A DNA stretch of 49,126 bases, from positions 1-49,126 of the forward strand of contig JAZDHS010000034.1 of the NCBI GenBank assembly GCA_043805735.1. Reading direction: 5' to 3'. This DNA is from Candidatus Omnitrophota bacterium. Lineage in GTDB: Bacteria > Omnitrophota > Gorgyraeia > JAFGHF01. The notes beneath the pieces are model-generated. The model worked only from the letters and a program-made list of their open reading frames with translations, did not search any database and was not told the origin of the DNA. A program made the translations under genes and the position numbers. Positions 1-49,126 of this stretch are shown here, piece by piece. Within the stretch, counting starts at the first letter, position 1. Each line of letters opens with the position of its first letter.

Positions 1-422
1 GCCGCATATTCGCTGCGTTCATTGCGGTCTCTGGGGATTCCCGACTCACCCATGGTCAAGCCGATGATGCTGGCGTGATATTGTTTGGCTAGTGGGACGT
101 AGGTATTGAGTTTATCGAGCTTAGCGGTCGTTGAATTAATAATTGCCTTTTTACGAGCCAGGCGCAAACCAGCTTCAATGACCGCGGGCTTAGTACTATC
201 CAAGGCTAAGGTTACGCTGGTGACTTCCTGAATCGTTTCTACCAGCCATTTCATTGCTTCGACGGCATCGGCGACCGCCGGACCAACATTAACATCTAAG
301 GCATCAGCTCCGGCCGCCACTTGCCTCTTGGCCAAATCCTGAATTACTGTTTTATCTTTAGCGGCAATCGCCCGGCCGACATCTTTAAACATACCGTTGA
401 TACGTTCACCGATAACTAACAT
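1..422 (-). CDS. acsE: Methyl-THF:corrinoid Fe-S protein methyltransferase (partial, runs off the left edge)
   Basis: Read manually: ATG at 422 gives MLVIGERINGMFKDVGRAIAAKDK...GADALDVNVGP...LALDSTKP...IINSTT, a pterin-binding AcsE N-terminus; directly follows acsD. Confidence 0.93.
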   Translation of the reverse strand, partial: MLVIGERINGMFKDVGRAIAAKDKTVIQDLAKRQVAAGADALDVNVGPAVADAVEAMKWLVETIQEVTSVTLALDSTKPAVIEAGLRLARKKAIINSTTAKLDKLNTYVPLAKQYHASIIGLTMGESGIPRDRNERSEYA

Positions 423-425
423 GGC

Positions 426-1394
426 TTAACCTTTCTTCATTAAATTATCTATTGTTTTTTTCACAATCTCGATCGCTTTGGGGTGACGCATCGTTAAAAT
501 ATCTGCGCCACAAAGAAGCATGGAAATCGCGGTGGTTGCTTCCCAAAGCGGCCCGCGTTCTTTCTCCGAACCCCATTCGGGATGCTCGACCTGCGTACCC
601 TTGGCCTCTTTGGCCCGCCAGGCTTCCTGGCCGACAAAACAAATAAACGGCATCGCCAGCATTTTGTCACCCATCAGCGCCGCTAAACGGGCCCGCTCCA
701 TAATCGAATAGGCATACTCCATGCCATAGCCGAGCGCGCCGATAGTCGGGTTGATCGCGATTTTATTACTGTCAAAACCCATATCCGTAATTAAGATATT
801 TACCTGTTTGGCAATATTGATATCAATCGGCGATTCGGCAATGATGCTGTGGCCGTCGGCAAGGCAGGAGGCGGTCAGCGTTTTGTAATTATCTTCGCTG
901 GCATCGCCGAACAAACAGTTTTCGCCTTTGGCCGCCTGCGCGCATTCAGGCAAAACCAGATTATCTTTTTCGGTATGATCCGAGCCCAGAATAATTAACG
1001 GAACCCCTACGGCCTTTAGTATCGCTTTAACCAGCCCGGCGGCCTGATCCGCGGAAGTATCGCCAAAATCGGGATGGATACTGCGCAAACGTAAACATAA
1101 AAGTTCAGCCTGGTATTCATTAACGCATTTTCTGGCCCATTCTACTGGGTTATTGAGCACGTCTTGAAACGGTTCCTTCAAGGCCACGGGCCAATCAGTG
1201 GGCTCAGAGTCGATAATTTCCATGGCGATAACGGGCCGATAAGGCATTTCACCTTCACCAAAAAGATACGGCAAGGTGCTTTCACCGCCTACTACTATCT
1301 TTGACGCGCGCGTGCCGCCTTCTTCTTTAGTGGCGCCGATCGCAAGCGTATTAATTTTGTGCGACCACTTTTCTTTCACTTGTTCAAGCGGCAT
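426..1394 (-). CDS. acsD: Corrinoid Fe-S protein small subunit (CdhD/AcsD)
   Basis: VVGGESTLP, ESPIDINIAKQ, ALGYGMEY, MRHP motifs; start MPLEQ at 1394 preferred over 1409. Confidence 0.95.
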   Translation of the reverse strand: MPLEQVKEKWSHKINTLAIGATKEEGGTRASKIVVGGESTLPYLFGEGEMPYRPVIAMEIIDSEPTDWPVALKEPFQDVLNNPVEWARKCVNEYQAELLCLRLRSIHPDFGDTSADQAAGLVKAILKAVGVPLIILGSDHTEKDNLVLPECAQAAKGENCLFGDASEDNYKTLTASCLADGHSIIAESPIDINIAKQVNILITDMGFDSNKIAINPTIGALGYGMEYAYSIMERARLAALMGDKMLAMPFICFVGQEAWRAKEAKGTQVEHPEWGSEKERGPLWEATTAISMLLCGADILTMRHPKAIEIVKKTIDNLMKKG

Positions 1395-2145
1395 ATGCTT
1401 CCCCCTCATAGATTTTTCTGACTGCCTGCGCTGCCTTTGACTTCTCCGAAAGAGCGCTGAGATCGGCGTTCTTTACGCTTATCGCCATTACCTGTTCATC
1501 GTGAGGGATGACTCCAGCTAAGGGAATAGCTATTTTTTCAATTTCTTTCTTCAGTGCCCCGGCATTCTCCGGAGCGCGGTTAATGACTAAGCGTTTTTGC
1601 TTTACCTGAATGTCTAACTCCTTCACGAGCTCTAAAATACGCTGCGCCGAACGAAGCCCTACTATGCTATAGTCGCTGACCACGAATAGGGTATCAATTT
1701 TTCTGGTCGTACGCCGCGAAAGGTGTTCCATCCCGGCCTCATTATCAATCACCAGATAGTCGTAGCCTTTACTCAATTTATCGATCAGTGTACGCAAGAG
1801 GTTATTGACAAAACAATAGCATCCCGGACCTTCCGGGCGCCCCATTACCAACAGGTCAAACCCCTTACCTTCCACCACCGCCTCTTGCAGGCGGTATTGC
1901 AAATAGCGGTCTTTGGTTGTCCCTGAAGGAATCGTGGAAGGGTTTTTAGATATCTCATCAACTATACCGACAATGCTTTCTTCTGACCTAACCCCCAGCG
2001 CCTGATCCAGGTTTGCATTGGGGTCAGCATCAACCGCTAATACCGATTTATCTTGGTGAGCCTTTAAAAGCTGTTGGATAAAAAGCGCGGTAAAAGTGGT
2101 TTTACCGGTTCCGCCTTTACCGCAGACTGCAACGGTGTAGCTCAT
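1384..2145 (-). CDS. acsF: CooC/AcsF-type Ni-insertion ATPase
   Basis: GKGGTGKT Walker A, DADPNANL, GPGCYC metal motif, DNEAGMEH; located in the acs cluster. Confidence 0.9.
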   Translation of the reverse strand: MSYTVAVCGKGGTGKTTFTALFIQQLLKAHQDKSVLAVDADPNANLDQALGVRSEESIVGIVDEISKNPSTIPSGTTKDRYLQYRLQEAVVEGKGFDLLVMGRPEGPGCYCFVNNLLRTLIDKLSKGYDYLVIDNEAGMEHLSRRTTRKIDTLFVVSDYSIVGLRSAQRILELVKELDIQVKQKRLVINRAPENAGALKKEIEKIAIPLAGVIPHDEQVMAISVKNADLSALSEKSKAAQAVRKIYEGEAYAA

Positions 2146-4103
2146 TGTTTGGCCACTCCCACTGAAGGAAAACGGCTTAAGTCGGTATGCGGGAAAAAGA
2201 GCGCCGCAACATATTCATCCATATACGCGGATTCTACGCTAAGCTCAATATACGTCATCTTTTTGGCGATTTCTTCGGCTTCTTTTTTTGCCTCATAAGA
2301 AAGCAGGATTTCCCGCGCCCCGACCAATGAACTGTTGCCGATAAAGACAATCTTGTTGCGTTTTAAATCGGGAAGTAACCCGATAGCAATCGCCTTGTCG
2401 ATATCCAAATAGGTGCCGAATCCTCCGGCGATGTAAAATTGGCCGATATCCTCAAAACTTAAATTAAGTTTCTTTAAAAGTATAGCGCAGGCAGCATAAA
2501 TCGCCCCTTTAGAACGCTTGAGGTTATCGATATCGGCCTCAGTAATCACGATATCGTAATCAACGTCGGCGTCTTCTTTACGCACCAGCACAAAGGCCTT
2601 GCCTTGTTCCGTATCGATAATCCGCGTAGAACGAATCGGCGTAGAGAACTTTCCATTACGTTCAATGATGCCGGTTTTTAGTAGCTCGGCCAGGCAATCG
2701 ATATAGCCTGAACCGCAAATACCCCGCGGCTTGGTTTCGCCTATCGTAATTACATTTACCGTTCCCGAATCAGCTATCGCTACACGTTGAATCGCTCCAG
2801 AGGTTGCGCGCATGCCGCAGGTAACGCCGCTTCCTTCAAAGGCCGGACCCGCCGAAGCCGCGCAGGATACCATCCACTCTTTATTACCTAATACAATTTC
2901 ACCGTTTGTGCCCACATCGATAAGCATCGTCAGCTTCTTCGCCCGGTTAAGCCCGCTGGCGAGCACTCCGGCGGTAATATCCCCGCCGACATAAGTGCTT
3001 ACCCCCGGCACGCAGGAAAGCAGTCCCCGCAGATTTACTTTTATCCCGGTCTCGGCGGCCCGGATGACCGGGACAAAATTGGCCGTGGACACATACGGTT
3101 CGCTGCGAATAAATTTCGGGTCGACCCGAAGCAGTAAATGCACCATCGTGGTATTGCCGGCGCAGATAATGCCATTAACATCGTTCAAATTAATTTCGTG
3201 TTCCTTGGTTAATTCTTTAATAATTGAATTGATATTATCGATTACGGCGTGATGCAACTTTTCTAATCCGTCTTCTTCGCTGGCATAAATTATGCGAGTA
3301 ATCACGTCACTGCCGAAAGTGGCCTGCTTATTATGAGTAACCTTAGCCCCCAGCACTTCTTTGGTATTAAGGTTAACCAGCTGTCCGGATACGGTAGTGG
3401 TACCGATATCCAAGGCGATACCGTAATTTCTCTCTGACGTATCTCCCGGTTCAACCGACACAATTTCTACAGTGCCGTTTCTTTTGCCTAAAAGTACAGT
3501 TACCCGCCAATCGCTCTCGCGCAGGAGCCTCCCCAGGCGCTTGATGTTGGTCAAACCGGTTTGCATGATCGGGATATCCCGATTTTTTTTGATTTCCCGG
3601 TAGAGCCTTTCCAGGTCGCTGATGGTATCGCTTAAGTTCGGCGGGGGCAGCTCCAGATAGAGTTTTGTCGCCAGCGGGCTATGCGCAAACAAATCTTCTT
3701 TAATCACCGCCTGGCCCGTGGCAACGTCCACGGCCTGGCTGTACATACCCTTCAAGCGCAAAAGCTGCAGGTCTTCATCGGACACGGTTTCTAAATCCAG
3801 GCGTGACTCCGGCGGAACCTCTACCTCCGCATCGCTATGTACGGTAGTTTGGCAAGCCAGGACATATCCTTTTTGTCGCTCAGCGAGGGAGATCCTGCCT
3901 GAAGGCTCAGTCTTCAGATCGCCCCTTTTAATAATCACCTTGCAGCGTCCGCACACGCCATCGCCACCACAACTGGAGTAGATGTGTATCCCCGACTCTA
4001 CCGCTGCCGACAAAAGGTCTCGGCCTTTATTGACCTCGATGATAGTAGTTTGAGGATGATAAAAAGTAACAGTACAGGTTTGTTTCTCCATCAGACCTTT
4101 CAT
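2142..4103 (-). CDS. acsV: Corrinoid reductive activator (RACo/AcsV; [2Fe-2S] plus ASKHA ATPase)
   Basis: CGGDGVCGRC...LACQ [2Fe-2S]; DIGTTT, DVGTNGE, AGPAFEG, GICGSG ASKHA motifs. Confidence 0.93.
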   Translation of the reverse strand: MKGLMEKQTCTVTFYHPQTTIIEVNKGRDLLSAAVESGIHIYSSCGGDGVCGRCKVIIKRGDLKTEPSGRISLAERQKGYVLACQTTVHSDAEVEVPPESRLDLETVSDEDLQLLRLKGMYSQAVDVATGQAVIKEDLFAHSPLATKLYLELPPPNLSDTISDLERLYREIKKNRDIPIMQTGLTNIKRLGRLLRESDWRVTVLLGKRNGTVEIVSVEPGDTSERNYGIALDIGTTTVSGQLVNLNTKEVLGAKVTHNKQATFGSDVITRIIYASEEDGLEKLHHAVIDNINSIIKELTKEHEINLNDVNGIICAGNTTMVHLLLRVDPKFIRSEPYVSTANFVPVIRAAETGIKVNLRGLLSCVPGVSTYVGGDITAGVLASGLNRAKKLTMLIDVGTNGEIVLGNKEWMVSCAASAGPAFEGSGVTCGMRATSGAIQRVAIADSGTVNVITIGETKPRGICGSGYIDCLAELLKTGIIERNGKFSTPIRSTRIIDTEQGKAFVLVRKEDADVDYDIVITEADIDNLKRSKGAIYAACAILLKKLNLSFEDIGQFYIAGGFGTYLDIDKAIAIGLLPDLKRNKIVFIGNSSLVGAREILLSYEAKKEAEEIAKKMTYIELSVESAYMDEYVAALFFPHTDLSRFPSVGVAKQ

Positions 4104-4136
4104 TAATATGGAATTATGAAAGTCTACCCTTCAGGG

Positions 4137-4355
4137 TTAGGCCTTTTCTTTTTTCTGCACCCGTAGCCAATACAAAAATGCCCCCGGTGCCTGCAATAAA
4201 ACAATGATGATACCCCATAATACTTTGTCAGTGGTACTTTTAAAGTCACGACGCGCCCAGTCAGCTAGCTTGCTGATCCAAAACAAAAACAAAATAATAG
4301 CGAGTCCTATTATCAGGACGGAAGATATCCCGGTAGCCACAATGCCTTCAGTCAC
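4137..4355 (-). CDS. Small 2-TM membrane protein (PLDc_N-like)
   Basis: 72 aa with two hydrophobic helices and a D..RRDF...KVLW...PG..LYW pattern; GAGGAGG RBS before GTG. Confidence 0.7.
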   Translation of the reverse strand: MTEGIVATGISSVLIIGLAIILFLFWISKLADWARRDFKSTTDKVLWGIIIVLLQAPGAFLYWLRVQKKEKA

Positions 4356-4374
4356 CTTAAGCCTCCTCGCTGAA

Positions 4375-4414
4375 TTAGTTAGCTGGTTTACTGGTTAGCT
4401 AGTTAGCTGGTTAG
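4375..4414. repeat. Degenerate 8-bp tandem repeat (TTAGCTGG-like, about 4.5 units)
   Basis: ttag-ttagctgg-tttactgg-ttagctag-ttagctgg-ttag, overlapping the acsC stop. Confidence 0.8.
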
Positions 4415-5748
4415 TGTTTCAGAGTTTTCAGAAATGATGGTATCCCTGAGGCCTCTTTGGGCCCAACAAGCACCTTCCAACCCGAATCTTCTTCCAATTT
4501 TCCGCTCAAAACTGCTACGTAGCCCGGTATAACCACTGCCTGGTGCGAAACTTTATCTTTAATGCCGCATTCCTGCAAGGTTTTGGCGATAGTTTCGGCG
4601 GTAAACTTCTCCGCGGCCCAGGCAGTCAGTACACTCATGCCATCGGCCAAGACCGCAATTATATAAGCGGGCACCCGGCTTGCCTCTACTTCCGATTCAA
4701 CTGTATAATAGGTTAGAGAGAAATTAGTGGTAACTAATACTGGCGAGTCCTTACTTACCGCGCCGATTTCATAGACCTTAGCTTCTACCTGCAGCGGTTT
4801 TTGCGGGTCAGTGTAAATATTCTGCCGCACGGTCAAAAGCGGTAAAAGCTGCCAGGGCTCCAGGCCTTTCATCAGCACAATACCAGCGTATTTGGCAATA
4901 TAAACAGCGGCCTGGGCTACCTCATCGTAGGCATTCGTAGCTGTAGTCATTGCCAGCGTAGAATAACCTAAGGGCCGGAAACTTTTTTTGAGCGCCAGTC
5001 GCCGGATCTGGGTAAGATCGTTTAGTTTTTGGGTTATCGTTTTTTCTCCCGAATCAAGCACCAGGTCTTCTACCCCCAAGGCCTGAATTTTTTGCGTTAA
5101 CTCGGCCAGCTCATCAAGGGCTTGAGCCTTAACCGCCAGGGGCAATGAATATTCCTTAGCCAGCTGCGCCATAGCTTGATAATTATCTTTTGTCGCCGCG
5201 TAAAGCAAGGGACGCCTCTCTTTAGCTACGGCCACCGCTTCTTTCAAGATCTGGACATCTTCGCAGATCAGCGCAAGATTCATCTGGCTCAAGGCAACTG
5301 CTTTTTTTACCGCCTGCGTATAGACATCGGCCTTCCCGCTTGCGCATTTAAGCGCAATGATGTTTACTTCAATCCTTTGGCCCACGCGTTCAAATTTGAG
5401 CTTATTGACGGCAGCGATTTTTTTATCCAACTCCGCCGGAGCAAGTGTGTCTTCAAACAAAATACCGATCCCGGTCGGGTGATAAAATGTTTCCTCGTGG
5501 CGAAACATCACGGTCTCGTTACCAACAGCCAGCTTGTTTTCTCCGCTGCCGATCGTGACTAAACGTATCGGCGGACGCGAGGCGCTTTCTAGAGATTGTT
5601 TGGCCTGCTCGGATACATACGGGCATTTGCTTAATTCAACCTTTTTTGCGGCAATCTGCATCGCAAAGGCCAGGCAAGTAGGAAAACCACATTCCTTGCA
5701 GTTAGTTTTTGGTAACAACTTGTAGATGTCTAATCCGGATAATCCCAT
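4411..5748 (-). CDS. acsC: Corrinoid Fe-S protein large subunit (CdhE/AcsC)
   Basis: LPKTNCKECGFPTCLAFA [4Fe-4S], NIYTDPQKP, TTNFSLTY, SVLTAWAA. Confidence 0.96.
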   Translation of the reverse strand: MGLSGLDIYKLLPKTNCKECGFPTCLAFAMQIAAKKVELSKCPYVSEQAKQSLESASRPPIRLVTIGSGENKLAVGNETVMFRHEETFYHPTGIGILFEDTLAPAELDKKIAAVNKLKFERVGQRIEVNIIALKCASGKADVYTQAVKKAVALSQMNLALICEDVQILKEAVAVAKERRPLLYAATKDNYQAMAQLAKEYSLPLAVKAQALDELAELTQKIQALGVEDLVLDSGEKTITQKLNDLTQIRRLALKKSFRPLGYSTLAMTTATNAYDEVAQAAVYIAKYAGIVLMKGLEPWQLLPLLTVRQNIYTDPQKPLQVEAKVYEIGAVSKDSPVLVTTNFSLTYYTVESEVEASRVPAYIIAVLADGMSVLTAWAAEKFTAETIAKTLQECGIKDKVSHQAVVIPGYVAVLSGKLEEDSGWKVLVGPKEASGIPSFLKTLKH

Positions 5749-5779
5749 TGCGTATGTCCTTTTTTGGTGTAAGCTATAG

Positions 5780-7957
5780 TTACATCAACGGCTCCATTAA
5801 TAAAACAGGATGGCTCACTTTCTCCAGATGGACTAAAAGTTCTTCCGAAGCCGTAGCTACCGTTTCATCGCCAATCTTATCTAGAAGATCCGGGATTCCT
5901 TCTTCTTTACAACGCTCTTTTAATTTATCGCCCAGGACCTCTTTAAGTTCCTTGGGCATCCAAACCACGCGTTTTAACCCGCCGTCGGCGGAGAGAAATT
6001 TTTTACTCACCAGATAGAGCCTGCCTACACCCATGAAGCCGGGCGTCTGCGCGCCTCCGCCGACACTACCGGCCAGAGTAGAAAACGACATACCGCAGGG
6101 AGTCATACCGCTATACTCACGGTTGACCACCATAAAACCGTTGGCCTCCGGTAAAATCGCGATAATACATTCAAAACAGCCACAGGATGTTTCCGGAAAG
6201 GTCATAATCGAATATCCGTGAAACCGCTCCAGCGTTTTATTGGACTTGGTATTGACGAATTCATTTATTCCCCGCCATTCGCCGCGCACGGTGTCCAGGC
6301 ATTCGCCCTTTTTAATCGGCTGGTTTGGCCCAACCGGATTTAACTCAAATGAGGCCTTGGCATCTAAGAAGCTATAGGCGCCGCATAAACCGAGGCGCTC
6401 CGGTTTGACAATACACAAATGATTGGGCGCAAATGACTGGCAAAGGGTGCAGGAATAAAATTCGTCAACGCTCTCATCAGTCATCCCGGCCATTCGTTCA
6501 TCGCGTTCTTCATACGCTTTCTTGGCCTGGACAATATGCTTCTCTACCTCATCCTGTTTGGTAAAAATGCTCACCTGTACTTTATCAACAATGGCGCCGA
6601 AGGTGTCATGTAGCCGGGCATGAATAATTGTACCAAAGTGCTTGAGCTTAAATCCTTTCTTCTGCGCATCTTTACTGATCCGCACCCAGCACATATCGCG
6701 CTGGCCCATATGAAAAACACCCATGGCCTCGTTTAAGAAAGAGTGGACCTGGCGCTCAATAATCGGCTCAAAATCCTTCTGCATTTTCCTTCCGGCGGCC
6801 TCAACATAGATGCCTAAAGGAAGCGCGCCACCTTCCTGGGCGTCATCGATTTCCGGACCAATCACCTGAATTTTTCCGTCTTCAACCTGATCTAACTTTT
6901 TCATCTGCACATATTCAAAAGCGGTAGAATATTTTCCCCCGAATTGGATATACATCTGCTCTTTGCGTACCCGCTCTCCCTCAAAGGCCGCGGAATAGGC
7001 CACGGGGATAGGGATTTGCGATACCTTCACCTTCACTCCTCTTACCTCAATGCACACCGGCACGATCTTTTTGTAATCGCGTTCGCTTACTAGATGCTCG
7101 TAGGTACAGATCCCGCTGGGGCGGATTTCGGGGATATCGGTATCGGCAATGATCGGAAAACCCATATTAATCGCTCCGGCGCCGGTGGCGTATTTCATAT
7201 CGTCAACCTCGCCTAAGGTCAAACCAAAGGCAAAGACGCGGTCTTTGCAATACTTTAAACATTTAAGCGCCTCGCCTTTTTTATGGCCGCCAAAGGTTAA
7301 CGCCCCGCGGATCGCCCAATGTAAAGGGTAGATCGCCGAAATAGTGTCTCTTCCGTAAGGAACAATGTAAGAGTCCCAGCCCATTTCCACTTTTTCTTCT
7401 TTGAGCTGGTCAATAATACTTCTGCCGTTGGTAGATGAGCCGACAAAGGTTAAAATACTGCGTTTTTGGAACTCGCGCACGATCTCTACGGCGGTCTTGT
7501 TATCCGGAGCTGCCCCTAAAATGGCGGCAAAACCAGGCATTCTGCCGTCAACGAGCTGGATGCCTAAGGTGCGCAGAATTGTATCGGAAAAGAACCCGTT
7601 ACAATCCGGCTGCGGCTCTTGAGCGTATAAATAACGCAGCACCACAATTAACTCTTCGGCCAACAAAGTGGCGATTCCCGCATCCAGGGTATTTCCTAAG
7701 TAAGGAAGCCACAACTTCTCCGACGGTTCATCGTGCAAGAGCGATTTTACCTGCTCTAATATCGGAAGCATTTCAGCTAATGTTTTTACCTCAGCGCCTA
7801 AAAGGGCATAGGCCATCGGAAGGTAAAAAGCGGTTTCCGGAAAAGCAACAGCGGTATTTTTACCTTTTTCCTGAATAGCTTTAGTAAGGAAGTTTTCGGC
7901 TTCTTGCGCGATTTTGCGCGCGCCGCGCATTGCGGCCTGGGCAACTAATTTGGACAT
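5780..7957 (-). CDS. acsB: Acetyl-CoA synthase
   Basis: A-cluster motifs CTLCQSFAPNHLC...GLCGA and TSCGCFEC; bacterial N-terminal FPETAFYLP domain. Confidence 0.97.
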   Translation of the reverse strand: MSKLVAQAAMRGARKIAQEAENFLTKAIQEKGKNTAVAFPETAFYLPMAYALLGAEVKTLAEMLPILEQVKSLLHDEPSEKLWLPYLGNTLDAGIATLLAEELIVVLRYLYAQEPQPDCNGFFSDTILRTLGIQLVDGRMPGFAAILGAAPDNKTAVEIVREFQKRSILTFVGSSTNGRSIIDQLKEEKVEMGWDSYIVPYGRDTISAIYPLHWAIRGALTFGGHKKGEALKCLKYCKDRVFAFGLTLGEVDDMKYATGAGAINMGFPIIADTDIPEIRPSGICTYEHLVSERDYKKIVPVCIEVRGVKVKVSQIPIPVAYSAAFEGERVRKEQMYIQFGGKYSTAFEYVQMKKLDQVEDGKIQVIGPEIDDAQEGGALPLGIYVEAAGRKMQKDFEPIIERQVHSFLNEAMGVFHMGQRDMCWVRISKDAQKKGFKLKHFGTIIHARLHDTFGAIVDKVQVSIFTKQDEVEKHIVQAKKAYEERDERMAGMTDESVDEFYSCTLCQSFAPNHLCIVKPERLGLCGAYSFLDAKASFELNPVGPNQPIKKGECLDTVRGEWRGINEFVNTKSNKTLERFHGYSIMTFPETSCGCFECIIAILPEANGFMVVNREYSGMTPCGMSFSTLAGSVGGGAQTPGFMGVGRLYLVSKKFLSADGGLKRVVWMPKELKEVLGDKLKERCKEEGIPDLLDKIGDETVATASEELLVHLEKVSHPVLLMEPLM

Positions 7958-7978
7958 AGTTTACTCCTTAATGAGCAC

Positions 7979-8020
7979 TGGACTTATGTAGCAAACTAAA
8001 GCAGAGCGTACATAAGTCCA
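7979..8020. repeat. Perfect 12-bp inverted repeat upstream of acsB
   Basis: tggacttatgta-N18-tacataagtcca; no U-tract. Confidence 0.8.
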
Positions 8021-8057
8021 TCTTCTTTAGTTATTCTTCTTCAGCTTGTGTGAATTA

Positions 8058-8118
8058 ATCCCGAAGCATGCGCATCCCCTCTCTCTTAACACAAGGGGGA
8101 AGCGGTTATGCGAGGGAT
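8058..8118. repeat. Nested imperfect palindrome spanning the FNOR stop
   Basis: Arms atccc/gggat, gcat/atgc and tcccc/gggga. Confidence 0.55.
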
Positions 8119-9402
8119 ATAACTTATCATTGTATCCTGAAATTCTTCCTGGCTAAACTTTTCGCGAAACCGGGCGATCAAAGGCATGATCTTGGCATAA
8201 TCAAAGTTGTCCTCTAAAAGCAGCGTTTTAATCGAAGAGATATCGACTTTATACCTGATTAAAGCGCTGACTACTCCGGCGGCTTTAACATCATCAAGAA
8301 AGACCATCCCGACAATCCTGTTTTCTTTAAGCAAGATCTTTTTATAAAGCGTGCCTCTGGTCTTAGAAAGTATTTCGTAGCCCTCTTCTTTTTGGGCCTT
8401 GGTAATACCCATAGAAATACAGCTCAGGCCAAAGAAATCAACCGAGTTCATCGCCAAAGAGCCGTCATAGGCCCTGTTTTTACCAAGCATATTGAGCGCC
8501 GCCACTTCTCCCTGTTCTACCGCGCAGGGCCAGAGCGCATTGATCCGGTAAGAGCCGCGGGTAATATCGTAGGTCTGGGCAACATCGCCGGCGGCAAAGA
8601 TATGTTCATCGGAAGTCTGCAAAAATTCATTTACGACTATGCCTTCTTCGGTCTTGATTTGCGAAGACTCCGCCAGCGACATATTCGGGTTTACGCCTTT
8701 TCCCACAATCACCATCTGACAATCAAAGGTTTGGCCGTTATCAAGAGCCACCGCCTCAACGGAATCAGCGCCTGTTATTGCGCTGGCTTCCACGCCAGTT
8801 AATATTTCTATGCCATGAGCCATTAGCTGCTGGGCAATTATGCCGGCGGAATCGGCATCAATCATCTGCGAAAGCACATGCGGACTCTTTACCACCACCG
8901 CCACTTTTTTTTGCTTAAGGGCCAGGGCATAGGCATCGCGCAGCCCGATAAGTCCGCCTCCTAAAACCACGGCCGTTTTTATTTTGTCCAGCATCGCGAT
9001 GATACCGCGGGCATCACCGATATTGCGGACCGTAAAAACACTTTTTTTGTCGCTGCCAGGCAGGTCCATAGTTTTAGCCAAGGCGCCGGTAGCCAAAAGC
9101 AGTCTGTCGTATGAGAGCGTAGTTTTGCCTTCTAAATTTACAGTTTTCTTCTTTCTATCAATAGTCAGGGCTTTTTTGCCTAAATAGGTTTTAATCGCAT
9201 TGGCCTGGTAAAAATCTTTGTTTTTAAAATGAAGCTTCTCTTCGCTGATCACCCCGGCAATCAGGTAGGTTAAAAGGCAGCGCGAATAGAGCGGCAAAGA
9301 TTCATCGCTTACCAGCGTAATTGAAGCCTTTTTATCGTGTTTTCTTAATGTTTCGGCCGCCGAAACGCCCGCGGCGCTTCCGCCGATAATCAGGTAATTC
9401 AT
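8086..9402 (-). CDS. FAD/NAD(P)-dependent oxidoreductase (FNOR, CooF-associated)
   Basis: GGSAAG FAD fold, LLLATG, GGGLIG NAD site, IFAAGD; overlaps cooF. Confidence 0.9.
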   Translation of the reverse strand: MNYLIIGGSAAGVSAAETLRKHDKKASITLVSDESLPLYSRCLLTYLIAGVISEEKLHFKNKDFYQANAIKTYLGKKALTIDRKKKTVNLEGKTTLSYDRLLLATGALAKTMDLPGSDKKSVFTVRNIGDARGIIAMLDKIKTAVVLGGGLIGLRDAYALALKQKKVAVVVKSPHVLSQMIDADSAGIIAQQLMAHGIEILTGVEASAITGADSVEAVALDNGQTFDCQMVIVGKGVNPNMSLAESSQIKTEEGIVVNEFLQTSDEHIFAAGDVAQTYDITRGSYRINALWPCAVEQGEVAALNMLGKNRAYDGSLAMNSVDFFGLSCISMGITKAQKEEGYEILSKTRGTLYKKILLKENRIVGMVFLDDVKAAGVVSALIRYKVDISSIKTLLLEDNFDYAKIMPLIARFREKFSQEEFQDTMISYIPRITASPLC

Positions 9403-9911
9403 TTTTTAACCTTTTTTTCTTTCAGCTTTTTCTCGAATTCTTCCTTGGTTCCGGAAAAAAGCGCCCCCGTCGGGCAGGCGGCCACGCAGGCATAGTCATC
9501 GCGATCCGGACAAAGGTCGCATTTAACCGCGATGTGGTTTTCAATATCCCGGACGATCGCCCCGAAAGGACAGACCATCACGCACATCCAACAACCAACG
9601 CACTTATCTTTATCCTGAATAGTTGCTCCTGAGGCCGGATCTTTCTGCATCGCCCCGCTCATGCAAGCGCTTACGCAAGGCGCTTCTTGGCAATGTTGGC
9701 AATGTATCGAGAGCGCCCGCTCGCCAACCGCGGAAACCGCCACCCGTTTTTTCGGGCGGGTAGTCTCTGATAGCGCACGCTCCAGGTCTTTACTTTGAGA
9801 ATGCTCAACAGCGCAGGCCAGTTCGCAGGTTTTACAGGCCACGCATTTACTTAGATCGCAAAATATTTTTATCTGCGGGTCTTTTTTTTGAGATAATTTC
9901 TTAACCGCCAT
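9399..9911 (-). CDS. cooF: 4x[4Fe-4S] CODH electron-transfer subunit
   Basis: CVACKTCELAC, CQHCQEAPCVSAC, CVGCWMCVMVCP, CDLC...CVAACP. Confidence 0.9.
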   Translation of the reverse strand: MAVKKLSQKKDPQIKIFCDLSKCVACKTCELACAVEHSQSKDLERALSETTRPKKRVAVSAVGERALSIHCQHCQEAPCVSACMSGAMQKDPASGATIQDKDKCVGCWMCVMVCPFGAIVRDIENHIAVKCDLCPDRDDYACVAACPTGALFSGTKEEFEKKLKEKKVKK

Positions 9912-9912
9912 T

Positions 9913-11823
9913 TTAAACTCCCACCGTTGTCTTATCGTAGATCATTTCCTTTAATTTAAGGGCCTTTCGCTTTTTGTCCATATGCGCTATCATAATATGC
10001 GCCGCTTTAACCGGGTCGCTCTCGAAGGCCCATTTTCCGCCGACTAGCTGCTCAACATCTTGAGTAAGAAATTTCATTACCTCTTTACTGCCCGCGGCCG
10101 GCATCGGCGTACCGAATACTACCAATGCCCCGGAGGCCACGAAATACCAACCGATAGCAATAGCCTTTTCGCTCATCCATTCTGGAGCGGCCCCGGCAAC
10201 AGGAAGCTCGTCAATACCTTCGCCGATACCGCCTTCGCGCACCATATTGGCGCAGGCAATTAAAATCCGGGAATTATCCACGCAGGAGCCGGTATGTAAC
10301 ACCGGCGGTATACCCACGGCCGCGCAGACTTCCTGCAGACCTTTTCCGGCAAATTTCTTGGCGGCCTCCGGCACTAAAAGCCCTTCCTTGGCGCAGGCCA
10401 ACGCTGAACAGCCGGTCTGAACCACCAGTACATCATGTTTGATTAACTCTTTGACCATCGTAATATGGCTTTGCCCGCTCTGCAGTTTGGGATTATCACA
10501 TCCCACTACACCGGCGACTCCGCGGATCCTGCCGTTGATAATGGCATCATTAAGCGGACGATAGGTCGCCCGGAATTTCCCGCCGAGATAATAGTAAATA
10601 TTTTCGGCGGTGAATCCGGCGATCAAATCCATCTTCTCTTTAGGAATATTTACTTTCGCGGCATCGCGACGGGGATAATTCTCGATCGCCCTTCTGACCA
10701 GCTCTTTGGCCACTTCTAAAGCCCGCTCTTCGCTAAACTCAACGTGTTCCATGCCGGGAAACTTGGCCTTAGGATGCGTGGAAAACAACTTCGTATGAAA
10801 ACATGATGCCACCGTAGTCAACCCCGGCATAATACACTGCAGGTCCACCACCATTGCCTCCACCGCTCCGGTAGCAATCGCCAGTTCCTGCTGTAAAAAG
10901 CTACCGGCGACCGGCACGCCCCTTCTCATTAAAATCTCATTTGCCGTACAGCAGATGCCGGCAACGGTAATGCCTTTTGCGCCTTTACTCTTGGCCAGCT
11001 TTAGCATCTCTTCGCTTTGGGCAGCGGTGACAATGACGTCGCTTAATAGAGGAACGTGTCCATGGACAATAATATTAACCTCATCTTCTTTAAGCACGCC
11101 TAAATTTACCTGCGCGCGCAAGGCCTGCGGCGCGCCAAAAAGGATGTCGCTGGCCTCGGTGGCAATCATCGAGCCGCCCCAACCGTCAGCAAGCGCCGCT
11201 TTCATCGAACCAAGTATGATATTGCGGTAGTCATTGTCCACGCCAATGTGCGTGCGGGACATCATTTCTACTATCGGCCGGTCTATGCCCAGCGGAAGGA
11301 TATTTAGTTTTTTCCAGATATTTTGTTGCTTTAGCGGTGCGCGCTTAAAGAAGACCGGCGGTTCATGCTGGCTGCCAAAGTCCGCACCCATCGCCTTACC
11401 CACTTCCGCGGCAATCTCTTTTGCTTGTCGTCCTTCGACTTTAATGCCGTATTCCTGGGCGACCTTACGTAATTTCTCCTCGTCCTTAACCTCGTAACTG
11501 AGGGCCTTACCCGCGCCACAGAGATAGAGCGTATGCGCGATTTCTCGTCCATGGTCGGAGTGACAGGCGCTTCCCGCTGCCGTGTGGCGGGCGATATTAC
11601 GGGCGCTGATAATATCAGCGGTTGCCCCGCAAGTGCCGACTGATGGCCCTTCGCCGAAAGGGTCAATTCTACAGGGCCCTAAGTTGCAATTCTTGCAGCA
11701 TAATCCCAAAACGCCAAAGCCACAGTGCGGGTCTTGAGCATCGTATCGCTCCCAAACCATATCAATACCGCAACTTTGGCAGATCTCTTTTAGTTTTTCG
11801 ATACTCGGTCTTTCCTTGTTCAC
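9913..11823 (-). CDS. cooS: Anaerobic Ni-CO dehydrogenase catalytic subunit (CooS/AcsA)
   Basis: B/D-cluster CGFG...CCKNCNLGPC; C-cluster ligands HGH, ICCT, LQC, VGC, TGC, GSCVDNSR; MSEKA. The GTG start is supplied by the repeat element. Confidence 0.97.
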   Translation of the reverse strand: MNKERPSIEKLKEICQSCGIDMVWERYDAQDPHCGFGVLGLCCKNCNLGPCRIDPFGEGPSVGTCGATADIISARNIARHTAAGSACHSDHGREIAHTLYLCGAGKALSYEVKDEEKLRKVAQEYGIKVEGRQAKEIAAEVGKAMGADFGSQHEPPVFFKRAPLKQQNIWKKLNILPLGIDRPIVEMMSRTHIGVDNDYRNIILGSMKAALADGWGGSMIATEASDILFGAPQALRAQVNLGVLKEDEVNIIVHGHVPLLSDVIVTAAQSEEMLKLAKSKGAKGITVAGICCTANEILMRRGVPVAGSFLQQELAIATGAVEAMVVDLQCIMPGLTTVASCFHTKLFSTHPKAKFPGMEHVEFSEERALEVAKELVRRAIENYPRRDAAKVNIPKEKMDLIAGFTAENIYYYLGGKFRATYRPLNDAIINGRIRGVAGVVGCDNPKLQSGQSHITMVKELIKHDVLVVQTGCSALACAKEGLLVPEAAKKFAGKGLQEVCAAVGIPPVLHTGSCVDNSRILIACANMVREGGIGEGIDELPVAGAAPEWMSEKAIAIGWYFVASGALVVFGTPMPAAGSKEVMKFLTQDVEQLVGGKWAFESDPVKAAHIMIAHMDKKRKALKLKEMIYDKTTVGV

Positions 11824-11946
11824 CCCGCCCTTCCTTTCCCGGCGTTGCCAATATAACTATTGCTTCTGCTTAATGTTATCTGCATTGCTTAAACCTTTTT
11901 ACTGTACTTTTGCTTGTTATGCATTGCTTGTTTAGGAAGGGCGGGG
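11823..11946. mobile_element. MITE-like element, copy 1 (124 bp)
   Basis: 13-bp TIR CCCCGCCCTTCCT...AGGAAGGGCGGGG flanked by direct repeat TTCA (11819-22, 11947-50). Confidence 0.85.
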
Positions 11947-11947
11947 T

Positions 11948-12715
11948 TCATTGATTAAGTTCCTCCTCCAAAAACCTTTTCAGCTCGGCAATTTTTTTCT
12001 CGCAGGCAAGCGGCGCTTTTATTCCTGTAGCGCCTTGATCTGACTTTAAAAAATCTTGGTCAAAATCTATAGCCGCGGCCAGTTGAATCTTTCCTAATTG
12101 CTTACGGATAAACTCGTTATCCCGCGCAGTTCTTATTTTGTTGCCCAGCGCATACACGCGCTTGATTCCGATATCACGGGCAAAAGTGGCAATCTTCTCA
12201 GCTGTGCCCAGCGAATTCAAAGAAGGCTCCACTACGATTAATACGGCATTGCAGGACTCCGCCGTTCCCCGGCCAAAATGTTCCACGCCCGCTTCCATAT
12301 CCAGGACAACATGCTCATTTTTTTTGACGATCAAATGCTGCAGCAGGTTTTTAATAAACGTATTCTCCGGACACATGCAGCCAGTGCCGCCTTCTTCCAC
12401 TGCGCCCATCACAATCAACTTGATATTGTCTTTTTGTTTGGAAAAGGCATCCGGGATATCATCAATTTTGGGATTGAGCTGAAAAAAGGACTTGTTGCCT
12501 TTTTCTACGCCCATGCGGCGGTGGATCAATTCCTCCATCTCGGCAATCGGCTGAATCTTGTCAAAATTTTCAAACCCCAGCGCGTGCGCTAAATTGGAAT
12601 CGGGATCGCAATCCACCGCCAAGACTTCTTTCGCTTCCTGCGCCAGGGCGCGGATAAAAAGGCTGGCCAGCGTGGTCTTGCCCACGCCGCCTTTTCCGCT
12701 AAAGGCTACTTTCAT
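11948..12715 (-). CDS. cooC: CODH Ni-insertion ATPase
   Basis: GKGGVGKT, DCDPDSNL, GTGCMCPEN, DMEAGVEH; upstream of cooS. Confidence 0.93.
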   Translation of the reverse strand: MKVAFSGKGGVGKTTLASLFIRALAQEAKEVLAVDCDPDSNLAHALGFENFDKIQPIAEMEELIHRRMGVEKGNKSFFQLNPKIDDIPDAFSKQKDNIKLIVMGAVEEGGTGCMCPENTFIKNLLQHLIVKKNEHVVLDMEAGVEHFGRGTAESCNAVLIVVEPSLNSLGTAEKIATFARDIGIKRVYALGNKIRTARDNEFIRKQLGKIQLAAAIDFDQDFLKSDQGATGIKAPLACEKKIAELKRFLEEELNQ

Positions 12716-13575
12716 TTGATCTGCATCTTAAAAGCATTGACTACGTTACGCATCAGTATAGTTACGGTAAGCGGCCCGACGCCGCCGGGAACCGGTGTAA
12801 TGAAACTGGCGCGTTCTTTGGCCGGTTCAAATTCGATATCTCCGACAATCTTATCACCCACGCGATTAATGCCGACATCGATGACAATCGCGCCCTCTTT
12901 TATCCAAGCGCCTTTAACCAACTCCGCCCTTCCCACGGCTACGACCAGGATCTCCGCCCGTTTTACGTGCTCCGGTAAAACACCTCTTTCTCCGGTAGCG
13001 ATATGGCAGACTGTGGTCGTGACAAATTCATTCAGTAATAATAAACTCAAAGGCTTACCGACAATTTCCGAATGTCCTACCACTACGGCTTCTTTGCCGT
13101 AAAGTTTCACCGGACAGGATTTAATCAATTCCATGGCTGCCTGGGCCGTACAAGGCGCCAGCTGCGAATCGCCTAAAAGCACATGCCCGAGATTTTCCGG
13201 ATGTATACCCTCGGCATCTTTCTCCGGGGTAATACTGCTCATCACCCGGCGGTGGTCGATCCCCTTCGGTAAAGGCAGCTGCACGATTATACCGGAAACG
13301 TCCTCTTTTTCATTCAGGACGCCGATGATATCGATGAGCTCTTTTTCTTGAGTATTCATGCCTAAAGTCTCAAGCATATATTCTATCCCCAGGGCCTCGG
13401 CATTTTTCTTCTGCGATTTGATATAAACCGCCGAAGCGGGATTATCTCCCACTTGTATACTGACCAAGCGCGGACTCCGGCCCGACTTTTGCCTGAGAGC
13501 GTCGAGTTCACTTTTTAGTCTTTCCTTAATCTGCTCGGCAATGACTTTTCCTTCTAACAATTGTGCGCCCATCAT
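12712..13575 (-). CDS. folD: Methylene-THF dehydrogenase/cyclohydrolase
   Basis: VQLPLP, PCT, GHSEIVGKP, IDVGINR, TPVPGGVGPLT. Confidence 0.96.
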   Translation of the reverse strand: MMGAQLLEGKVIAEQIKERLKSELDALRQKSGRSPRLVSIQVGDNPASAVYIKSQKKNAEALGIEYMLETLGMNTQEKELIDIIGVLNEKEDVSGIIVQLPLPKGIDHRRVMSSITPEKDAEGIHPENLGHVLLGDSQLAPCTAQAAMELIKSCPVKLYGKEAVVVGHSEIVGKPLSLLLLNEFVTTTVCHIATGERGVLPEHVKRAEILVVAVGRAELVKGAWIKEGAIVIDVGINRVGDKIVGDIEFEPAKERASFITPVPGGVGPLTVTILMRNVVNAFKMQIK

Positions 13576-13605
13576 CCGGCTCCTTTACTAATTGGTAAAA
13601 ACTTC

Positions 13606-14478
13606 TTAGCGCTTTATTTTGCTTAAGATCTCCCGTGTGGGCTCGACCTTATTTAGAGAATAGAAATGTAGGCCCGGGGCCCCGCCGGAGAGTAATTCGT
13701 TGCATTGTCCAACGGCAAATTCAACGCCGGCCCGATAAGTGCCTTGGGCATCACCATCCAGCGGTTTAAAGATGTCGTGGACACGCTCAGGGATTGTGGC
13801 TCCGCAAGCCTTGCAGAACCTAAGCAGGGTTTGATAGTCGGTGATCGGTATGATTCCGGGAAGAATCCGCACATTGACCCCGACTTTCTTTGCCCTTTCC
13901 AAGTAGGCGAAATAATCCTTATTGTCAAAGAAAAGCTGGGTGATCACAAACTCGGCTCCGGCATCGATCTTAATTTTTAAATATTTTGCATCAGTTTCCT
14001 TGTCGGGACAATTAATATGCCCTTCGGGAAAACCAGCCACCCCAATGCTGAAGAAGTCTCCACAAGAGCGGATCAGTTTAATCAGTTGATAACAGTACTC
14101 CAGGCCATCCGGAGCAGGAGTCCAAAACTTTTCGCCTTCCGGCGCATCTCCCCGCAGGGCCAGGATATTACAAATGTTTCTTTTTTTCATTTCTCCGATT
14201 ATAGTTTTCAACTGTTCTTTGCTGTGGCCCACACAAGTAAAATGATGCATCACTGGTACGCCGGTGCGCTTTTGTAAATCGTCGACAATCTGTATTGTAA
14301 GCTCTCTAGTGCTTCCACCGGCGCCATAGGTTACGGAAAACCAATCCGCCCCCAGGCCGGCATAAACTTCCGCGGTTTCCGGCAGTTTTTCTCTACCTTT
14401 TTCGGTTTTTGGCGGGAAAAACTCATAAGAATAGGTACGCTTTTTTTCTTTTAAAATGTCCGCGATTCTTCTAATCAT
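13606..14478 (-). CDS. metF: Methylene-THF reductase (E. coli-like type, no adjacent metV)
   Basis: SYEFFPPKT, SVTYGAGGSTR, LALRGD, ITQLFFD, GLHFYSLN. Confidence 0.95.
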   Translation of the reverse strand: MIRRIADILKEKKRTYSYEFFPPKTEKGREKLPETAEVYAGLGADWFSVTYGAGGSTRELTIQIVDDLQKRTGVPVMHHFTCVGHSKEQLKTIIGEMKKRNICNILALRGDAPEGEKFWTPAPDGLEYCYQLIKLIRSCGDFFSIGVAGFPEGHINCPDKETDAKYLKIKIDAGAEFVITQLFFDNKDYFAYLERAKKVGVNVRILPGIIPITDYQTLLRFCKACGATIPERVHDIFKPLDGDAQGTYRAGVEFAVGQCNELLSGGAPGLHFYSLNKVEPTREILSKIKR

Positions 14479-15128
14479 TTTCCCTCTCCTTTTTTTTCAA
14501 GTTCCGACATCATCTTCTGTTTCGTGATCATCAACACCTCGTCTTTAATCACACCTATCTCCACTTCCAGGGGGTCGAGGATTTCTCTTATTTCTATGAT
14601 AAAGGTTTTGTCAGCAATGTAATTCAAATTTATTTCTACGTTAATCAGGGCGGACTGAAAAGCAGCGGCAAGACACTCTAGCGCCACCCTCACATCACTT
14701 ACTAGTTTTATATTTCCCTTTTCGGCCAAAAGCGAGCATAATTTTATGGCCCGGAAGCAGGATTTACATACTTCCAGAGGTGCAATCAGCGCTTCTCGAA
14801 AAGCCTCCTGTAAAACTTCATCGCGTTTTTTGTTATCGGCTGCGCTTTCTTTGGCAAGGGCATAGGCACTGGCCACTTTCTTGTATCCGGCGACGTCTTC
14901 ATCAACCTGGCGCAACAAATGTTCGCGTAATTCCTCCGTAGAAGCCAGAGTTTTTTTAATCTCTTCTTCAACGGCTTTATATTTTTCTTTGCCCACGGTA
15001 AAATTGGCGACCATGCTCAATAGGGCCACACCGGCCGAAGCGACCAGCGCCGCGGCTGAGCCGCCACCGGGAGCGGGCTTTTTTGCGGCCAGGTCATCGA
15101 GGTACTTTTTCAAATCATCGGCATACAT
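14475..15128 (-). CDS. fchA: Methenyl-THF cyclohydrolase / cyclodeaminase (FTCD_C)
   Basis: LAAKKPAPGGGSAAA, GN..LVSD, NVEINL. Confidence 0.88.
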   Translation of the reverse strand: MYADDLKKYLDDLAAKKPAPGGGSAAALVASAGVALLSMVANFTVGKEKYKAVEEEIKKTLASTEELREHLLRQVDEDVAGYKKVASAYALAKESAADNKKRDEVLQEAFREALIAPLEVCKSCFRAIKLCSLLAEKGNIKLVSDVRVALECLAAAFQSALINVEINLNYIADKTFIIEIREILDPLEVEIGVIKDEVLMITKQKMMSELEKKGEGK

Positions 15129-15133
15129 AGTTT

Positions 15134-15532
15134 TTACTGAAATTGTTCCCTGACGCGGGGACGGTTAAGAAAATAAATAATCGCGATGTCTGCGGCAACA
15201 CTAAACGAAATCAGGTACATATTGCGAAAATACATCGGCTCTAAGCGATAACTATTAAAGATGGCTTTGCCGACCACCAGGTGCGGAATATCCACTATCG
15301 CTAAAAAGGTAATCAGGCCGCGGCCATACTCTTCCCGACGCAACAGCCGATAGCCGCCGATAATAAACCCCACCAGAATGGCTGAGGAAATCATCCAGAC
15401 CAGCTGCTGCGGTGGGTAATAGCGGACAAATAAATCGTAGGTAAAGACGCGCAGCGGAAAAAAAGCCTGTAACAGAAAGAAGCTATTGCATACTACCAGC
15501 CACATTCCAACCAAGAGCAGCCCTAAGTCCAT
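15134..15532 (-). CDS. Hypothetical 4-TM membrane protein
   Basis: Hydrophobic helices, C-terminal YFLNRPRVREQF; TAATG overlap with the fhs stop. Confidence 0.7.
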   Translation of the reverse strand: MDLGLLLVGMWLVVCNSFFLLQAFFPLRVFTYDLFVRYYPPQQLVWMISSAILVGFIIGGYRLLRREEYGRGLITFLAIVDIPHLVVGKAIFNSYRLEPMYFRNMYLISFSVAADIAIIYFLNRPRVREQFQ

Positions 15533-17235
15533 TAGAATAATCCTTCAACTTCACCGCGTTGGTTTAAGTCCATTTTTTCTCCCGCCGGATGCGTGGGTAA
15601 CCCCGGCATCGTGCGCATCGTGCCGCAGAGCGGATAAAGGAACCCCGCGCCTACCGATGCGCGCACGACGCGAATGGGCAGCGTAAAGTCTTTCGGCCGG
15701 CCTTTAAGCGCCGGGTCATGAGAGAGAGAAAGATGCGTCTTGGCCATACAAATCGGAAGCCGATCATATCCGAGGCGGGTAAATAGTTCGATATCTCTTT
15801 CGGCCTGGGCTTCATAATGCACCTCTTTTGCCCCGTAAATCTTAGTAGCGATGGTTTCAATCTTCTTTTTAATCGGCCAATCTAACGGATAAAGAAATTT
15901 AAAATTGGACTTTTTTTCGCAGGCCCGCACTACCGCCTGCGCCAATTCCTTACCGCCCAGGGAACCCTTGGCCCAGACCTCGCTTAACACGGCCTCCTCG
16001 GCCCCGGCGGCCAGCGCCTTTTTGCGGATTAATTCAATTTCATTTTTCGTATCGCTGGTAAAGTGGTTAATCGCCACCACTACCGGCACACCAAACAGTC
16101 GCATATTTTCAATCTGTTTTTCCAGATTGGCGCAACCGACTTCTAAGGCCGCTAAGTTTTCCTGCGCTAAGCCTGGATCTAAAGGCTTGCCGGCCACCAC
16201 CGTAAACTTTCCGGAGTGCATTTTCAGCGCCCGCACCGTGCAAACCATCACCACACAATTGGGCCTAAGGCCGCTTTCTCGGCATTTAATATCAAAAAAC
16301 TTCTCCGCTCCGCAATCCGCCCCAAACCCGGACTCGGTGACCACATAATCGGAAAGTTTCAGCGCCATTTTATCGGCGATAATCGAGTTGTTTCCGTGGG
16401 CAATATTGGCAAAAGGCCCGGCATGGACAAAACAGGGCGTATTATCCAGCGTCTGTAATAAATTCGGTTTTATCGCATCTTTTAAAAGCACCGCCATGGC
16501 TCCGGCAACTTTAATATCTTCCGTAGTGACTGCTTTACCGTCTTTGGTCATCGCCAAGATAATCCGGCCCAAACGCTGGCGCAAGTCTTTTAAGCCACTG
16601 GCCAGGGCAAGGATTGCCATTACTTCCGAGGCCACAGTAATGTCAAAACCGGAATCGCGCTCAAATCCGTCTTCCGGGCCGCCCAAACCGATTTTAATAT
16701 TGCGCAGGAATCTATCGGAAACATCAACCACGCGCCGCCACATTACCGTATTGGGGTCGATATTTAAAGGGTTTCTTTTATACATCGAGTTATCCAAAAA
16801 CGCGGCGCAGAGATTGTGGGCAAGCCCGACCGCGTGGACATCGCCGGTTAAATGCAGATTAAAATCCTCCATCGGCACGACCTGAGCATAACCTCCGCCG
16901 GCGGCCCCGCCCTTAATACCAAAGACCGGACCCAACGACGGTTGGCGGATACAGACTGAGGCCTGTTTACCGATGCGGTTCAAAGACATCGCCAGGCCAA
17001 TGGTGGTTACGGTCTTGCCCTCACCCAGGGGCGTAGGGGTAATCGCCGTGACATCAATGTATTTACCGTCTTTTTTATTTTTAACCCGCTCCAGAACGGA
17101 CAAGGATACCTTGGCTTTATAATTGCCGTAAAGCTCCAGCTCTTTCTCTTTAATGCCCAATATCCGCGCGATCTGCGTAATCGGTTTTAACCGCGCTTTA
17201 CGCACTATTTCTAAATCTGACGGCACTTTCTTCAT
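15532..17235 (-). CDS. fhs: Formate--tetrahydrofolate ligase
   Basis: TPTPLGEGKT, GIKGGAAGGGY, HAGPFANIAHG, TESGFGAD, TMPGLP. Confidence 0.97.
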   Translation of the reverse strand: MKKVPSDLEIVRKARLKPITQIARILGIKEKELELYGNYKAKVSLSVLERVKNKKDGKYIDVTAITPTPLGEGKTVTTIGLAMSLNRIGKQASVCIRQPSLGPVFGIKGGAAGGGYAQVVPMEDFNLHLTGDVHAVGLAHNLCAAFLDNSMYKRNPLNIDPNTVMWRRVVDVSDRFLRNIKIGLGGPEDGFERDSGFDITVASEVMAILALASGLKDLRQRLGRIILAMTKDGKAVTTEDIKVAGAMAVLLKDAIKPNLLQTLDNTPCFVHAGPFANIAHGNNSIIADKMALKLSDYVVTESGFGADCGAEKFFDIKCRESGLRPNCVVMVCTVRALKMHSGKFTVVAGKPLDPGLAQENLAALEVGCANLEKQIENMRLFGVPVVVAINHFTSDTKNEIELIRKKALAAGAEEAVLSEVWAKGSLGGKELAQAVVRACEKKSNFKFLYPLDWPIKKKIETIATKIYGAKEVHYEAQAERDIELFTRLGYDRLPICMAKTHLSLSHDPALKGRPKDFTLPIRVVRASVGAGFLYPLCGTMRTMPGLPTHPAGEKMDLNQRGEVEGLF

Positions 17236-17239
17236 TTTT

Positions 17240-17938
17240 TTAGTTACTCCCTAGTTCTGTTTTTATTTTCTCTAATTTCTTTAAATATTTTTCACAATCA
17301 CTCACCGTATAAAGTGGCGTGCCTAAACCACAAGGCAAGGTCAGCAAATCGCCCTCTTGAAAATCCTTAACGTCTTCTTGTTTCTCTACGCCCCAGGAAA
17401 TTTTTTTTCCGCTACGGTAACGGCTGTATTTGGTCAGGTCGTACTTAGAGGCATCGAAACTGATAATGTCGATGGGCGCGGAAAATAAGCGGTCCCAATC
17501 CATATTGCCGCAGGTATGTACGCCGGAAGTTACCGCGAAGCTGGAAAATAACGCCGCCCATAATTGCCCAAAATCAACCCCGGATTGGCCCAAGGCCGGC
17601 TCATCCAGAAAAAGGATCACCTCTTTGGCCTTCAAGCCGTCCATAATCGCGCTAATGTGCTCTAAAGGCCGTTGCACGGCTTCATCCTGTTTATATCCGC
17701 CGAGCATCAGCGTAGCCGGCCCGACGCATTGGATTTTGACAATGTCAAAGTTATTTTTTTTAAACGCCTCTAAGCAACTCAATCGCCCGGGGTGCTTAAT
17801 GTACTCCAGCATCGCGTCACCCTTTTTGGGCAGCTCGGGTAAAAAAGGGATGTCGTGCTTAAGGCTATAGGCCAGCGCCGCATCCACGTCCTCCAGGGGT
17901 AACGAGCCGACTTGAGTAATGATTTTACCTTTAAGCAT
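17240..17938 (-). CDS. Short folate-independent 'core' methionine synthase, MesB-like (232 aa)
   Basis: GSLP, PFLPELP, VKIQCVGP, FLDEP, GVHTCG..DW, ISFDA, WG, PCGLG with putative Zn ligands His/Cys/Asp/Cys; start taken as ATG at 17938, 2 nt after the folE stop. Confidence 0.7.
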   Translation of the reverse strand: MLKGKIITQVGSLPLEDVDAALAYSLKHDIPFLPELPKKGDAMLEYIKHPGRLSCLEAFKKNNFDIVKIQCVGPATLMLGGYKQDEAVQRPLEHISAIMDGLKAKEVILFLDEPALGQSGVDFGQLWAALFSSFAVTSGVHTCGNMDWDRLFSAPIDIISFDASKYDLTKYSRYRSGKKISWGVEKQEDVKDFQEGDLLTLPCGLGTPLYTVSDCEKYLKKLEKIKTELGSN

Positions 17939-17940
17939 GT

Positions 17941-18498
17941 TTAAGATTTTATCAGAGCCAAAGTTTCTGACCGGGTTTTGGAATTGGTACGGAAAATTCC
18001 TCTGACCGCGCTGGTCACGGTGCAAGCGCCGGGTTTTTTCACGCCGCGCATCGACATACAAAGATGATCGGCTTCAATAACTACCATCACTCCCTTAGGC
18101 TTGAGTTTTTTCATAATCACATCGGCAATCTGGGTAGTCAGCCTTTCTTGAACCTGCAGGCGTTTAGAAAATATATCGACGACTCTAGCGAGTTTGCTCA
18201 ATCCGGTCACTCGGTTTTCCTGAGGCACATAGGCCACATGGGCCTTGCCGACAAAAGGCAGGAGATGGTGTTCGCAGACACTATAGAGAGGGATATTTTT
18301 TATTAAGACAATCTCATCATGCCCTTCGCCAAGCAACACCTCCAGCTCTCGCGATGGGTCTTGTTTTATGCCGCTAAAAATTTCCTCATACATATCGGCA
18401 ACGCGCTGGGGGGTATCCAAAAGGTCGGTGCGCTCGGCATTTTCCCCAATCGCCTCCAAAATCATCTTCACTGCCTTGATAATTTTCGGTTTATCCAT
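17941..18498 (-). CDS. folE: GTP cyclohydrolase I
   Basis: [37 protein letters not shown]. Confidence 0.96.
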
Positions 18499-18503
18499 AT
18501 TTT

Positions 18504-20054
18504 TCAATGCTTGAAGTGGCGCATGCCGGTAAAAATCATGCTGATGTTGAATTTATCACAGGCGGCAATAATTTCGGCGTCGCCGATAGAGCCGCCCGGC
18601 TGAATAATCGCACCGATACCGGCCTGGTGCGCCTGTTCAATGGCATCAGGCTTAGGGAAAAAGGCATCGCTGGCCAGGCTGGCGTCTTTGGTTTTAAAGT
18701 CGGCCTTACGGCAGGCAATAATCGTGGAATCGACCCGGGACATCTGCCCGGCGCCCACGCCAACGGTCTTGGTCCCTTGCGCCAGGACGATCGCGTTACT
18801 GCGGACGTGTTTGACAATCTTCCAGGCAAACAACAGCGACTCCAGTTCATTTTTGCTCGGAGCCCTTTTCGTCACTACTTTTAAGTCGCTCATCTGGACC
18901 ATCGCCACATCCATATCCTGCACCAAGAGACCGCCGACCACCTTCTTATAGTCTTTCTCAGCGCAGCTGGTCTTTTTAAAATTAGGAACTTCTAACAGCC
19001 GCAGGTTTTTCTTTTTCGCGAAGAGCTCTTTTGCCTCTTCGTCATAGCCGGGCGCGATAATACACTCCACAAAATCGGCTTCCTTTAAAATTACCTCGGC
19101 CAGTTTTTTGTCTACCCTACCGTTAAAACCGACGATGCTGCCGAAGGCGCTTAAGCGGTCGCAGTCTAAGGCATCGAGATAGGCCCCAGATAATGAATCG
19201 GACACGGCCGCGCCGCAAGGGTTAGTATGTTTAATGATACTGGCCGCCGGCGCGTCAAACTCCTTGACGATTTCAATGGCGGCATTTAAATCGAGGATGT
19301 TATTAAACGAGAGCTCCTTGCCTTGCAGCTGCCTGGCGTTACTAATACCGGATTCTTGCGCTGCCGGATCGCGATAAAAGGCCGCCTTCTGGTGCGGGTT
19401 TTCACCGTAGCGTAAATCCTGCGCTTTGATAAAAGAAAGCTCAAGCTTCTCCTGAGACTTACCGGCATAATTACTCAAATAATTATAGATTGCTCCGTCG
19501 TATTCCGCGGTTCGCTTAAACACCTCTACGGCCAATTTCTTGAGCGTTTCCTCTGAAAGCGCGCCGTTATTCCTTTTGAGCTCGCTAATCACATCGGGAT
19601 AGGTGCGCGGATCGGTAATTACCGCTACCGAGTGATGGTTTTTCGCCGCGCTTCTGAGCATCGACGGTCCACCGATATCAATATTTTCGATTGCCTCCTC
19701 CAGCGTTACGTCCGCCTTGGCCACCGTTTTTTCAAAGGGATAGAGGTTGACTACAACCATATCGATCATTTCAATATCATGGGCCTGGGCCTGTTCCATA
19801 TGCTCTTTATTATCGCGCAGTGCCAGGAGCCCACCGTGTATTTTGGGATGCAGGGTTTTTACGCGCCCGTGCATCATCTCCGGAAACCCCGTGTATTCAG
19901 AAACGTCTTTAACGGTTATACCCAGGCTCTTAATGGACTTGGCCGTGCCCCCGGTAGATAGTATCTCCACGCCAAATTGATTCAAGGTTTTTACCAAATC
20001 TTCGATTCCGCTTTTGTCCGAAACACTGATTAAGGCTCGCTTAATTTTGACCAT
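18504..20054 (-). CDS. purH: AICAR transformylase / IMP cyclohydrolase
   Basis: [52 protein letters not shown]. Confidence 0.98.
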
Positions 20055-20065
20055 TATGCCCCCTT

Positions 20066-20098
20066 AAAAAATAAAAGACCTGTTTAAAAACCCAGGCC
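20066..20098 (-). terminator. Intrinsic terminator (riboswitch expression platform)
   Basis: Minus strand GGCCUG...CAGGUC stem followed by UUUUAUUUUUU; the 5' arm overlaps aptamer P3. Confidence 0.75.
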
Positions 20099-20150
20099 GA
20101 CGATTTTTTCTTCATACCTCACCATGGTCGCTTCCATGCTGCCAGAGGTA
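20090..20150 (-). ncRNA. ZMP/ZTP (pfl) riboswitch-like aptamer
   Basis: Minus strand: P1 UACCUC/GAGGUA, CUGGC junction, P2 CAUGG/CCAUG, A-rich linker, P3 AUCGUCGGCCUGGGU; lies upstream of purH, the canonical context. Confidence 0.75.
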
Positions 20151-20174
20151 AATATTGCTCTTTTTAAGGCCTTT

Positions 20175-20203
20175 ATTATAGAACGGAATGCAGCAGAAAA
20201 CAA
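20175..20203 (-). promoter_or_regulatory. Sigma70 promoter of the purH/C1/acs operon
   Basis: TTGTTT-17-TATAAT. Confidence 0.7.
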
Positions 20204-20217
20204 GAAAAAAAATAAGT

Positions 20218-20703
20218 TCAAGTTTTTTTTCTACTTTTGAGTTTATAATCAATTTTCTTGAAGAAATTCATATAATCAACAATGAGCCGGCCGTTAATAT
20301 GGTCGATTTCATGCATGATCACCCGGGCCAAAAGCCCTTTGGCTTTAAGTTCTACTGTTTTGCCTTTTTCATCTAAACCCACGATAATGATTTCACTGGG
20401 GCGGGCGACGTCCACAACCGTGTTGGGAACGCTTAAGCAACCTTCGCCCATTACCTCTTTCGTTTTATTGGACTTAATAATCTTGGGGTTAGCGAGTTTC
20501 AGCGGCCCTTCCCCGATATCGACTACAATAATCTTGCGGTTAACTCCCACCTGCGGCGCGGCCAGCCCAATCCCCTGGGCGCCGTGCATCGTCGCGAGCA
20601 TATCTTCAAACAGGGCCAGTTCGGCCCCAAGAATCTCTTCTACCGCCGCACACTCCTGGCGCAAAACAAAATCGGGATATTGTTTAATCGGTAAAATTGC
20701 CAT
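20218..20703 (-). CDS. def: Peptide deformylase
   Basis: GIGLAAPQ, EGCLS, HEIDH; ATG at 20703 with GAGG RBS. Confidence 0.95.
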   Translation of the reverse strand: MAILPIKQYPDFVLRQECAAVEEILGAELALFEDMLATMHGAQGIGLAAPQVGVNRKIIVVDIGEGPLKLANPKIIKSNKTKEVMGEGCLSVPNTVVDVARPSEIIIVGLDEKGKTVELKAKGLLARVIMHEIDHINGRLIVDYMNFFKKIDYKLKSRKKT

Positions 20704-20729
20704 CGCTACCTCAGACAAGCAGTGTGCCG

Positions 20730-20891
20730 TTAGTCTTTTTTGCGGGCTTTTTCCTGGCACTGCGTATGAAAGTTACAGCGGGTGCAGCAGACATATTCCT
20801 CGTTACGCTCGCCGCGGTACCATTTGGTATCGCAGGTCCAATAAATCTGGCAGCGTTCGCAGCACTGCATTTCCTCTTTTTTTTCTTTCAT
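20730..20891 (-). CDS. 53-aa Cys-rich protein (2x CCxRCx5C), not in the ORF track
   Basis: MKEKKEEMQCCERCQIYWTCDTKWYRGERNEEYVCCTRCNFHTQCQEKARKKD; ATGA overlap with the suhB stop; fills the gap before def. Confidence 0.75.
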   Translation of the reverse strand: MKEKKEEMQCCERCQIYWTCDTKWYRGERNEEYVCCTRCNFHTQCQEKARKKD

Positions 20892-21670
20892 TGTTCGGCC
20901 CTCTTTATTATGTTGACCACTTGCTTATGCACAATGCCGTTGGAAGCAATATATTCGCGGGTAGCTAAAGTCCAGGGTTCACCCGCAAAATCTGTAGATT
21001 CACCACCAGCCTCTTCAACCAAAAGTAACCCGGCGGCAAAATCCCAGACCTTGTCGCTAAATTCAATTTCCATTTCGGCTCTCCCTGCGGCCACATAAGT
21101 TAAACTGCGGGCGGTAGAGCCAAACATGCGCACATTAAACACTTGCTCGGAAAGTTCGCCCAGGCTTTTGAGCATCCGCTCTTTATCTAAACGGATGCTG
21201 CTGTCATAGATCATCGTCGCTTCGCGCAAAGGCCGGCGGGAAACACGAATCCTCTTGCCGTTAGAGAAAGCCCCTTTTCCCTTTTGGGCCTGGTAAAGCT
21301 CGCGCGTAAAAGGCATATAGATTACCCCGGCCACTACTTTTTCCTCAAAGGCCAGGGCTAGAGAAATACCAAAGACATCAATTTGGTGGATGAAGTTATG
21401 CGTCCCGTCAATCGGATCAATAATCCAACGAAATCCCGAATGTGAAGGCAAATGCGGGCTCTCTTCGGATAAAATGCCGTCATTGGGGAAATGCTTTTTA
21501 ATTGCTTTAAGTATAAGCGATTCGGCCTTTTTATCAATATTAGTCACTAAATCGCGATCACCCTTGGCGCGGATACTCAGTTTTTTGCCGAAAGCCGCCA
21601 ACAGCATTTTTCCGACTTCTAAAGCCGCTTTGACCGCTAGCGCCTGTCTTTTGTCGATTTCTTTACTCAC
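20888..21670 (-). CDS. suhB: Inositol monophosphatase family protein
   Basis: DLVT..D, SEE, WIIDPIDGTHNF, WDFAAG; GTG start supplied by the repeat element. Confidence 0.9.
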   Translation of the reverse strand: MSKEIDKRQALAVKAALEVGKMLLAAFGKKLSIRAKGDRDLVTNIDKKAESLILKAIKKHFPNDGILSEESPHLPSHSGFRWIIDPIDGTHNFIHQIDVFGISLALAFEEKVVAGVIYMPFTRELYQAQKGKGAFSNGKRIRVSRRPLREATMIYDSSIRLDKERMLKSLGELSEQVFNVRMFGSTARSLTYVAAGRAEMEIEFSDKVWDFAAGLLLVEEAGGESTDFAGEPWTLATREYIASNGIVHKQVVNIIKRAEQ

Positions 21671-21791
21671 CCCGCCCTTCCTTTCCTGGCGTGGACATCA
21701 ATATTAAGCCTTGCTTATTATGTCGCGCAGATAACATCCTGCTCTTCCTTTTAGTTAGCCAATGCGATGCGGCTTTTTAGGAAGGGCGGGG
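21670..21791. mobile_element. MITE-like element, copy 2 (122 bp)
   Basis: Same 13-bp TIRs as copy 1, flanked by direct repeat CTCA (21666-69, 21792-95). Confidence 0.85.
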
Positions 21792-21798
21792 CTCATCT

Positions 21799-22464
21799 TT
21801 AATTATTGCTTTCTCGCGGGCCGAAAATCTTACTGCCGATGCGCACAATGTTGGCGCCTTCTTCGATCGCCACGCGGTAGGAATCGCTCATCCCCATTGA
21901 AAGAAAACGCATCTCGACGTTGGTTAGGCCCTGTCTTTTTAGAGCATCAAACAATTTTTTCGTCTCACGGAAATAGGGTCGGTATTGCTCGGGGGTGGCG
22001 CTGAGTGGGCCCATGGTCATCAACCCCATCACTTTAATATGCTTAAGCAAGGCAATGGCCTTAATTAAGCCTTCGGCCTCCTGTGGCGTAACTCCGCCTT
22101 TTTGTACTTCACCGGCGCAATTAATCTCAATAAGTGCGGGCATAACCTTATTTTGAGCGCCCGCCGCTTTTTCCAATTCCTCGGCCAGCGCCAGTGAATC
22201 AAGAGTTTCAATCAAATCAAAAATTTTGACGGCCTTCTTGGCCTTATTTTTCTGCAGCCGCCCGATAAAGTGCCACTTTACTTTCGCGCCGATTAGGCCA
22301 TGTGCCAGCTCGGCTTCCTGCACGTAGTTCTCACCGACAATGAGTATCCCGGCGGAAATCGCCTGTTCAATCTCGGCTACGCTGCGGGACTTAGCCGCAG
22401 CCACTAATTGCACCTCTCTAGGCAACTCCTGCAACAACTGGCGGACGTTTTCGGCAATCATCAA
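21799..22464 (-). CDS. yggS: PLP homeostasis protein
   Basis: GENYVQE, WHFIGRLQKNK, GLMTM, LSMGMSDSY, VRIGS. Confidence 0.95.
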   Translation of the reverse strand: MMIAENVRQLLQELPREVQLVAAAKSRSVAEIEQAISAGILIVGENYVQEAELAHGLIGAKVKWHFIGRLQKNKAKKAVKIFDLIETLDSLALAEELEKAAGAQNKVMPALIEINCAGEVQKGGVTPQEAEGLIKAIALLKHIKVMGLMTMGPLSATPEQYRPYFRETKKLFDALKRQGLTNVEMRFLSMGMSDSYRVAIEEGANIVRIGSKIFGPRESNN

Positions 22465-23129
22465 GGTAACAAATTGACAGTAACGGCCATAACCAACATA
22501 CTAATCCCTAAGTAAAGCAACATTATCCCGCAAAAACGCTGAAAAATTATAGAAAGCATCGGCTTTCTTTCTAAAAGCTTAGGCAAGCCACCGGCTAAAG
22601 AACCGGCTAAAAGTATCGGCGACAGAAGCGTTCCTAAAGCAAACGCTAAACCTAATAATGCCCCATGCAACAAATTCTGGGCATGAAAACCAATGTAGGC
22701 CAGCACTCCCAATAAAGGCAGGCAGGGCGCCGCTCCCAACACCAAGCCCAGCACCAACGCCTCCTGCAGGGTGCTTTTTACGCCTGGTTTCTGGAATGGT
22801 TTACAAAAATGTAAGGGCAGCGACTTACCACTGACAACCAAAATGCCCAAAAGAACAATAAACGCGCCGCTAACGTATTGGATGATCAGCGCGGCATTAG
22901 TCTGATAGAAGCGCGCCACGATATACTGGCCAATACCGGCGCTGACTATGCTCAAGATAATATAGGGCACAATCCGCCCCAGCGAAAAAGCCAGGCTTAA
23001 TTTCAGGCCGCCCCTCCACCCCTTTTGCGTGCCGGCAATAAAGGGCAGCACAATCGGCGCGCAAAATGCAAGACATGGCCCCCAGCTTAAAGCGACTCCA
23101 GTGAGAAAAAGGTCGATATATATTTTCAA
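22461..23129 (-). CDS. DsbD_2/TauE-like membrane protein
   Basis: About 6 TM helices with GPCLAFC and APCLP Cys motifs. Confidence 0.75.
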   Translation of the reverse strand: MKIYIDLFLTGVALSWGPCLAFCAPIVLPFIAGTQKGWRGGLKLSLAFSLGRIVPYIILSIVSAGIGQYIVARFYQTNAALIIQYVSGAFIVLLGILVVSGKSLPLHFCKPFQKPGVKSTLQEALVLGLVLGAAPCLPLLGVLAYIGFHAQNLLHGALLGLAFALGTLLSPILLAGSLAGGLPKLLERKPMLSIIFQRFCGIMLLYLGISMLVMAVTVNLLP

Positions 23130-23130
23130 A

Positions 23131-23355
23131 TTAGACGGCGATAACTTTTTTTACCTGCGGCACATTGGCTTTAATCACGCCTTCGACTACCTGGGTCAGT
23201 GTCATTTGCGCCGAAGGGCAACCGGCGCAACCACCGATTAATCTTACCTTCACCGTACCGTCCGCACTAACGTCGATCAGTTCAACGCCCCCACCGTGCA
23301 TGGAAAGCATCGGCCGAACCTGCTCATTTAAGATTTTTTCTACTGCTTCGCGCAT
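23131..23355 (-). CDS. Stand-alone NifU/NfuA C-terminal domain protein
   Basis: VRPML.MHGGGVEL...LIGGCAGCPSA; ATG at 23355 with RBS. Confidence 0.9.
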   Translation of the reverse strand: MREAVEKILNEQVRPMLSMHGGGVELIDVSADGTVKVRLIGGCAGCPSAQMTLTQVVEGVIKANVPQVKKVIAV

Positions 23356-23452
23356 CCTTCTTGCTCCTCTTTTGAGTATAACCACGGTTAACACAATGTT
23401 AACCAAAATACCTATCTGCAAGCAGATCTGAGAGTTAAAAGTAAGGGAATTT

Positions 23453-23481
23453 ATTATAATATAACCAGGGGGGCAAGTCAA
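23453..23481 (-). promoter_or_regulatory. Sigma70 promoter of the nfu-to-def operon
   Basis: TTGACT-17-TATAAT. Confidence 0.75.
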
Positions 23482-23518
23482 GAAAGACCGTGAGATTTTC
23501 TAGGAAAGGAATTTAGCT

Positions 23519-24226
23519 CTATAGGCCCAAAAACTGGATCGCGACACCACAAAGGAAGATGGTCGCTCCGGCCAAGGCATGCGCATAACGCTCCAAGCGC
23601 CCTAAGGGCAGCATATTGACACCTAAAGATGTGACCATCACGATTCCCATCATGGTGAGAATGGTCGTAGCACCGAAAATGACGGTTACTCCGACTAAGC
23701 CCTCAAGGCTTTGTTTAGCTGCGGGATACATTAATATCGGGATTAAGGGCTCGCAGGGACCCAACACGAAAATCGTAAACAGTATCCAGGGTGTAATATT
23801 GGCTTTTTCGCCGTGGATATGGGCATGTTCTTCGCTATGGGTATGCTTATGGGCATGCTTAGACCAGTCCATATGGGCATGTAGGTGAGTATGCGGCTTA
23901 TTCTTGATTGCTTGTCTTAATCCCCAAATGAAGTAGGCTAAACCGAAACCGAGAAAGGCCCATCCGGCCAAATTGCCGCGGAAGGACTCAAAGGCCTCCA
24001 GCTTCATTACCGCAATTCCCATGATCACGCCTACTGTCCCTAAAACTACCGAACTGAAAATGTGCCCCAACCCGCAAAGAAAGGTGACTAAAGCCGTTTT
24101 GGCCTTCGACCAACTCCTCACCCGGCTCATCACGATAAACGGAAGATAGTGGTCCGGACCAAATATAGTATGAAAGAAGCCAATTGAGGCGGCAGTAATG
24201 TATAAAGCAAAAAGATCATTCTGCAT
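23519..24226 (-). CDS. His-rich Ni/Co transporter (UreH/RcnA-like, NiCoT superfamily)
   Basis: HTIFGPDH, His-rich loop HTHLHAH...HAHKHTH...HAHIH, GPCEP. Confidence 0.8.
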   Translation of the reverse strand: MQNDLFALYITAASIGFFHTIFGPDHYLPFIVMSRVRSWSKAKTALVTFLCGLGHIFSSVVLGTVGVIMGIAVMKLEAFESFRGNLAGWAFLGFGLAYFIWGLRQAIKNKPHTHLHAHMDWSKHAHKHTHSEEHAHIHGEKANITPWILFTIFVLGPCEPLIPILMYPAAKQSLEGLVGVTVIFGATTILTMMGIVMVTSLGVNMLPLGRLERYAHALAGATIFLCGVAIQFLGL

Positions 24227-24623
24227 TTCGCACCTCTTCTTTCTGCAGTGCTACTATTATACAAAAATTATGGATGGCTGTGATAGCATTTTTTTTACAA
24301 TATTCCAACACCGGTTCGCTTTCCGCCCCCGGCTGAAACCAGACTCTGTTTATCCCCTTTTCTTTACATTCGCGCACCAGTTTTTCACTCACTTCCGCAG
24401 GAGTGACCAGGCTCGCGGCATCACAAGTCTCGGGGATATCTTTAATACTCGGATAACACCGCAAGCCCGCTACTTCTTTCAGCCGCGGGTGCACCGGATA
24501 GACAAGGCTCCCTCTTTGGACCAGCAGCTGCAAAATTTGATAGGCGTATTTTGTCTCATTGGCAAAAGAGCCGGCCACGGCAAAGCGTTTTTGTTGCAAA
24601 AAGTCTTGAATAATATTTTTCAT
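24216..24623 (-). CDS. CoA-binding domain protein (YccU-like)
   Basis: FAVAGS, YPVHP, CYPSI.DIP, VWFQPGAES. Confidence 0.88.
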   Translation of the reverse strand: MKNIIQDFLQQKRFAVAGSFANETKYAYQILQLLVQRGSLVYPVHPRLKEVAGLRCYPSIKDIPETCDAASLVTPAEVSEKLVRECKEKGINRVWFQPGAESEPVLEYCKKNAITAIHNFCIIVALQKEEVRNAE

Positions 24624-24635
24624 AGCCTGTTCCGA

Positions 24636-25622
24636 TCAACAAATCCGCGGAAGCTGGTCGTCTTCTAATAGCGGCAAAATCCGCTCGGTGCCGATTTTAG
24701 TTTTTAGAGATACCGGCGCCCCTCGCCTGGGAACAACCTCACCGATGATGCGCGCTGCTTTTCCCAACGCCCGGCGCACTTTGCCGGCATCCTTTTCCGG
24801 GACAAAGGCAATAAATTTTCCTTCGTTAGCGACATAAAGCGGATCAAAGCCGAGAATATCGCACAGCTTGGCTACCGCCGGTTTAATCGGTATCGCCTGC
24901 TCATCGAGTATAATACTCACCCTGGAGGCTTGGGCAATCTCATTAACTATGGTCGCTAACCCGCCTCGCGTTAAATCACGCATCACGCTGATCCGCGGCG
25001 AAGCCGCAAGGCACTTCTGCGCCTCAGAATTAAGGCTACGGCAGTCGCTTTTGATATTTGCGCTGAACTTTAAGTTTTCCCGGGCATTTAAAATCGCCAT
25101 CCCGTGCTCGGCAATTCCGCCATTGATGATAATTACCTCCCCCGGCCTCACCTTTGCTCCGATCCGCCCGGGATATTTTATCAGCCCTATTCCGGCGGTA
25201 TTGATAAATAACTTATCTACGGCGCCGCGCTCCACCACTTTCACATCTCCGGTCACTATCGTCACTTTTGCCCCAGCCGCCTCTTTTTTAATCGAAAGCG
25301 CAATTTTTTCTAACTCGGCAAAAGAAAAACCTTCCTCAATCACCAATGCCAGCGAGAGGAAAAGCGGCACCGCCCCTTTCATCGAGAGGTCATTAACCGT
25401 GCCGCAGACGGCGAGTTTTCCGATGTCACCGCCGGGAAAAAACAGGGGCTTAACGACGTAGGAATCGGTAGTAAAGGCCAGGCGCGTCTTTGCGATTTGC
25501 AGTTCCGCGGCATCGCACATTTCATCAAGAATTTTGTTGGAAAAATGCCGGCGTAAACTTTCAATCAGTTCGTGCATTAAACGGCCGCCATTTCCATGCG
25601 CCAGCGTAATTACTTTATCCAT
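24636..25622 (-). CDS. hypE: Hydrogenase maturation protein HypE
   Basis: LAHGNGG, TTDSYVV..FFPGGDIGKLAVCGTVND, ANEG, C-terminal PRIC. Confidence 0.96.
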   Translation of the reverse strand: MDKVITLAHGNGGRLMHELIESLRRHFSNKILDEMCDAAELQIAKTRLAFTTDSYVVKPLFFPGGDIGKLAVCGTVNDLSMKGAVPLFLSLALVIEEGFSFAELEKIALSIKKEAAGAKVTIVTGDVKVVERGAVDKLFINTAGIGLIKYPGRIGAKVRPGEVIIINGGIAEHGMAILNARENLKFSANIKSDCRSLNSEAQKCLAASPRISVMRDLTRGGLATIVNEIAQASRVSIILDEQAIPIKPAVAKLCDILGFDPLYVANEGKFIAFVPEKDAGKVRRALGKAARIIGEVVPRRGAPVSLKTKIGTERILPLLEDDQLPRIC

Positions 25623-26636
25623 TTAGCGTCCCTCACCATATTTATAAAAAGCGGCGCAGCTTCCTTCTGAGGAAACCATACAGGGACCGATCGGCGTCTG
25701 TGGAGTGCACTTTTTGGCAAATAGCCTGCAGGCATTAGGAGATTTTATTCCCTGCAGCACTTCGGCACAGACACATCCTTGCGGGTCTTTAACTCTGGTC
25801 ACCTGAACGGGAAATTTTTTTTCCGCATTAAATTGCTCTAAGTCCTTTTTCATTCTCAGGCCGCTTTTTCTAATTATTCCCAAGCCGCGCCAGCGGGCGT
25901 CATTTATCGTAAACACGGCATCAATAATACGCCGGGCTTTGGCGTTTCCCTTTTTGGTCACTGCCCGGGAGTATTCTATATCGACCTTAAAGCTTCGCCG
26001 CTTGATATTATCGATCAATCTCTTAATTCCTTTAAGCAGGTCACCTTCGTCGAAACCGGTAATCACGCAGGGTATTTTATAGCGTCGGGCAATTGACTCA
26101 TAAGGCGCGCTGCCGGTAATTACGCTCACATGCCCCGGACAAATAAAACCGTTAACCCGCACTTTTTTTGATTGCGCCAAGGCGCTAAGGGCGGGAAAAA
26201 TAACTTTGAAGTAAGAGAGCACGGAAAAATTACTCAGGCCTTCTTTTTTGGCCTGCAAGATAGTCAGGGCTACGGTTGGTGCAGTAGTTTCAAAGCCTAC
26301 GCCTAAAAAGACAACCTGCTTAGCCGGATTTTGGCGGGCGATTTCCAAGGCATCGAGGCAAGAATAGAGTACGCGTACGTCCGCGCCGGCCCTTTTTGCC
26401 GCTTCTAAGCTCCCCTGGCTGCCCGGAACGCGCAGCATATCACCGAAGGTAGTCATAATCACGTCTTTTTGGCGCGCGATCGCTATCGCCCGGTCAATAT
26501 CTTCTTGCGCGGTAACACAGACGGGGCACCCCGGCCCGGAAATCAGTTCAATATTTTCAGGCAAAAGTTTCTTTATTCCCGCCTTGGCGATGGCCATCGT
26601 GTGCGTGCCGCAAACCTCCATCAATTTAATTTTCAT
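25623..26636 (-). CDS. hypD: Hydrogenase maturation protein HypD
   Basis: MEVCGTHT, GPGCPVC, GFETT, PGHVS, GPCMVSSEGSC. Confidence 0.96.
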   Translation of the reverse strand: MKIKLMEVCGTHTMAIAKAGIKKLLPENIELISGPGCPVCVTAQEDIDRAIAIARQKDVIMTTFGDMLRVPGSQGSLEAAKRAGADVRVLYSCLDALEIARQNPAKQVVFLGVGFETTAPTVALTILQAKKEGLSNFSVLSYFKVIFPALSALAQSKKVRVNGFICPGHVSVITGSAPYESIARRYKIPCVITGFDEGDLLKGIKRLIDNIKRRSFKVDIEYSRAVTKKGNAKARRIIDAVFTINDARWRGLGIIRKSGLRMKKDLEQFNAEKKFPVQVTRVKDPQGCVCAEVLQGIKSPNACRLFAKKCTPQTPIGPCMVSSEGSCAAFYKYGEGR

Positions 26637-26856
26637 CACGGCAAACCTCTTTAAGCTCGGCCAGCAGTTTTAAAGTATCTTCGGCCTCTTCTTTTCCCAG
26701 CTTACCGATGGCAAAGCCGGCATGCACCAGGACATAGTCGCCTGGTTTTACCCCCTCGATAATCCCCAGCGATATCTCTTTGGTCACACCGCCGAAATCG
26801 ACAATGGCGCTCTCTTTTCTGATCTCTTTAATTTTTGCCGGAACAGCCAGACACAT
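26626..26856 (-). CDS. hypC: Hydrogenase chaperone HypC
   Basis: MCLAVP, GDYVLVHAGFAI. Confidence 0.96.
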   Translation of the reverse strand: MCLAVPAKIKEIRKESAIVDFGGVTKEISLGIIEGVKPGDYVLVHAGFAIGKLGKEEAEDTLKLLAELKEVCRDEN

Positions 26857-27910
26857 AGTATTGCCCCAAGGCGATATTTAAATCGTTCGCCGCTTCTTTT
26901 TCATTGCTGAAAACGCGAAATCCCGCTTTTGCCAAAATGCCAAGCAGCCTATTTTTCAAAAAACTGTTCTGAAATACCCCACCGCTAAGCGCCACAACGC
27001 TGGCGCCACTTTCTTTACGCATTACCCTGGCTAAAGACAGAACGCTTTCGGTGAGCGTATTGTGAAATTTAGTAGCGATCAGGCGCAGGTTCTTCTTTTT
27101 TTGCCGATCCTTAAGCATCTCTATAAATACTGGTTCCGTATCCACGATCAGGCTGCCTTTTTCTTTAATCAGCGCAAACTCATAGCTTTCGCCGATGCCA
27201 GCATCGCAAAGTAATTCCAGCTTCCTTGGCCCCTCGGCTTCATAAGACGCATAAACACACAGGCCCAAAAGCGCGGCCACGGCGTCGAAGAGCCGGCCAA
27301 CGCTCGAACTTTCCGGCGAATTGATATTTTTGGCGAGCATCTGTGCTACCAGGTACCAGTTTTGCGGCTTTACTTCCGGCATTGCCGCCAAGGCCCGTTC
27401 GCCCAAAATACTTAACACCATTCTCCAGGGCTCAGTCGTAACCTTATCACCGCCGGGCATTTTCCAATACTTAAAATGGCCCCGGCGTTCATAACCGGCC
27501 TTGCTGACCAAAAGAAATTCCCCGCCCCAGGATTTACCGTCGGCGCCATAGCCTGTCCCATCAAAGGCTACACCGATTACCGGCTGTGTTATTTTATGCT
27601 CATGAATGACGCTGGCAATATGGGCGTGGTGGTGTTGAATAGGTAGTAGGTTGTAGGTAGTCCCCTTACGGGGAGGCTTCGCACTAGGTGAGAGTCCTTT
27701 GGCAAAAAGCGAAGAAAAATAATGCGGGTGCAGGTCATAGGCGATAATATCGGGCCTAGTTTTTTTTATCGCCGTTTCCACAGTTTTCCTAAATAAAGCG
27801 TAATTTTTGGCCTGGCTTAAATCGCCAATCTCCGGGCCAAAGGTAATCTTCTTACCATTGCCAATGAGGATACGGTTTTTAATATCTGCGCCTAAGGCAA
27901 TAATCTTCAT
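26828..27910 (-). CDS. hypF: Truncated HypF (Kae1-like carbamoyltransferase domain only)
   Basis: DLHP.Y, QHHHAH, DGTGYG.DG..WGGE, SSVGRLFD, LSGGVFQN; lacks the acylphosphatase, Zn-finger and YrdC domains. Confidence 0.88.
   Translation of the reverse strand: MKIIALGADIKNRILIGNGKKITFGPEIGDLSQAKNYALFRKTVETAIKKTRPDIIAYDLHPHYFSSLFAKGLSPSAKPPRKGTTYNLLPIQHHHAHIASVIHEHKITQPVIGVAFDGTGYGADGKSWGGEFLLVSKAGYERRGHFKYWKMPGGDKVTTEPWRMVLSILGERALAAMPEVKPQNWYLVAQMLAKNINSPESSSVGRLFDAVAALLGLCVYASYEAEGPRKLELLCDAGIGESYEFALIKEKGSLIVDTEPVFIEMLKDRQKKKNLRLIATKFHNTLTESVLSLARVMRKESGASVVALSGGVFQNSFLKNRLLGILAKAGFRVFSNEKEAANDLNIALGQYYVSGCSGKN
27640..27691. repeat. In-frame heptamer repeats plus mini-hairpin inside hypF
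   Basis: taggtag-taggttg-taggtag-[tcccc ttac gggga ggcttcgcac]-taggtga; encodes SPSAKPPRKGTTYNLLP. Confidence 0.65.
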
Positions 27911-28155
27911 TTTTCTTCGATATCAAACGAGAGGACTTCGATGCGGCAGCCGGGAAAGGAGGTAAACTCTAATTGGGCATGTTCTAAGGCAGTGCCTTTA
28001 GCTAAGAGCTTAAAGGTTTCACGGAAAGACTCTTCTTTTACACCGGTCAGCGTTCCGACCTTTAGCCGCACTTTCGAGACCGCGCGGCCTCCCTCTTTAC
28101 GGGCGTGCTCAGCGATGCCTTTAATAATCGGCTCAATTAAATGTGTTTCATGCAT
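27907..28155 (-). CDS. hypA: Short HypA lacking the Zn-finger domain
   Basis: MHE Ni motif, V.LKVG.LTGV..ESFR..F..L.KGT; no CxxC pairs. Confidence 0.85.
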   Translation of the reverse strand: MHETHLIEPIIKGIAEHARKEGGRAVSKVRLKVGTLTGVKEESFRETFKLLAKGTALEHAQLEFTSFPGCRIEVLSFDIEEK

Positions 28156-28618
28156 GGTCGACCTCGATAATCAGCGCGGCAATTTCTCCTAACGTTTTTT
28201 TAACTTGCCCGGACATTGCTGCACCTAGCTCCAGAGTTTGCGGCTGCACGCCTAAAACATAGAGCGCGATATTCGGCTTTTGCTTTTGCAGATACTCAAA
28301 GAACATGTGGAAAGAGATATCGTGTGTCCCCAGGCCACACTTGAGCAGTTCATCTTTGGACAACAGCGCATATTCACCGGCATCGCGCTCCAGATGCAGC
28401 GCGTCAACAATTAACACTGTGTCGGGATTTTCTTTGAGAATCTTTCCGGCAAAATTCTCTAAGGCGCTGCCGGAATCTAGGCAGACCGCTTTAACTTTGC
28501 CGTTAATGCGTTCGATCAGCGCTGGGCCAAAGCCATCATCGCCGCGTAAGATATTACCCACGCCGACAATTACAACTTTACCTTGGTAGATGTTTTTTAA
28601 AGCCGAGGGTTTAATCAT
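28148..28618 (-). CDS. hycI: Hydrogenase maturation endopeptidase (HycI-like)
   Basis: GVGNILRGDDGFG, PDTVLIVDA, THD, LGVQP. Confidence 0.88.
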   Translation of the reverse strand: MIKPSALKNIYQGKVVIVGVGNILRGDDGFGPALIERINGKVKAVCLDSGSALENFAGKILKENPDTVLIVDALHLERDAGEYALLSKDELLKCGLGTHDISFHMFFEYLQKQKPNIALYVLGVQPQTLELGAAMSGQVKKTLGEIAALIIEVDHA

Positions 28619-29229
28619 TATTTGGTTGTAAGAGTCGTTTCTCTCCTACAACGGGCGCAGAGAATTTTCACGCGGTCGGAGCGCCCTTTATCCTTTATCG
28701 CGGATATAATGTTTTCATCAATAATCCCTAAACTCTTTAGACGGGACAAGTAGAGGGTGGGGCTGGAATAGGCGAGTTCGCCGATTTTTTCGGCAATCCA
28801 TTTAAGATGGTCTTTACAGGCAATGGCACCGCCGCAAATTTCGCATAGTTCTAATTCTTTCTCGATGGTTTCAAAAGACTGCTTGCGGTCAAAGAATGAA
28901 AGTTCCCAATCATTGGAAAGCTTAATCCCTAAATGCTCGGCGATACAGGCGGCCTCGCATTGCCCGCAGAAAATACAGGTATCGGTATAATGGATCATCG
29001 TGCGTTTTGCGCTTATCTTCGTGTCGGTAGTATCCGAATGCGCAATCGCCTCTACCGGGCAGACCTGCTCACAGGCCAAACAGCCGACGCACTTTTGGTC
29101 ATTAAATTTCGGCTGGCCGCGGAAATTAGGATGCGGCACGTGAGGCTCTTTGGGAAACTTCGAAGTATAAGGGCCTTTGATCAACGCTTTTATGGCTTCA
29201 ATTAATTCTCTAATCTTTGGCAGCTTCAT
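28618..29229 (-). CDS. NuoI/MbhN-like 2x[4Fe-4S] subunit with extra C-terminal CxxC pairs
   Basis: GPYTSKFP, FRGQP, CVGCLACEQVCP, CIFCGQCEAAC, CEIC...CARC. Confidence 0.9.
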   Translation of the reverse strand: MKLPKIRELIEAIKALIKGPYTSKFPKEPHVPHPNFRGQPKFNDQKCVGCLACEQVCPVEAIAHSDTTDTKISAKRTMIHYTDTCIFCGQCEAACIAEHLGIKLSNDWELSFFDRKQSFETIEKELELCEICGGAIACKDHLKWIAEKIGELAYSSPTLYLSRLKSLGIIDENIISAIKDKGRSDRVKILCARCRRETTLTTK

Positions 29230-29237
29230 ACTATAAA

Positions 29238-29573
29238 CTAAATCTCCCCTTCTTTATCTTCGGCATACTTATCAATTACGCTTTTATCCCAAAGCTTCAC
29301 TCCCGCGCGGTGGGCGCCACGCGCCAAGGCATGTGCGGATACCGGGGCAGTCAATATTATAAACAGGATACAGAGAAGTGCCTTAATGCCGCAGGCATTA
29401 AATCCCTTAAACAAAAATAATCCCAACAAGATACTGCAGGTTCCCAGGGTAACGCTTTTTGTGGAGGCCTGCAGCCGGTTATAGACATCGGGCAAGCGGA
29501 TCAAACCTAAACAACCAAAAAAATCAAACAACAATCCGACCACTATAAAAAATAAGCCGATCGTCTCATTCAT
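29238..29573 (-). CDS. mnhG: Mrp antiporter subunit G
   Basis: GLIRLPDVYNRLQASTK, LTAPVSAHALARG; ATG at 29573. Confidence 0.92.
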   Translation of the reverse strand: MNETIGLFFIVVGLLFDFFGCLGLIRLPDVYNRLQASTKSVTLGTCSILLGLFLFKGFNACGIKALLCILFIILTAPVSAHALARGAHRAGVKLWDKSVIDKYAEDKEGEI

Positions 29574-29937
29574 CGAAGTTTCTTCCTTCCAGATACTTAG
29601 CCAATGCCAGGGTAGAAATAAAACTCTGCAATGCCCAGGCAATACCAATATCAATATACCAATCTCTGCCCGTAGGGATTCCTAATATCGCGCAGAAACC
29701 TAAAACCAAGATTCCTAAGATATCAATGGCTACGGCCCTATCCGCAGCAGTAGGCCCTTTTAAGATACGCCAGAGGCAGAATAACGCGCAGAAGAAAAGT
29801 ACAAAAAATACGCGTTTTAAAAGGCCGGATTGCCATTCTAATAAAGACGGCAGTGGGAAAAAAATAATCATCACGAAGACAACTATAATTGCCAACAATC
29901 CTGCTAACCAGCGCAATCTTCTCATAGTTCGACTCAT
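29566..29937 (-). CDS. mnhF: Mrp antiporter subunit F with an N-terminal extra helix
   Basis: RILKGPTAADRAVAID, FISTLALAKYL. Confidence 0.9.
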   Translation of the reverse strand: MSRTMRRLRWLAGLLAIIVVFVMIIFFPLPSLLEWQSGLLKRVFFVLFFCALFCLWRILKGPTAADRAVAIDILGILVLGFCAILGIPTGRDWYIDIGIAWALQSFISTLALAKYLEGRNFDE

Positions 29938-29938
29938 T

Positions 29939-30442
29939 TTACTCAAAAATCCTTTTTAAGACCTCTTCAAACACGCCGACAATCAGCTCCGAGGCTTTCT
30001 GGGTATCCTTTTCTCGGACATCAATCCAGTGGATGTACAAAACCCCTTTTTCCGGGTCGATATCTACAGTCATTGTGCCCGGGGTAAGGGTAATGGAATT
30101 TGCCAGAAAGGTTAAACCGGTATCTGACTTTAAAGTAGTCTTGACCTTAACAATACCCGGATTAATCGGTAAATCCGGATGGGTCACCCGATAAGCCACA
30201 TCAATATTTGCCTTTATACATTCCCAAATAAATAAAGGTACATAATAAAGGAACCATAGATAGCGATTGACCGACTTAAATACATACGGTCTTTTTACAA
30301 ACATGTCTCCGGTCATAAAAGAAACAAACATAGAGACGAAAATACCAATAATTAGATGCGCAGCGTCTGGCGGCCAGGTCAAAAGCATCCAAACTAAGAA
30401 GGCAAGGAGAAATAAAATAATGTGGCTTTTTTTCATTTTCAT
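29939..30442 (-). CDS. mnhE: Mrp antiporter subunit E
   Basis: ANIDVA, INPGIV, LANSITLTPGT, LYIHWID. Confidence 0.93.
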   Translation of the reverse strand: MKMKKSHIILFLLAFLVWMLLTWPPDAAHLIIGIFVSMFVSFMTGDMFVKRPYVFKSVNRYLWFLYYVPLFIWECIKANIDVAYRVTHPDLPINPGIVKVKTTLKSDTGLTFLANSITLTPGTMTVDIDPEKGVLYIHWIDVREKDTQKASELIVGVFEEVLKRIFE

Positions 30443-31926
30443 TTGATTGCCCCAAAAACTATTTCGGCGTAGCCTTTACCGGATAATAAAACATTAGTCG
30501 CTGATTCCAAAAAAGGCTTGAACGTCGGTGCAATTAATAAGCCGCTAACCACGCAAATAACCGCTAAGGCGATCATTGATAAGCACATTATGCCCGGGAC
30601 CTCTTTTATTCTTAGCCAACCGATATCAAGTTTTCCCAAAAAGGCAAAAGTTTGAAATTTTAAATAATAAGCTAGAGTAAGAATACTGACTAATATTGCG
30701 ATCAGTGCAAATCCGAAATATCTTGCTTCTACTGCCGCAATAATAATAATCAATTTACTAAAGAATCCGCCTAAAGGGGGAATGCCGGATATGCTCATTG
30801 AGCCCAGAAGGCTGGTATATCCTGTAACGGGTAGTTTGGAGTTTAGCCCACCTAATTTTCTTAAGTCGCGCGTTTGGACAGAGTATTCAATAGCGCCGGA
30901 GTTTAAGAAAAGTAGAGATTTAAAAACCGCATGATTAAACAGGTGAAATAATCCGCCCAAAATAGCTAAAGGGCTACCGATACCCAGGGCAAATATAATA
31001 AAGCCTATTTGGCTAATACTGGAATAAGCGAACATCCTTTTTATATCCTGTTGACCAATGGCTAAGAAGGCACCCACAACCATAGATATTACACCTAACA
31101 CTATTAAAACAAAAAGCATTTGACTCGAAACGCCCAGGATATTAAAAAAGACTCTAACCAAGGCATAGATACCCAATGTCTTAATAAACACTCCGGAAAG
31201 CATTGCCGATATCGGCGCGGGCGCAGAAGGATGGGCATCAGGAAGCCAGGCATGGAAAGGAACGAGGCTGGCCTTTAAACCGAAACCCATTAAAAACATT
31301 ACTGCCACAAGATTAACTATTAGGCCGTTTTGTTTTTGTGATAAGGTTAAAGAAATATCGGCCATGTTTAGTGAGGAGGTATAACTATATAAAAGAGCAA
31401 TCCCTAAAAGAATGAAGCTGGAAGCAACTGAGCCCATTACTGTATATTTAAAAGAGGCCTCTAATTCCTCGGCCCCGGTGCCAAAGGCAACCAGTGCATA
31501 ACTGGCAATCGAGGCGATCTCTAAAAAGACAAAAAGATTAAATAAATCCCCGGTGACGATTATACCGTTCATCCCCGCCACCATCAGCATAAATAAGGTA
31601 TAAAATTTAGGTTTAGCGGTATACCTTTCCATATATTTTATCGCATATAATGTTACAAAAAAGCTCACTAAATTTATCGTCACCAACATAAAAGAGGTCA
31701 GACCATCCAAAACCATACAGATCCCTATGGGCGGTATCCAAGCACCCACATTGTAGGTAATAATTTTATGAGCCAGAACTTCCCTAATGGAAAATAAGGA
31801 AAATATTAATAAACTAAATGTGCCCAAGTTAGCCAAGAGATCGGGAAGAATCTTTATCTTTTTTCCCAAAAGCGAAATCAGAAAGGCACATCCTAAAGGA
31901 ATAATCACAAAAACAGGCAAAATCAT
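30439..31926 (-). CDS. mnhD: Mrp antiporter subunit D / MbhH-like
   Basis: TGDLFNLFVFLEI, PFHAWLPDAHPSAP, AYSSISQIG, HAVFKSLLF, GIPPLGGF. Confidence 0.92.
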   Translation of the reverse strand: MILPVFVIIPLGCAFLISLLGKKIKILPDLLANLGTFSLLIFSLFSIREVLAHKIITYNVGAWIPPIGICMVLDGLTSFMLVTINLVSFFVTLYAIKYMERYTAKPKFYTLFMLMVAGMNGIIVTGDLFNLFVFLEIASIASYALVAFGTGAEELEASFKYTVMGSVASSFILLGIALLYSYTSSLNMADISLTLSQKQNGLIVNLVAVMFLMGFGLKASLVPFHAWLPDAHPSAPAPISAMLSGVFIKTLGIYALVRVFFNILGVSSQMLFVLIVLGVISMVVGAFLAIGQQDIKRMFAYSSISQIGFIIFALGIGSPLAILGGLFHLFNHAVFKSLLFLNSGAIEYSVQTRDLRKLGGLNSKLPVTGYTSLLGSMSISGIPPLGGFFSKLIIIIAAVEARYFGFALIAILVSILTLAYYLKFQTFAFLGKLDIGWLRIKEVPGIMCLSMIALAVICVVSGLLIAPTFKPFLESATNVLLSGKGYAEIVFGAIK

Positions 31927-32261
31927 CCTTTTAGTCTCCGGATTTCCGTAATATCAAAGGTACCATACTTTTCATAAATCCTTATGGCGATTGCAACAAC
32001 TAACGCCGTAACTGCCAGACCAATAACAATGGAGGTGAGCACTAAGGCTTGAGGCAGGGGATCGACCATATTTAAGATTGTCTGGTCCTGGGCTAATATC
32101 GGTGCTCGGCCATGCATACGATAACCGACCAGGACAAAAAATAAATTCACCGCATACTCAATTATCCCCAAGCCAATAATAATCTTAATAATATTTCTTT
32201 TTCTTAAGACGGCATAAAGGCCGATGCAAAATAAAATCAGACACAAAATATAGACACTCAT
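31923..32261 (-). CDS. mnhC: Mrp antiporter subunit C
   Basis: DPLPQALVLTSIVIGLA. Confidence 0.93.
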   Translation of the reverse strand: MSVYILCLILFCIGLYAVLRKRNIIKIIIGLGIIEYAVNLFFVLVGYRMHGRAPILAQDQTILNMVDPLPQALVLTSIVIGLAVTALVVAIAIRIYEKYGTFDITEIRRLKG

Positions 32262-32719
32262 TCTTCTTTTCCCGATCCTTGAAATAACACTAATACCGCA
32301 AAAATGGCAAATAGACCCGCTCCTACCTTAAGGCAGATCGCAATATTGCACAAGGGAATAATCCCGGCGCTAAATAAGTTGAAAGGCTTACCTTTACTTG
32401 AGAAGAAATTGAGAAAGAAATATCCGCCCGAAAAACCTAATAACGCAATAGATAAAAACATTAGCGCCCCGAGGTTCTCCAAAATTGAGGCCATACTTTG
32501 CGATAATTTTTTCAATGCTGTTTCTCTACCAAAGGCAAGCATCAGATGAATAAAAGAAAGGGCAATAATTACACCGCCGGCAAATCCTCCTCCGGGCGAA
32601 ATGTGTCCATGTAGAACAATATAGATACCGTAAAGAAGAATGAGCCCTACTGTAAGACGAGTGATCGTCTTGACAATCAAAGACATCCCCTTTTCCTGGC
32701 TTCTATTCATCCTGTTCAT
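32258..32719 (-). CDS. mnhB: MnhB-domain subunit
   Basis: HGHISPGGGFAGG. Confidence 0.9.
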   Translation of the reverse strand: MNRMNRSQEKGMSLIVKTITRLTVGLILLYGIYIVLHGHISPGGGFAGGVIIALSFIHLMLAFGRETALKKLSQSMASILENLGALMFLSIALLGFSGGYFFLNFFSSKGKPFNLFSAGIIPLCNIAICLKVGAGLFAIFAVLVLFQGSGKEE

Positions 32720-33260
32720 CTTCTTCTTTTACCTTCTCATCCACTTTCTTCTTGCCAATCCGGCGCGCAATGGTCAAAACCCCGATTACCGCGGTAAATA
32801 ATATCGTCGCCTCACCTAAGGTGTCATAGCCCCGGAAATCAAGAATAATAGCGCTAACCAGATTAGTTGCCCCGGTTTTAGCCAGGCCTTCTTCCAGATA
32901 GGTACTAGCTACTCTCATCGTGGGATAACCAAATTTAGGTAAATCTTTGAGACATTCTGTGGCAAAAATTAAAAATGCAGCGATAAAACCTATAGTAATA
33001 GCGGTATTCAAAAACCATCTTCCTGAAGTAGAAAATGGTAAGTCCTTTTTTATAGTCGCTCTGATTAAGATAATCAAAGCCAATATTTCTACCACCAGCT
33101 GGGTAATTGCTAAATCCGGCGCCTTCAGCAGCAAAAATGCGATTGAAAGCCCTAATCCCACAGCGCCTACGGCTATTACGGAAGAAAGCAAATCCTCCAC
33201 TTCTACCGCCACTATTGCTCCGGCAATCATAAATAGCAATAACAAATATAATTCAATCAT
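32703..33260 (-). CDS. DUF4040/MbhD-MbhE-like subunit
   Basis: APDLAITQLVVE, N.VSAIILDFRGYDTLGE. Confidence 0.88.
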   Translation of the reverse strand: MIELYLLLLFMIAGAIVAVEVEDLLSSVIAVGAVGLGLSIAFLLLKAPDLAITQLVVEILALIILIRATIKKDLPFSTSGRWFLNTAITIGFIAAFLIFATECLKDLPKFGYPTMRVASTYLEEGLAKTGATNLVSAIILDFRGYDTLGEATILFTAVIGVLTIARRIGKKKVDEKVKEEDEQDE

Positions 33261-33264
33261 CTGG

Positions 33265-34917
33265 CTACCTCAGCAAAATATAAAAAAGGATTCCCATACC
33301 TAAAAGACACCAAGCAAGATAAGTGGGAAGCACTCCGTTGTGCAAATAACGTAGCGCGCTGCTAAAGCCAAAGGTTATTTTTGTCCCCACTTCATAGATA
33401 TCGAAAAATTTATTTTTGGCTAAGTTGTACATCGCCCGCAAGAAACCGATATCTTGGATGGTATTATAAAATTCGGTTCCCGAAACTCGCATCTCCGGAT
33501 GGTCCTGCACGTTTTCCCCACAGAGAAAGATATCCGTTTCCCTGGCGCTTGAGGCCTTTCCATAAATAAGGATGAGTATGCCGATCACAATTCCCGCTAA
33601 CAAAAGCGCGGTCGCCAGGTTGGCGCTCCAAAGTCCGGAAAAAACCACTGTTTTTCCGATGCTCGGCAAAACAAAAAGCGCCAGGGGCAGTTTATAAGCA
33701 AATACGCCGAACAGAACGCACAGCGCGGCCAGAATTACTTGGGGAATCCACATCGCCGCCGGCGCCTCCTGGTTATCATTAACAGTGAAGCGCGACTCTT
33801 TGGACTGTTGGCCCAAAAATACGGCATGAATTAATTTCATAAAGCTGGCCAGTGTTAGGGCGCTGCCAAAGAGCGCGGCCACCAGCCAAATAATCCAAAG
33901 GTGCCCTCCATTTTTAGCGGTCTCAATCACGCCTTGATAAATCATCCATTTGGAGGCAAAGCCGTTAAAGGGCGGAACTCCCGATATCGCGCAGGAAGCA
34001 ATCAAAAAGGTGATAAAGGTAATCGGCATAATCCGGGCAAAGCCACCCAGCTTTTCTAAATCCGTAGTCTCGGCCTTTTGTTCTACCGCCCCTCCGGCAA
34101 GAAATAAACTCGTCTTATATATCGCATTATTCAACATATGAAATAATCCTCCGGCAATGCCGAGGGGATTTCCTGTGCCAATGCCTAGAACCATATATCC
34201 GACTTGGCTGACGGCATGATAACCTAACAACCGCTTCAGATCATGCTGAATGAGCGCCATCATCACAGCGGCAATAATAGTAAAACTTCCTATAGCCATC
34301 AAAAAGGTATTCATTGCCGCATCCAGCACAAACATCTCCACAGAAAGCCTAACCAGAAAATATATTCCTAAAAGTTTATCTAAGGAAGCCGGCAGGTAGG
34401 CGGTTACGGGAATCGGCGCATCTTCGGCGGTATCGGGAATCCAAGTATGCAGCGGCATTGCCCCGGCCTTGGCAAAAGCGCCCGCGGCCAGGCAGAGATA
34501 GGCCCATACTGCCGGTGTGCTGGTCAGCGGCAAGTGTATTTTATCCATATAGAGTGAGCTGGAAAGCCGCATAATAAAGGCAATGCCCAGCAGCATAAAT
34601 GCGTCTGTTCCGCCGATGATGATAAACGCCTTTTTGGCGGTCGCGGCGGTGCGTTCTTTGTCGCCAAAACCAATCAAGAGATAGAGCAAAAGACCCAAAA
34701 AGCCCCAGAAGGCGATAAATAACACTAGATGGTTGGCAAAGATCGCTCCTAAAGAAGCGATTAAGGTCAGAATAAGATAAAGGTAATACTGAACCAGATT
34801 CTTACGGCCGCGCATAAAAGCAAAAGAATATACGGTAATCAAGATAAAAAACACCACGACAAAGAGGCCAACAAAATTGGCTAAGGCGTCAAATCTAAGA
34901 TAAGGAGAATTTAACAT
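33265..34917 (-). CDS. NuoL/MrpA/HyfB-like antiporter subunit
   Basis: KAGAMPLHTWIP, KRLLGYHAVSQVGY, GVPPFNGFASKW. Confidence 0.9.
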   Translation of the reverse strand: MLNSPYLRFDALANFVGLFVVVFFILITVYSFAFMRGRKNLVQYYLYLILTLIASLGAIFANHLVLFIAFWGFLGLLLYLLIGFGDKERTAATAKKAFIIIGGTDAFMLLGIAFIMRLSSSLYMDKIHLPLTSTPAVWAYLCLAAGAFAKAGAMPLHTWIPDTAEDAPIPVTAYLPASLDKLLGIYFLVRLSVEMFVLDAAMNTFLMAIGSFTIIAAVMMALIQHDLKRLLGYHAVSQVGYMVLGIGTGNPLGIAGGLFHMLNNAIYKTSLFLAGGAVEQKAETTDLEKLGGFARIMPITFITFLIASCAISGVPPFNGFASKWMIYQGVIETAKNGGHLWIIWLVAALFGSALTLASFMKLIHAVFLGQQSKESRFTVNDNQEAPAAMWIPQVILAALCVLFGVFAYKLPLALFVLPSIGKTVVFSGLWSANLATALLLAGIVIGILILIYGKASSARETDIFLCGENVQDHPEMRVSGTEFYNTIQDIGFLRAMYNLAKNKFFDIYEVGTKITFGFSSALRYLHNGVLPTYLAWCLLGMGILFYILLR

Positions 34918-36092
34918 TTATATTTTTCCCGCAATTTTTCGGTCTTGGCCTGCGACAATTTTACTAAGTCTTCTCCACTATACACTTTTTTGCCCTTAGT
35001 GTCCAGCACGGCCATTCTTTCCGTGCAGCAATAGCAAGGGTCGATCGCCGCTAAAATTATCGTGGCATCGGAAATAGTCTCACCCACGACCGTAGCTTTA
35101 TAAGTCGGTAAATTCATAAATGTCGGCGCCCGCACTTTATGGCGCACCGGCCGGTTGGTGCCGTCGCTGCGCACATAATGGAAGCATTCACCGCGCGGCG
35201 CCTCAATATGGCCGATACCTTCTCCGGGCGGAATATCCTTAATATTTAAGTCTATCTCTCCTTTAGGTAAATTTTGCAAACAATGCTTGATTATCTTTAT
35301 CGACTCAAATGTCTCCAGTATCCTCACAACTGCCTTGTCAAAGACATCGCCGTTGTGTGTGACGATCATTTCCCATTCTACTTTATCATATGCTCCGTAA
35401 GGACAATCCTTGCGTAAATCCCGCGCCACTCCCGAGGCCCGGGAAGTAGGACCCAAGGCGCTATAATTTATGGCTTCTTCCTTAGTGAGAATCCCGATGC
35501 CTTTTGTGCGCGCATGCAGGACCGGATCATCAATCACGGCTTTTTTCAGCATCACACAGGTAGGAATAATCGAATCTATCTTTTTTAGTACCCCCGGGAT
35601 GTCTTCGGCTTTAATATCTCTTCTTACTCCGCCCGGTTTGAACATCGCATAATTATTTCTATTACCGGATAGAATCTCCATTACATCCAATATCTCTTCT
35701 CTTAATTTCCAAGCCCACATATAGACAGTATTATACCCCAAGAAATGCCCGGCCAGGCCCAGCCATAATAAATGCGAATGGATTCTCTCTCCTTCGGCAA
35801 TGATTGTCCTGATATATTTTGCTCTTTCGGGCACTTCAACAGGAATAATATCCTCCACCGCTCTGACGAACGCAAAGGGATGGCTGGTTGAACATATTCC
35901 GCAGATTCTCTCTACCAGAAATGTCGACTGGTCAAAGGTCTTCTTCTCGGAAAGTTTCTCAATTCCGCGATGATTATATCCAATCTGCACGTCAATCGCC
36001 ACTATCCTTTCACCCTCAACGGTCAGAGTAAAGAACTCCGGCTCTTCCTGCAGCGGATGATACGGCCCTATCGGTACTATCGTCTTTGCCAT
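34911..36092 (-). CDS. Group 4 [NiFe] hydrogenase large subunit
   Basis: IGPYHP..EEP, L1 ERICGICS, EAPRGE, L2 DPCYCCTER plus a cleavable C-terminal tail; all four metal Cys present. Confidence 0.93.
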   Translation of the reverse strand: MAKTIVPIGPYHPLQEEPEFFTLTVEGERIVAIDVQIGYNHRGIEKLSEKKTFDQSTFLVERICGICSTSHPFAFVRAVEDIIPVEVPERAKYIRTIIAEGERIHSHLLWLGLAGHFLGYNTVYMWAWKLREEILDVMEILSGNRNNYAMFKPGGVRRDIKAEDIPGVLKKIDSIIPTCVMLKKAVIDDPVLHARTKGIGILTKEEAINYSALGPTSRASGVARDLRKDCPYGAYDKVEWEMIVTHNGDVFDKAVVRILETFESIKIIKHCLQNLPKGEIDLNIKDIPPGEGIGHIEAPRGECFHYVRSDGTNRPVRHKVRAPTFMNLPTYKATVVGETISDATIILAAIDPCYCCTERMAVLDTKGKKVYSGEDLVKLSQAKTEKLREKYKC

Positions 36093-36566
36093 TTACACTC
36101 CCCGGTCTCTGATCGCGCCCTTATCCCATTCTTTATAATCCGAGCGCAGCGGATAAACACCCTTGGGCCATTCATCAGGAAGCAGTAACTTCTTCAGCTC
36201 CGGATGGCCTTTAAAGTTTATCCCCAACATCTCAAATAATTCCCGCTCGATCCAGTTAGCCGCTTCAAAATGCGGAGCAAGTGAATCAATCTCCGGCTTA
36301 GTCTTGGATAATTTTACGCGTAAAGAGATAACTAAGTTAATTTCTTCAATGGTGAAGTGATAGAGGATTTCGAAATGATGCCGCGTATCCATTCCCGAGG
36401 CGATATTGAAACGGGCGCCTAAGGTGCGGAACACATAGACCCCAAGCTTTACAATTGCCTCGGGCTTAATATCAATATACACCCGTTTGGGCGATTTATC
36501 CAAGACCTCAAGAATATCGGCTTTAAATTTTTCTCTTAAATCTTTTAAAACATCTTCTCGGCTCAT
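36093..36566 (-). CDS. NuoC/MbhK-like subunit
   Basis: ANWIERELFEMLGINFKGHP...YPLR. Confidence 0.92.
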   Translation of the reverse strand: MSREDVLKDLREKFKADILEVLDKSPKRVYIDIKPEAIVKLGVYVFRTLGARFNIASGMDTRHHFEILYHFTIEEINLVISLRVKLSKTKPEIDSLAPHFEAANWIERELFEMLGINFKGHPELKKLLLPDEWPKGVYPLRSDYKEWDKGAIRDRGV

Positions 36567-36988
36567 GCCTTACTCTTCACTTTCTCGATCAGTTTCACTA
36601 CTCCAGCAATAATCGCCTCCGGCTTTGGGGGGCATCCCGGAATATACACGTCCACCGGAATAATTTTATCTAACGGCAGCGGGCAGTTGTAACTATGAAT
36701 AAACATGCCTCTAGAGAGCGAACATTCCCCGATTGCCACTACCAGGCAGGGCTTAGGAGTCTGCTCGTAAAGTTTCTTCAGCTTGGCCGCGGATTTACGG
36801 TTGCAGGAACCGGTAACCAGAAGCACGTCAGCGTGCTTAATACTCCCGACTAAAAGCATACCGAACCGCTCGATATCAAAGCGCGGCGTCAGACAATCGA
36901 GGATCTCGATGTCGCAATTATTGCAGCTTCCCGTGGAGAGGTGAAACACCCACGGAGATTTTAACAACGCCTGCAGCTTCATGCTCAT
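36563..36988 (-). CDS. Hydrogenase small subunit (NuoB/MbhJ-like)
   Basis: GSCNNCDIE, FDIERFG, GEC, PGCPP. Confidence 0.93.
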   Translation of the reverse strand: MSMKLQALLKSPWVFHLSTGSCNNCDIEILDCLTPRFDIERFGMLLVGSIKHADVLLVTGSCNRKSAAKLKKLYEQTPKPCLVVAIGECSLSRGMFIHSYNCPLPLDKIIPVDVYIPGCPPKPEAIIAGVVKLIEKVKSKA

Positions 36989-36993
36989 TTTGG

Positions 36994-37917
36994 TTAATAT
37001 CCCTTAAGCGCTAATGCCACCGCGATGATGGCAAGAATAGTCATTGGCCCCCAGAAAAAGCGCACCGCCTGGTCAATACGCACGCGGGGATTGGTATTAC
37101 GAATTACGGTAATGATGGCGACAACTCCCACATATTTTAGAATTCCGTTCACCAGGTGCATTCCGTCTAAGCGTATGCCGCCCATAAACAGGATAATTAA
37201 AAAGAAGGGCAGCACAAATAATAACATATTTTTCATTAACCGGTAGACGGCCAGTCCGGAACCGGAATATTCAATCAGCGGCCCCGAGACTATTTCGGTC
37301 TCGGCCTCAGGCATATCAAAGGGAACCAGCGCCAACTTGGCCTGCATACACATAATCGCCACTACCAGCGCCAACGCCCCCGAAATATTACTGACCATTA
37401 CGCCGGCTTGAGCCTGGTAAGCTAAAATGCCTCCGAGCGTAATCGAAAAACCGGACTTGATTACCGGAACCAGTATCGCTAAGACAAACGGCAGCTCATA
37501 ACTTAAAATGAGCTTCATCTCCCTTGAGGCACCCAGGCTAGCCAGAGGATTTTTCGAAGCAAACCCGCCCAGAATAATACTGATTGAAGGAATAGTCAAA
37601 AGATAAAGCACGACAATCACGTCACCGATAAAGCTCTGTCTGGTATCGAGATTATTCATCCAGAGCAGGGTCGAGACTAATACTACGCTGGCAAACCCTA
37701 TCACCGGCGCCATCAAAAATGTGCCTCGGGAAGCACCCCTGGGAATAAGCGTTTCTTTACCTAAGAGCTTGATAATATCAATCAGAGGCTGTAACAGCGG
37801 TGGGCCCACCCGGTATTGCACACGGGCAGTGACCTTACGGTCAATCCAACTGCCGAGAAGCCCGATAACCACGGTCAACAAAAACCCGTAAACTAAAAGA
37901 TATCCGATATAATTCAT
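36994..37917 (-). CDS. NuoH/MbhM-like membrane anchor
   Basis: ARVQYRVGPPLLQP..D..KLLGKE, PFDMPEAETE. Confidence 0.93.
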   Translation of the reverse strand: MNYIGYLLVYGFLLTVVIGLLGSWIDRKVTARVQYRVGPPLLQPLIDIIKLLGKETLIPRGASRGTFLMAPVIGFASVVLVSTLLWMNNLDTRQSFIGDVIVVLYLLTIPSISIILGGFASKNPLASLGASREMKLILSYELPFVLAILVPVIKSGFSITLGGILAYQAQAGVMVSNISGALALVVAIMCMQAKLALVPFDMPEAETEIVSGPLIEYSGSGLAVYRLMKNMLLFVLPFFLIILFMGGIRLDGMHLVNGILKYVGVVAIITVIRNTNPRVRIDQAVRFFWGPMTILAIIAVALALKGY

Positions 37918-38495
37918 GCCTCTTCCCTATTCCAATGCGTCGAATGCACGATAATGTTGTCGCCGACCAGAAAAGTATTATCATCCAAATCCGTATCAGC
38001 CGGTTTCAAAGTAAGCGCCCCATAGGGGCAACTGCTGACGCATAAAGGCTGGTGCTTTTCCTCCCAGCGGTCCAGACAAAAATCGCAATTGTGAATTAGT
38101 AAAGGCACTAATTCCGGATAAATCGTGCCGTAAGGACAAGCGTGCGCGCAGGAGCGGCAGCTGATACAGCGCATATTATGCCTAATGAGCAATTTGTTTT
38201 TCTCTTTTTGTTGCTCCAACGCATCTACCGGACAGGAATTAACGCAATGCGCCTCCTCACAGCGGCGGCAGACCAGCGCATAATTAGCCAATTCGGCGCA
38301 GGAAAGAATCCCATTATTGCCGCTATCGTTATCTTTACTATCCTGCTGATGGTAGAAATAACTGCATTTAATCACGCACTGTTTGCACTCGCCGGCAGCG
38401 CAAATATCCAAGTCAATAAACAGGCGTTTATCCTTGCCCTTTTTTGGGGCGAGATTAAGTTTTCCCTGATGCAGTTGTTCGGCGCTTAAGCCCAT
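37914..38495 (-). CDS. Multi-[4Fe-4S] ferredoxin-like subunit
   Basis: CRRCEEAHCVNSCP, CISCRSCAHACP, CDFC...CVSSCP. Confidence 0.85.
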   Translation of the reverse strand: MGLSAEQLHQGKLNLAPKKGKDKRLFIDLDICAAGECKQCVIKCSYFYHQQDSKDNDSGNNGILSCAELANYALVCRRCEEAHCVNSCPVDALEQQKEKNKLLIRHNMRCISCRSCAHACPYGTIYPELVPLLIHNCDFCLDRWEEKHQPLCVSSCPYGALTLKPADTDLDDNTFLVGDNIIVHSTHWNREEA

Positions 38496-38499
38496 TTTA

Positions 38500-39327
38500 T
38501 CAATACCAGATGTTGGAGAACGTTTTTATTTGCGAATAAAGAAATACCGGGCCGTCTTTACAGGCATAATAAATCCCCAGGCGGCAATGTCCGCATTTAC
38601 CCAAGCCGCAGGACATATTCTTTTCCATCGAAAGATAAATATTATTTTCGGCGAAGCCCATCTCTAAAATCTTTAAGGTAGCGAATTTCATCATAATCGG
38701 CGGCCCGCAGACTATCGCCACGCCGATTTTATAATCCATATCCACATCGCCTAATATAGTCGTCACCAGGCCGACATGGCCTTTCCAGGTTTCATCGCCT
38801 TTATCAACAGTCAGCTTGATATTGAGGTCTTTGCGTTGGAACCAGGTTTCGGTTTCGTTTTTATAGACCATCTCCTCAGGTGAGCGGCATCCACCGCGGA
38901 AGAATAACTTTTTAAATTCACCGGAGCGGTCAAATAAGGCATACATCAAACTGCGCAAGGGGGCGAACCCGCAGCCACCGCCGACCACTAAAATTTCTTT
39001 CCCGCGAAACTCGTCCAAGGGGTAACCCCGGCCAAATGGGCCACGCACGCCGATCGTATCGCCTTTTTTGAGCTGGTGCACATATTCAGTCACCCGGCCG
39101 ACCTTCATTACCGTAACTTCCATTATATCTTTTACCGCCGGCCGGGAAGATGGGGTAAACGGCGCTTCCCCTACTCCGGGAATGGTAATTTCCACGAACT
39201 GTCCGGTAGCAAAGCTAATTTGCTCTTTCGGCTGAAAGCGGATAGTCTTAATCGATGGGGTTTCTGGGATTACCTCCAGCACCTCGGCTTCAATTGGCCG
39301 ATAGGGATTTTTACAATCAGGCATCAC
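38500..39327 (-). CDS. FAD/NAD(P)-binding [2Fe-2S] subunit (AsrB/HydG/FlxA-like)
   Basis: GEAPF, RGPFGRG, GGGCGFAPLRS, CGPPIMM, MSCGLGKCGHC...CKDGP. Confidence 0.9.
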   Translation of the reverse strand: MMPDCKNPYRPIEAEVLEVIPETPSIKTIRFQPKEQISFATGQFVEITIPGVGEAPFTPSSRPAVKDIMEVTVMKVGRVTEYVHQLKKGDTIGVRGPFGRGYPLDEFRGKEILVVGGGCGFAPLRSLMYALFDRSGEFKKLFFRGGCRSPEEMVYKNETETWFQRKDLNIKLTVDKGDETWKGHVGLVTTILGDVDMDYKIGVAIVCGPPIMMKFATLKILEMGFAENNIYLSMEKNMSCGLGKCGHCRLGIYYACKDGPVFLYSQIKTFSNIWY

Positions 39328-40345
39328 TCACCAGCTTCTTTAGCACCCGGCGGATATCAATCTTGGCCGGACAAGCCGAAATACAACGCCCGCAGCCGGT
39401 GCAGGCATAGACATTGGCCACTTTAGGAAAGAAATCAAATTTCTTCTCAAAACGGTTGCGTAGGCGCATCCACAATTTTTCCCGCGGGTTGGCACCACCG
39501 GCCACCCGGGCAAAATCCTTAATCAGGCAGGAATCCCAAATCCGCAGGCGGCTGATCCGTTTTTGGTCTTTCTGGTCATATAACAGAAAACAGTGGCAGG
39601 TCGGGCAAATCGTATTACAGGCCCCGCATTCAACACAGGTTTTGGCCTCCTCCTGCCAAAGCCCCGCTTCATACTTTTTCTCGATCGTGCCTTTATAAAA
39701 ATCCTGATGCGGCACTTCATATTTTTGCAGATTTTCTTCTACTTCTTCGATAACGCGCTTTCTCTGCGCGTCGCGCTCGGAAATGGCAGTGAGATCGGCC
39801 GCCGAAAACAGCGCCGAGTGTTTGCTTAGAATGGCCGCGCCCTTTGGCGAGCCGGATTCCACTAAGAATCCACCTCTTACCGAAGAGAGATTGAGGTCAA
39901 AGGCCTCTTGAGGATGGGGCTTGACGCCTAAGGCCAGGCAAAAACAGGTGGCAATAGCGCAGGTGCAGTCCGCGGCGATAATCAAATTGTTTTGGCGCGC
40001 CTGGGCGTAGAAAGGATCCTGGTAATCATGGTCCTGAAAAACAAAATCCTGAATCTTGAAACCCTTAAGATCACAGGCCTTAACCCCGACAATGGCAAAG
40101 GGTTTGGCCGGGGCGTAAGGAACGCTGTCCTTAAAGCCTTCGGCGACTATTTCCCGCGCCCGGCTAAAAAAAGCCTTCAGCGGCTCAAATGGCCGGACCT
40201 CGCCAACCACAATATCCTTGATATCCACGCTGTATGGCGCGTAAAAACGCTGTTCGCCTTTTTTGACCGGTACATATACCGCGTAATCGCGGGAGAGCGC
40301 GTCAAGAAATGCGTTAAAGTCTTTCTGGGAAAGAAAATGGGCCAT
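39317..40345 (-). CDS. 4Fe-4S dicluster subunit (AsrA/HydB/FlxB-like)
   Basis: GVKACDL, CFC, CVECGACNTICPTCHCF, WDSC, CTGCGRCISACP. Confidence 0.9.
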   Translation of the reverse strand: MAHFLSQKDFNAFLDALSRDYAVYVPVKKGEQRFYAPYSVDIKDIVVGEVRPFEPLKAFFSRAREIVAEGFKDSVPYAPAKPFAIVGVKACDLKGFKIQDFVFQDHDYQDPFYAQARQNNLIIAADCTCAIATCFCLALGVKPHPQEAFDLNLSSVRGGFLVESGSPKGAAILSKHSALFSAADLTAISERDAQRKRVIEEVEENLQKYEVPHQDFYKGTIEKKYEAGLWQEEAKTCVECGACNTICPTCHCFLLYDQKDQKRISRLRIWDSCLIKDFARVAGGANPREKLWMRLRNRFEKKFDFFPKVANVYACTGCGRCISACPAKIDIRRVLKKLVSDA

Positions 40346-40346
40346 G

Positions 40347-40988
40347 TTAAGCGAAGATCGCCTTTTTGTTCACTAAAAAGTAAGGAAGGGTTTCCAATTC
40401 CCGCGATAAGTCCACGGCTTTTACCTTGACCTGTTCCGGCGCGTTAATCGCGGTAGGGGCAAAATTCAACAGGCATTCAATGCCGGCAGAGATTAAGATG
40501 TCGGCGACTCCTTGCGCTTCTTTAGCCGGAACAGCAATAATCGCAATCGTAATCTTTTTTTCGGCAACAGCGCGCGGCAGCTCTTCGATCGACTGTACCG
40601 TAACTTCCTTCAGTTGCTTGCCGATTTTACGGCTATCGGCATCAAAGGCGGCCACGATATGCAAGCCGCGTTCTTTAAATCCCGGATAGGTTAACAGGGC
40701 CGAACCTAAATGCCCCGCCCCCACTACCGCTACATTCCAGGTTTTGTCTCTTCCTAGTATCTTCTCTAACGCCACTTTGAGTTCAGTGGTGTTATAACCG
40801 GCCCCGCTCACCCCGAATTGGCCGAAATAGCCTAAATCTTTGCGCACCTGGGCGTCGCTTAAGTTAATCCGCTCCCCTAATTCGGCGGAAGAAATCGTGT
40901 GGATATTGATTTTGACCAATTCCGTAATTTCTCTTAAGTAAACTACCAGGCGGGAAATAACCGCTTCGGGAACTTTTTTATTGCTCAT
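40347..40988 (-). CDS. rex: Redox-sensing repressor Rex
   Basis: ISSAELG, QVRKDLGYFGQFG...GY, GAGHLG, LNFAP. Confidence 0.96.
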   Translation of the reverse strand: MSNKKVPEAVISRLVVYLREITELVKINIHTISSAELGERINLSDAQVRKDLGYFGQFGVSGAGYNTTELKVALEKILGRDKTWNVAVVGAGHLGSALLTYPGFKERGLHIVAAFDADSRKIGKQLKEVTVQSIEELPRAVAEKKITIAIIAVPAKEAQGVADILISAGIECLLNFAPTAINAPEQVKVKAVDLSRELETLPYFLVNKKAIFA

Positions 40989-40998
40989 TGGCTCAACT

Positions 40999-41037
40999 TC
41001 GTAATGTTATTCACAGAGTTTGTGCTAATTTTCACAA
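40999..41037. promoter_or_regulatory. Tandem Rex operators
   Basis: TTGTGCTAATTTTCACAA (41020-37, 12/14 match to TTGTGAAnnnnTTCACAA) and TCGTAATGTTATTCACAG (40999-41016, 10/14). Confidence 0.82.
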
Positions 41038-41066
41038 AGTATAACAAATAAAAAAGTCACTGTCAA
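41038..41066 (-). promoter_or_regulatory. Sigma70 promoter of the rex-hydrogenase operon
   Basis: TTGACA-17-TATACT with TGn extension, immediately followed by the Rex box. Confidence 0.82.
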
Positions 41067-42136
41067 GAAAAAACTTTGTTAATCGTTCCTCCACCCACCA
41101 CGCAATCGCCCTGATACATTACTGCCGCCTGGCCCGGCGTTACCGCCCACTGCGGCTGGTCAAAACAGATCCGGACCGCCTTTTTGCCTTCAGCAAAGAC
41201 GGTAGCGCTGGCTACCTGATGTTGATAACGCACCCGCACCTTGACCCGCAAACGCGCAGGACATTCCTTTATATATATAAAGTTCAGCTGGTTGGCAACT
41301 AAGCCCGCGGCATAGACCTCGTCCTTGCTGCCCACTATAATTGTATTGTTTTTCTTTTCTATCGCCGCAACATATAACGGCTCTTTATAGGCAATGCCGA
41401 TACCCTTGCGCTGCCCGATAGTGTAAAAGGCTATTCCCTGGTGCCGGCCGATTACCTGGCCTTCCCTATTAACAATTGGCCCGGGCTGTACTGTTTTCGG
41501 ACTGTGCTGGCGTAAAAATCTCCCATAATCATTATCGGGGATAAAGCAAATTTCCTGCGACCCGGGTTTATCGGCAACCGGCAGGCCTTTCTTTTTAGCA
41601 ATGCCTCTCACCTGCTGTTTAGTCAGCTCTCCTAACGGCATCAAAATTCGGCGTAATTGCGCCTGGGAAAGGGCATACAAGAAATAAGACTGATCCTTGT
41701 GGCTATCCCGGCCTTTTTTGAGCACAAAGCGTTTACTGCGCTGATTTAACTGGACACGGGCATAATGGCCGGTAGCGACATAGTCGGCATCTAACTGCCG
41801 CGCGCGCTTAAGCAGGGCATCAAACTTGATATATTGATTACAGCGCACGCAAGGATTGGGCGTGCGGCCACGGGAATATTCGGCGCAGAAAGGCGAGATT
41901 ATTTTTTCTTGAAAGACCTGCTTAAAATTAAGCACATAATGCGGTATCTTTAATAGGCGCGCTACCCGCCGGGCATCCTCAATACCGCTTAAGCCGCAAC
42001 AGCTGCCGGAGGCATCCGGTTGCCAGATTTGCATCGTCACGCCGACAACATCATAGCCCTGATCTTTTAACAGTGCCGCCGCAACGGAGGAATCCACCCC
42101 TCCGCTCATCGCTACGATAACTCTTTTCTTACCCAT
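41063..42136 (-). CDS. mnmA: tRNA 2-thiouridylase
   Basis: AMSGGVDSS, TPNPC..CN, ATGHYA, KDQSYFL, SQEICF, YTIGQR, TPGQ. Confidence 0.97.
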   Translation of the reverse strand: MGKKRVIVAMSGGVDSSVAAALLKDQGYDVVGVTMQIWQPDASGSCCGLSGIEDARRVARLLKIPHYVLNFKQVFQEKIISPFCAEYSRGRTPNPCVRCNQYIKFDALLKRARQLDADYVATGHYARVQLNQRSKRFVLKKGRDSHKDQSYFLYALSQAQLRRILMPLGELTKQQVRGIAKKKGLPVADKPGSQEICFIPDNDYGRFLRQHSPKTVQPGPIVNREGQVIGRHQGIAFYTIGQRKGIGIAYKEPLYVAAIEKKNNTIIVGSKDEVYAAGLVANQLNFIYIKECPARLRVKVRVRYQHQVASATVFAEGKKAVRICFDQPQWAVTPGQAAVMYQGDCVVGGGTINKVFS

Positions 42137-43060
42137 TTACGCCAACACGCCGCTGCTTAAGTAGCGTTCGCCGCTATCGGGCACAATCACGACAATCAGC
42201 TTGCCTTGGTTTTCTTTGCGTTTGGCTACTTCTATCGCTGCCCAAACCGCAGCCCCGGAAGAAATTCCGGCAACAATACCCTCTTCTTTGGCCAGGCGTT
42301 TGGCAATATCCCAGGCATCATCGTTACTAACCGTAATTACCTCATCAATGATCTTGACATTTAACACCTCGGGCACAAAACCGGCGCCGATACCTTGAAT
42401 CTGATGTGGCCCTGGTTTTCCTCCGGAAAGCACGGGTGAATCTTTGGGCTCGACCGCGATCGCCTTAAACTGCGGTTTTTTCTTTTTGATTGCTTCGGCG
42501 ATGCCGGTAATCGTGCCGCCGGTGCCCACGCCGCAGACTAAAATATCGACTTTTCCGTCAGTATCACGCCAGATTTCCTCGGCCGTAGTCTGGCGGTGAA
42601 TCTCCGGGTTAGCTGGGTTTTTGAACTGCTGGGGCATAAAAGCACCGCGGGTTTGCGCCACAAGCTCTTCTGCCTTTTTTACCGCCCCGCTCATCCCCTG
42701 CGCCCCGGGGGTTAATACCACCTGGGCCCCTAAAAGGAAGAGCAGCTTGCGGCGTTCAAGAGACATTGAATCCGGCATTACCAGAATTAGTTTATAGCCC
42801 TTCACCGCGCAGGTAAAGGCCAGGCCAATGCCGGTATTGCCGCTGGTCGGTTCAATAATCGTCGCGTCTTGTTTAATCAGCCCTTTGCGCTCGGCATCTT
42901 CAATCATCGCCACGCCAATCCGGTCTTTTACACTCGACATCGGATTGAAGTATTCCAATTTCGCGGCCACTTCCGCCACAGCGCCTTGGGTTATTTTACG
43001 CAATCGCACCAAGGGGGTATTGCCCACCAGCTTGGTGATGTCATCGGCAATCCGTGCCAT
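42137..43060 (-). CDS. cysK: Cysteine synthase A
   Basis: [38 protein letters not shown]. Confidence 0.96.
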
Positions 43061-43256
43061 AATCTTCTCCCTTTTTTATAAATCCAACCACGATTTCCCC
43101 ATTCAGATCAATTACGAGGGCTTCCTCCTTATAATCGCATAGATGTATGACTTCTGTTTCTGTGACACTACAACACCCGCTTAACACTTCTTTAGCTAAA
43201 AGAAAGGTCTGACTTTTTTCTTTACGTGGGCTTGATGATATAAGTAATATTTGCAT
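43041..43256 (-). pseudogene. Truncated flavodoxin-like (FMN reductase) N-terminus joined to an unrelated tail
   Basis: MQILLISSSPRK..SQT..LA...EVIHLCDY stops before the CxxCxxC motif typical of Fe-S flavoproteins. Confidence 0.6.
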
Positions 43257-43273
43257 TTGGCCACCTTTTTTTA

Positions 43274-43302
43274 ATTATACCATTTTCATTTCAAAATGGT
43301 AA
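43274..43302 (-). promoter_or_regulatory. Putative promoter with palindrome upstream of the remnant-cysK-mnmA run
   Basis: TTACCA-17-TATAAT (TGn-extended); overlaps TACCATTTT-N6-AAAATGGTA. Confidence 0.5.
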
Positions 43303-43314
43303 GAGAAAATTAGA

Positions 43315-43347
43315 AACCCTCTGCAATATATTATATAGCAGAGGGTT
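43315..43347. terminator. Stem-loop, possible terminator
   Basis: aaccctctgc-N13-gcagagggtt; followed by UUUCU on the minus strand. Confidence 0.55.
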
Positions 43348-43572
43348 AGATTTAGTGGCTTCCCGCTATAGAAGAATTTCGCGACTGGATTTTAACGCAT
43401 AACCCTATAGAGGAATGGGGCGAAGATTATAACTTCAATATTTGTTAGAAGATCTAAATATCTAGGGATGCCCGATTAACTTACTGGACGTCCCCAACTA
43501 TAACGTTTTACGACAAAGATCTAATATGGAGGAGGCGGGAAAATTAGTGGGCCAGTACAACAGTCTCTAATT

Positions 43573-43863
43573 TTACACCAGTTGAACTTCCAAGCGCTTA
43601 CCAAGCGCATTAGCGGCTTTCTCTAACGTCAAAAGAGTGACAGACTTGTTGGCCGGATCAAGGAGTCTGTTTAATTGCCTACGACTCTTCATATGAATTC
43701 TCATTGTCATTCTCGACTTGGAAATATTATTTTTTTTCATAAGTTTCCATATCTGGAATGCAATGACTTTTTTTGCTGCAGCGGCCTGAGTCTCTTCCAA
43801 GATGCCCTCTTCTTGAAGAAAGTCATCAAAACTGGAACCTATATGCTTATTTGCTCGTTTCAT
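43573..43863 (-). CDS. XRE/HTH antitoxin (HigA-like)
   Basis: HIGSSFDDFL.EEG, SR.QL.RLLDP...VTL.TL.KAA.ALG; follows the toxin. Confidence 0.85.
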   Translation of the reverse strand: MKRANKHIGSSFDDFLQEEGILEETQAAAAKKVIAFQIWKLMKKNNISKSRMTMRIHMKSRRQLNRLLDPANKSVTLLTLEKAANALGKRLEVQLV

Positions 43864-43867
43864 TTAT

Positions 43868-44215
43868 CTACCCCCTGTTTAATTGTTTCATTCGTTTTAT
43901 AGCTAAATTGAGATCATCTTTTGGAGTCTTCTCTGTCTTTTTAATAAATCCGTGCAAAAGAATTATCTGATTTTCAGATAAAGTAAATAAGACTCGTGAA
44001 ATTTTATTCTCCAACCTAGTCCTTACTTCCCATATTCCATTACATATTTTTCTTGCCAAAGGCATTCCTATTGGCCAACCGTATTGAACTGTATTAATAT
44101 CCTCACCTATTGCTTTTTTATCTTCGTTAGGTAAAGATCTTAACCATTCCCTTACGGGTTCATTTCCGGTTTCTGTTCTAAAAAACCTCACTTCTAAAGG
44201 ATATTCTCTCTTCAT
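43868..44215 (-). CDS. RelE/HigB-family toxin (Gp49/DUF891-like)
   Basis: GNEPVREWL, GWPIGMP, IWEVR, LLHGFIKK..KTP. Confidence 0.88.
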   Translation of the reverse strand: MKREYPLEVRFFRTETGNEPVREWLRSLPNEDKKAIGEDINTVQYGWPIGMPLARKICNGIWEVRTRLENKISRVLFTLSENQIILLHGFIKKTEKTPKDDLNLAIKRMKQLNRG

Positions 44216-44223
44216 CTACTATA

Positions 44224-44251
44224 AGTGTACCATTTTTGGTACATTTGTCAA
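44224..44251 (-). promoter_or_regulatory. Toxin-antitoxin promoter and operator, probably leaderless transcript
   Basis: TTGACA-16-TACACT overlapped by palindrome TGTACCA-N4-TGGTACA (44226-43); ATG 8 nt after the -10 box. Confidence 0.72.
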
Positions 44252-44335
44252 GCCTTTTTATCAAACATTTACCTCTCCCCGATACGTTTACTCATCAAAC
44301 TACATTCAATGAGGTAAGGCAATTTTCAGGGTAGC

Positions 44336-44364
44336 TTGCACTTTTGCCCTTTTAGATGTATAAT
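44336..44364 (+). promoter_or_regulatory. Sigma70 promoter of pdo-trxB
   Basis: TTGCAC-17-TATAAT; GGGAG RBS before the ATG at 44405. Confidence 0.7.
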
Positions 44365-44404
44365 GCTCCAGCATTAAGAACTGACACTAAACCGGGAGAA
44401 AAAC

Positions 44405-45043
44405 ATGTTTTTGAATGAAGAACTAAAGAGCCAAATTAAAGAAAGGTTTAAAGATTTAAAAGATGATGTAACGCTTGTGGTTTTCACACAGCAAAGTGAA
44501 TGCCAGTATTGTGAAGAAAACCAAGAACTTGCAAAAGAAGTATCAGAAATATCGGACAAAATCTCTACAAAAGTCTTCGATTTCCAGTCAGATAAAGAAC
44601 AGGCCAAAAAGTACGGTATCGATAAAGTACCTGCCATAGCTATTATAGGTAAAGTCGATTACGGCATACGCTTATATGGCATACCAACCGGATATGACTT
44701 TGTATCACTTATAGAGGGCATTCGAATCGTTTCAACGGGAGAAACACAGCTAACTAGCGAAGAAAATAAATATCTGGCTAATCTTGATAAGGATACTCAC
44801 TTGCAAGTCTTCGTATCGCCCGATTGTCCACACTGCCCCTCAGCAACAATAGTTGCCCAACAAATGGCAATAGCAAGCAGCAAAGTTAAAGCGGACATGA
44901 TCGACTCTTCGCAATTCCCTCATTTGGCGAAAAAATACAATGTAAGAGGAGTACCTCACACAGTGATTAATGAAACATCACATCAGGAAGGTGCAGCACC
45001 GATCTCTATGATCATTGCAAAAATCAACGAAACGCTGGGCTAA
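44405..45043 (+). CDS. Protein disulfide oxidoreductase (PDO, two thioredoxin folds)
   Basis: CQYC and CPHC active sites, GIP.GYDF, VPHT. Confidence 0.9.
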   Translation: MFLNEELKSQIKERFKDLKDDVTLVVFTQQSECQYCEENQELAKEVSEISDKISTKVFDFQSDKEQAKKYGIDKVPAIAIIGKVDYGIRLYGIPTGYDFVSLIEGIRIVSTGETQLTSEENKYLANLDKDTHLQVFVSPDCPHCPSATIVAQQMAIASSKVKADMIDSSQFPHLAKKYNVRGVPHTVINETSHQEGAAPISMIIAKINETLG

Positions 45044-45086
45044 GAAAATCGTGTTTAATTTCTCTTTAGGTAATAAGCGCTCGGGT

Positions 45087-46013
45087 GTGGACATCTCTCA
45101 GATTTTTGATGTTGTCGTTATAGGCGCAGGCCCAAGCGGCCTTACGGCTGCAATTTATGCCGGGAGATATAGATTAAAAACCCTCTTGATCGAAAAGAAA
45201 CTTGTATCTGGCGGACAATTGGCAACGATTGCACATGTAGAAAACTATCCCGGTTTTAATACAACCGTTTCAGGCAGCTACCTAGCGCAGGAAATGGAAA
45301 AACAGGCTGTAAAAAACGGCGTCTTGATCCTTCAAACCTATATTGAGTCCGTAAATTTCACCGGGCAGATAAAAGAACTGAATACGCCTAAAGGCGTCAT
45401 AAAGGCAAAGGCTCTTATCATCAGCACAGGCGCACAACCACGCATGCTTAATATACCCGGAGAACAACAACATATAGGCAAAGGCGTGTCATATTGCGCA
45501 ACCTGCGATGGACATCTTTTCATAGATAAAACAATAGCTGCGATAGGCGGCGGAAATACAGCCCTTGAGGAGGCAATAACCTTAACGAAATATGCGAAAA
45601 AGGTATTTATTATTCACAGACGGGATGAATTTCGGGCTGATAAGATACTCCAGGAAAAAATAAGAATGATCCCCAAAATTGAGCTCATGCTCAATACAAC
45701 GGTAAAAGAAATCGACTTCAGTAAGGACAATGATAGAAGGATTCTGGTCCAGACAAAGGGGCAGGATAAAACTATCCGTGTGGATGGAGTATTCATTTTT
45801 GTCGGCATAATACCAAACAGCGAACCCTTCCTTGATGCGCTAAATCTAAAAGAAGGGTTTATCACATCCGACGAAGATATGAAAACATGCGTAGAAGGCG
45901 TCTTTGTTTCAGGCGATGTCCGTTACAAAAGTTTAAGGCAAATTACAACCGCTGTTGGCGACGGCGCAACAGCTGCCTTTTCGGCAAATAAATATCTTAC
46001 AGAAAAACGTTAA
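45087..46013 (+). CDS. trxB: Thioredoxin reductase
   Basis: GAGPSG, SYCATCDG, GGGNTALEEA, HRRDEFRA, GDVR..LRQI; start uncertain (GTG at 45087). Confidence 0.93.
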   Translation: MDISQIFDVVVIGAGPSGLTAAIYAGRYRLKTLLIEKKLVSGGQLATIAHVENYPGFNTTVSGSYLAQEMEKQAVKNGVLILQTYIESVNFTGQIKELNTPKGVIKAKALIISTGAQPRMLNIPGEQQHIGKGVSYCATCDGHLFIDKTIAAIGGGNTALEEAITLTKYAKKVFIIHRRDEFRADKILQEKIRMIPKIELMLNTTVKEIDFSKDNDRRILVQTKGQDKTIRVDGVFIFVGIIPNSEPFLDALNLKEGFITSDEDMKTCVEGVFVSGDVRYKSLRQITTAVGDGATAAFSANKYLTEKR

Positions 46014-46023
46014 TTGAGCAGCT

Positions 46024-46599
46024 CTAATAAGTTTCACACCAAACTTCATAGTACGCTTGCGGATGCGCGCAGGCCGGACAGCTCGCCGGAGCCTCTTTAC
46101 CTTCGTGGACATATCCGCAATTACGGCACTTCCATTTAACGAGCATGTCTTTTTTGAACACCTTGCCGTCCTTGACATTTTTGAGTAACTTGCGATAGCG
46201 CTTCTCGTGCTCTTCTTCCACTTCGCCAATCTCTTTAAATTGCGCCGCCACTTCCTCAAACCCTTCCTGACGGGCAATCTGCTCGGCTTCTTTGTAAAGC
46301 TTTGTCCATTCCAGGTTCTCTCCGGCCGCGGCCGCCGCCAAATTTTGCGTGGTTGTGCCAATTACGCCGGCAGGATAAGTAGCGGTTATTTCCACTTCAC
46401 CGCCCTCTAAAAATTTAAAAAACCTCTTAGCGTGTTCCTTCTCATTTTCGGCGGTTTCCAAAAAGATCCCCGAAATTTGCTCGTAGCCCTCCTTTTTCGC
46501 CATCGAGGCAAAATAGGTGTAGCGGTTACGCGCCTGCGATTCCCTGGCAAAAGAAGCCAGCAGGTTTTTTTCGGTCTTTGTTCCTTTTACGCTTTTCAT
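46024..46599 (-). CDS. rbr: Rubrerythrin
   Basis: ESQARNRY, EKEHA, EEEHE diiron motifs; CRNCG...CPAC rubredoxin domain. Confidence 0.95.
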   Translation of the reverse strand: MKSVKGTKTEKNLLASFARESQARNRYTYFASMAKKEGYEQISGIFLETAENEKEHAKRFFKFLEGGEVEITATYPAGVIGTTTQNLAAAAAGENLEWTKLYKEAEQIARQEGFEEVAAQFKEIGEVEEEHEKRYRKLLKNVKDGKVFKKDMLVKWKCRNCGYVHEGKEAPASCPACAHPQAYYEVWCETY

Positions 46600-46662
46600 T
46601 TTCCTACCCCTTTTTTTAACAGCTTGAACTTACATTGCGTCTGTTACGGCGTTTCTTCCCCT

Positions 46663-47121
46663 TTATTTCAAATGGCCAGGCGTGAGGTCTATCACCTCTT
46701 CCACTTCCATCACAATCATATATTTAGGCTCAGGTAAAAGCGCTTCCGGATGGCTGCGATGGCCTTTAATGCCGCTGATATTTTTAAGCACGCGCTGGGT
46801 AATCCTCTTGGCCACCCGCTTTTCCCAGGCCGCGACCACTTCCGGAGTCATATCTTTTTGTTCGGCGATTTTCGCCCGGCCTTTTAAAGAAAAACCGCGA
46901 AAGCTATGTTCATCTACGGCTGTAACGGATATCTGGGGCTTACTCCTTAAGTTCTTGGCGGTTTCGCCATGATAGAGGTCAAGAAGATAAACGCGGCCGG
47001 AGGCGTCGATTTCCACGATCCCCTTGCAGGAATTGTGCGGCAAATCCTGCTCATCAACCGTGGTCACAATAGTAAACCCCTGTGTATGAAAAAAATGTAC
47101 TACTTCTTCGGAAAGTTTCAT
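46663..47121 (-). CDS. Pyridoxamine 5'-phosphate oxidase-like FMN-binding protein
   Basis: VTTVD...PH.SCKG, T..NL..KP, GFSLKG.A; ATGA overlap with the pfpI stop. Confidence 0.8.
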   Translation of the reverse strand: MKLSEEVVHFFHTQGFTIVTTVDEQDLPHNSCKGIVEIDASGRVYLLDLYHGETAKNLRSKPQISVTAVDEHSFRGFSLKGRAKIAEQKDMTPEVVAAWEKRVAKRITQRVLKNISGIKGHRSHPEALLPEPKYMIVMEVEEVIDLTPGHLK

Positions 47122-47624
47122 GGTTTTAAAAAGCGGATAATTTCCCGGCAAAACGCCGGCAGGTCATCAGGCTTACGGGAAGTAATCAGATTGCCATCAA
47201 CGACTACTTCCTGGTCGGTGAATTTCGCGCCGGCATTAATTAAATCGTCTTTAATGGCAAAAAAGGCGGTGGCCTTTTTCCCTTTTAAAACCCCCGCGGA
47301 GACGAGCACCCATCCGCCATGGCAAATAGCGGCCACCAGTTTTCCGGACTGAAAGAGTTGTTTTACAAAATCATTGATTTCGGGATAGCGCCTTAAAAAA
47401 TCGGGGGCAAAACCTCCGGGAATGATTACCCCGTCAAAATCAGCAGGCTTGGCCTTTTTAATGGAGAGTTCTTCTTCGGCCGGATATCCTTCCTTGCTCT
47501 CATATTCTTTTTTTCTACCCGGCCCGACCAATACAGTATCAATACCCTCTTCGCGTAGGCGCAAATAGGGGTACCACACCTCTAGCACCTGGTACTTGTC
47601 TTCAACTAATACCGCTACCTTCAT
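47118..47624 (-). CDS. PfpI/DJ-1 family protein
   Basis: [29 protein letters not shown]; ATG at 47624. Confidence 0.92.
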
Positions 47625-47755
47625 CGCACTACCTGCGCAATCTTTTTCATCGGCTGGCCGCAGCAAACTAGTTCGCCGCCGCCGACCTTGGTCACTTTTA
47701 CTTCGTTGCCGCAGATATCACAATGATATTGTTCACCTACTTTTTTAACGTTCAT
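47621..47755 (-). CDS. Desulforedoxin-like protein (44 aa), not in the ORF track
   Basis: [44 protein letters not shown] with CxxC...CC; RBS AGGAAGG. Confidence 0.9.
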
Positions 47756-47783
47756 TACCCGCCTTCCTTTCAAATAACCATAC

Positions 47784-48200
47784 TTATTTAATAAAATCCA
47801 TATAGATCGCCAAAGCCAGTGCTATTCCCGAGAGCGCGAAGATAAAAAAGTAATTAATCTTTTCTTTATTCGAGCTTAGGCCGCATAAGATTGCGCCAAC
47901 GAGTGAATAATCTTCGGCGCTTAAGCTTTCGCGGGCATTAATCTTCTGAACCAGATTACGCTCGGCGATGCTTTTTGCGCGCGCCTCGGTCACGGCAAAC
48001 TTATAGACAAAGAAGATAAAAAAACCGACCACCCCGACATACCAGGCAATCTTGCCGTAAAGCGGGTCTAAGTTAATCAAGACAGTGACCACGCGAATCG
48101 CTACGGTAGCAATCAGCCCAATAATAAAAAATACCCACGAGGCAAAGGAATCCCGGCAATTTTTGTATTGTGGGCAATTGACGCACTTTTTATTTCCCAT
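47784..48200 (-). CDS. Hypothetical 3-TM membrane protein with N-terminal CxxCx5C
   Basis: [15 protein letters not shown] followed by three hydrophobic helices. Confidence 0.75.
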
Positions 48201-48213
48201 TATCGCGCCCCTG

Positions 48214-48876
48214 CTACTGGATAATTTCTTTCAGTTGTTCTATGCGCTCGATGATATAGTCGGGCTGAGCCTTAAGAATATCCTCTTTTTTACCGATGCC
48301 GTAGGTCGCCCCACAGGTAGCAATACCGGCTTTTTTACCGGCGAGAATATCCAAGTCCATATCACCAACGATTATTGCCCGGTTTTTATCAACACTAAAT
48401 TGAAGCAGCGCCTCATTCAGCGGGCAGGAGCTCGGCTTTAAACAGCCGATGTTATCTCCGCCAATTACTTTAGCAAAGTAATGGTCAATATCCAAGGCTT
48501 CAAGCGTAAGCTCAATAAACTCTTTCTGCTTATTGGAGACCATGACTATTGTTTTATCTTTAAAGTGTTCCAGCGTCTCTTTAACGCCGGGGTAAAGCTT
48601 GGTATTATCTAAAAAGTGTTTGCGATAGAATTGTTTATATACCTCTAAAGCTTGGTCAAAATCGACGCTCCCGGAGCGGCTGCCCAGGGCCTGTTTGATT
48701 AAGTTTTCCAGCCCCGCGCCGATAAAATTAAAGATCTCCGCGATTGGTTTTTCTTTGAGCCCGAGCTTGCGCAAGGTAAAGTTTACGGCATTGGCGATAT
48801 CGATCCGCGAATCTACCAGCGTCCCGTCTAAGTCAAAGAACAATAGGCTAACCGCAGGCGTTTTCGGCTTATTCAA
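48214..48876 (-). CDS. HAD phosphatase (phosphoglycolate phosphatase-like)
   Basis: FDLDGTLVDS, VSNK, KP, VGD..LDI.AG. Confidence 0.88.
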   Translation of the reverse strand: MNKPKTPAVSLLFFDLDGTLVDSRIDIANAVNFTLRKLGLKEKPIAEIFNFIGAGLENLIKQALGSRSGSVDFDQALEVYKQFYRKHFLDNTKLYPGVKETLEHFKDKTIVMVSNKQKEFIELTLEALDIDHYFAKVIGGDNIGCLKPSSCPLNEALLQFSVDKNRAIIVGDMDLDILAGKKAGIATCGATYGIGKKEDILKAQPDYIIERIEQLKEIIQ

Positions 48877-49126
48877 CGAAAAGCTCCTGGGCGTTTTCCC
48901 ATAGGCCGTGAATGTTACAATAAGAACCGGCTAAAAGCGTCCCCGGCTTATCGGTCTTGAGGCTAAAAGTCGCCTGCGGCTGTGTAAAGACGCTGCTGGT
49001 ATTTGGCCCTTGCGTGGATTCACCATGGGCATTGAACTCGGCGCGCCCAATCTGACAAGGGAATTTCTCGCCCTGAGGCAGAAAATAAAGCTCAATATAG
49101 CGAATATGGTGTTCGGTGGTATTAGG
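48869..49126 (-). CDS. 1Fe superoxide reductase (neelaredoxin / class II SORL), C-terminal part
   Basis: Read manually: PNTTEHHIRYIELYF...SYCNIHGLWE; runs off the right edge. Confidence 0.9.
   Translation of the reverse strand, partial: PNTTEHHIRYIELYFLPQGEKFPCQIGRAEFNAHGESTQGPNTSSVFTQPQATFSLKTDKPGTLLAGSYCNIHGLWENAQELFVE

Follow-up and report, generated by a model that had tools for sequence, protein, structure and literature searches.

A compact, diverged ZTP-lineage riboswitch candidate precedes purH and a Wood-Ljungdahl gene cluster in Candidatus Omnitrophota

ZMP/ZTP riboswitches have a textbook regulon formed by purH, fhs, folD, glyA and pfl. The RNA, also known as the pfl motif (RF01750), comprises a P1/P2 and a P3 subdomain with a variable linker between them, a pseudoknot in which J1/2 pairs with the P3 loop, a conserved run around the pocket that lies in the loop and 3' strand of P3, and a terminator which competes with P3 and the pseudoknot, while purH and gcvT belong to its genomic context. 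All of these traits recur in the leader reported here, which lies in front of a Wood-Ljungdahl gene cluster of Candidatus Omnitrophota. Two described metabolic systems are also close to this locus. Formate/CO-dependent acetogenesis has already been described for Omnitrophota with small genomes that hold Wood-Ljungdahl genes and no formate dehydrogenase, along with a membrane-bound group-4 [NiFe] hydrogenase and acetate kinase, features which the present genome shares; the word riboswitch does not occur in that account, and its consulted sections do not describe a purH-folE cluster head and its leader (Seymour et al. 2023, PMC10066038). In Dehalococcoides, an incomplete Wood-Ljungdahl pathway is accompanied by MesB, a small MetE-related gene being found with acs genes, as appears to be the case here; both systems also have in common that no MetE or MetH was found and that acetyl-CoA cleavage may provide the methyl group of methionine, but according to the consulted parts of that study D. 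mccartyi is without metF, acsE and cooS, whereas all three are present in our locus (Price et al. 2021, PMC7857596). In the open-access literature searched, no paper was found that connects ZTP riboswitches to the Wood-Ljungdahl pathway, to acetogens or to Omnitrophota.

The window, that is, the whole stretch of 49,126 nucleotides that was analysed, carries on its minus strand 18 genes from purH to acsE, all of which share one direction and follow each other in the order of Table 1. From purH to cooC, the latter being named from its gene context, neighbouring genes overlap or are separated by at most 30 nt, and larger gaps are present between cooC and cooS (124 nt), FNOR and acsB (128 nt) and acsC and acsV (307 nt). 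The gene calls and profile matches bear out the gene content and the tight spacing from purH to cooC given in a preliminary description of this DNA.

Table 1. Positions in the window of the leader elements, genes and repeats at the purH-acsE locus.
Feature	Position	Strand	Remarks
Promoter-like site	20175-20203	-	-35 TTGTTT 20203-20198; 17-nt spacer; -10 TATAAT 20180-20175; by eye
Compact ZTP-derived aptamer (putative)	20085-20154	-	R1 covariance model, 80.3 bits
Aptamer P1	20149-20145 with 20120-20116	-	
Aptamer J1/2 pseudoknot strand	20143-20141 with 20097-20095	-	
Aptamer P2	20138-20134 with 20127-20123	-	followed by A-rich linker
Aptamer P3	20106-20102 with 20092-20088	-	
Intrinsic-terminator-like hairpin and U-tract	20066-20098	-	stem 20098-20093 with 20082-20077, -7.8 kcal/mol; U-tract 20076-20066; centroid structure
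purH (AICAR formyltransferase/IMP cyclohydrolase)	18504-20054	-	NF002049, 737.5 bits; PF01808
folE (GTP cyclohydrolase I)	17941-18507	-	4-nt overlap with purH; profile matches
232-aa conserved protein, URO-D/MetE-superfamily-like	17240-17938	-	between folE and fhs
fhs (formate-tetrahydrofolate ligase)	15532-17235	-	profile matches
132-aa hydrophobic membrane ORF	15134-15532	-	between fhs and fchA; counterpart in 2/6 relatives
fchA	14475-15128	-	profile matches
metF	13606-14478	-	profile matches
folD	12712-13575	-	profile matches
cooC-type maturation ATPase	11948-12715	-	PF01656 and other P-loop matches; 4-nt overlap with folD
MITE-like repeat, 124 nt	11823-11946	-	12-nt terminal inverted repeats; TGAA direct repeats at both ends; cooC-cooS gap
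cooS	9913-11823	-	profile matches; GTG start
cooF	9399-9911	-	profile matches
FNOR-type flavoprotein	8086-9402	-	profile matches
Structured intercistronic repeat	7964-8103	-	outer helix around variable hairpin; ends at acsB Shine-Dalgarno
acsB	5780-7957	-	profile matches
acsC	4411-5748	-	profile matches
72-aa membrane ORF	4137-4355	-	in acsC-acsV gap
acsV	2142-4103	-	profile matches
cooC-like	1384-2145	-	profile matches
acsD	426-1409	-	profile matches
acsE	3-422	-	truncated at window end

A promoter, an aptamer and a terminator had been proposed to precede purH. Two of these elements are recognisable, namely a hairpin with a U-tract and, by eye, promoter hexamers, equivalents of which are found with the same spacing in three relatives; the promoter-like site is absent from the list of the consensus scan because its -35 hexamer matches at only 3/6 positions. 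The aptamer, on the other hand, has no Rfam match. At its gathering cut-off of 39 bits RF01750 detects nothing in the window, and it likewise detects nothing at E≤10 in 19950-20350 or, when the leader's own genome is searched, at the purH leader. The weakest listed Rfam match of any family in 19950-20350 has 12.1 bits, and the leader scores below ~12 bits on RF01750; the matches to other families in this region, with 12-17 bits for models of snoRNA, miRNA and lncRNA, are noise. Also in the purH loci of 20 relatives nothing is found by Rfam at gathering. The covariance-model check by which the preliminary description had proposed to judge its own reading thus yields no match, an outcome that it had set down as counting against a ZTP riboswitch, and we do not assign the leader to RF01750.

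A distinct scenario resulted from a comparison of the leader with its counterparts in other Omnitrophota. The variant element is represented by 26 distinct copies in Candidatus Omnitrophota, which score 56-92 bits with R1, a covariance model of the variant whose training set included this genome's own sequence; copies outside the training set reach 68.7-70.9 bits (f9 family) and 82.6-87.5 bits (f55, which belongs to another class). Across the 26 copies standard pairs occupy 99.8% of the pair cells, as compared to 26-55% when the pairing partners are slid, and the covariation score was reached by none of 500 shuffles. Covariation itself is thin (2/18 pairs), with changes on both sides at two P1 pairs. 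About 40 positions hardly change among the copies, which come from at least four families belonging to two classes, and P2 never varies across the 26 copies, although part of this invariance stems from the search, some copies having been retrieved by fixed patterns. The two subdomains are connected by a linker of varying length, three copies bear hairpin inserts, and 25 of the 26 copies are followed by purH or gcvT, one copy heading a complete gcvT-H-PA-PB-lplA operon. The R1 search retrieved no second copy in this genome, the next best score being 20.5 bits, which is consistent with the fact that gcvT was not found there. Ten of 16 contig matches to the patterns were dropped, as they correspond to GC-rich coding sequence of unrelated bacteria and have neither the upstream J1/2 run nor a terminator, and three R1 matches at 25-31 bits, which are neither canonical ZTP nor variant, were taken as noise.

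The relation of the element to its terminator bears on whether it senses a ligand at all. The 5' strand of the terminator is the 3' strand of the pseudoknot and P3 of the aptamer, and an overlapping terminator hairpin is present in all 23 distinct copies tested, with energies from -7.8 to -19.0 kcal/mol. The hairpin of the purH leader in this genome is the weakest of the 23 (6 pairs), and the minimum-free-energy fold of this leader is no better than that of shuffles (z = +1.08). These two observations, together with the lack of an RF01750 match and the fact that the element is found in only 3/10 genomes of its family, the other seven having otherwise the same operon (in G008, G019 and G005, for instance, the gene order of the purH cluster is retained without it), would suit a conserved leader or attenuator to which a protein binds, or else the decaying remnant of a ZTP riboswitch beside an ordinary weak terminator. 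We regard such a non-sensing element as very improbable, considering that the near-invariant positions include every reported pocket residue: a relic would be expected to hold neither these residues nor the overlap with the terminator, which speaks against it.

The identity of the element becomes clearer when it is compared with the canonical ZTP riboswitches that sister families within Omnitrophota carry. The latter pass RF01750, at 40-62 bits overall and 45.6-62 bits for the four that were aligned, which the variant does not, and R1 in turn gives them 23-28 bits; nevertheless, the canonical ZTPs of the same class, when aligned, share with the variant a P2 stem and a P3 subdomain that are nearly letter-identical, the terminator design is the same, and gcvT is a common target (e.g. 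L064). An intermediate form, in family f9, aligns to RF01750 over its full length (1-86) at 27.5 and 28.2 bits, which is below the cut-off. Canonical ZTPs are present in 9/151 and the variant in 13/151 sampled genomes of the class; the families that hold one form differ from those that hold the other, and no genome was found with both. The leader is thus a genuinely conserved RNA, homologous to the canonical ZTP riboswitches of sister families: of the reading as a ZTP-type aptamer, the kind of RNA is supported by this homology, the pocket residues, the terminator overlap and the purH/gcvT context, while membership in the Rfam model does not stand. The canonical ZTPs of the sister families also head pfl and an operon with nuoE/nuoF/hydA for an [FeFe]-hydrogenase, and no canonical copy was seen in front of either purH or a Wood-Ljungdahl cluster, both of which the variant precedes here.

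The differences relative to RF01750 are systematic. The P1 internal loop (Rfam positions 13-14/44-45) is replaced by Watson-Crick pairs, P1 has 5 pairs as compared to ~10, and J1/2 is reduced to 5 nt from the 10 of the consensus; position 69 is always U in the variant and A in the consensus, and position 71 is no longer C. As to the pseudoknot, three pairs hold in all 26 copies, one with a G-U, whereas the fourth (G20-C71), which corresponds to the distal closing pair according to the consulted part of PMC7337938, cannot form in 25 of them, L076 being able to make a G-U. The ZMP-binding residues given in the consulted part of PMC12304844 are U16, G17, G63, C69 and G71 in F. ulcerans numbering; going by the letters and their spacing, we equate them with Rfam U16, G17, G68, C74 and G76. 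These and U75 are retained in 25-26 of the 26 copies, one G157 copy having A at 68. Since the P1 loop is replaced and J1/2 halved, ligand binding could differ, and a switch of the aptamer to another purine- or folate-related metabolite, as in variant subclasses of other riboswitch families, would agree with the altered conserved positions and with RF01750 scores under the cut-off. Nonetheless, the reported ZMP contacts are all kept, the purH and gcvT contexts match those of the canonical ZTPs of sister families, and the two forms replace each other by family without coexisting, so that we consider a change of ligand quite unlikely.

From the sequence comparisons we consider it likely that the purH leader is a compact, diverged riboswitch of the ZTP lineage coupled to an intrinsic terminator, acting as an ON switch, with read-through into the CODH/ACS genes being plausible. 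In the mechanism we propose, ZMP/ZTP would build up because 10-formyl-tetrahydrofolate is short, and the bound ligand would keep the pseudoknot and P3 paired and in this way block the terminator. RNA polymerase would then enter purH, folE, the MetE-like gene, fhs, fchA, metF and folD; its continuation into cooS and acsB-acsE is plausible, and these genes probably have, or once had, a promoter of their own. A shortage signal for C1 units would in this manner be linked to a set of genes that comprises the entire methyl branch of the Wood-Ljungdahl pathway and directly adjoins CODH/ACS. The variant amounts to a naturally trimmed aptamer, which suggests that the fold can do without the internal loop of P1, without one half of J1/2 and without the distal pair of the pseudoknot. 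Moreover, an entire sub-lineage, present in 13/151 sampled genomes of the class and also in a second class, escapes the curated ZTP model, so that riboswitch censuses of candidate phyla under-count ZTP riboswitches.

The preliminary description went further and placed the whole Wood-Ljungdahl operon under the riboswitch, stating that the two larger gaps downstream of cooC are filled by repeats and that no clear internal terminator is seen. Both of these observations hold. The cooC-cooS and FNOR-acsB gaps are occupied by members of repeat families that this genome carries, and a pattern scan of the operon strand found no terminator-like site in any intergenic gap, the 12 minus-strand sites all being inside coding sequence; terminator-like sites total 32, which is no excess over shuffles (26.1 ± 6.6). 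The MITE-like repeat, whose last G is the G of the cooS GTG start, has 26 complete copies in the genome, and at all 26 sites the ribosome-binding site and start codon of the host gene lie upstream of it, so that it must be transcribed through and a role as terminator is rejected. The FNOR-acsB element occurs in 5 copies, of which one lies between rpsH-like and rplF-like genes and another in a 5' UTR behind a strong promoter, and it is rejected as a promoter on account of these positions. Read-through into CODH/ACS is plausible because no terminator intervenes and both gap elements are transcribed through elsewhere in the genome. A single transcript gated by the riboswitch from purH to acsE, in which CODH/ACS supplies C1 units by cleaving acetyl-CoA for the methionine methyl group and the folate C1 units of purines, the CO being oxidised by CooS-CooF-FNOR, would be in line with these results, with the 18 co-directional genes and with the FNOR-acsB gap of only ~20 nt in the relative G002. 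However, G002, which has the same leader, holds four genes on the opposite strand, including those for a [NiFe]-hydrogenase, hycI and a metV-like protein, between folD and metV-metF-cooS; as these split the modules, its CODH/ACS genes must have their own promoter. In G004 and G008 unrelated genes on the same strand are inserted between the modules, and in our locus a weak promoter-like site lies within the cooC-cooS repeat (11879-11850). The contiguity from purH to acs, for which a check of synteny had been suggested, is hence not kept in these relatives. The tight linkage of the methyl-branch and folate genes to purH stands, whereas CODH/ACS is reached only across two repeats and is split off in G002, which makes the single gated transcript rather unlikely.

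The gene inventory bears on the direction in which the pathway runs. In the genome, which is 96.7% complete, domains of FDH (TIGR01591, PF00384), PFL, GcvT, and MetE and MetH (PF01717 and PF02574) were not found, while glyA, ack and a membrane-bound group-4 [NiFe] hydrogenase are present; the searches for fdh and glyA suggested earlier thus return none for the former and a gene for the latter. These absences and the presence of a MetE-fold-like gene in the cluster would be compatible with CODH/ACS acting in C1 supply, as formerly put forward, and a switch that is ON at low 10-formyl-THF would suit a C1-producing rather than a C1-consuming direction. Against this, metF, acsE, ack and the membrane-bound hydrogenase are expected for ordinary formate/CO-dependent acetogenesis, going by the consulted sections of PMC10066038. 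We find it doubtful that a minimal ZTP-lineage riboswitch would put the complete machinery (methyl branch, CooS-CooF-FNOR, ACS/CoFeSP and a putative short MetE-fold methionine synthase) under the alarmone of 10-formyl-THF, with CODH/ACS cleaving acetyl-CoA to feed C1 units and methyl groups into purine and methionine synthesis instead of, or in addition to, serving as an acetogenic sink. Should transcription really run through into acs, it would become directly testable in which direction the pathway operates in these host-dependent nanobacteria and what purpose it serves.

The 232-aa protein encoded between folE and fhs had been described as a MesB-like synthase. Its sequence has no Pfam or NCBIfam match, and neither PF01717 nor any PDB sequence matches it at E≤1; MesB membership, for its part, is defined by at least 173 bits to DET0516 in the consulted part of PMC7857596. 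An AF2 model of low confidence (pLDDT 59.4) gave no Foldseek match at E≤0.001, and its top matches, between E 2.5e-3 and 4e-3, are MetE (the best, E 2.5e-3) and a Methanosarcina corrinoid methyltransferase. The PF01717 and PDB searches hence give the protein no place in MesB by sequence, whereas the lead to a MetE fold weakly favours the earlier reading, and we retain the protein as a candidate corrinoid-dependent methionine synthase. H141, C143 and C203 are invariant in the eight orthologues compared and may act as Zn ligands. In length the protein falls short of the core methionine synthase clusters with PF01717 that the atlas lists at 0.87 (306 and 326 aa), and its gene is syntenic in all six relatives.

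The purH leader had been called a ZMP/ZTP riboswitch in the preliminary description, and a search with the corresponding Rfam model (RF01750) gave no match at gathering in the window. At E<=10 the region 19950–20350 also returned no RF01750 match, only noise of 12–17 bits from unrelated families, and the three weak matches in the source genome are all on other contigs, none being at the purH leader. By the standard which that description had set itself, the call would be refuted, because RF01750 finds no match to the leader. The fold energy of the leader is ordinary in comparison with shuffled sequences (z = +1.08), and its centroid structure retains the terminator-like hairpin alone.

Despite the failure of RF01750, the leader is a real conserved RNA. 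It is also found in 3 of the 29 purH loci of relatives with upstream sequence (L007, L008 and L009). A pattern made from its invariant parts gave 16 matches in the genome collection, of which 6 are true copies and the other 10 chance matches inside coding sequence, and a looser pattern, with three P2 pairs left free, found true copies in 10/10 metagenome matches. R1, a covariance model made with 16 distinct copies (alignment A1), scores at least 56 bits in 13 of the 151 class genomes, distributed over three families (f1, 3 genomes; f9, 5/5; f27, 5/5), and outside the class matches two genomes of f55; 3 of the 10 genomes of the own family have R1 matches, and the own genome has one variant copy only. 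The MAG records with a named source that carry the leader are assigned to Candidatus Omnitrophota and some to ‘uncultured Planctomycetia’. Pooling 26 distinct copies, standard pairs occupy 99.8% of pair cells versus 26–55% with the partners slid, both sides have changed at two P1 pairs, and the covariation score was reached by 0/500 shuffles; P2 is invariant throughout. For the set as a whole, the search patterns themselves imposed part of the invariance. The case for the structure leans mainly on the comparison with ZTP riboswitches, the covariation by itself being thin.

As judged from its sequence, the variant leader is a ZTP derivative: the preliminary call was right in kind, this being a variant of ZTP lineage, but not in membership of RF01750. 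The consensus and structure line used for comparison came from cmscan alignments of the canonical ZTPs of the class, which exceed the RF01750 cut-off in 9/151 genomes, in other families. The variant retains the C15/U16 step of the ZTP consensus and the first three J1/2 pseudoknot bases, its P2 stem is identical to that of canonical ZTPs in the class, and both forms have in common the P3 helix and the P3-loop pseudoknot strand, then the U and G run. It differs in that the canonical two-by-two internal loop of P1 (positions 13–14 and 44–45) is paired, J1/2 has 5 nt rather than 10, position 69 is U, and the fourth pseudoknot pair is lost because position 71 is no longer C. PMC7337938 places ZMP stacked beneath the pseudoknot and touching a U of the P3 loop, while the distal pair closes the pseudoknot at the end remote from the pocket. 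The pocket of the F. ulcerans RNA comprises U16, G17, G63, C69 and G71 according to PMC12304844; by letters and spacing these would correspond to Rfam U16, G17, G68, C74 and G76, each retained in 25–26 of the 26 variant copies. Family f9 has an intermediate form with full-length RF01750 alignments of 27.5 and 28.2 bits, and R1 scores canonical ZTPs at 23–28 bits; the canonical and variant forms are split by family and never occur together in one genome.

A hairpin and U-tract lie 3' of the aptamer in 23/23 distinct copies (−7.8 to −19.0 kcal/mol, the weakest being that of the window), and in all of them the 5' strand of the terminator is the 3' strand of the aptamer pseudoknot/P3, as in the ON-switch layout of known ZTP riboswitches. 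The gene downstream of the variant is purH in f1 and in the f2 relative G010, and gcvT in f9, f27, f55 and most metagenome copies, the target in G157 being the entire gcvT-gcvH-gcvPA-gcvPB-lplA operon. This G157 locus (L103, contig C45) has two variant aptamers, 5611–5679 and 6762–6830, spaced by 1.15 kb. The glycine-cleavage operon follows one of them; the other stands before a lipid-A acyltransferase-like gene and has A for G at Rfam position 68, which is among the reported pocket residues. Canonical ZTPs in the class precede pfl, gcvT and a nuoE/nuoF/hydA operon. The latter is seen in family f8 (L099, G086:C17; L060, G016:C52), where a canonical ZTP of 58–62 bits heads a set of genes of the bifurcating [FeFe]-hydrogenase type (nuoE-like, nuoF-like and two hydA); such a target is not known to belong to the described ZTP regulon.

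Features of the window; all genes in 1–20203 are on the minus strand
Feature	Position	Strand	Remarks
ZTP-like aptamer	20085–20154	-	5' of purH
purH	18504–20054	-	1st gene of cluster
folE	17941–18507	-	2nd gene
Unannotated 232-aa gene	17240–17938	-	3rd gene
fhs	15532–17235	-	4th gene
132-aa hydrophobic ORF		-	between fhs and fchA
fchA, metF, folD		-	after 132-aa ORF, in that order
cooC-type ATPase		-	between folD and cooS
cooS, cooF, FNOR-type flavoprotein		-	after cooC-type ATPase, in that order
acsB, acsC, 72-aa membrane ORF, acsV, second cooC-like gene, acsD		-	after FNOR-type flavoprotein
acsE		-	last gene; start only inside window
MITE-like element	11823–11946 and ~21670–21791		first copy in cooC-cooS gap; 24 further complete copies elsewhere in own genome
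Structured RNA element	7964–8103		FNOR-acsB gap; 5-copy family in own genome, also on contigs C22, C24 (two) and C48
Hydrogenase / Mrp-type / hyp / Rex region	28148–38495 and 40347–40988	that of Wood-Ljungdahl cluster	

The preliminary observation is thus confirmed in part, and riboswitch control of the CODH/ACS genes is unproven. The tight spacing reported from purH to cooC was confirmed, adjacent genes being at most 30 nt apart or overlapping, and the wider gaps measure 124 nt (cooC-cooS), 128 nt (FNOR-acsB) and 307 nt (acsC-acsV). Likewise, the pattern scan puts no terminator-like site of the operon strand in any intergenic gap, promoter-like and terminator-like sites in the window not being in excess over shuffles. 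Synteny is widely kept, but the purH-folD and CODH/ACS modules are separable: the order purH-folE-232-aa gene-fhs to folD, then acs genes, recurs in G002, G004, G005, G008 and G019, and in G010 up to the contig end, and it occurs with and without the leader. In G002, which bears the leader, four opposite-strand genes ([NiFe]-hydrogenase small subunit, large subunit, hycI and metV-like) separate folD from metV-metF-cooS, and in G004 and G008 unrelated genes on the same strand are inserted between the modules. These relatives argue for carbonyl-branch genes under their own control. In the window the two modules adjoin, and both gap inserts are also transcribed elsewhere, so that any read-through into CODH/ACS would meet no obstacle there. 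The open-access literature searched gave no paper that links ZTP riboswitches to the Wood-Ljungdahl pathway, and none that links them to acetogens or to Omnitrophota. In G008 (L092) and G019 (L094) the acsB match breaks off near residue 600 (of 725), with ~1.9 kb left up to acsC; acsB may there carry inserted sequence or differ in its C-terminal part. Upstream of the Wood-Ljungdahl cluster of the window are an Nfn-like pair and, on the same strand as the cluster, a Rex-type redox repressor, a membrane-bound group-4 [NiFe] hydrogenase with Mrp-type antiporter subunits, and hyp maturation genes.

The own genome (1.31 Mb) is 96.7% complete, and genes are for this reason given as not found rather than absent. 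It has glyA and ack; searches in it found no Fdh-alpha, no molybdopterin oxidoreductase of any kind, no PFL, GcvT or MetE (PF01717), and no MetH homocysteine domain (PF02574). Wood-Ljungdahl-type acetogenesis without formate dehydrogenase is already known in Omnitrophota (PMC10066038). This inventory is as compatible with formate/CO-dependent acetogenesis as with the C1-supply model proposed earlier.

The 232-aa protein had been taken as MesB-like, and clustering of MesB with acs genes is recorded in PMC7857596; at the level of sequence this identity did not hold, the protein having no Pfam, NCBIfam or PDB match. Its gene is syntenic in 6/6 relatives, and H141, C143 and C203 are invariant. The best folds for its low-confidence model (pLDDT 59.4) are MetE and a Methanosarcina methyltransferase (E 2.5e-3 to 4e-3, none <=0.001), and in the atlas it neighbours ‘URO-D domain’ clusters that lack annotation and, at 0.87, PF01717 archaeal clusters, the latter being a lead only.

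The cooC-cooS and FNOR-acsB gaps are indeed filled by genome repeat families, and comparison with relatives presents them as insertions into junctions tight elsewhere (FNOR-acsB ~20 nt in G002). The MITE-like element of the former is mostly 124 nt long, has terminal inverted repeats of 12 nt (CCCCGCCCTTCC and its complement), and lies directly behind a start codon at 26/26 sites (ATGAA 23, ATGAG 2, GTGAA 1), where a direct repeat of 4 nt, TGAA or TGAG, matches it. From the old ATG runs a short ORF of ~20 codons, and the far arm contributes a stretch rich in purines as well as the G for a new GTG start, which is rebuilt in 24/26 copies; in 21/26 an ORF of 60 aa or more follows in frame. Since the ribosome-binding site of the host gene lies upstream of the element, the latter is transcribed through, and its two GC-rich arms could mask the new GTG unless the short ORF is translated. 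A start-codon-specific insertion element that rebuilds translation signals seems unusual. The structured RNA element of the FNOR-acsB gap, outside Rfam, has an outer helix around a hairpin whose stem varies in sequence between copies with pairing kept, and the element ends at the Shine-Dalgarno of the next gene. Its sites are the rpsH-like/rplF-like and tgt-like/yajC-like gaps, after a clpP-like gene and before acsB, and it also occurs in the purH-folE gap of a relative (L013, G009). Its role may lie in processing, in stabilisation or in the control of translation, and one copy is in a 5' UTR behind a strong TTGACA-17-TATATT promoter.

Follow-up and report, generated by a model that had tools for sequence, protein, structure and literature searches.

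Start-codon MITEs of Candidatus Omnitrophota are probably non-autonomous members of a tiny transposon family encoding a GIY-YIG nuclease

Two elements at the starts of cooS and suhB

Two short repeats sit exactly on the start codons of two genes in a 49,126-nucleotide stretch of Candidatus Omnitrophota DNA (the window), which raises the question of what kind of element inserts at such a place and how the invaded genes could still be translated. The first MITE (11823-11946, minus strand, 124 bp) lies on the start of cooS and has perfect 13-bp inverted ends, CCCCGCCCTTCCT and AGGAAGGGCGGGG; the second (21670-21791, minus strand, 122 bp) lies on the start of suhB and shares the 13-bp ends but not the interior. 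Read on the plus strand, the cooS site is TTCA, CCCCGCCCTTCCT...AGGAAGGGCGGGG, TTCA and the suhB site is CTCA, CCCCGCCCTTCCT...AGGAAGGGCGGGG, CTCA, while on the coding (minus) strand the elements are framed by ATGAA and TGAACAAG at cooS and by ATGAG and TGAGTAAA at suhB. The extents, lengths and shared ends are thus as the initial annotation described them, and the 4-bp duplications that it reported (TGAA and TGAG on the coding strand) are present at both starts. The exact 13-mer end occurs four times in the window, and with up to two mismatches there are six matches against 1.74 expected, a number reached in 1 of 100 shuffles. The family as a whole is well outside what chance would give.

At cooS, the upstream target copy (11947-11950, minus strand, TGAA) forms with position 11951 the old start ATGAA, and the downstream copy (11819-11822, minus strand, TGAA) provides a TG that makes a rebuilt GTG with the element's terminal G (11823). 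From this GTG, cooS (9913-11823, minus strand) encodes a CO dehydrogenase catalytic subunit of 636 aa (Pfam Prismane, 1.9e-169). The gene of a cooC-type ATPase (11948-12715, minus strand, 255 aa; CbiA-type ATPase by Pfam) has its stop codon (11948-11950) inside the upstream target copy, where it overlaps the old cooS ATG (11949-11951) and is unaltered by the insertion. The target copies at suhB are arranged in the same way: the upstream copy (21792-21795, minus strand, TGAG) forms with 21796 the old start ATGAG, and the downstream copy (21666-21669, minus strand, TGAG) forms with 21670 the rebuilt GTG, from which the suhB-like gene of the inositol monophosphatase family (20888-21670, minus strand) encodes 260 aa (Pfam Inositol_P, 4.9e-69). 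The new GTG proposed at first, made of the element's last G and the duplicated TG, is therefore seen at both sites.

An empty site, as expected of an insertion, is found in a roughly 94%-identical relative, where a metagenome contig joins 11818 to 11947 with exactly 128 bases skipped and 4 shared letters; this is a single contig of 151 nt, whose shorter side has 34 letters. Among related genomes in which the start region was recovered (11 each for cooS and suhB), the element is absent from the orthologues, whose N-termini align with the rebuilt GTG. Since these orthologues have 56-78% protein identity, they demonstrate absence of the element rather than a base-precise empty site.

Copies, targets and orientation in the host genome

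The host genome (G000), a 1.31-Mb draft of 61 contigs, was scanned using the ends alone, which yielded 35 end pairs within 400 bp. Two pairs were left out, one a nested inner pairing (C2:44519) and the other a pair on C27 with 2+2 mismatches and no duplication; the remaining 33 comprise 31 copies of the window-element family and 2 of a sister subfamily. The 31 copies measure 49-286 bp and lie at unrelated genes. In 30 of them RTGAR ([A/G]TGA[A/G]) is directly upstream, the pentamers of all 31 being ATGAA (26), GTGAA (2), ATGAG (2) and ATAAA (1), and 30 have identical 4-bp flanks on both sides. The duplication varies by site, with TGAA, TGAG, TAAA and TTTA each observed on both sides of their own copy. 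All 31 copies have the same orientation relative to the start codon, and an ORF of at least 100 aa follows directly in 26 of 31. The reading of a non-autonomous element inserting at start codons is supported by this tabulation. One copy in the genome is cut off by a contig end.

The starts themselves appear to be genuine. Pfam scans of 11 target genes return ordinary genes throughout (CoaD, IleS, PanC, NusA, KdsB and others), and in 8 of the 11 profile position 1 aligns to residue 1-5, as for real gene starts. In addition, 22 of 30 old ATGs have a Shine-Dalgarno-like motif upstream, versus 528 of 2923 other ATGAA (Fisher 8e-11), in keeping with native ribosome-binding sites. Not every copy of the family sits on a start: a few occupy TTTA sites within genes, or a site of unclear kind.

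Proposed translation across the element

The interiors of the two window copies, first noted as divergent, do differ, but they are not mere filler and carry small ORFs. In the cooS copy, uORF1 (11889-11951, minus strand) runs from the old cooS ATG into the element for 20 aa (MNPALPKQAMHNKQKYSKKV) before its stop and spans the 5' arm of a predicted stem, and uORF2 (11820-11885, minus strand) starts at an internal ATG after AAAAGG, encodes 21 aa (MQITLSRSNSYIGNAGKGRAG) and spans the 3' arm. The TGA of the downstream target copy is the uORF2 stop and overlaps the rebuilt cooS GTG. In the suhB copy, uORF1 (21755-21796, minus strand) encodes 13 aa (MSPALPKKPHRIG) before its stop, and uORF2 (21663-21737, minus strand), whose ATG follows AAAGGAAG, runs for 24 aa through the 3' arm to a stop 5 nt beyond the first base of the rebuilt GTG. 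Short copies generally retain such small ORFs, the second ending on the TGA of the duplicated target, and an ORF stop falls within the downstream target copy in 29 of the 31 host-genome copies.

We observe signs of constraint on these ORFs. Across 19 copies of the 124-bp family, uORF2 retains its ATG in 19/19 and is free of indels in 19/19, and none of 107 substitutions creates a stop versus 6.1 expected, a count that ignores the copies' shared descent. Of 94 copies, 55 have a length of 1 mod 3 and 24 fall in the in-frame fusion class, counts that again ignore shared descent.

The initial annotation also held that the terminal repeat supplies AGGAAGG as Shine-Dalgarno sequence. The 3' end does supply this motif, but in the predicted mRNA of both window copies it is paired with the 5' end in a terminal stem of 14 bp (folding of the two copies gives MFE -48.5, z -4.2 and MFE -50.7, z -2.4). 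It follows that the rebuilt GTG is probably reached by ribosomes that first translate the small ORFs from the old ATG. Pairing of the two ends would bury the new Shine-Dalgarno sequence; ribosomes starting at the old ATG would read through the stem in a single ORF, or in two small ones in relay, stop at the TGA and start again at the GTG that overlaps it. Expression of the host gene would then still depend on that gene's own initiation signals, which would make the insertion nearly harmless.

A parent element encoding a GIY-YIG nuclease

A full-length copy with the same ends is present in the host genome (G000:C41:2379-2664, 286 bp), and its sole ORF encodes a GIY-YIG nuclease of 97 aa (C41:2374-2667; Pfam GIY-YIG PF01541, 4.8e-16). 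An autonomous relative with these ends had been envisaged as an IS; the autonomous element exists, but it has no IS transposase, only this nuclease. The element is not a member of the known IS families with DDE, HUH, serine or tyrosine transposases, the GIY-YIG ORF being the only one between its ends. The inverted ends of the C41 copy encode the termini of the protein, MNPALP at the 5' end and GRAG at the 3' end, and the two target copies supply its ATG and its TGA, the latter overlapping the rebuilt GTG.

This layout is general. The autonomous form measures 283-289 bp, with inverted ends of 12-14 bp and one ORF of 95-100 aa for a nuclease of the Slx1/UPF0213 type. It brings neither start codon nor stop codon, sits in RTGAR at a host gene start and duplicates TGAR; the nuclease ATG comes from the upstream target copy, alongside the host ribosome-binding site, and the element's last base plus TG gives the host GTG (ATG in variants ending in A), which overlaps the stop as GTGA. 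We found 73 homologues of the nuclease, and of the 33 aligned nearly all begin with MNPALP and finish with GRAG. G27, R35, H39 and E71 are invariant in the alignment, and Y12, Y14 and Y25 near-invariant.

The 97-aa protein amounts to the catalytic core, no further DNA-binding domain being found. The nearest solved proteins are the UPF0213 protein BH0048 and Slx1, with sequence matches to 1zg2 (8.3e-9), 1ywl (2e-6) and SLX1 (6.6e-4). A Foldseek search with the predicted model (pLDDT 84) returns 1zg2 first and Slx1 chains next, the Slx1 match having an rmsd of 1.7-3.5 A over about 70 residues at 28-32% identity; I-TevI is a weaker match than Slx1/UPF0213 in both sequence and fold. The host genome encodes, in addition, an ordinary paralogue (C33:13579-13773) that is free-standing and begins at a start of its own.

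A 109-bp copy in another genome (G406) reads MNPALPN...GSSLAKIKTMIGIKRKGRAG, an in-frame deletion of the nuclease ORF. Judged from such sequences, the MITEs are derived from the nuclease ORF, as deletion derivatives of a parent of the 286-bp type.

Occurrence in other genomes and metagenomes

The family pattern occurs in 19 of 401 genomes, patchily and across many families, and a reversed-pattern control matches in none of the 401. Named records that carry the family are almost all Candidatus Omnitrophota, and related nucleases in these named records retain the same layout. When 400 kb of a second genome (G008) were scanned by its own ends alone, 21 of 23 pairs lay behind RTGAA; this genome has 28 exact pattern matches, with no nuclease above about 50% identity found. 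Metagenome loci were sampled without bias through internal peptide words of the nuclease, and among the full-length matches 33 of 45 show RTGAR, an end pair and TGAR, then a host ORF. In diverged lineages the ends differ, with both arms altered together, such that CCCCGCACCTTCT, CCCCGTTAGACC, CCCAGCACCTTCTT, TCCCGCCCTCCC and TCCCGCACCTC are each matched by a complement of their own. Tandem copies are found at regenerated target sites. Our literature search found no description of such elements.

Proposed explanation and its rivals

We consider it probable that the window elements are non-autonomous members of a nuclease-driven family of tiny transposons, with the host gene expressed through coupled re-initiation. 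In the proposed mechanism, the nuclease would cleave the element ends and open the target with a stagger of 4 nt, and repair or ligation by the host would finish the move. Short derivatives of 32-154 bp, in which deletion has left only the ends, would be moved in trans. Restriction to start codons may reflect an RTGAR sequence preference plus selection, in that the nuclease would be expressed only by sense insertion behind a host start and insertion would be tolerated only there. The target-site motif search found nothing beyond RTGAR, so the restriction would be without explanation if selection is insufficient. Several points count against the nuclease-driven model. GIY-YIG enzymes hydrolyse DNA and do not carry out strand transfer, and the cuts of characterized members are nicks or have 2-nt 3' overhangs, which would not by themselves explain a 4-bp duplication. 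The 19 copies of the 124-bp family have nearly invariant ends, with interiors averaging only 82.7% identity. Finally, the close nuclease is always single-copy and was found in only 3 of 11 genomes with at least three exact pattern matches.

The same absence of a longer motif, together with the age of the copies, a coding fraction of about 91% in the genome (crude gene call), the few copies elsewhere and the persistence of MITEs in genomes where the cognate nuclease was not found, would also fit entry at any TGAA (or RTGAA) without aim at start codons: insertions in genes would be lethal, intergenic copies would soon be deleted in small genomes, and copies at start codons would persist since only base-precise loss is tolerated. 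We regard this as unlikely, as a crude count gives about 240 ATGAA and 835 TGAA intergenic sites in the host genome and yet none of its 31 copies is clearly intergenic; finding 29 of 29 at starts has a p of 1e-9 to 1.5e-5, given 200-450 start sites versus about 210 neutral intergenic ones. Moreover, an autonomous element without its own start and stop codons is sensible only if it regularly lands on RTGAR gene starts. A homing-type endonuclease that breaks RTGAR, with the element copied by repair and the 4-nt flank serving as microhomology, is rather unlikely; the apparent target duplication would then be part of the copied unit. Such a reading draws on the known homing endonucleases among GIY-YIG enzymes, whose domain only hydrolyses DNA, on nearly uniform flanks (TGAA in 92 of 99 copies) and on one host gene start that in related metagenome strains holds element variants 74% alike between flanks 83-87% alike. 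However, the 97-aa protein has no DNA-binding domain beyond its catalytic core, at least 31 different genes with flanks lacking mutual homology are occupied in one genome, and four bases are very little homology for templated repair. The inverted ends also stay symmetric via changes on both arms, a symmetry that homing does not need.

Two further readings appear far less probable. An unseen conventional transposase might recognize the same ends, with the GIY-YIG ORF as cargo or secondary invader; the genome is a 61-contig draft, the copy cut off by a contig end means that the assembly may miss repeats, and the nuclease was not found in most MITE-bearing genomes. Against this, there is no end pair 400-6000 bp apart in the host genome, i.e., no larger element with these ends, in every lineage the nuclease ORF has its first and last codons in the ends, which vary along with it, the MITEs read as in-frame deletion derivatives of that ORF, and the nuclease is commoner in genomes with at least three copies (3 of 11 versus 7 of 390 others; Fisher 0.0017). 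That the repeats are domesticated host regulatory leaders (translational attenuators) which have lost mobility is likewise highly improbable, despite a stable predicted stem that buries the Shine-Dalgarno sequence, conserved small ORFs and old copies with nearly invariant ends: the occupied genes have no functional relation, orthologues in relatives lack the elements, occurrence is patchy, a precise empty site exists (one contig), and a search of both strands of 11500-22100 against Rfam models gives no match with E up to 1. For single old copies, a regulatory role could still hold on top of a mobile origin. We therefore retain the nuclease-driven model, and the earlier reading of MITEs at start codons is supported. 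The elements are MITEs by description, set apart from known ones by a parent with a GIY-YIG nuclease and by the start-codon target. The cooS-site element is 98.4% identical to G000:C20:2580-2703, the closest pair of copies; this pair, the empty site, the patchy occurrence and the tandem copies speak for mobility.

Comparison with known systems

Bacterial MITEs include the Correia elements of Neisseria, RUP/BOX and MITEAba12, and the elements described here resemble them in being short, multi-copy and bounded by terminal inverted repeats, with a target duplication and no transposase of their own; the capacity of MITEs to change the expression of neighboring genes would be a further likeness to the window elements. 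However, known MITEs come from IS elements with conventional transposases and are mostly intergenic, whereas our family has a parent with a GIY-YIG nuclease gene and inserts on the start codon itself, in one orientation and with the start rebuilt. In IS200/IS605 with PATEs and in REP/RAYT (REPIN), one enzyme gene, often single-copy, accompanies many short palindromic non-autonomous copies and a fixed-word target, a set-up that our family resembles. Those systems have an HUH tyrosine (Y1) transposase and subterminal hairpins, without terminal inverted repeats or duplication, and are not at start codons; membership in them is ruled out by the GIY-YIG enzyme, the terminal repeats and the 4-bp duplication.

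The terms "start codon," "ribosome binding" and "GIY" do not occur in a 2024 review (PMC10969869). It does describe the Rickettsia palindromic elements (RPEs), selfish short palindromic repeats inside essential genes whose function is kept by coding-compatible insertion. RPEs, as covered there, likewise leave invaded essential genes functional, but they become part of the host protein as in-frame inserts, and no enzyme is known for them, whereas the element here lies at the first codon and mostly outside the host protein.

GIY-YIG homing genes (I-TevI and the free-standing Seg/Mob of T4-like phages) are also selfish GIY-YIG genes, and the essential genes that they lie within or beside survive. 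The element nuclease shares their GIY-YIG domain and catalytic residues, without a separate DNA-binding domain; the homing enzymes have a C-terminal DNA-binding domain, enter one cognate site by repair and show no inverted ends or duplication. By sequence and fold, the closest proteins are Slx1 and bacterial UPF0213 (YhbQ-like; PDB 1zg2, 1ywl, 6seh, 7cq2), which are similarly minimal domains. Slx1 cleaves branched DNA in a structure-specific manner, an activity that would suit element ends able to form a hairpin or cruciform. In the sections consulted of a 2006 survey (PMC1564403), prokaryotic members are minimal proteins, passed on mostly by vertical descent and with a predicted role in repair, and selfish GIY-YIG groups derive from the UvrC lineage, not Slx1; unlike those prokaryotic members, the nuclease described here sits in a selfish-type element.

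If the proposed expression route is correct, this transposon sits nearly harmlessly on the starts of ordinary genes, which lend its nuclease ORF the start and the stop codon. Inteins and self-splicing introns follow the same strategy, invading essential genes while remaining phenotypically silent. They are silent through removal at the protein or RNA level, whereas here silence would come from translational re-initiation, with nothing removed.

Two start-codon insertions and their family in the source genome

Two short elements lie on the reverse strand exactly where the initial annotation had placed them, at 11823-11946 (124 bp) and 21670-21791 (122 bp). Read on the coding strand, the first consists of ATGAA, CCCCGCCCTTCCT...AGGAAGGGCGGGG, and then TGAACAAG, and the second of ATGAG, the same ends, and then TGAGTAAA. 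The proposal that each insertion rebuilds a GTG start is borne out by the genes themselves: the ORFs for a Prismane/CO dehydrogenase (cooS; Pfam; 9913-11823, reverse strand) and an inositol monophosphatase family protein (suhB; Pfam; 20888-21670, reverse strand) begin at the rebuilt codon, and the N termini of relatives align with it (e.g., MNKEIEARK versus V-SKEIDKRQ). Upstream of cooS lies a CbiA-type ATPase (cooC), whose stop codon falls inside the upstream target copy. Matches to the ends with two mismatches at window positions 12922 and 16905 are partnerless and were taken as chance.

The source genome (61 contigs, 1.31 Mb, 48% G+C; the window is contig C34) was scanned by the ends alone, allowing at most two mismatches and a partner within 400 bp. 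Of the 35 pairs obtained, 31 belong to this family and 2 to a sister subfamily; a nested inner pairing (C2:44519) and a poor pair without duplication (contig C27) were dropped. The 4-bp duplications and start-codon bias claimed from the two window copies extend across the genome: the 4-base flanks are identical on both sides in 30 of 31 copies, and the gene-oriented pentamer preceding the element is ATGAA in 26, GTGAA in 2, ATGAG in 2, and ATAAA in 1. All 31 have a single orientation relative to the neighboring gene. Directly after 26 of them, an ORF of 100 aa or more begins at the rebuilt codon; among the other five, one gene is interrupted again downstream, one is fused to the element ORF, one has an ATG three bases later, and two have small ORFs (36 and 43 aa). 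Eleven targets examined by Pfam scan are all ordinary housekeeping genes (CoaD, IleS, PanC, NusA, KdsB, acetolactate synthase small subunit, AroB, a radical SAM enzyme, RpiB, a flavoprotein, and a response regulator), and for eight of these the first profile position aligns within residues 1 to 5, indicating that the rebuilt codon is the true N terminus. A Shine-Dalgarno-like motif lies upstream of the old ATG at 22/30 sites, versus 528/2,923 other ATGAA sites in the genome (Fisher, 8e-11).

Within the 124-bp family (19 copies), mean identity is 82.7% and the ends are nearly invariant; the highest identity, 98.4%, is between the cooS copy and C20:2580. Tandem copies are located at regenerated sites. 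In the 124-bp copy at C2:44441-44564, an intact 3' end lies internally after 46 bp, and another 5' end is present at 44519; many other copies have a decayed GCGGGGCT at the same place. The 124-bp family may therefore derive from two tandem mini-elements. We also observe a 125-bp copy (C32:54944-55068) whose downstream flank is TTAA instead of TGAA, so that stop and GTG are lost and its second small ORF continues in frame into a membrane-protein ORF; it likely adds 21 element-derived residues as an N-terminal extension. In a 154-bp copy (C55:8045-8198), the duplication is TAAA and lies one base ahead of the host ATG (ATAAA, element, TAAATG). The internal 26-base palindrome of this copy, CCCAGCCCCTGCGCGCAGGGGCTGG, resembles small hairpins flanking distant GIY-YIG genes (metagenome loci L234 to L238) and may represent another, second type of tiny palindromic insert.

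Beyond the source genome, an ends-only scan of the first 400 kb of a genome from another genus (G008) recovers 23 pairs, 21 behind RTGAA, 1 behind ATAAA, and 1 at a non-start TTTA site; the interiors of these copies are unlike those of the source genome. The exact 17-mer (ATGAA plus end) is present in 19 of the 401 genomes sampled from the phylum, spread across many families, with counts of 25, 28, and 16 in three genomes and at most 6 in every other, and the reversed-pattern control gives zero in all 401. Approximately 35 of 80 listed public genome-contig matches to the 17-mer lack a 3' end and fall in unrelated phyla, and were rejected; by our own estimate, chance would produce about 70 matches in 596 Gb.

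A nuclease-encoding parent element

The initial annotation had suggested looking for an autonomous insertion sequence (IS) with the same ends. An element with these ends exists (C41:2379-2664, 286 bp), and what it encodes is a GIY-YIG nuclease rather than an IS transposase. No pair of these ends 400 to 6,000 bp apart occurs in the source assembly, so a larger IS bounded by them is absent there. A 97-aa ORF spans the whole element, beginning at the host ATG and terminating at the TGA in the downstream target copy. Start and stop codons are thus both contributed by the duplicated target and neither by the element, and the stop overlaps the new host start as GTGA. The ends are themselves coding, the 5' end for NPALP and the 3' end for GRAG. 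The protein matches Pfam GIY-YIG at 4.8e-16, and its nearest solved proteins by sequence are the UPF0213 proteins BH0048 and EF2693, followed by Slx1; an AlphaFold model (pLDDT 84.4) matches these same proteins by fold, with I-TevI and UvrC ranked lower. We recovered 73 homologues at 59 to 77% identity, the named ones all from Candidatus Omnitrophota, and of 33 aligned, nearly all begin MNPALP and end GRAG, some with nested or tandem mini-elements read in frame.

The short copies are connected to this parent by sequence. A 109-bp copy in another genome (G406) is an in-frame internal deletion of the nuclease ORF, and the 124-bp family has subterminal sequence in common with the parent, its second small ORF ending IYIGNAGKGRAG. 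The initial interpretation overall is supported, and extended, by the genome scan, the parent element, and the empty site described below.

The source genome also carries an ordinary free-standing UPF0213-like GIY-YIG gene (C33:13579-13773) with its own start codon and a basic N terminus, without inverted ends and 35% identical to the element's nuclease. In homologues P0018, P0026, and P0066, a 10-residue in-frame insert (SWIY-PAPARR-SWIYIG) within the YIG motif resembles a minimal element from the TTTA-type subfamily that has inserted into another element's gene.

Relatives with diverged ends

A metagenome scan by internal peptide words of the nuclease, and hence blind to the ends, yielded 68 loci. 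Forty-five match from residue 1, and 33 of these show the layout RTGAR, end...end, TGAR with a long host ORF after it, on many different host genes (several are one site in different samples). Variants with TCCC...GGGA ends rebuild ATG, not GTG. In diverged lineages the layout persists and the ends differ, with changes on both arms (CCCCGCACCTTCT, CCCCGTTAGACC, CCCAGCACCTTCTT, TCCCGCCCTCCC, and TCCCGCACCTC); each diverged end has an exact complement at the opposite end.

More distant GIY-YIG relatives (at most 51% identity; L234 to L251 and L172 to L176) were rejected as members, being without the start-codon layout; they have their own ATG, with small hairpins or tRNA fragments alongside. Among GIY-YIG paralogues, L173 (G008:C1:241340-241570), L180, L182, and L172 are about 48% identical, have their own MYYVY start, and adjoin tRNA genes: in L173 the gene lies between two copies of a tRNA 5' half, and in L182 and L172 repeated palindromes (GTAACGGGGCGTGCCCCGTTAC-like) come after the gene. 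These paralogues seem to be distinct selfish lineages that rebuild their target in another way.

The sister subfamily of the source genome (C20:22068-22175 and C20:25534-25639, outside the window) has ends CCCCGCCCCTCCA / AGGAGGGGCGGGG and a TTTA duplication. Its copies sit inside two NAD-dependent epimerase/dehydratase-like genes, within the codons for TGGAGF/IGS. Each has its own ATG followed by MKK(K/R)ILVTGGAG, with the 3' end coding GGAG, so that the interrupted gene gains a replacement N terminus rebuilt by this end. In the first of these genes, the start codon is additionally occupied by a 124-bp copy.

Signs of movement

Contigs from two public metagenome runs, which contain 5 to 6% of sampled words, were aligned to 11001-22500; most derive from other organisms. 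One 151-nt contig joins 11818 to 11947, skipping 128 bases that correspond to the element plus one target copy, and so matches the empty cooS site that had been predicted. It differs at 7 of 115 aligned letters, has a depth of 7.8, and places 34 letters on its shorter side; 4 letters at the joint fit either side. Another contig ceases matching at 21669, the boundary of the suhB copy, with a remainder too short to place, and the other contigs over 11001-22500 are uninformative. No element occurs in the cooS or suhB orthologues of relatives (11 genomes each with the start region recovered). At one host gene start, two element variants (L190 and L206) are 74% identical, versus 83 to 87% for their flanks, a difference that fits separate insertions and more rapid in situ divergence alike.

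A close nuclease (E ≤ 1e-25) is present in 10 of 401 genomes, as a single copy in each: in 3 of the 11 genomes with at least three exact pattern matches versus 7 of the 390 others (Fisher, 0.0017). G008, with 28 exact matches, has no nuclease at E ≤ 1e-25. The association between MITEs and nuclease is real but loose, which suggests that the short copies outlive, or outrun, their enzyme.

Proposed translation through the element

The initial annotation had the element end supply AGGAAGG as a new Shine-Dalgarno sequence. The motif is present, but mRNA folding pairs it within a 14-bp stem formed between the ends in both window copies (MFE, -48.5 kcal/mol and z, -4.2 in one; -50.7 kcal/mol and -2.4 in the other), so that it is predicted to be buried. 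The old ATG, with the native ribosome-binding site, lies five bases ahead of the stem and opens an ORF over the 5' arm. In the parent and in short copies of 49, 85, 121, and 154 bp, this ORF extends as far as the TGA overlapping the new start. The 124-bp family differs: its first ORF is 20 codons long, and three bases beyond the stop an ATG behind AAAAGG opens a second small ORF of 21 codons over the 3' arm, ending on the overlapping TGA. An ORF stops within the downstream target copy in 29 of 31 copies of the source genome; in the suhB copy the second small ORF stops five bases later, and one copy is stopless and fused to the host ORF. Across the 19 copies of the 124-bp family, the second small ORF keeps its ATG and is free of indels in all 19, and 0 of 107 substitutions create a stop versus 6.1 expected (P ~ 0.002, with copies counted as independent). 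Element length modulo 3 (n = 94, copies likewise counted as independent) is 1 in 55, 2 in 24, and 0 in 15, a remainder of 2 being the class of in-frame N-terminal extension. We read host expression as coupling by termination and reinitiation, in which ribosomes loaded at the host's own signals would melt the stem and then be passed to the rebuilt start.

Why gene starts, and how the element might move

Pooled sites show no motif beyond RTGAR except the ordinary purine-rich ribosome-binding region, in a pool partly picked by ATGAA. One explanation for the placement is that insertion is indifferent to gene starts and selection against gene disruption removes the remaining copies. By a crude gene call the source genome is 91% coding, with 2,953 ATGAA sites (about 240 intergenic) and 9,900 TGAA sites (835 intergenic), and if start and intergenic sites were equally open, 29 of 29 copies at starts would have a P of 1e-9 to 1.5e-5 under generous assumptions. 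Selection against disruption is therefore insufficient by itself. Selection for nuclease expression together with harmlessness accounts for where the parent lies and which way it points. In the case of the short copies, the enzyme may recognize a site longer than five bases, or else rapid loss may remove the intergenic ones.

Taken together, we tentatively propose, at a confidence somewhat short of evenly balanced, that these elements form a previously undescribed class of prokaryotic transposon and the smallest autonomous one (283 to 289 bp). Its sole gene, for an Slx1-like GIY-YIG nuclease of about 97 aa, would have neither start nor stop until landing in RTGAR at a gene start, where it would take over the host's ribosome-binding site and ATG and hand the ribosome back to the host gene through the GTGA overlap. 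We infer that movement is nuclease driven: in place of a transposase, the structure-specific nuclease would act on a hairpin or cruciform of the ends, and host repair would complete the process.

Implications and comparison with known systems

If this is true, a nuclease-only element (GIY-YIG, Slx1-like) would join the short list of prokaryotic DNA-moving enzyme types. Introns, by splicing, and inteins, by protein splicing, are two routes to harmless invasion of essential genes; occupying the first codon, using the host's initiation signals, and passing the ribosome on would be a third. Annotation of Omnitrophota MAGs would be affected as well: each genome would contain dozens of genes with miscalled starts, with spurious small ORFs labeled "GIY-YIG" or hypothetical, or with extended N termini. 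The elements could also serve as a natural test bed for termination/reinitiation coupling through a stable 14-bp stem and, possibly, as a tool in the form of a compact cassette entering RTGAR at gene starts. To our knowledge, the bacterial function of UPF0213/YhbQ-like proteins is still unclear, and a possible role is suggested here. The element's size is far below that of any IS we know of.

No Rfam match lies in the region of the elements, and such an element is not described in the open-access full texts searched. The terms "start codon," "ribosome binding," and "GIY" gave no hit in a term search of a 2024 review of prokaryotic MITEs (PMC10969869). In the sections consulted of a 2006 superfamily survey, prokaryotic Slx1-like proteins are minimal, probably repair related, and mostly vertically inherited, and the selfish GIY-YIG groups are derived from the UvrC lineage (PMC1564403). 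GIY-YIG homing endonucleases have a DNA-binding domain and a single cognate site, whereas the parent is without both, and it has none of the enzyme features by which known IS families are recognized. The short copies, in turn, display all the defining features of MITEs.

Follow-up and report, generated by a model that had tools for sequence, protein, structure and literature searches.

A Hun-type [NiFe] hydrogenase operon with a putative NAD(P)H input module and a candidate Rex operator in an uncultured Omnitrophota bacterium

Organization of the hun operon

The window analyzed here, a stretch of 49,126 nucleotides from an uncultured Omnitrophota bacterium, carries an intact copy of a known Hun-type enzyme, a [NiFe] hydrogenase that is bound to the membrane, carries an ion-pump arm, and has been described before but never purified. 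The genes form a tightly packed operon on the minus strand, on which all genes and sites described below for this operon are located. The operon runs from position 41066 to 28148 and continues through hyp genes to 24636, and according to the ORF coordinates, the gaps between genes from rex to hypE do not exceed 8 nt. Every gene named in the preliminary description, from rex to the NuoI-like gene, was identified in the order given there on the basis of ORFs, Pfam, and NCBIfam. The operon extends beyond position 28618, where that description ended, into hycI, followed by hypA, hypF, hypC, hypD, and hypE. In a survey of 80 related loci (1.34 Mb in total), the same gene order recurred in more than 20 differently labelled lineages, indicating that the arrangement did not arise by chance.

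The repressor gene rex (40347–40988) encodes a protein with Pfam Put_DNA-bind_N and CoA_binding domains, which scored 263.5 bits on NCBIfam NF003995 against a cut-off of 126. Three genes encode the putative input module: hunA (39317–40345; Fer4_22), encoding a HydB/AsrA-like Fe-S subunit; hunB (38500–39327; FAD_binding_6, NAD_binding_1, and DHODB_Fe-S_bind), encoding a HydG/AsrB-like FAD, NAD(P)H, and [2Fe-2S] subunit; and hunC (37914–38495; Fer4_11), encoding a CooF/HycB-type polyferredoxin with four Cys motifs. The hydrogenase core consists of a NuoH/MbhM-like membrane subunit (hunD, 36994–37917; PF00146, 3.8e-66), a NuoB-like hydrogenase small subunit (hunE, 36563–36988; PF01058), a NuoC-like subunit (hunF, 36093–36566; PF00329), the [NiFe] large subunit (hunG, 34911–36092; PF00346 and PF00374), and a HycF/NuoI-like subunit with two [4Fe-4S] clusters (hunP, 28618–29229; Fer4 families). 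The large subunit had been described as intact, and both metal motifs of HunG, L1 (RICGICSTSH) and L2 (DPCYCCTER), are indeed complete. HunG has a C-terminal extension of 34 residues, and its CYCC motif was present in 75 of 80 relatives. The best solved relative of HunG was MbhL (6cfw_L, 1.3e-90), and HycE matched HunG at 7.9e-82. HunP, whose C-terminal extension bears Cys, was closest to HycF (7z0s_F, 4.6e-18), with MbhN (6cfw_N, 1e-10) second.

The Mrp set is complete. It comprises a NuoL/MrpA-N-like antiporter subunit (hunH, 33265–34917; PF00361), MbhD and MbhE, corresponding to the C-terminal part of MrpA (hunI, 32703–33260; PF13244 and PF20501), and MnhB to MnhG, which occupy 32719 down to 29238: MnhB (hunJ, 32258–32719; PF04039), MnhC/NuoK-like (hunK, 31923–32261; PF00420), MnhD, the second antiporter-like subunit (hunL, 30439–31926; PF00361 and PF00662), MnhE (hunM, 29939–30442; PF01899), MnhF (hunN, 29566–29946; PF04066 at residues 68–120), and MnhG (hunO, 29238–29654; PF03334 at residues 36–115). 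The listed TTG start codons of hunN and hunO are both probably too far upstream. The maturation genes encode a hycI-type endopeptidase (28148–28618; PF01750), which exceeded the cut-off of TIGR00072 (95.8 versus 47.45 bits) and fell below that of TIGR00142 (94.8 versus 119.1 bits), and the products of a short hypA, a C-terminal-only hypF, hypC, hypD, and hypE (24636–28155), with Pfam matches to HypA, HypF_C and HypF_C_2, HupF_HypC, HypD, and AIRS and AIRS_C.

Promoter and candidate Rex operator

A sigma-70-like promoter, TTGACA-17-TATACT with TG ahead of the second hexamer, is located at 41038–41066. With 11 of 12 matches, it was the top promoter-like site in the region 24000–43500. Immediately past its −10 hexamer and 31 nt ahead of the rex ATG lies a candidate Rex box (41020–41037), the palindrome TTGTGAAAATTAGCACAA, with two mismatches to TTGTGAANNNNTTCACAA, the Rex consensus quoted in PMC6391272. 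Throughout the genome, five sites had at most two mismatches to the consensus, and only the site at 41020–41037 kept both the TGTG and CACA cores. Across the 80 loci, 30 such sites were detected in 1.34 Mb, 18 of which fell between −300 and +20 of the first gene of the operon. These 18 sites were distributed over 15 of 62 loci, some without an adjacent rex; rex was adjacent on the same strand in nine related loci and divergent in three. By these counts, Rex-box-like sites are strongly enriched upstream of Hun operons.

The proposed control by an NADH sensor thus gains a putative operator behind the promoter and enriched boxes in relatives, but it is not diagnostic of an NADH donor. Rex of Caldicellulosiruptor bescii is reported to repress a ferredoxin-dependent [NiFe] hydrogenase and PFOR as well (PMC6391272), which leaves the operator a weak argument for NADH as the substrate.

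Conservation of the HunABC module

HunA has 15 Cys residues that are invariant or almost so in the alignment, and its best solved relative was the beta subunit of Pyrococcus furiosus sulfhydrogenase 1 (9nez_B, 5e-43). The best solved relative of HunB was the gamma subunit of the same enzyme (9nez_C, 1.7e-55). In all 58 HunB sequences, the motifs PFxxSS, GGGxGxAPxR, and CGPPxM and the four [2Fe-2S] Cys residues were invariant or nearly so. The characterized relatives that scored for HunB (sulfhydrogenase gamma, PyrK, and NqrF) are all pyridine-nucleotide enzymes. Solved relatives of HunC included 8c0z_C and HycB3/HycB4 of 7qv7.

The AsrA-like and AsrB-like genes accompanied the hydrogenase directly upstream of the cooF-like gene in 64 of 66 evaluable related loci, those whose upstream DNA spanned 2 kb or more (automated count, 63; L058 was added by inspection); the exceptions were L064 and L080. 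Among 151 Omnitrophota genomes, HunG-type genes (at least 65% identity) occurred in 25 and HunA-type genes (at least 37% identity) in 24, all within those 25, and no HunA-type gene was found in the 126 genomes without a HunG-type gene. In the single HunG-bearing genome without a HunA-type gene (G004), the contig ends 126 bp upstream of hunB. AsrC above the cut-off, MvhD, a second [NiFe] large subunit, and a second HunA were not found in the 96.7%-complete genome of the studied bacterium. Co-occurrence thus holds both ways, and the assignment of the Asr-like pair to this hydrogenase was upheld; these comparisons support HunA and HunB as an integral, conserved part of the Hun hydrogenase.

Comparison with known systems

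The Hun supercomplex, hunA to hunP, was described by Glass et al. (bioRxiv 10.1101/536078, 2021), with Omnitrophica among the listed groups. The present locus agrees with the accessible preprint text in its 16 genes in identical order from AsrA-like to NuoI-like, its CGIC/CYCC signature, and the lack of AsrC, and the optional molybdopterin-domain gene reported there between hunB and hunC also occurred in relatives surveyed here. A related locus of Saganbacteria RX5A was reported by Matheus Carnevali et al. in 2019 (PMC6349859) as encoding an "enigmatic" group 4 hydrogenase of the Mrp-Mbh type. There, too, cooF-, asrA-, and asrB-like genes lie by a group 4 [NiFe] hydrogenase that has Mrp subunits; Omnitrophica and Zixibacteria are named as the groups with the nearest relatives, nuoE/nuoF-like roles are suggested as possible for the module, and the electron donor is left unassigned. 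RX5A also has an unclassifiable molybdopterin protein, whereas no molybdopterin enzyme (PF00384) was found in the 96.7%-complete genome studied here. The architecture is less novel than the preliminary description implied, because it is in print both as "Hun" and as an asrA/asrB/cooF "oxidoreductase module". We found no biochemical or expression data on any Hun enzyme in the literature consulted.

Like P. furiosus MBH (6CFW), which we take to belong to HydDB group 4d, the complex combines NuoH-, NuoB-, NuoC-, and NuoI-like subunits with Mrp-type membrane subunits, and MbhL is the nearest solved relative of HunG. Unlike MBH, it has the HunABC module, a HunP closer to HycF than to MbhN, and two antiporter-like subunits instead of one. 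The sequence of a soluble input enzyme, a HycB/CooF-type polyferredoxin, and a HycF-like subunit resembles Escherichia coli formate hydrogenlyase (7Z0S) and Mrp-linked formate- and CO-respiring hydrogenases, but here a flavoprotein/Fe-S pair takes the place of formate or CO dehydrogenase as the input. The Cys and NAD/FAD motifs of HunA and HunB align with the beta and gamma subunits of soluble sulfhydrogenase I (9NEZ), presumably a group 3b enzyme; HunA and HunB, however, accompany a membrane group 4 enzyme rather than group 3 alpha and delta subunits, and their scores are far under the sulfhydrogenase NCBIfam equivalog cut-offs (174 versus 690 and 181 versus 650). Complex I offers an analogy only. 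Both have a flavoprotein module that oxidizes NAD(P)H, a chain of Fe-S clusters, a core of NuoB, C, D, H, and I, and antiporter-like subunits, whereas NuoE, NuoF, and NuoG are lacking here (the genome gave no PF01512 match), the NuoD homologue retains Ni-Fe ligands, and no quinone is implied.

Proposed function and alternative explanations

Overall, the preliminary interpretation is partly supported. This complete operon encodes a group 4 [NiFe] hydrogenase with a full Mrp arm, and we consider it moderately probable from the cofactor motifs and kinships that the enzyme takes electrons from NAD(P)H through HunA-HunB-HunC. The accessible text of 10.1101/536078 predicts ferredoxin and mentions neither Rex nor FAD, whereas the present locus suggests NAD(P)H by its NAD/FAD motifs, its kinship with sulfhydrogenase beta/gamma, and its Rex operator; that HunA and HunB are built for NAD(P)H is plausible. 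Of the claimed NAD(P)H input, the invariant FAD/NAD/[2Fe-2S] motifs and this kinship stood, while the argument from Rex fits ferredoxin donors too.

An alternative that we regard as rather unlikely is a ferredoxin-dependent enzyme, in which HunABC would be no more than an Fe-S wire that feeds the Ni-Fe site from reduced ferredoxin, itself the product of 2-oxoacid:ferredoxin oxidoreductase and of CODH/ACS. Evolution of H2 would then pump ions in the manner of Pyrococcus MBH, and HunB would keep its NAD/FAD site for a structural or regulatory purpose or as a side entrance. Besides the prediction of Glass et al. and the same assumption for the Omnitrophota "group 4g Mbh" (PMC8542988; PMC10066038), this explanation can draw on the ferredoxin-dependent MbhL as the closest solved relative of HunG, on the POR-type oxidoreductase and CODH/ACS in the genome as sources of reduced ferredoxin, and on the C. 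bescii precedent. A point against the NAD(P)H-linked enzyme is thermodynamic: making H2 from NAD(P)H goes uphill except at very low H2 or at the expense of the gradient. MBH, however, uses ferredoxin without a module like HunABC, the three extra subunits are retained in nearly all evaluable loci, and invariant FAD and NAD motifs are hard to square with an unused site; the characterized relatives that scored for HunB all use pyridine nucleotides. Quite improbable, in our view, is a three-way hub in which HunB would admit NAD(P)H while reduced ferredoxin would enter via HunC or HunP, making the complex both a hydrogenase and a ferredoxin:NAD(P)+ oxidoreductase coupled to ions. Formation of H2 from NAD(P)H would be paid for by the exergonic ferredoxin branch, via the gradient or the membrane arm common to both; such an enzyme would parallel, by chemiosmotic means, the electron-confurcating [FeFe] hydrogenases. 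Since Rnf/Nqr, a NuoF/RnfC/HydB-type flavoprotein (PF01512), an [FeFe] hydrogenase, and an Nfn pair were not found in the 96.7%-complete genome, where the sole GltD-like gene adjoins gltB and the sole AsrB paralogue is pyrK, adjoining pyrD, Hun is the only recognizable system there that connects H2 and NAD(P)H with the membrane, and the Wood-Ljungdahl genes near the operon require both NAD(P)H and ferredoxin. On the other hand, 17 of the 25 Omnitrophota genomes that bear Hun carry Rnf genes as well, so Hun does not stand in for Rnf in general and genome context cannot separate NADH from ferredoxin. As the nearest sampled relative (G141) is among the 17, the absence of Rnf here may reflect a gap in the assembly. 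A trio of cooS, cooF, and an FAD/NAD oxidoreductase gene at 8086–11823 of the window, in which cooS is accompanied by a cooF of its own apart from the Hun cluster, could be another ferredoxin/NAD(P) link, and nothing points to a ferredoxin docking site.

HunA and HunB could also serve sulfur or sulfite reduction, with an Asr-like siroheme partner encoded elsewhere or by sulfhydrogenase-type sulfur reduction by the complex, which we judge very improbable. The AsrB model gave HunB 229.5 bits and the AsrA model gave HunA 129.3 bits, but these values are under the equivalog cut-offs of 288.6 and 323. A 237-aa NIR_SIR siroheme-type protein exists, but its score of only 76.5 bits lies below the AsrC cut-off of 324, and it is encoded on a different contig (C44), beside an aminotransferase and archease; HunA-type genes, moreover, adjoin HunG and are confined to HunG-bearing genomes.

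For the preferred NAD(P)H-linked enzyme, we infer the following working. HunB would bind NAD(P)H and pass electrons via FAD and its [2Fe-2S] cluster to the clusters of HunA, then to the four-cluster polyferredoxin HunC, and through the HycF-like HunP and the NuoB-like HunE to the Ni-Fe site of HunG. By this path, the complex would convert NAD(P)H + H+ to NAD(P)+ + H2 or run the reverse reaction. Because H2 formation from NAD(P)H is uphill at standard potentials (−320 and −414 mV), ion inflow through the Mrp/NuoH arm is proposed to drive it, and ions would be pumped out when H2 reduces NAD(P)+. Rex bound at its operator would cover the −10/+1 region of a strong promoter, and the operon, including rex itself, would be derepressed as NADH/NAD+ climbs, which favors a role as a valve that disposes of surplus reducing equivalents as H2.

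Position 148 of HunB was basic in all 58 sequences (R in 32 and K in 26) and was followed by T or S in 49; in the alignment with sulfhydrogenase gamma, an Arg stands opposite it. From what is known of the FNR family, we take this residue to hint at NADPH, which Rex presumably does not sense.

Operon organization and assignment to the Hun family

The window comprises the entire contig C34 of a 1.31-Mb genome in 61 contigs (96.7% complete, 0.58% contamination). Its minus-strand genes run nearly gaplessly from 40988 to 24636, with a maximum gap between neighbours of 8 nt; in most cases, adjoining genes overlap by 1–17 nt. Based on Pfam and NCBIfam, the first genes were predicted to encode Rex, a Fer4_22 protein similar to sulfhydrogenase beta subunits and AsrA (HunA), a FAD_binding_6/NAD_binding_1/DHODB_Fe-S protein similar to sulfhydrogenase gamma subunits and AsrB (HunB), and a Fer4_11 polyferredoxin of the CooF/HycB type (HunC). 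These are followed by homologues of NuoH, NuoB (HunE), and NuoC, the [NiFe] large subunit (HunG), a NuoL-like antiporter subunit, and MbhD + MbhE, and then by MnhB, C, D, E, F, and G, a HycF/NuoI-like protein with 2x[4Fe-4S] (HunP), a HycI-type protease, HypA, HypF, HypC, HypD, and HypE. Both Ni-Fe cysteine pairs are kept in HunG (RICGICSTSH in L1 and DPCYCCTER in L2), and its C-terminal tail is of the type cleaved off by HycI-type proteases. The preliminary description, which had read this region as a Rex-controlled group 4 hydrogenase–Mrp complex with an AsrAB/Flx-like NAD(P)H input module, was right in its gene list and coordinates, as judged from the ORFs, the Pfam and NCBIfam order, and the intact large-subunit motifs.

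The gene order matches the 16-gene order (AsrA-like, AsrB-like, Fe-S, NuoH, NuoB, NuoC, [NiFe] large, Mrp, NuoI-like) of Hun, a 16-subunit hydrogenase–Na+/H+ antiporter supercomplex described in the consulted text of Glass et al. 2021 (10.1101/536078). There, HunAB is AsrAB-like, HunG is assigned to "group 4g" by HydDB yet is distant from other 4g enzymes and has the signature CGIC–CYCC, and the carriers named are Atribacteria, Firmicutes, Omnitrophica, Elusimicrobia, Bacteroidetes, and Kosmotoga isolates. The window HunG has CGIC in L1 and CYCC in L2. AsrC is absent from the operon, as in the Hun operons described in that text. The hun letters follow the order of the genes and are consistent with the module lists in the same text. 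The window operon is genuine, complete, and well conserved, and adds one more member to the Hun family already described. Apart from being a clean and complete case, with rex next to it and Wood-Ljungdahl genes on the same contig, this copy adds little.

Two of the maturation proteins are short (window 26828–28155, minus strand). HypA has only 82 aa and covers profile positions 1–68 of 112, and HypF consists of the C-terminal Kae1-like half only (360 aa); the HypF zinc-finger domain (zf-HYPF) was not found anywhere in the genome assembly. The same short forms occur in the nearest relatives (e.g., loci L001–L004, L009, and L019), and full-length HypF of about 750–800 aa was seen in other Hun loci.

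Promoter and putative Rex operator

A sigma-70-like promoter, TTGACA-17-TATACT, lies at 41066–41038 on the minus strand; it fits at 11/12 positions and is the best site within 24000–43500. Directly after it, adjoining the -10 hexamer, is a Rex-box-like palindrome, TTGTGAAAATTAGCACAA (41037–41020, minus strand), with two mismatches to the 18-bp Rex consensus TTGTGAANNNNTTCACAA as quoted in the consulted part of PMC6391272. The Rex protein scored above the NCBIfam cut-offs. Both sequence features of a Rex regulon, the regulator and a candidate 18-bp operator in the promoter, were found.

The window-wide count of Rex-like sites means little by itself, as four were found at up to three mismatches where 2.2 were expected. 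Genome-wide, only five sites occur at up to two mismatches, and the window site alone keeps both the TGTG and CACA cores. Across the 80 related loci described below (1.34 Mb), 18 of the 30 sites at up to two mismatches fall within -300 to +20 of the first gene of the operon. These 18 belong to 15 of the 62 judgeable loci, including loci without an adjacent rex; a rex gene neighbours the operon on the same strand in nine loci and is divergent in three. Rex-like sites are thus enriched upstream of the operon in the relatives.

Conservation of the Asr-like pair with the hydrogenase

With the large subunit as HMMER query, 9824 relatives were found among cluster representatives, of which 901 reached E <= 1e-30. 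For the locus sample, an alignment of eight close sequences was scanned against one genome per species; this yielded 596 relatives, of which the best 80 loci were kept (57–90% identity). These 80 bear more than 20 different lineage labels, as deposited: Omnitrophota, Fermentibacteria, Nitrospirota, Nitrospinaceae, Elusimicrobiota/Endomicrobia, Margulisiibacteriota, Bacteroidales, WOR-3, Caldiserica, Kiritimatiellia, Latescibacterota, Stahlbacteria, Eisenbacteria, and others. L2 of the metal site reads CYCC in 75 of them and CYSC in four, and is truncated in one.

BLAST comparison of all ORFs with the 18 window proteins revealed a near-universal common gene order across the 80 loci. Both the asrA-like and asrB-like genes were found upstream of the cooF-like gene in 64 of the 66 loci having at least 2 kb of upstream DNA (63 by script, plus L058, which a coordinate filter had missed and which was counted on inspection), the two exceptions being L064 and L080. 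All nine Mrp/NuoI genes were present in 46 of the 51 loci having at least 7.5 kb of downstream DNA (44 by script, plus L003 and L058, flagged for nuoL alone though the BLAST gene listing shows nuoL); they were partly or wholly missing in L017, L018, L066, L078, and L080. In the variant loci L011, L017, L078, and L018, the NuoI-like gene directly follows the large-subunit gene, and the Mrp genes are missing downstream or, as in L011, lie upstream on the opposite strand.

Genomes told the same story. HunG-type genes (at least 65% identity) were found in 25 of 151 Omnitrophota genomes and HunA-type genes (at least 37% identity, E <= 1e-75) in 24, all of which are among the 25 HunG carriers; no HunA-type gene was found in any of the remaining 126 genomes. 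The sole HunG carrier with no HunA-type gene, G004, has a contig that stops 126 bp upstream of hunB. About 20 Omnitrophota genomes have only AsrA/HydB-like genes of 26–35% identity, several with no group 4 match at all, and these genes presumably belong to soluble group 3b enzymes. The best 120 homologues of HunA are 65–73% identical, and the named ones are Candidatus Omnitrophota/Omnitrophica or plain "bacterium". Co-occurrence of the Asr-like subunits with the hydrogenase, the lack of which would have told against the preliminary description, is therefore borne out both by the loci and by the genomes. A structure prediction of HunA + HunB + HunC (alignments A3–A5, HunC as partner) gave no verdict (score 0.01, mark 0.32) and counts neither for nor against their association.

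The possibility that the Asr-like subunits partner with AsrC encoded elsewhere found no backing, as the best AsrC-like match in the whole genome scored 76.5 bits against a cut-off of 324 and MvhD was not found there. HunA and HunB themselves scored below the cut-offs of the AsrA (129.3 versus 323) and AsrB (229.5 versus 288.6) models. The only sulfite-reductase-like gene found in the genome encodes a small siroheme-type NIR_SIR protein of 237 aa without the ferredoxin insert (L083:1492-2205, contig C44), beside an aminotransferase and an archease gene. Neither a second [NiFe] large subunit nor a second HunA is present in the genome. Group 3b sulfhydrogenases have alpha and delta partners, whereas the only large subunit here is of the group 4 type, and the beta- and gamma-like proteins score below the equivalog cut-offs.

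Other known systems differ from the operon in defined parts. Pyrococcus-type MBH consists of hydrogenase and Mrp only, with direct docking of ferredoxin, whereas the window operon additionally has the three conserved genes hunA, hunB, and hunC as well as a second antiporter-like subunit. Formate hydrogenlyase and the formate- or CO-respiring Mrp hydrogenases share with it the HycB/CooF polyferredoxin and HycF-like subunit of the formate hydrogenlyase type, but their formate or CO dehydrogenase catalytic subunit is absent from the operon. With respect to respiratory complex I, the NuoE/F/G N-module is lacking (no PF01512 in the genome), and the Ni-Fe ligands are intact where complex I has a quinone site.

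Electron donor

Among solved structures, HunB and HunA come closest to the gamma (9nez, 1.7e-55) and beta (9nez, 5e-43) subunits, respectively, of P. furiosus sulfhydrogenase 1, with which their cluster cysteines and nucleotide motifs align; the next solved relatives of HunB, PyrK and NqrF, are both pyridine-nucleotide flavoproteins. We aligned HunB with 57 orthologues picked by ORF-length filters from loci having both genes. Little or no variation was seen across the 58 sequences in P56-F57-x-x-S60-S61, G117-G118-x-G120-x-A-P123-x-R125, C-G208-P209-P-x-M212, and the four [2Fe-2S] cysteines. Conserved in HunA are 15 cysteines, which fall into three groups, and in HunC four cluster motifs. HunP matches HycF of formate hydrogenlyase (4.6e-18) more closely than it does MbhN (1e-10), and the wiring thus resembles that of formate hydrogenlyase, with the flavoprotein pair in place of the formate dehydrogenase.

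Ferredoxin is the donor that Glass et al. predict for Hun in the consulted text (10.1101/536078), which mentions neither Rex nor FAD. Surveys of Omnitrophota (PMC8542988, PMC10066038) and of Auribacterota (PMC9324843) likewise enter the enzyme as a ferredoxin-type "group 4g Mbh, Mrp-linked". Control by Rex is compatible with ferredoxin as the donor, as C. bescii Rex is known from the consulted part of PMC6391272 to repress the ferredoxin-dependent [NiFe] hydrogenase, and also the [FeFe] hydrogenase and PFOR. The nucleotide and flavin motifs kept in HunB lean towards NAD(P)H instead. This sequence-based reading is the best supported one; it differs from the assumption in the literature consulted and is slightly more likely to be correct than not. 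A related module was seen in Saganbacteria, where Matheus Carnevali et al. 2019 (PMC6349859, consulted in part) described an "enigmatic" Mrp-Mbh-type hydrogenase with a cooF-, asrA-, and asrB-like "oxidoreductase module" that "may play similar roles" to nuoE + nuoF, the donor being left unknown there.

Residue 148 of HunB, which comes after strand two of the NAD domain, is basic in 58/58 sequences (R in 32, K in 26) and is followed by T/S in 49; its counterpart in the sulfhydrogenase gamma subunit is an Arg. By FNR-family rules we take this possible 2'-phosphate determinant as a hint at NADPH over NADH, a preference that would fit oddly with control by the NADH sensor Rex.

Genome context

A Wood-Ljungdahl cluster is located on the same contig (window 3–17235, minus strand), in the order acsD, cooC, RACo, acsC, acsB, FAD/NAD oxidoreductase, cooF, cooS/acsA, cooC, folD, metF, fchA, and fhs. 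Within it, and separate from the hydrogenase operon, the genes for the FAD/NAD oxidoreductase (8086–9402), cooF (9399–9911), and cooS/acsA (9913–11823), all on the minus strand, could form a second ferredoxin/NAD(P) link. The minus strand carries nearly all long ORFs of the contig, and all 2-kb bins show negative GC skew (window 1–49126), which fits a single replichore with strong gene-strand bias.

Neither an [FeFe] hydrogenase, nor Rnf/Nqr membrane subunits, nor a NuoF/RnfC-type flavoprotein was found in the 96.7%-complete assembly. No molybdopterin enzyme (PF00384), and hence no formate dehydrogenase, was found there either. A POR-type oxidoreductase, ATP synthase c subunits, glutamate synthase gltB-gltD, and pyrK-pyrD are present. 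An Nfn pair was ruled out, as the GltD-like gene adjoins gltB and the AsrB paralogue is pyrK adjoining pyrD. Of the two c subunits, the copy on contig C6 reads ...FAEAIAV..., which we take to be without the Ser/Thr of Na+ sites.

Besides Hun, no other hydrogenase and no other recognisable redox-driven ion machine was found in the assembly. We give this little weight because Rnf genes occur in the nearest sampled relative (G141, same family, single contig) and in 17 of the 25 Hun-bearing Omnitrophota genomes; the latter count also rules out Hun as a general substitute for Rnf.

Proposed mechanism and its implications

To our knowledge, characterised energy-converting hydrogenases take electrons from ferredoxin, formate, or CO, and our literature search gave no exception. 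We propose that electrons would pass from NAD(P)H to the FAD and [2Fe-2S] of HunB, the clusters of HunA, the four clusters of HunC, HunP, HunE, and the Ni-Fe site. By textbook potentials, evolution of H2 from NAD(P)H costs approximately 18 kJ/mol at standard conditions and would therefore need very low H2 or ion influx via the Mrp/NuoH arm. In this direction, a Na+/H+ gradient would be spent to push H2 from NAD(P)H once Rex reports a reduced NAD pool, and derepression at high NADH would favour this direction, which would relieve the excess of NADH. The reverse reaction could pump ions, conserving energy from H2-dependent NAD(P)+ reduction; H2 uptake would be equally compatible with the Wood-Ljungdahl neighbour genes, and either direction may operate.

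Where Rnf is present, the two machines could form a chemiosmotic "confurcation" circuit, in which Rnf would pump as ferredoxin reduces NAD+ and Hun would draw on the gradient to make H2 from NADH. In small genomes such as this one, in which Rnf, Nfn, and [FeFe] hydrogenase were not found, the Wood-Ljungdahl pathway may have Hun as its sole redox-driven ion machine. Hun may also represent a living analogue of a complex I ancestor with an independently acquired NAD(P)H module. Taken whole, the reading of Hun as a reversible ion-coupled NAD(P)H:H+ oxidoreductase with these roles is tentative, and we judge it a little more likely to fail in some part than to stand.

Such an oxidoreductase would be a type of energy-converting hydrogenase not yet shown biochemically. 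No report of an NAD(P)H-dependent Mrp-type [NiFe] hydrogenase was found in a search of freely accessible papers and preprints, with Glass et al. in its preprint version, and the name Hun was found there in 10.1101/536078 only. Should NAD(P)H indeed be its substrate, Hun would add a new coupling site to respiration or fermentation and would explain NADH disposal as H2 in many uncultured anaerobes without electron-bifurcating [FeFe] hydrogenases. Metabolic models of Omnitrophota, Atribacteria, Bacteroidales, and other groups, in which this enzyme is now entered as a ferredoxin-dependent "group 4g Mbh", would then have to be revised. The value lies in the class rather than in the window copy, and the class is testable in cultured Kosmotoga, a carrier according to the consulted text of Glass et al. 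(10.1101/536078).

Insertions between hunB and hunC

According to the same text (10.1101/536078), a gene with a molybdopterin domain separates HunB from HunC in some genomes. Among our loci, divergent molybdopterin-oxidoreductase-like ORFs of about 550–580 aa with weak molybdopterin-family Pfam matches occupy this gap in L040 (1980–3725), L056 (5918–7579), and L065 (6074–7726), and their position and ancestry recall NuoG of complex I. ORFs of similar size with no Pfam match at 1e-8 were found at this position in L066 (5728–7443) and, in a locus without hunAB, in L064 (5777–7432). In the Nitrospirota-labelled locus L031 (3384–6856), three ORFs of 153, 668, and 310 aa that match no Pfam family at 1e-8 lie between hunB and hunC.
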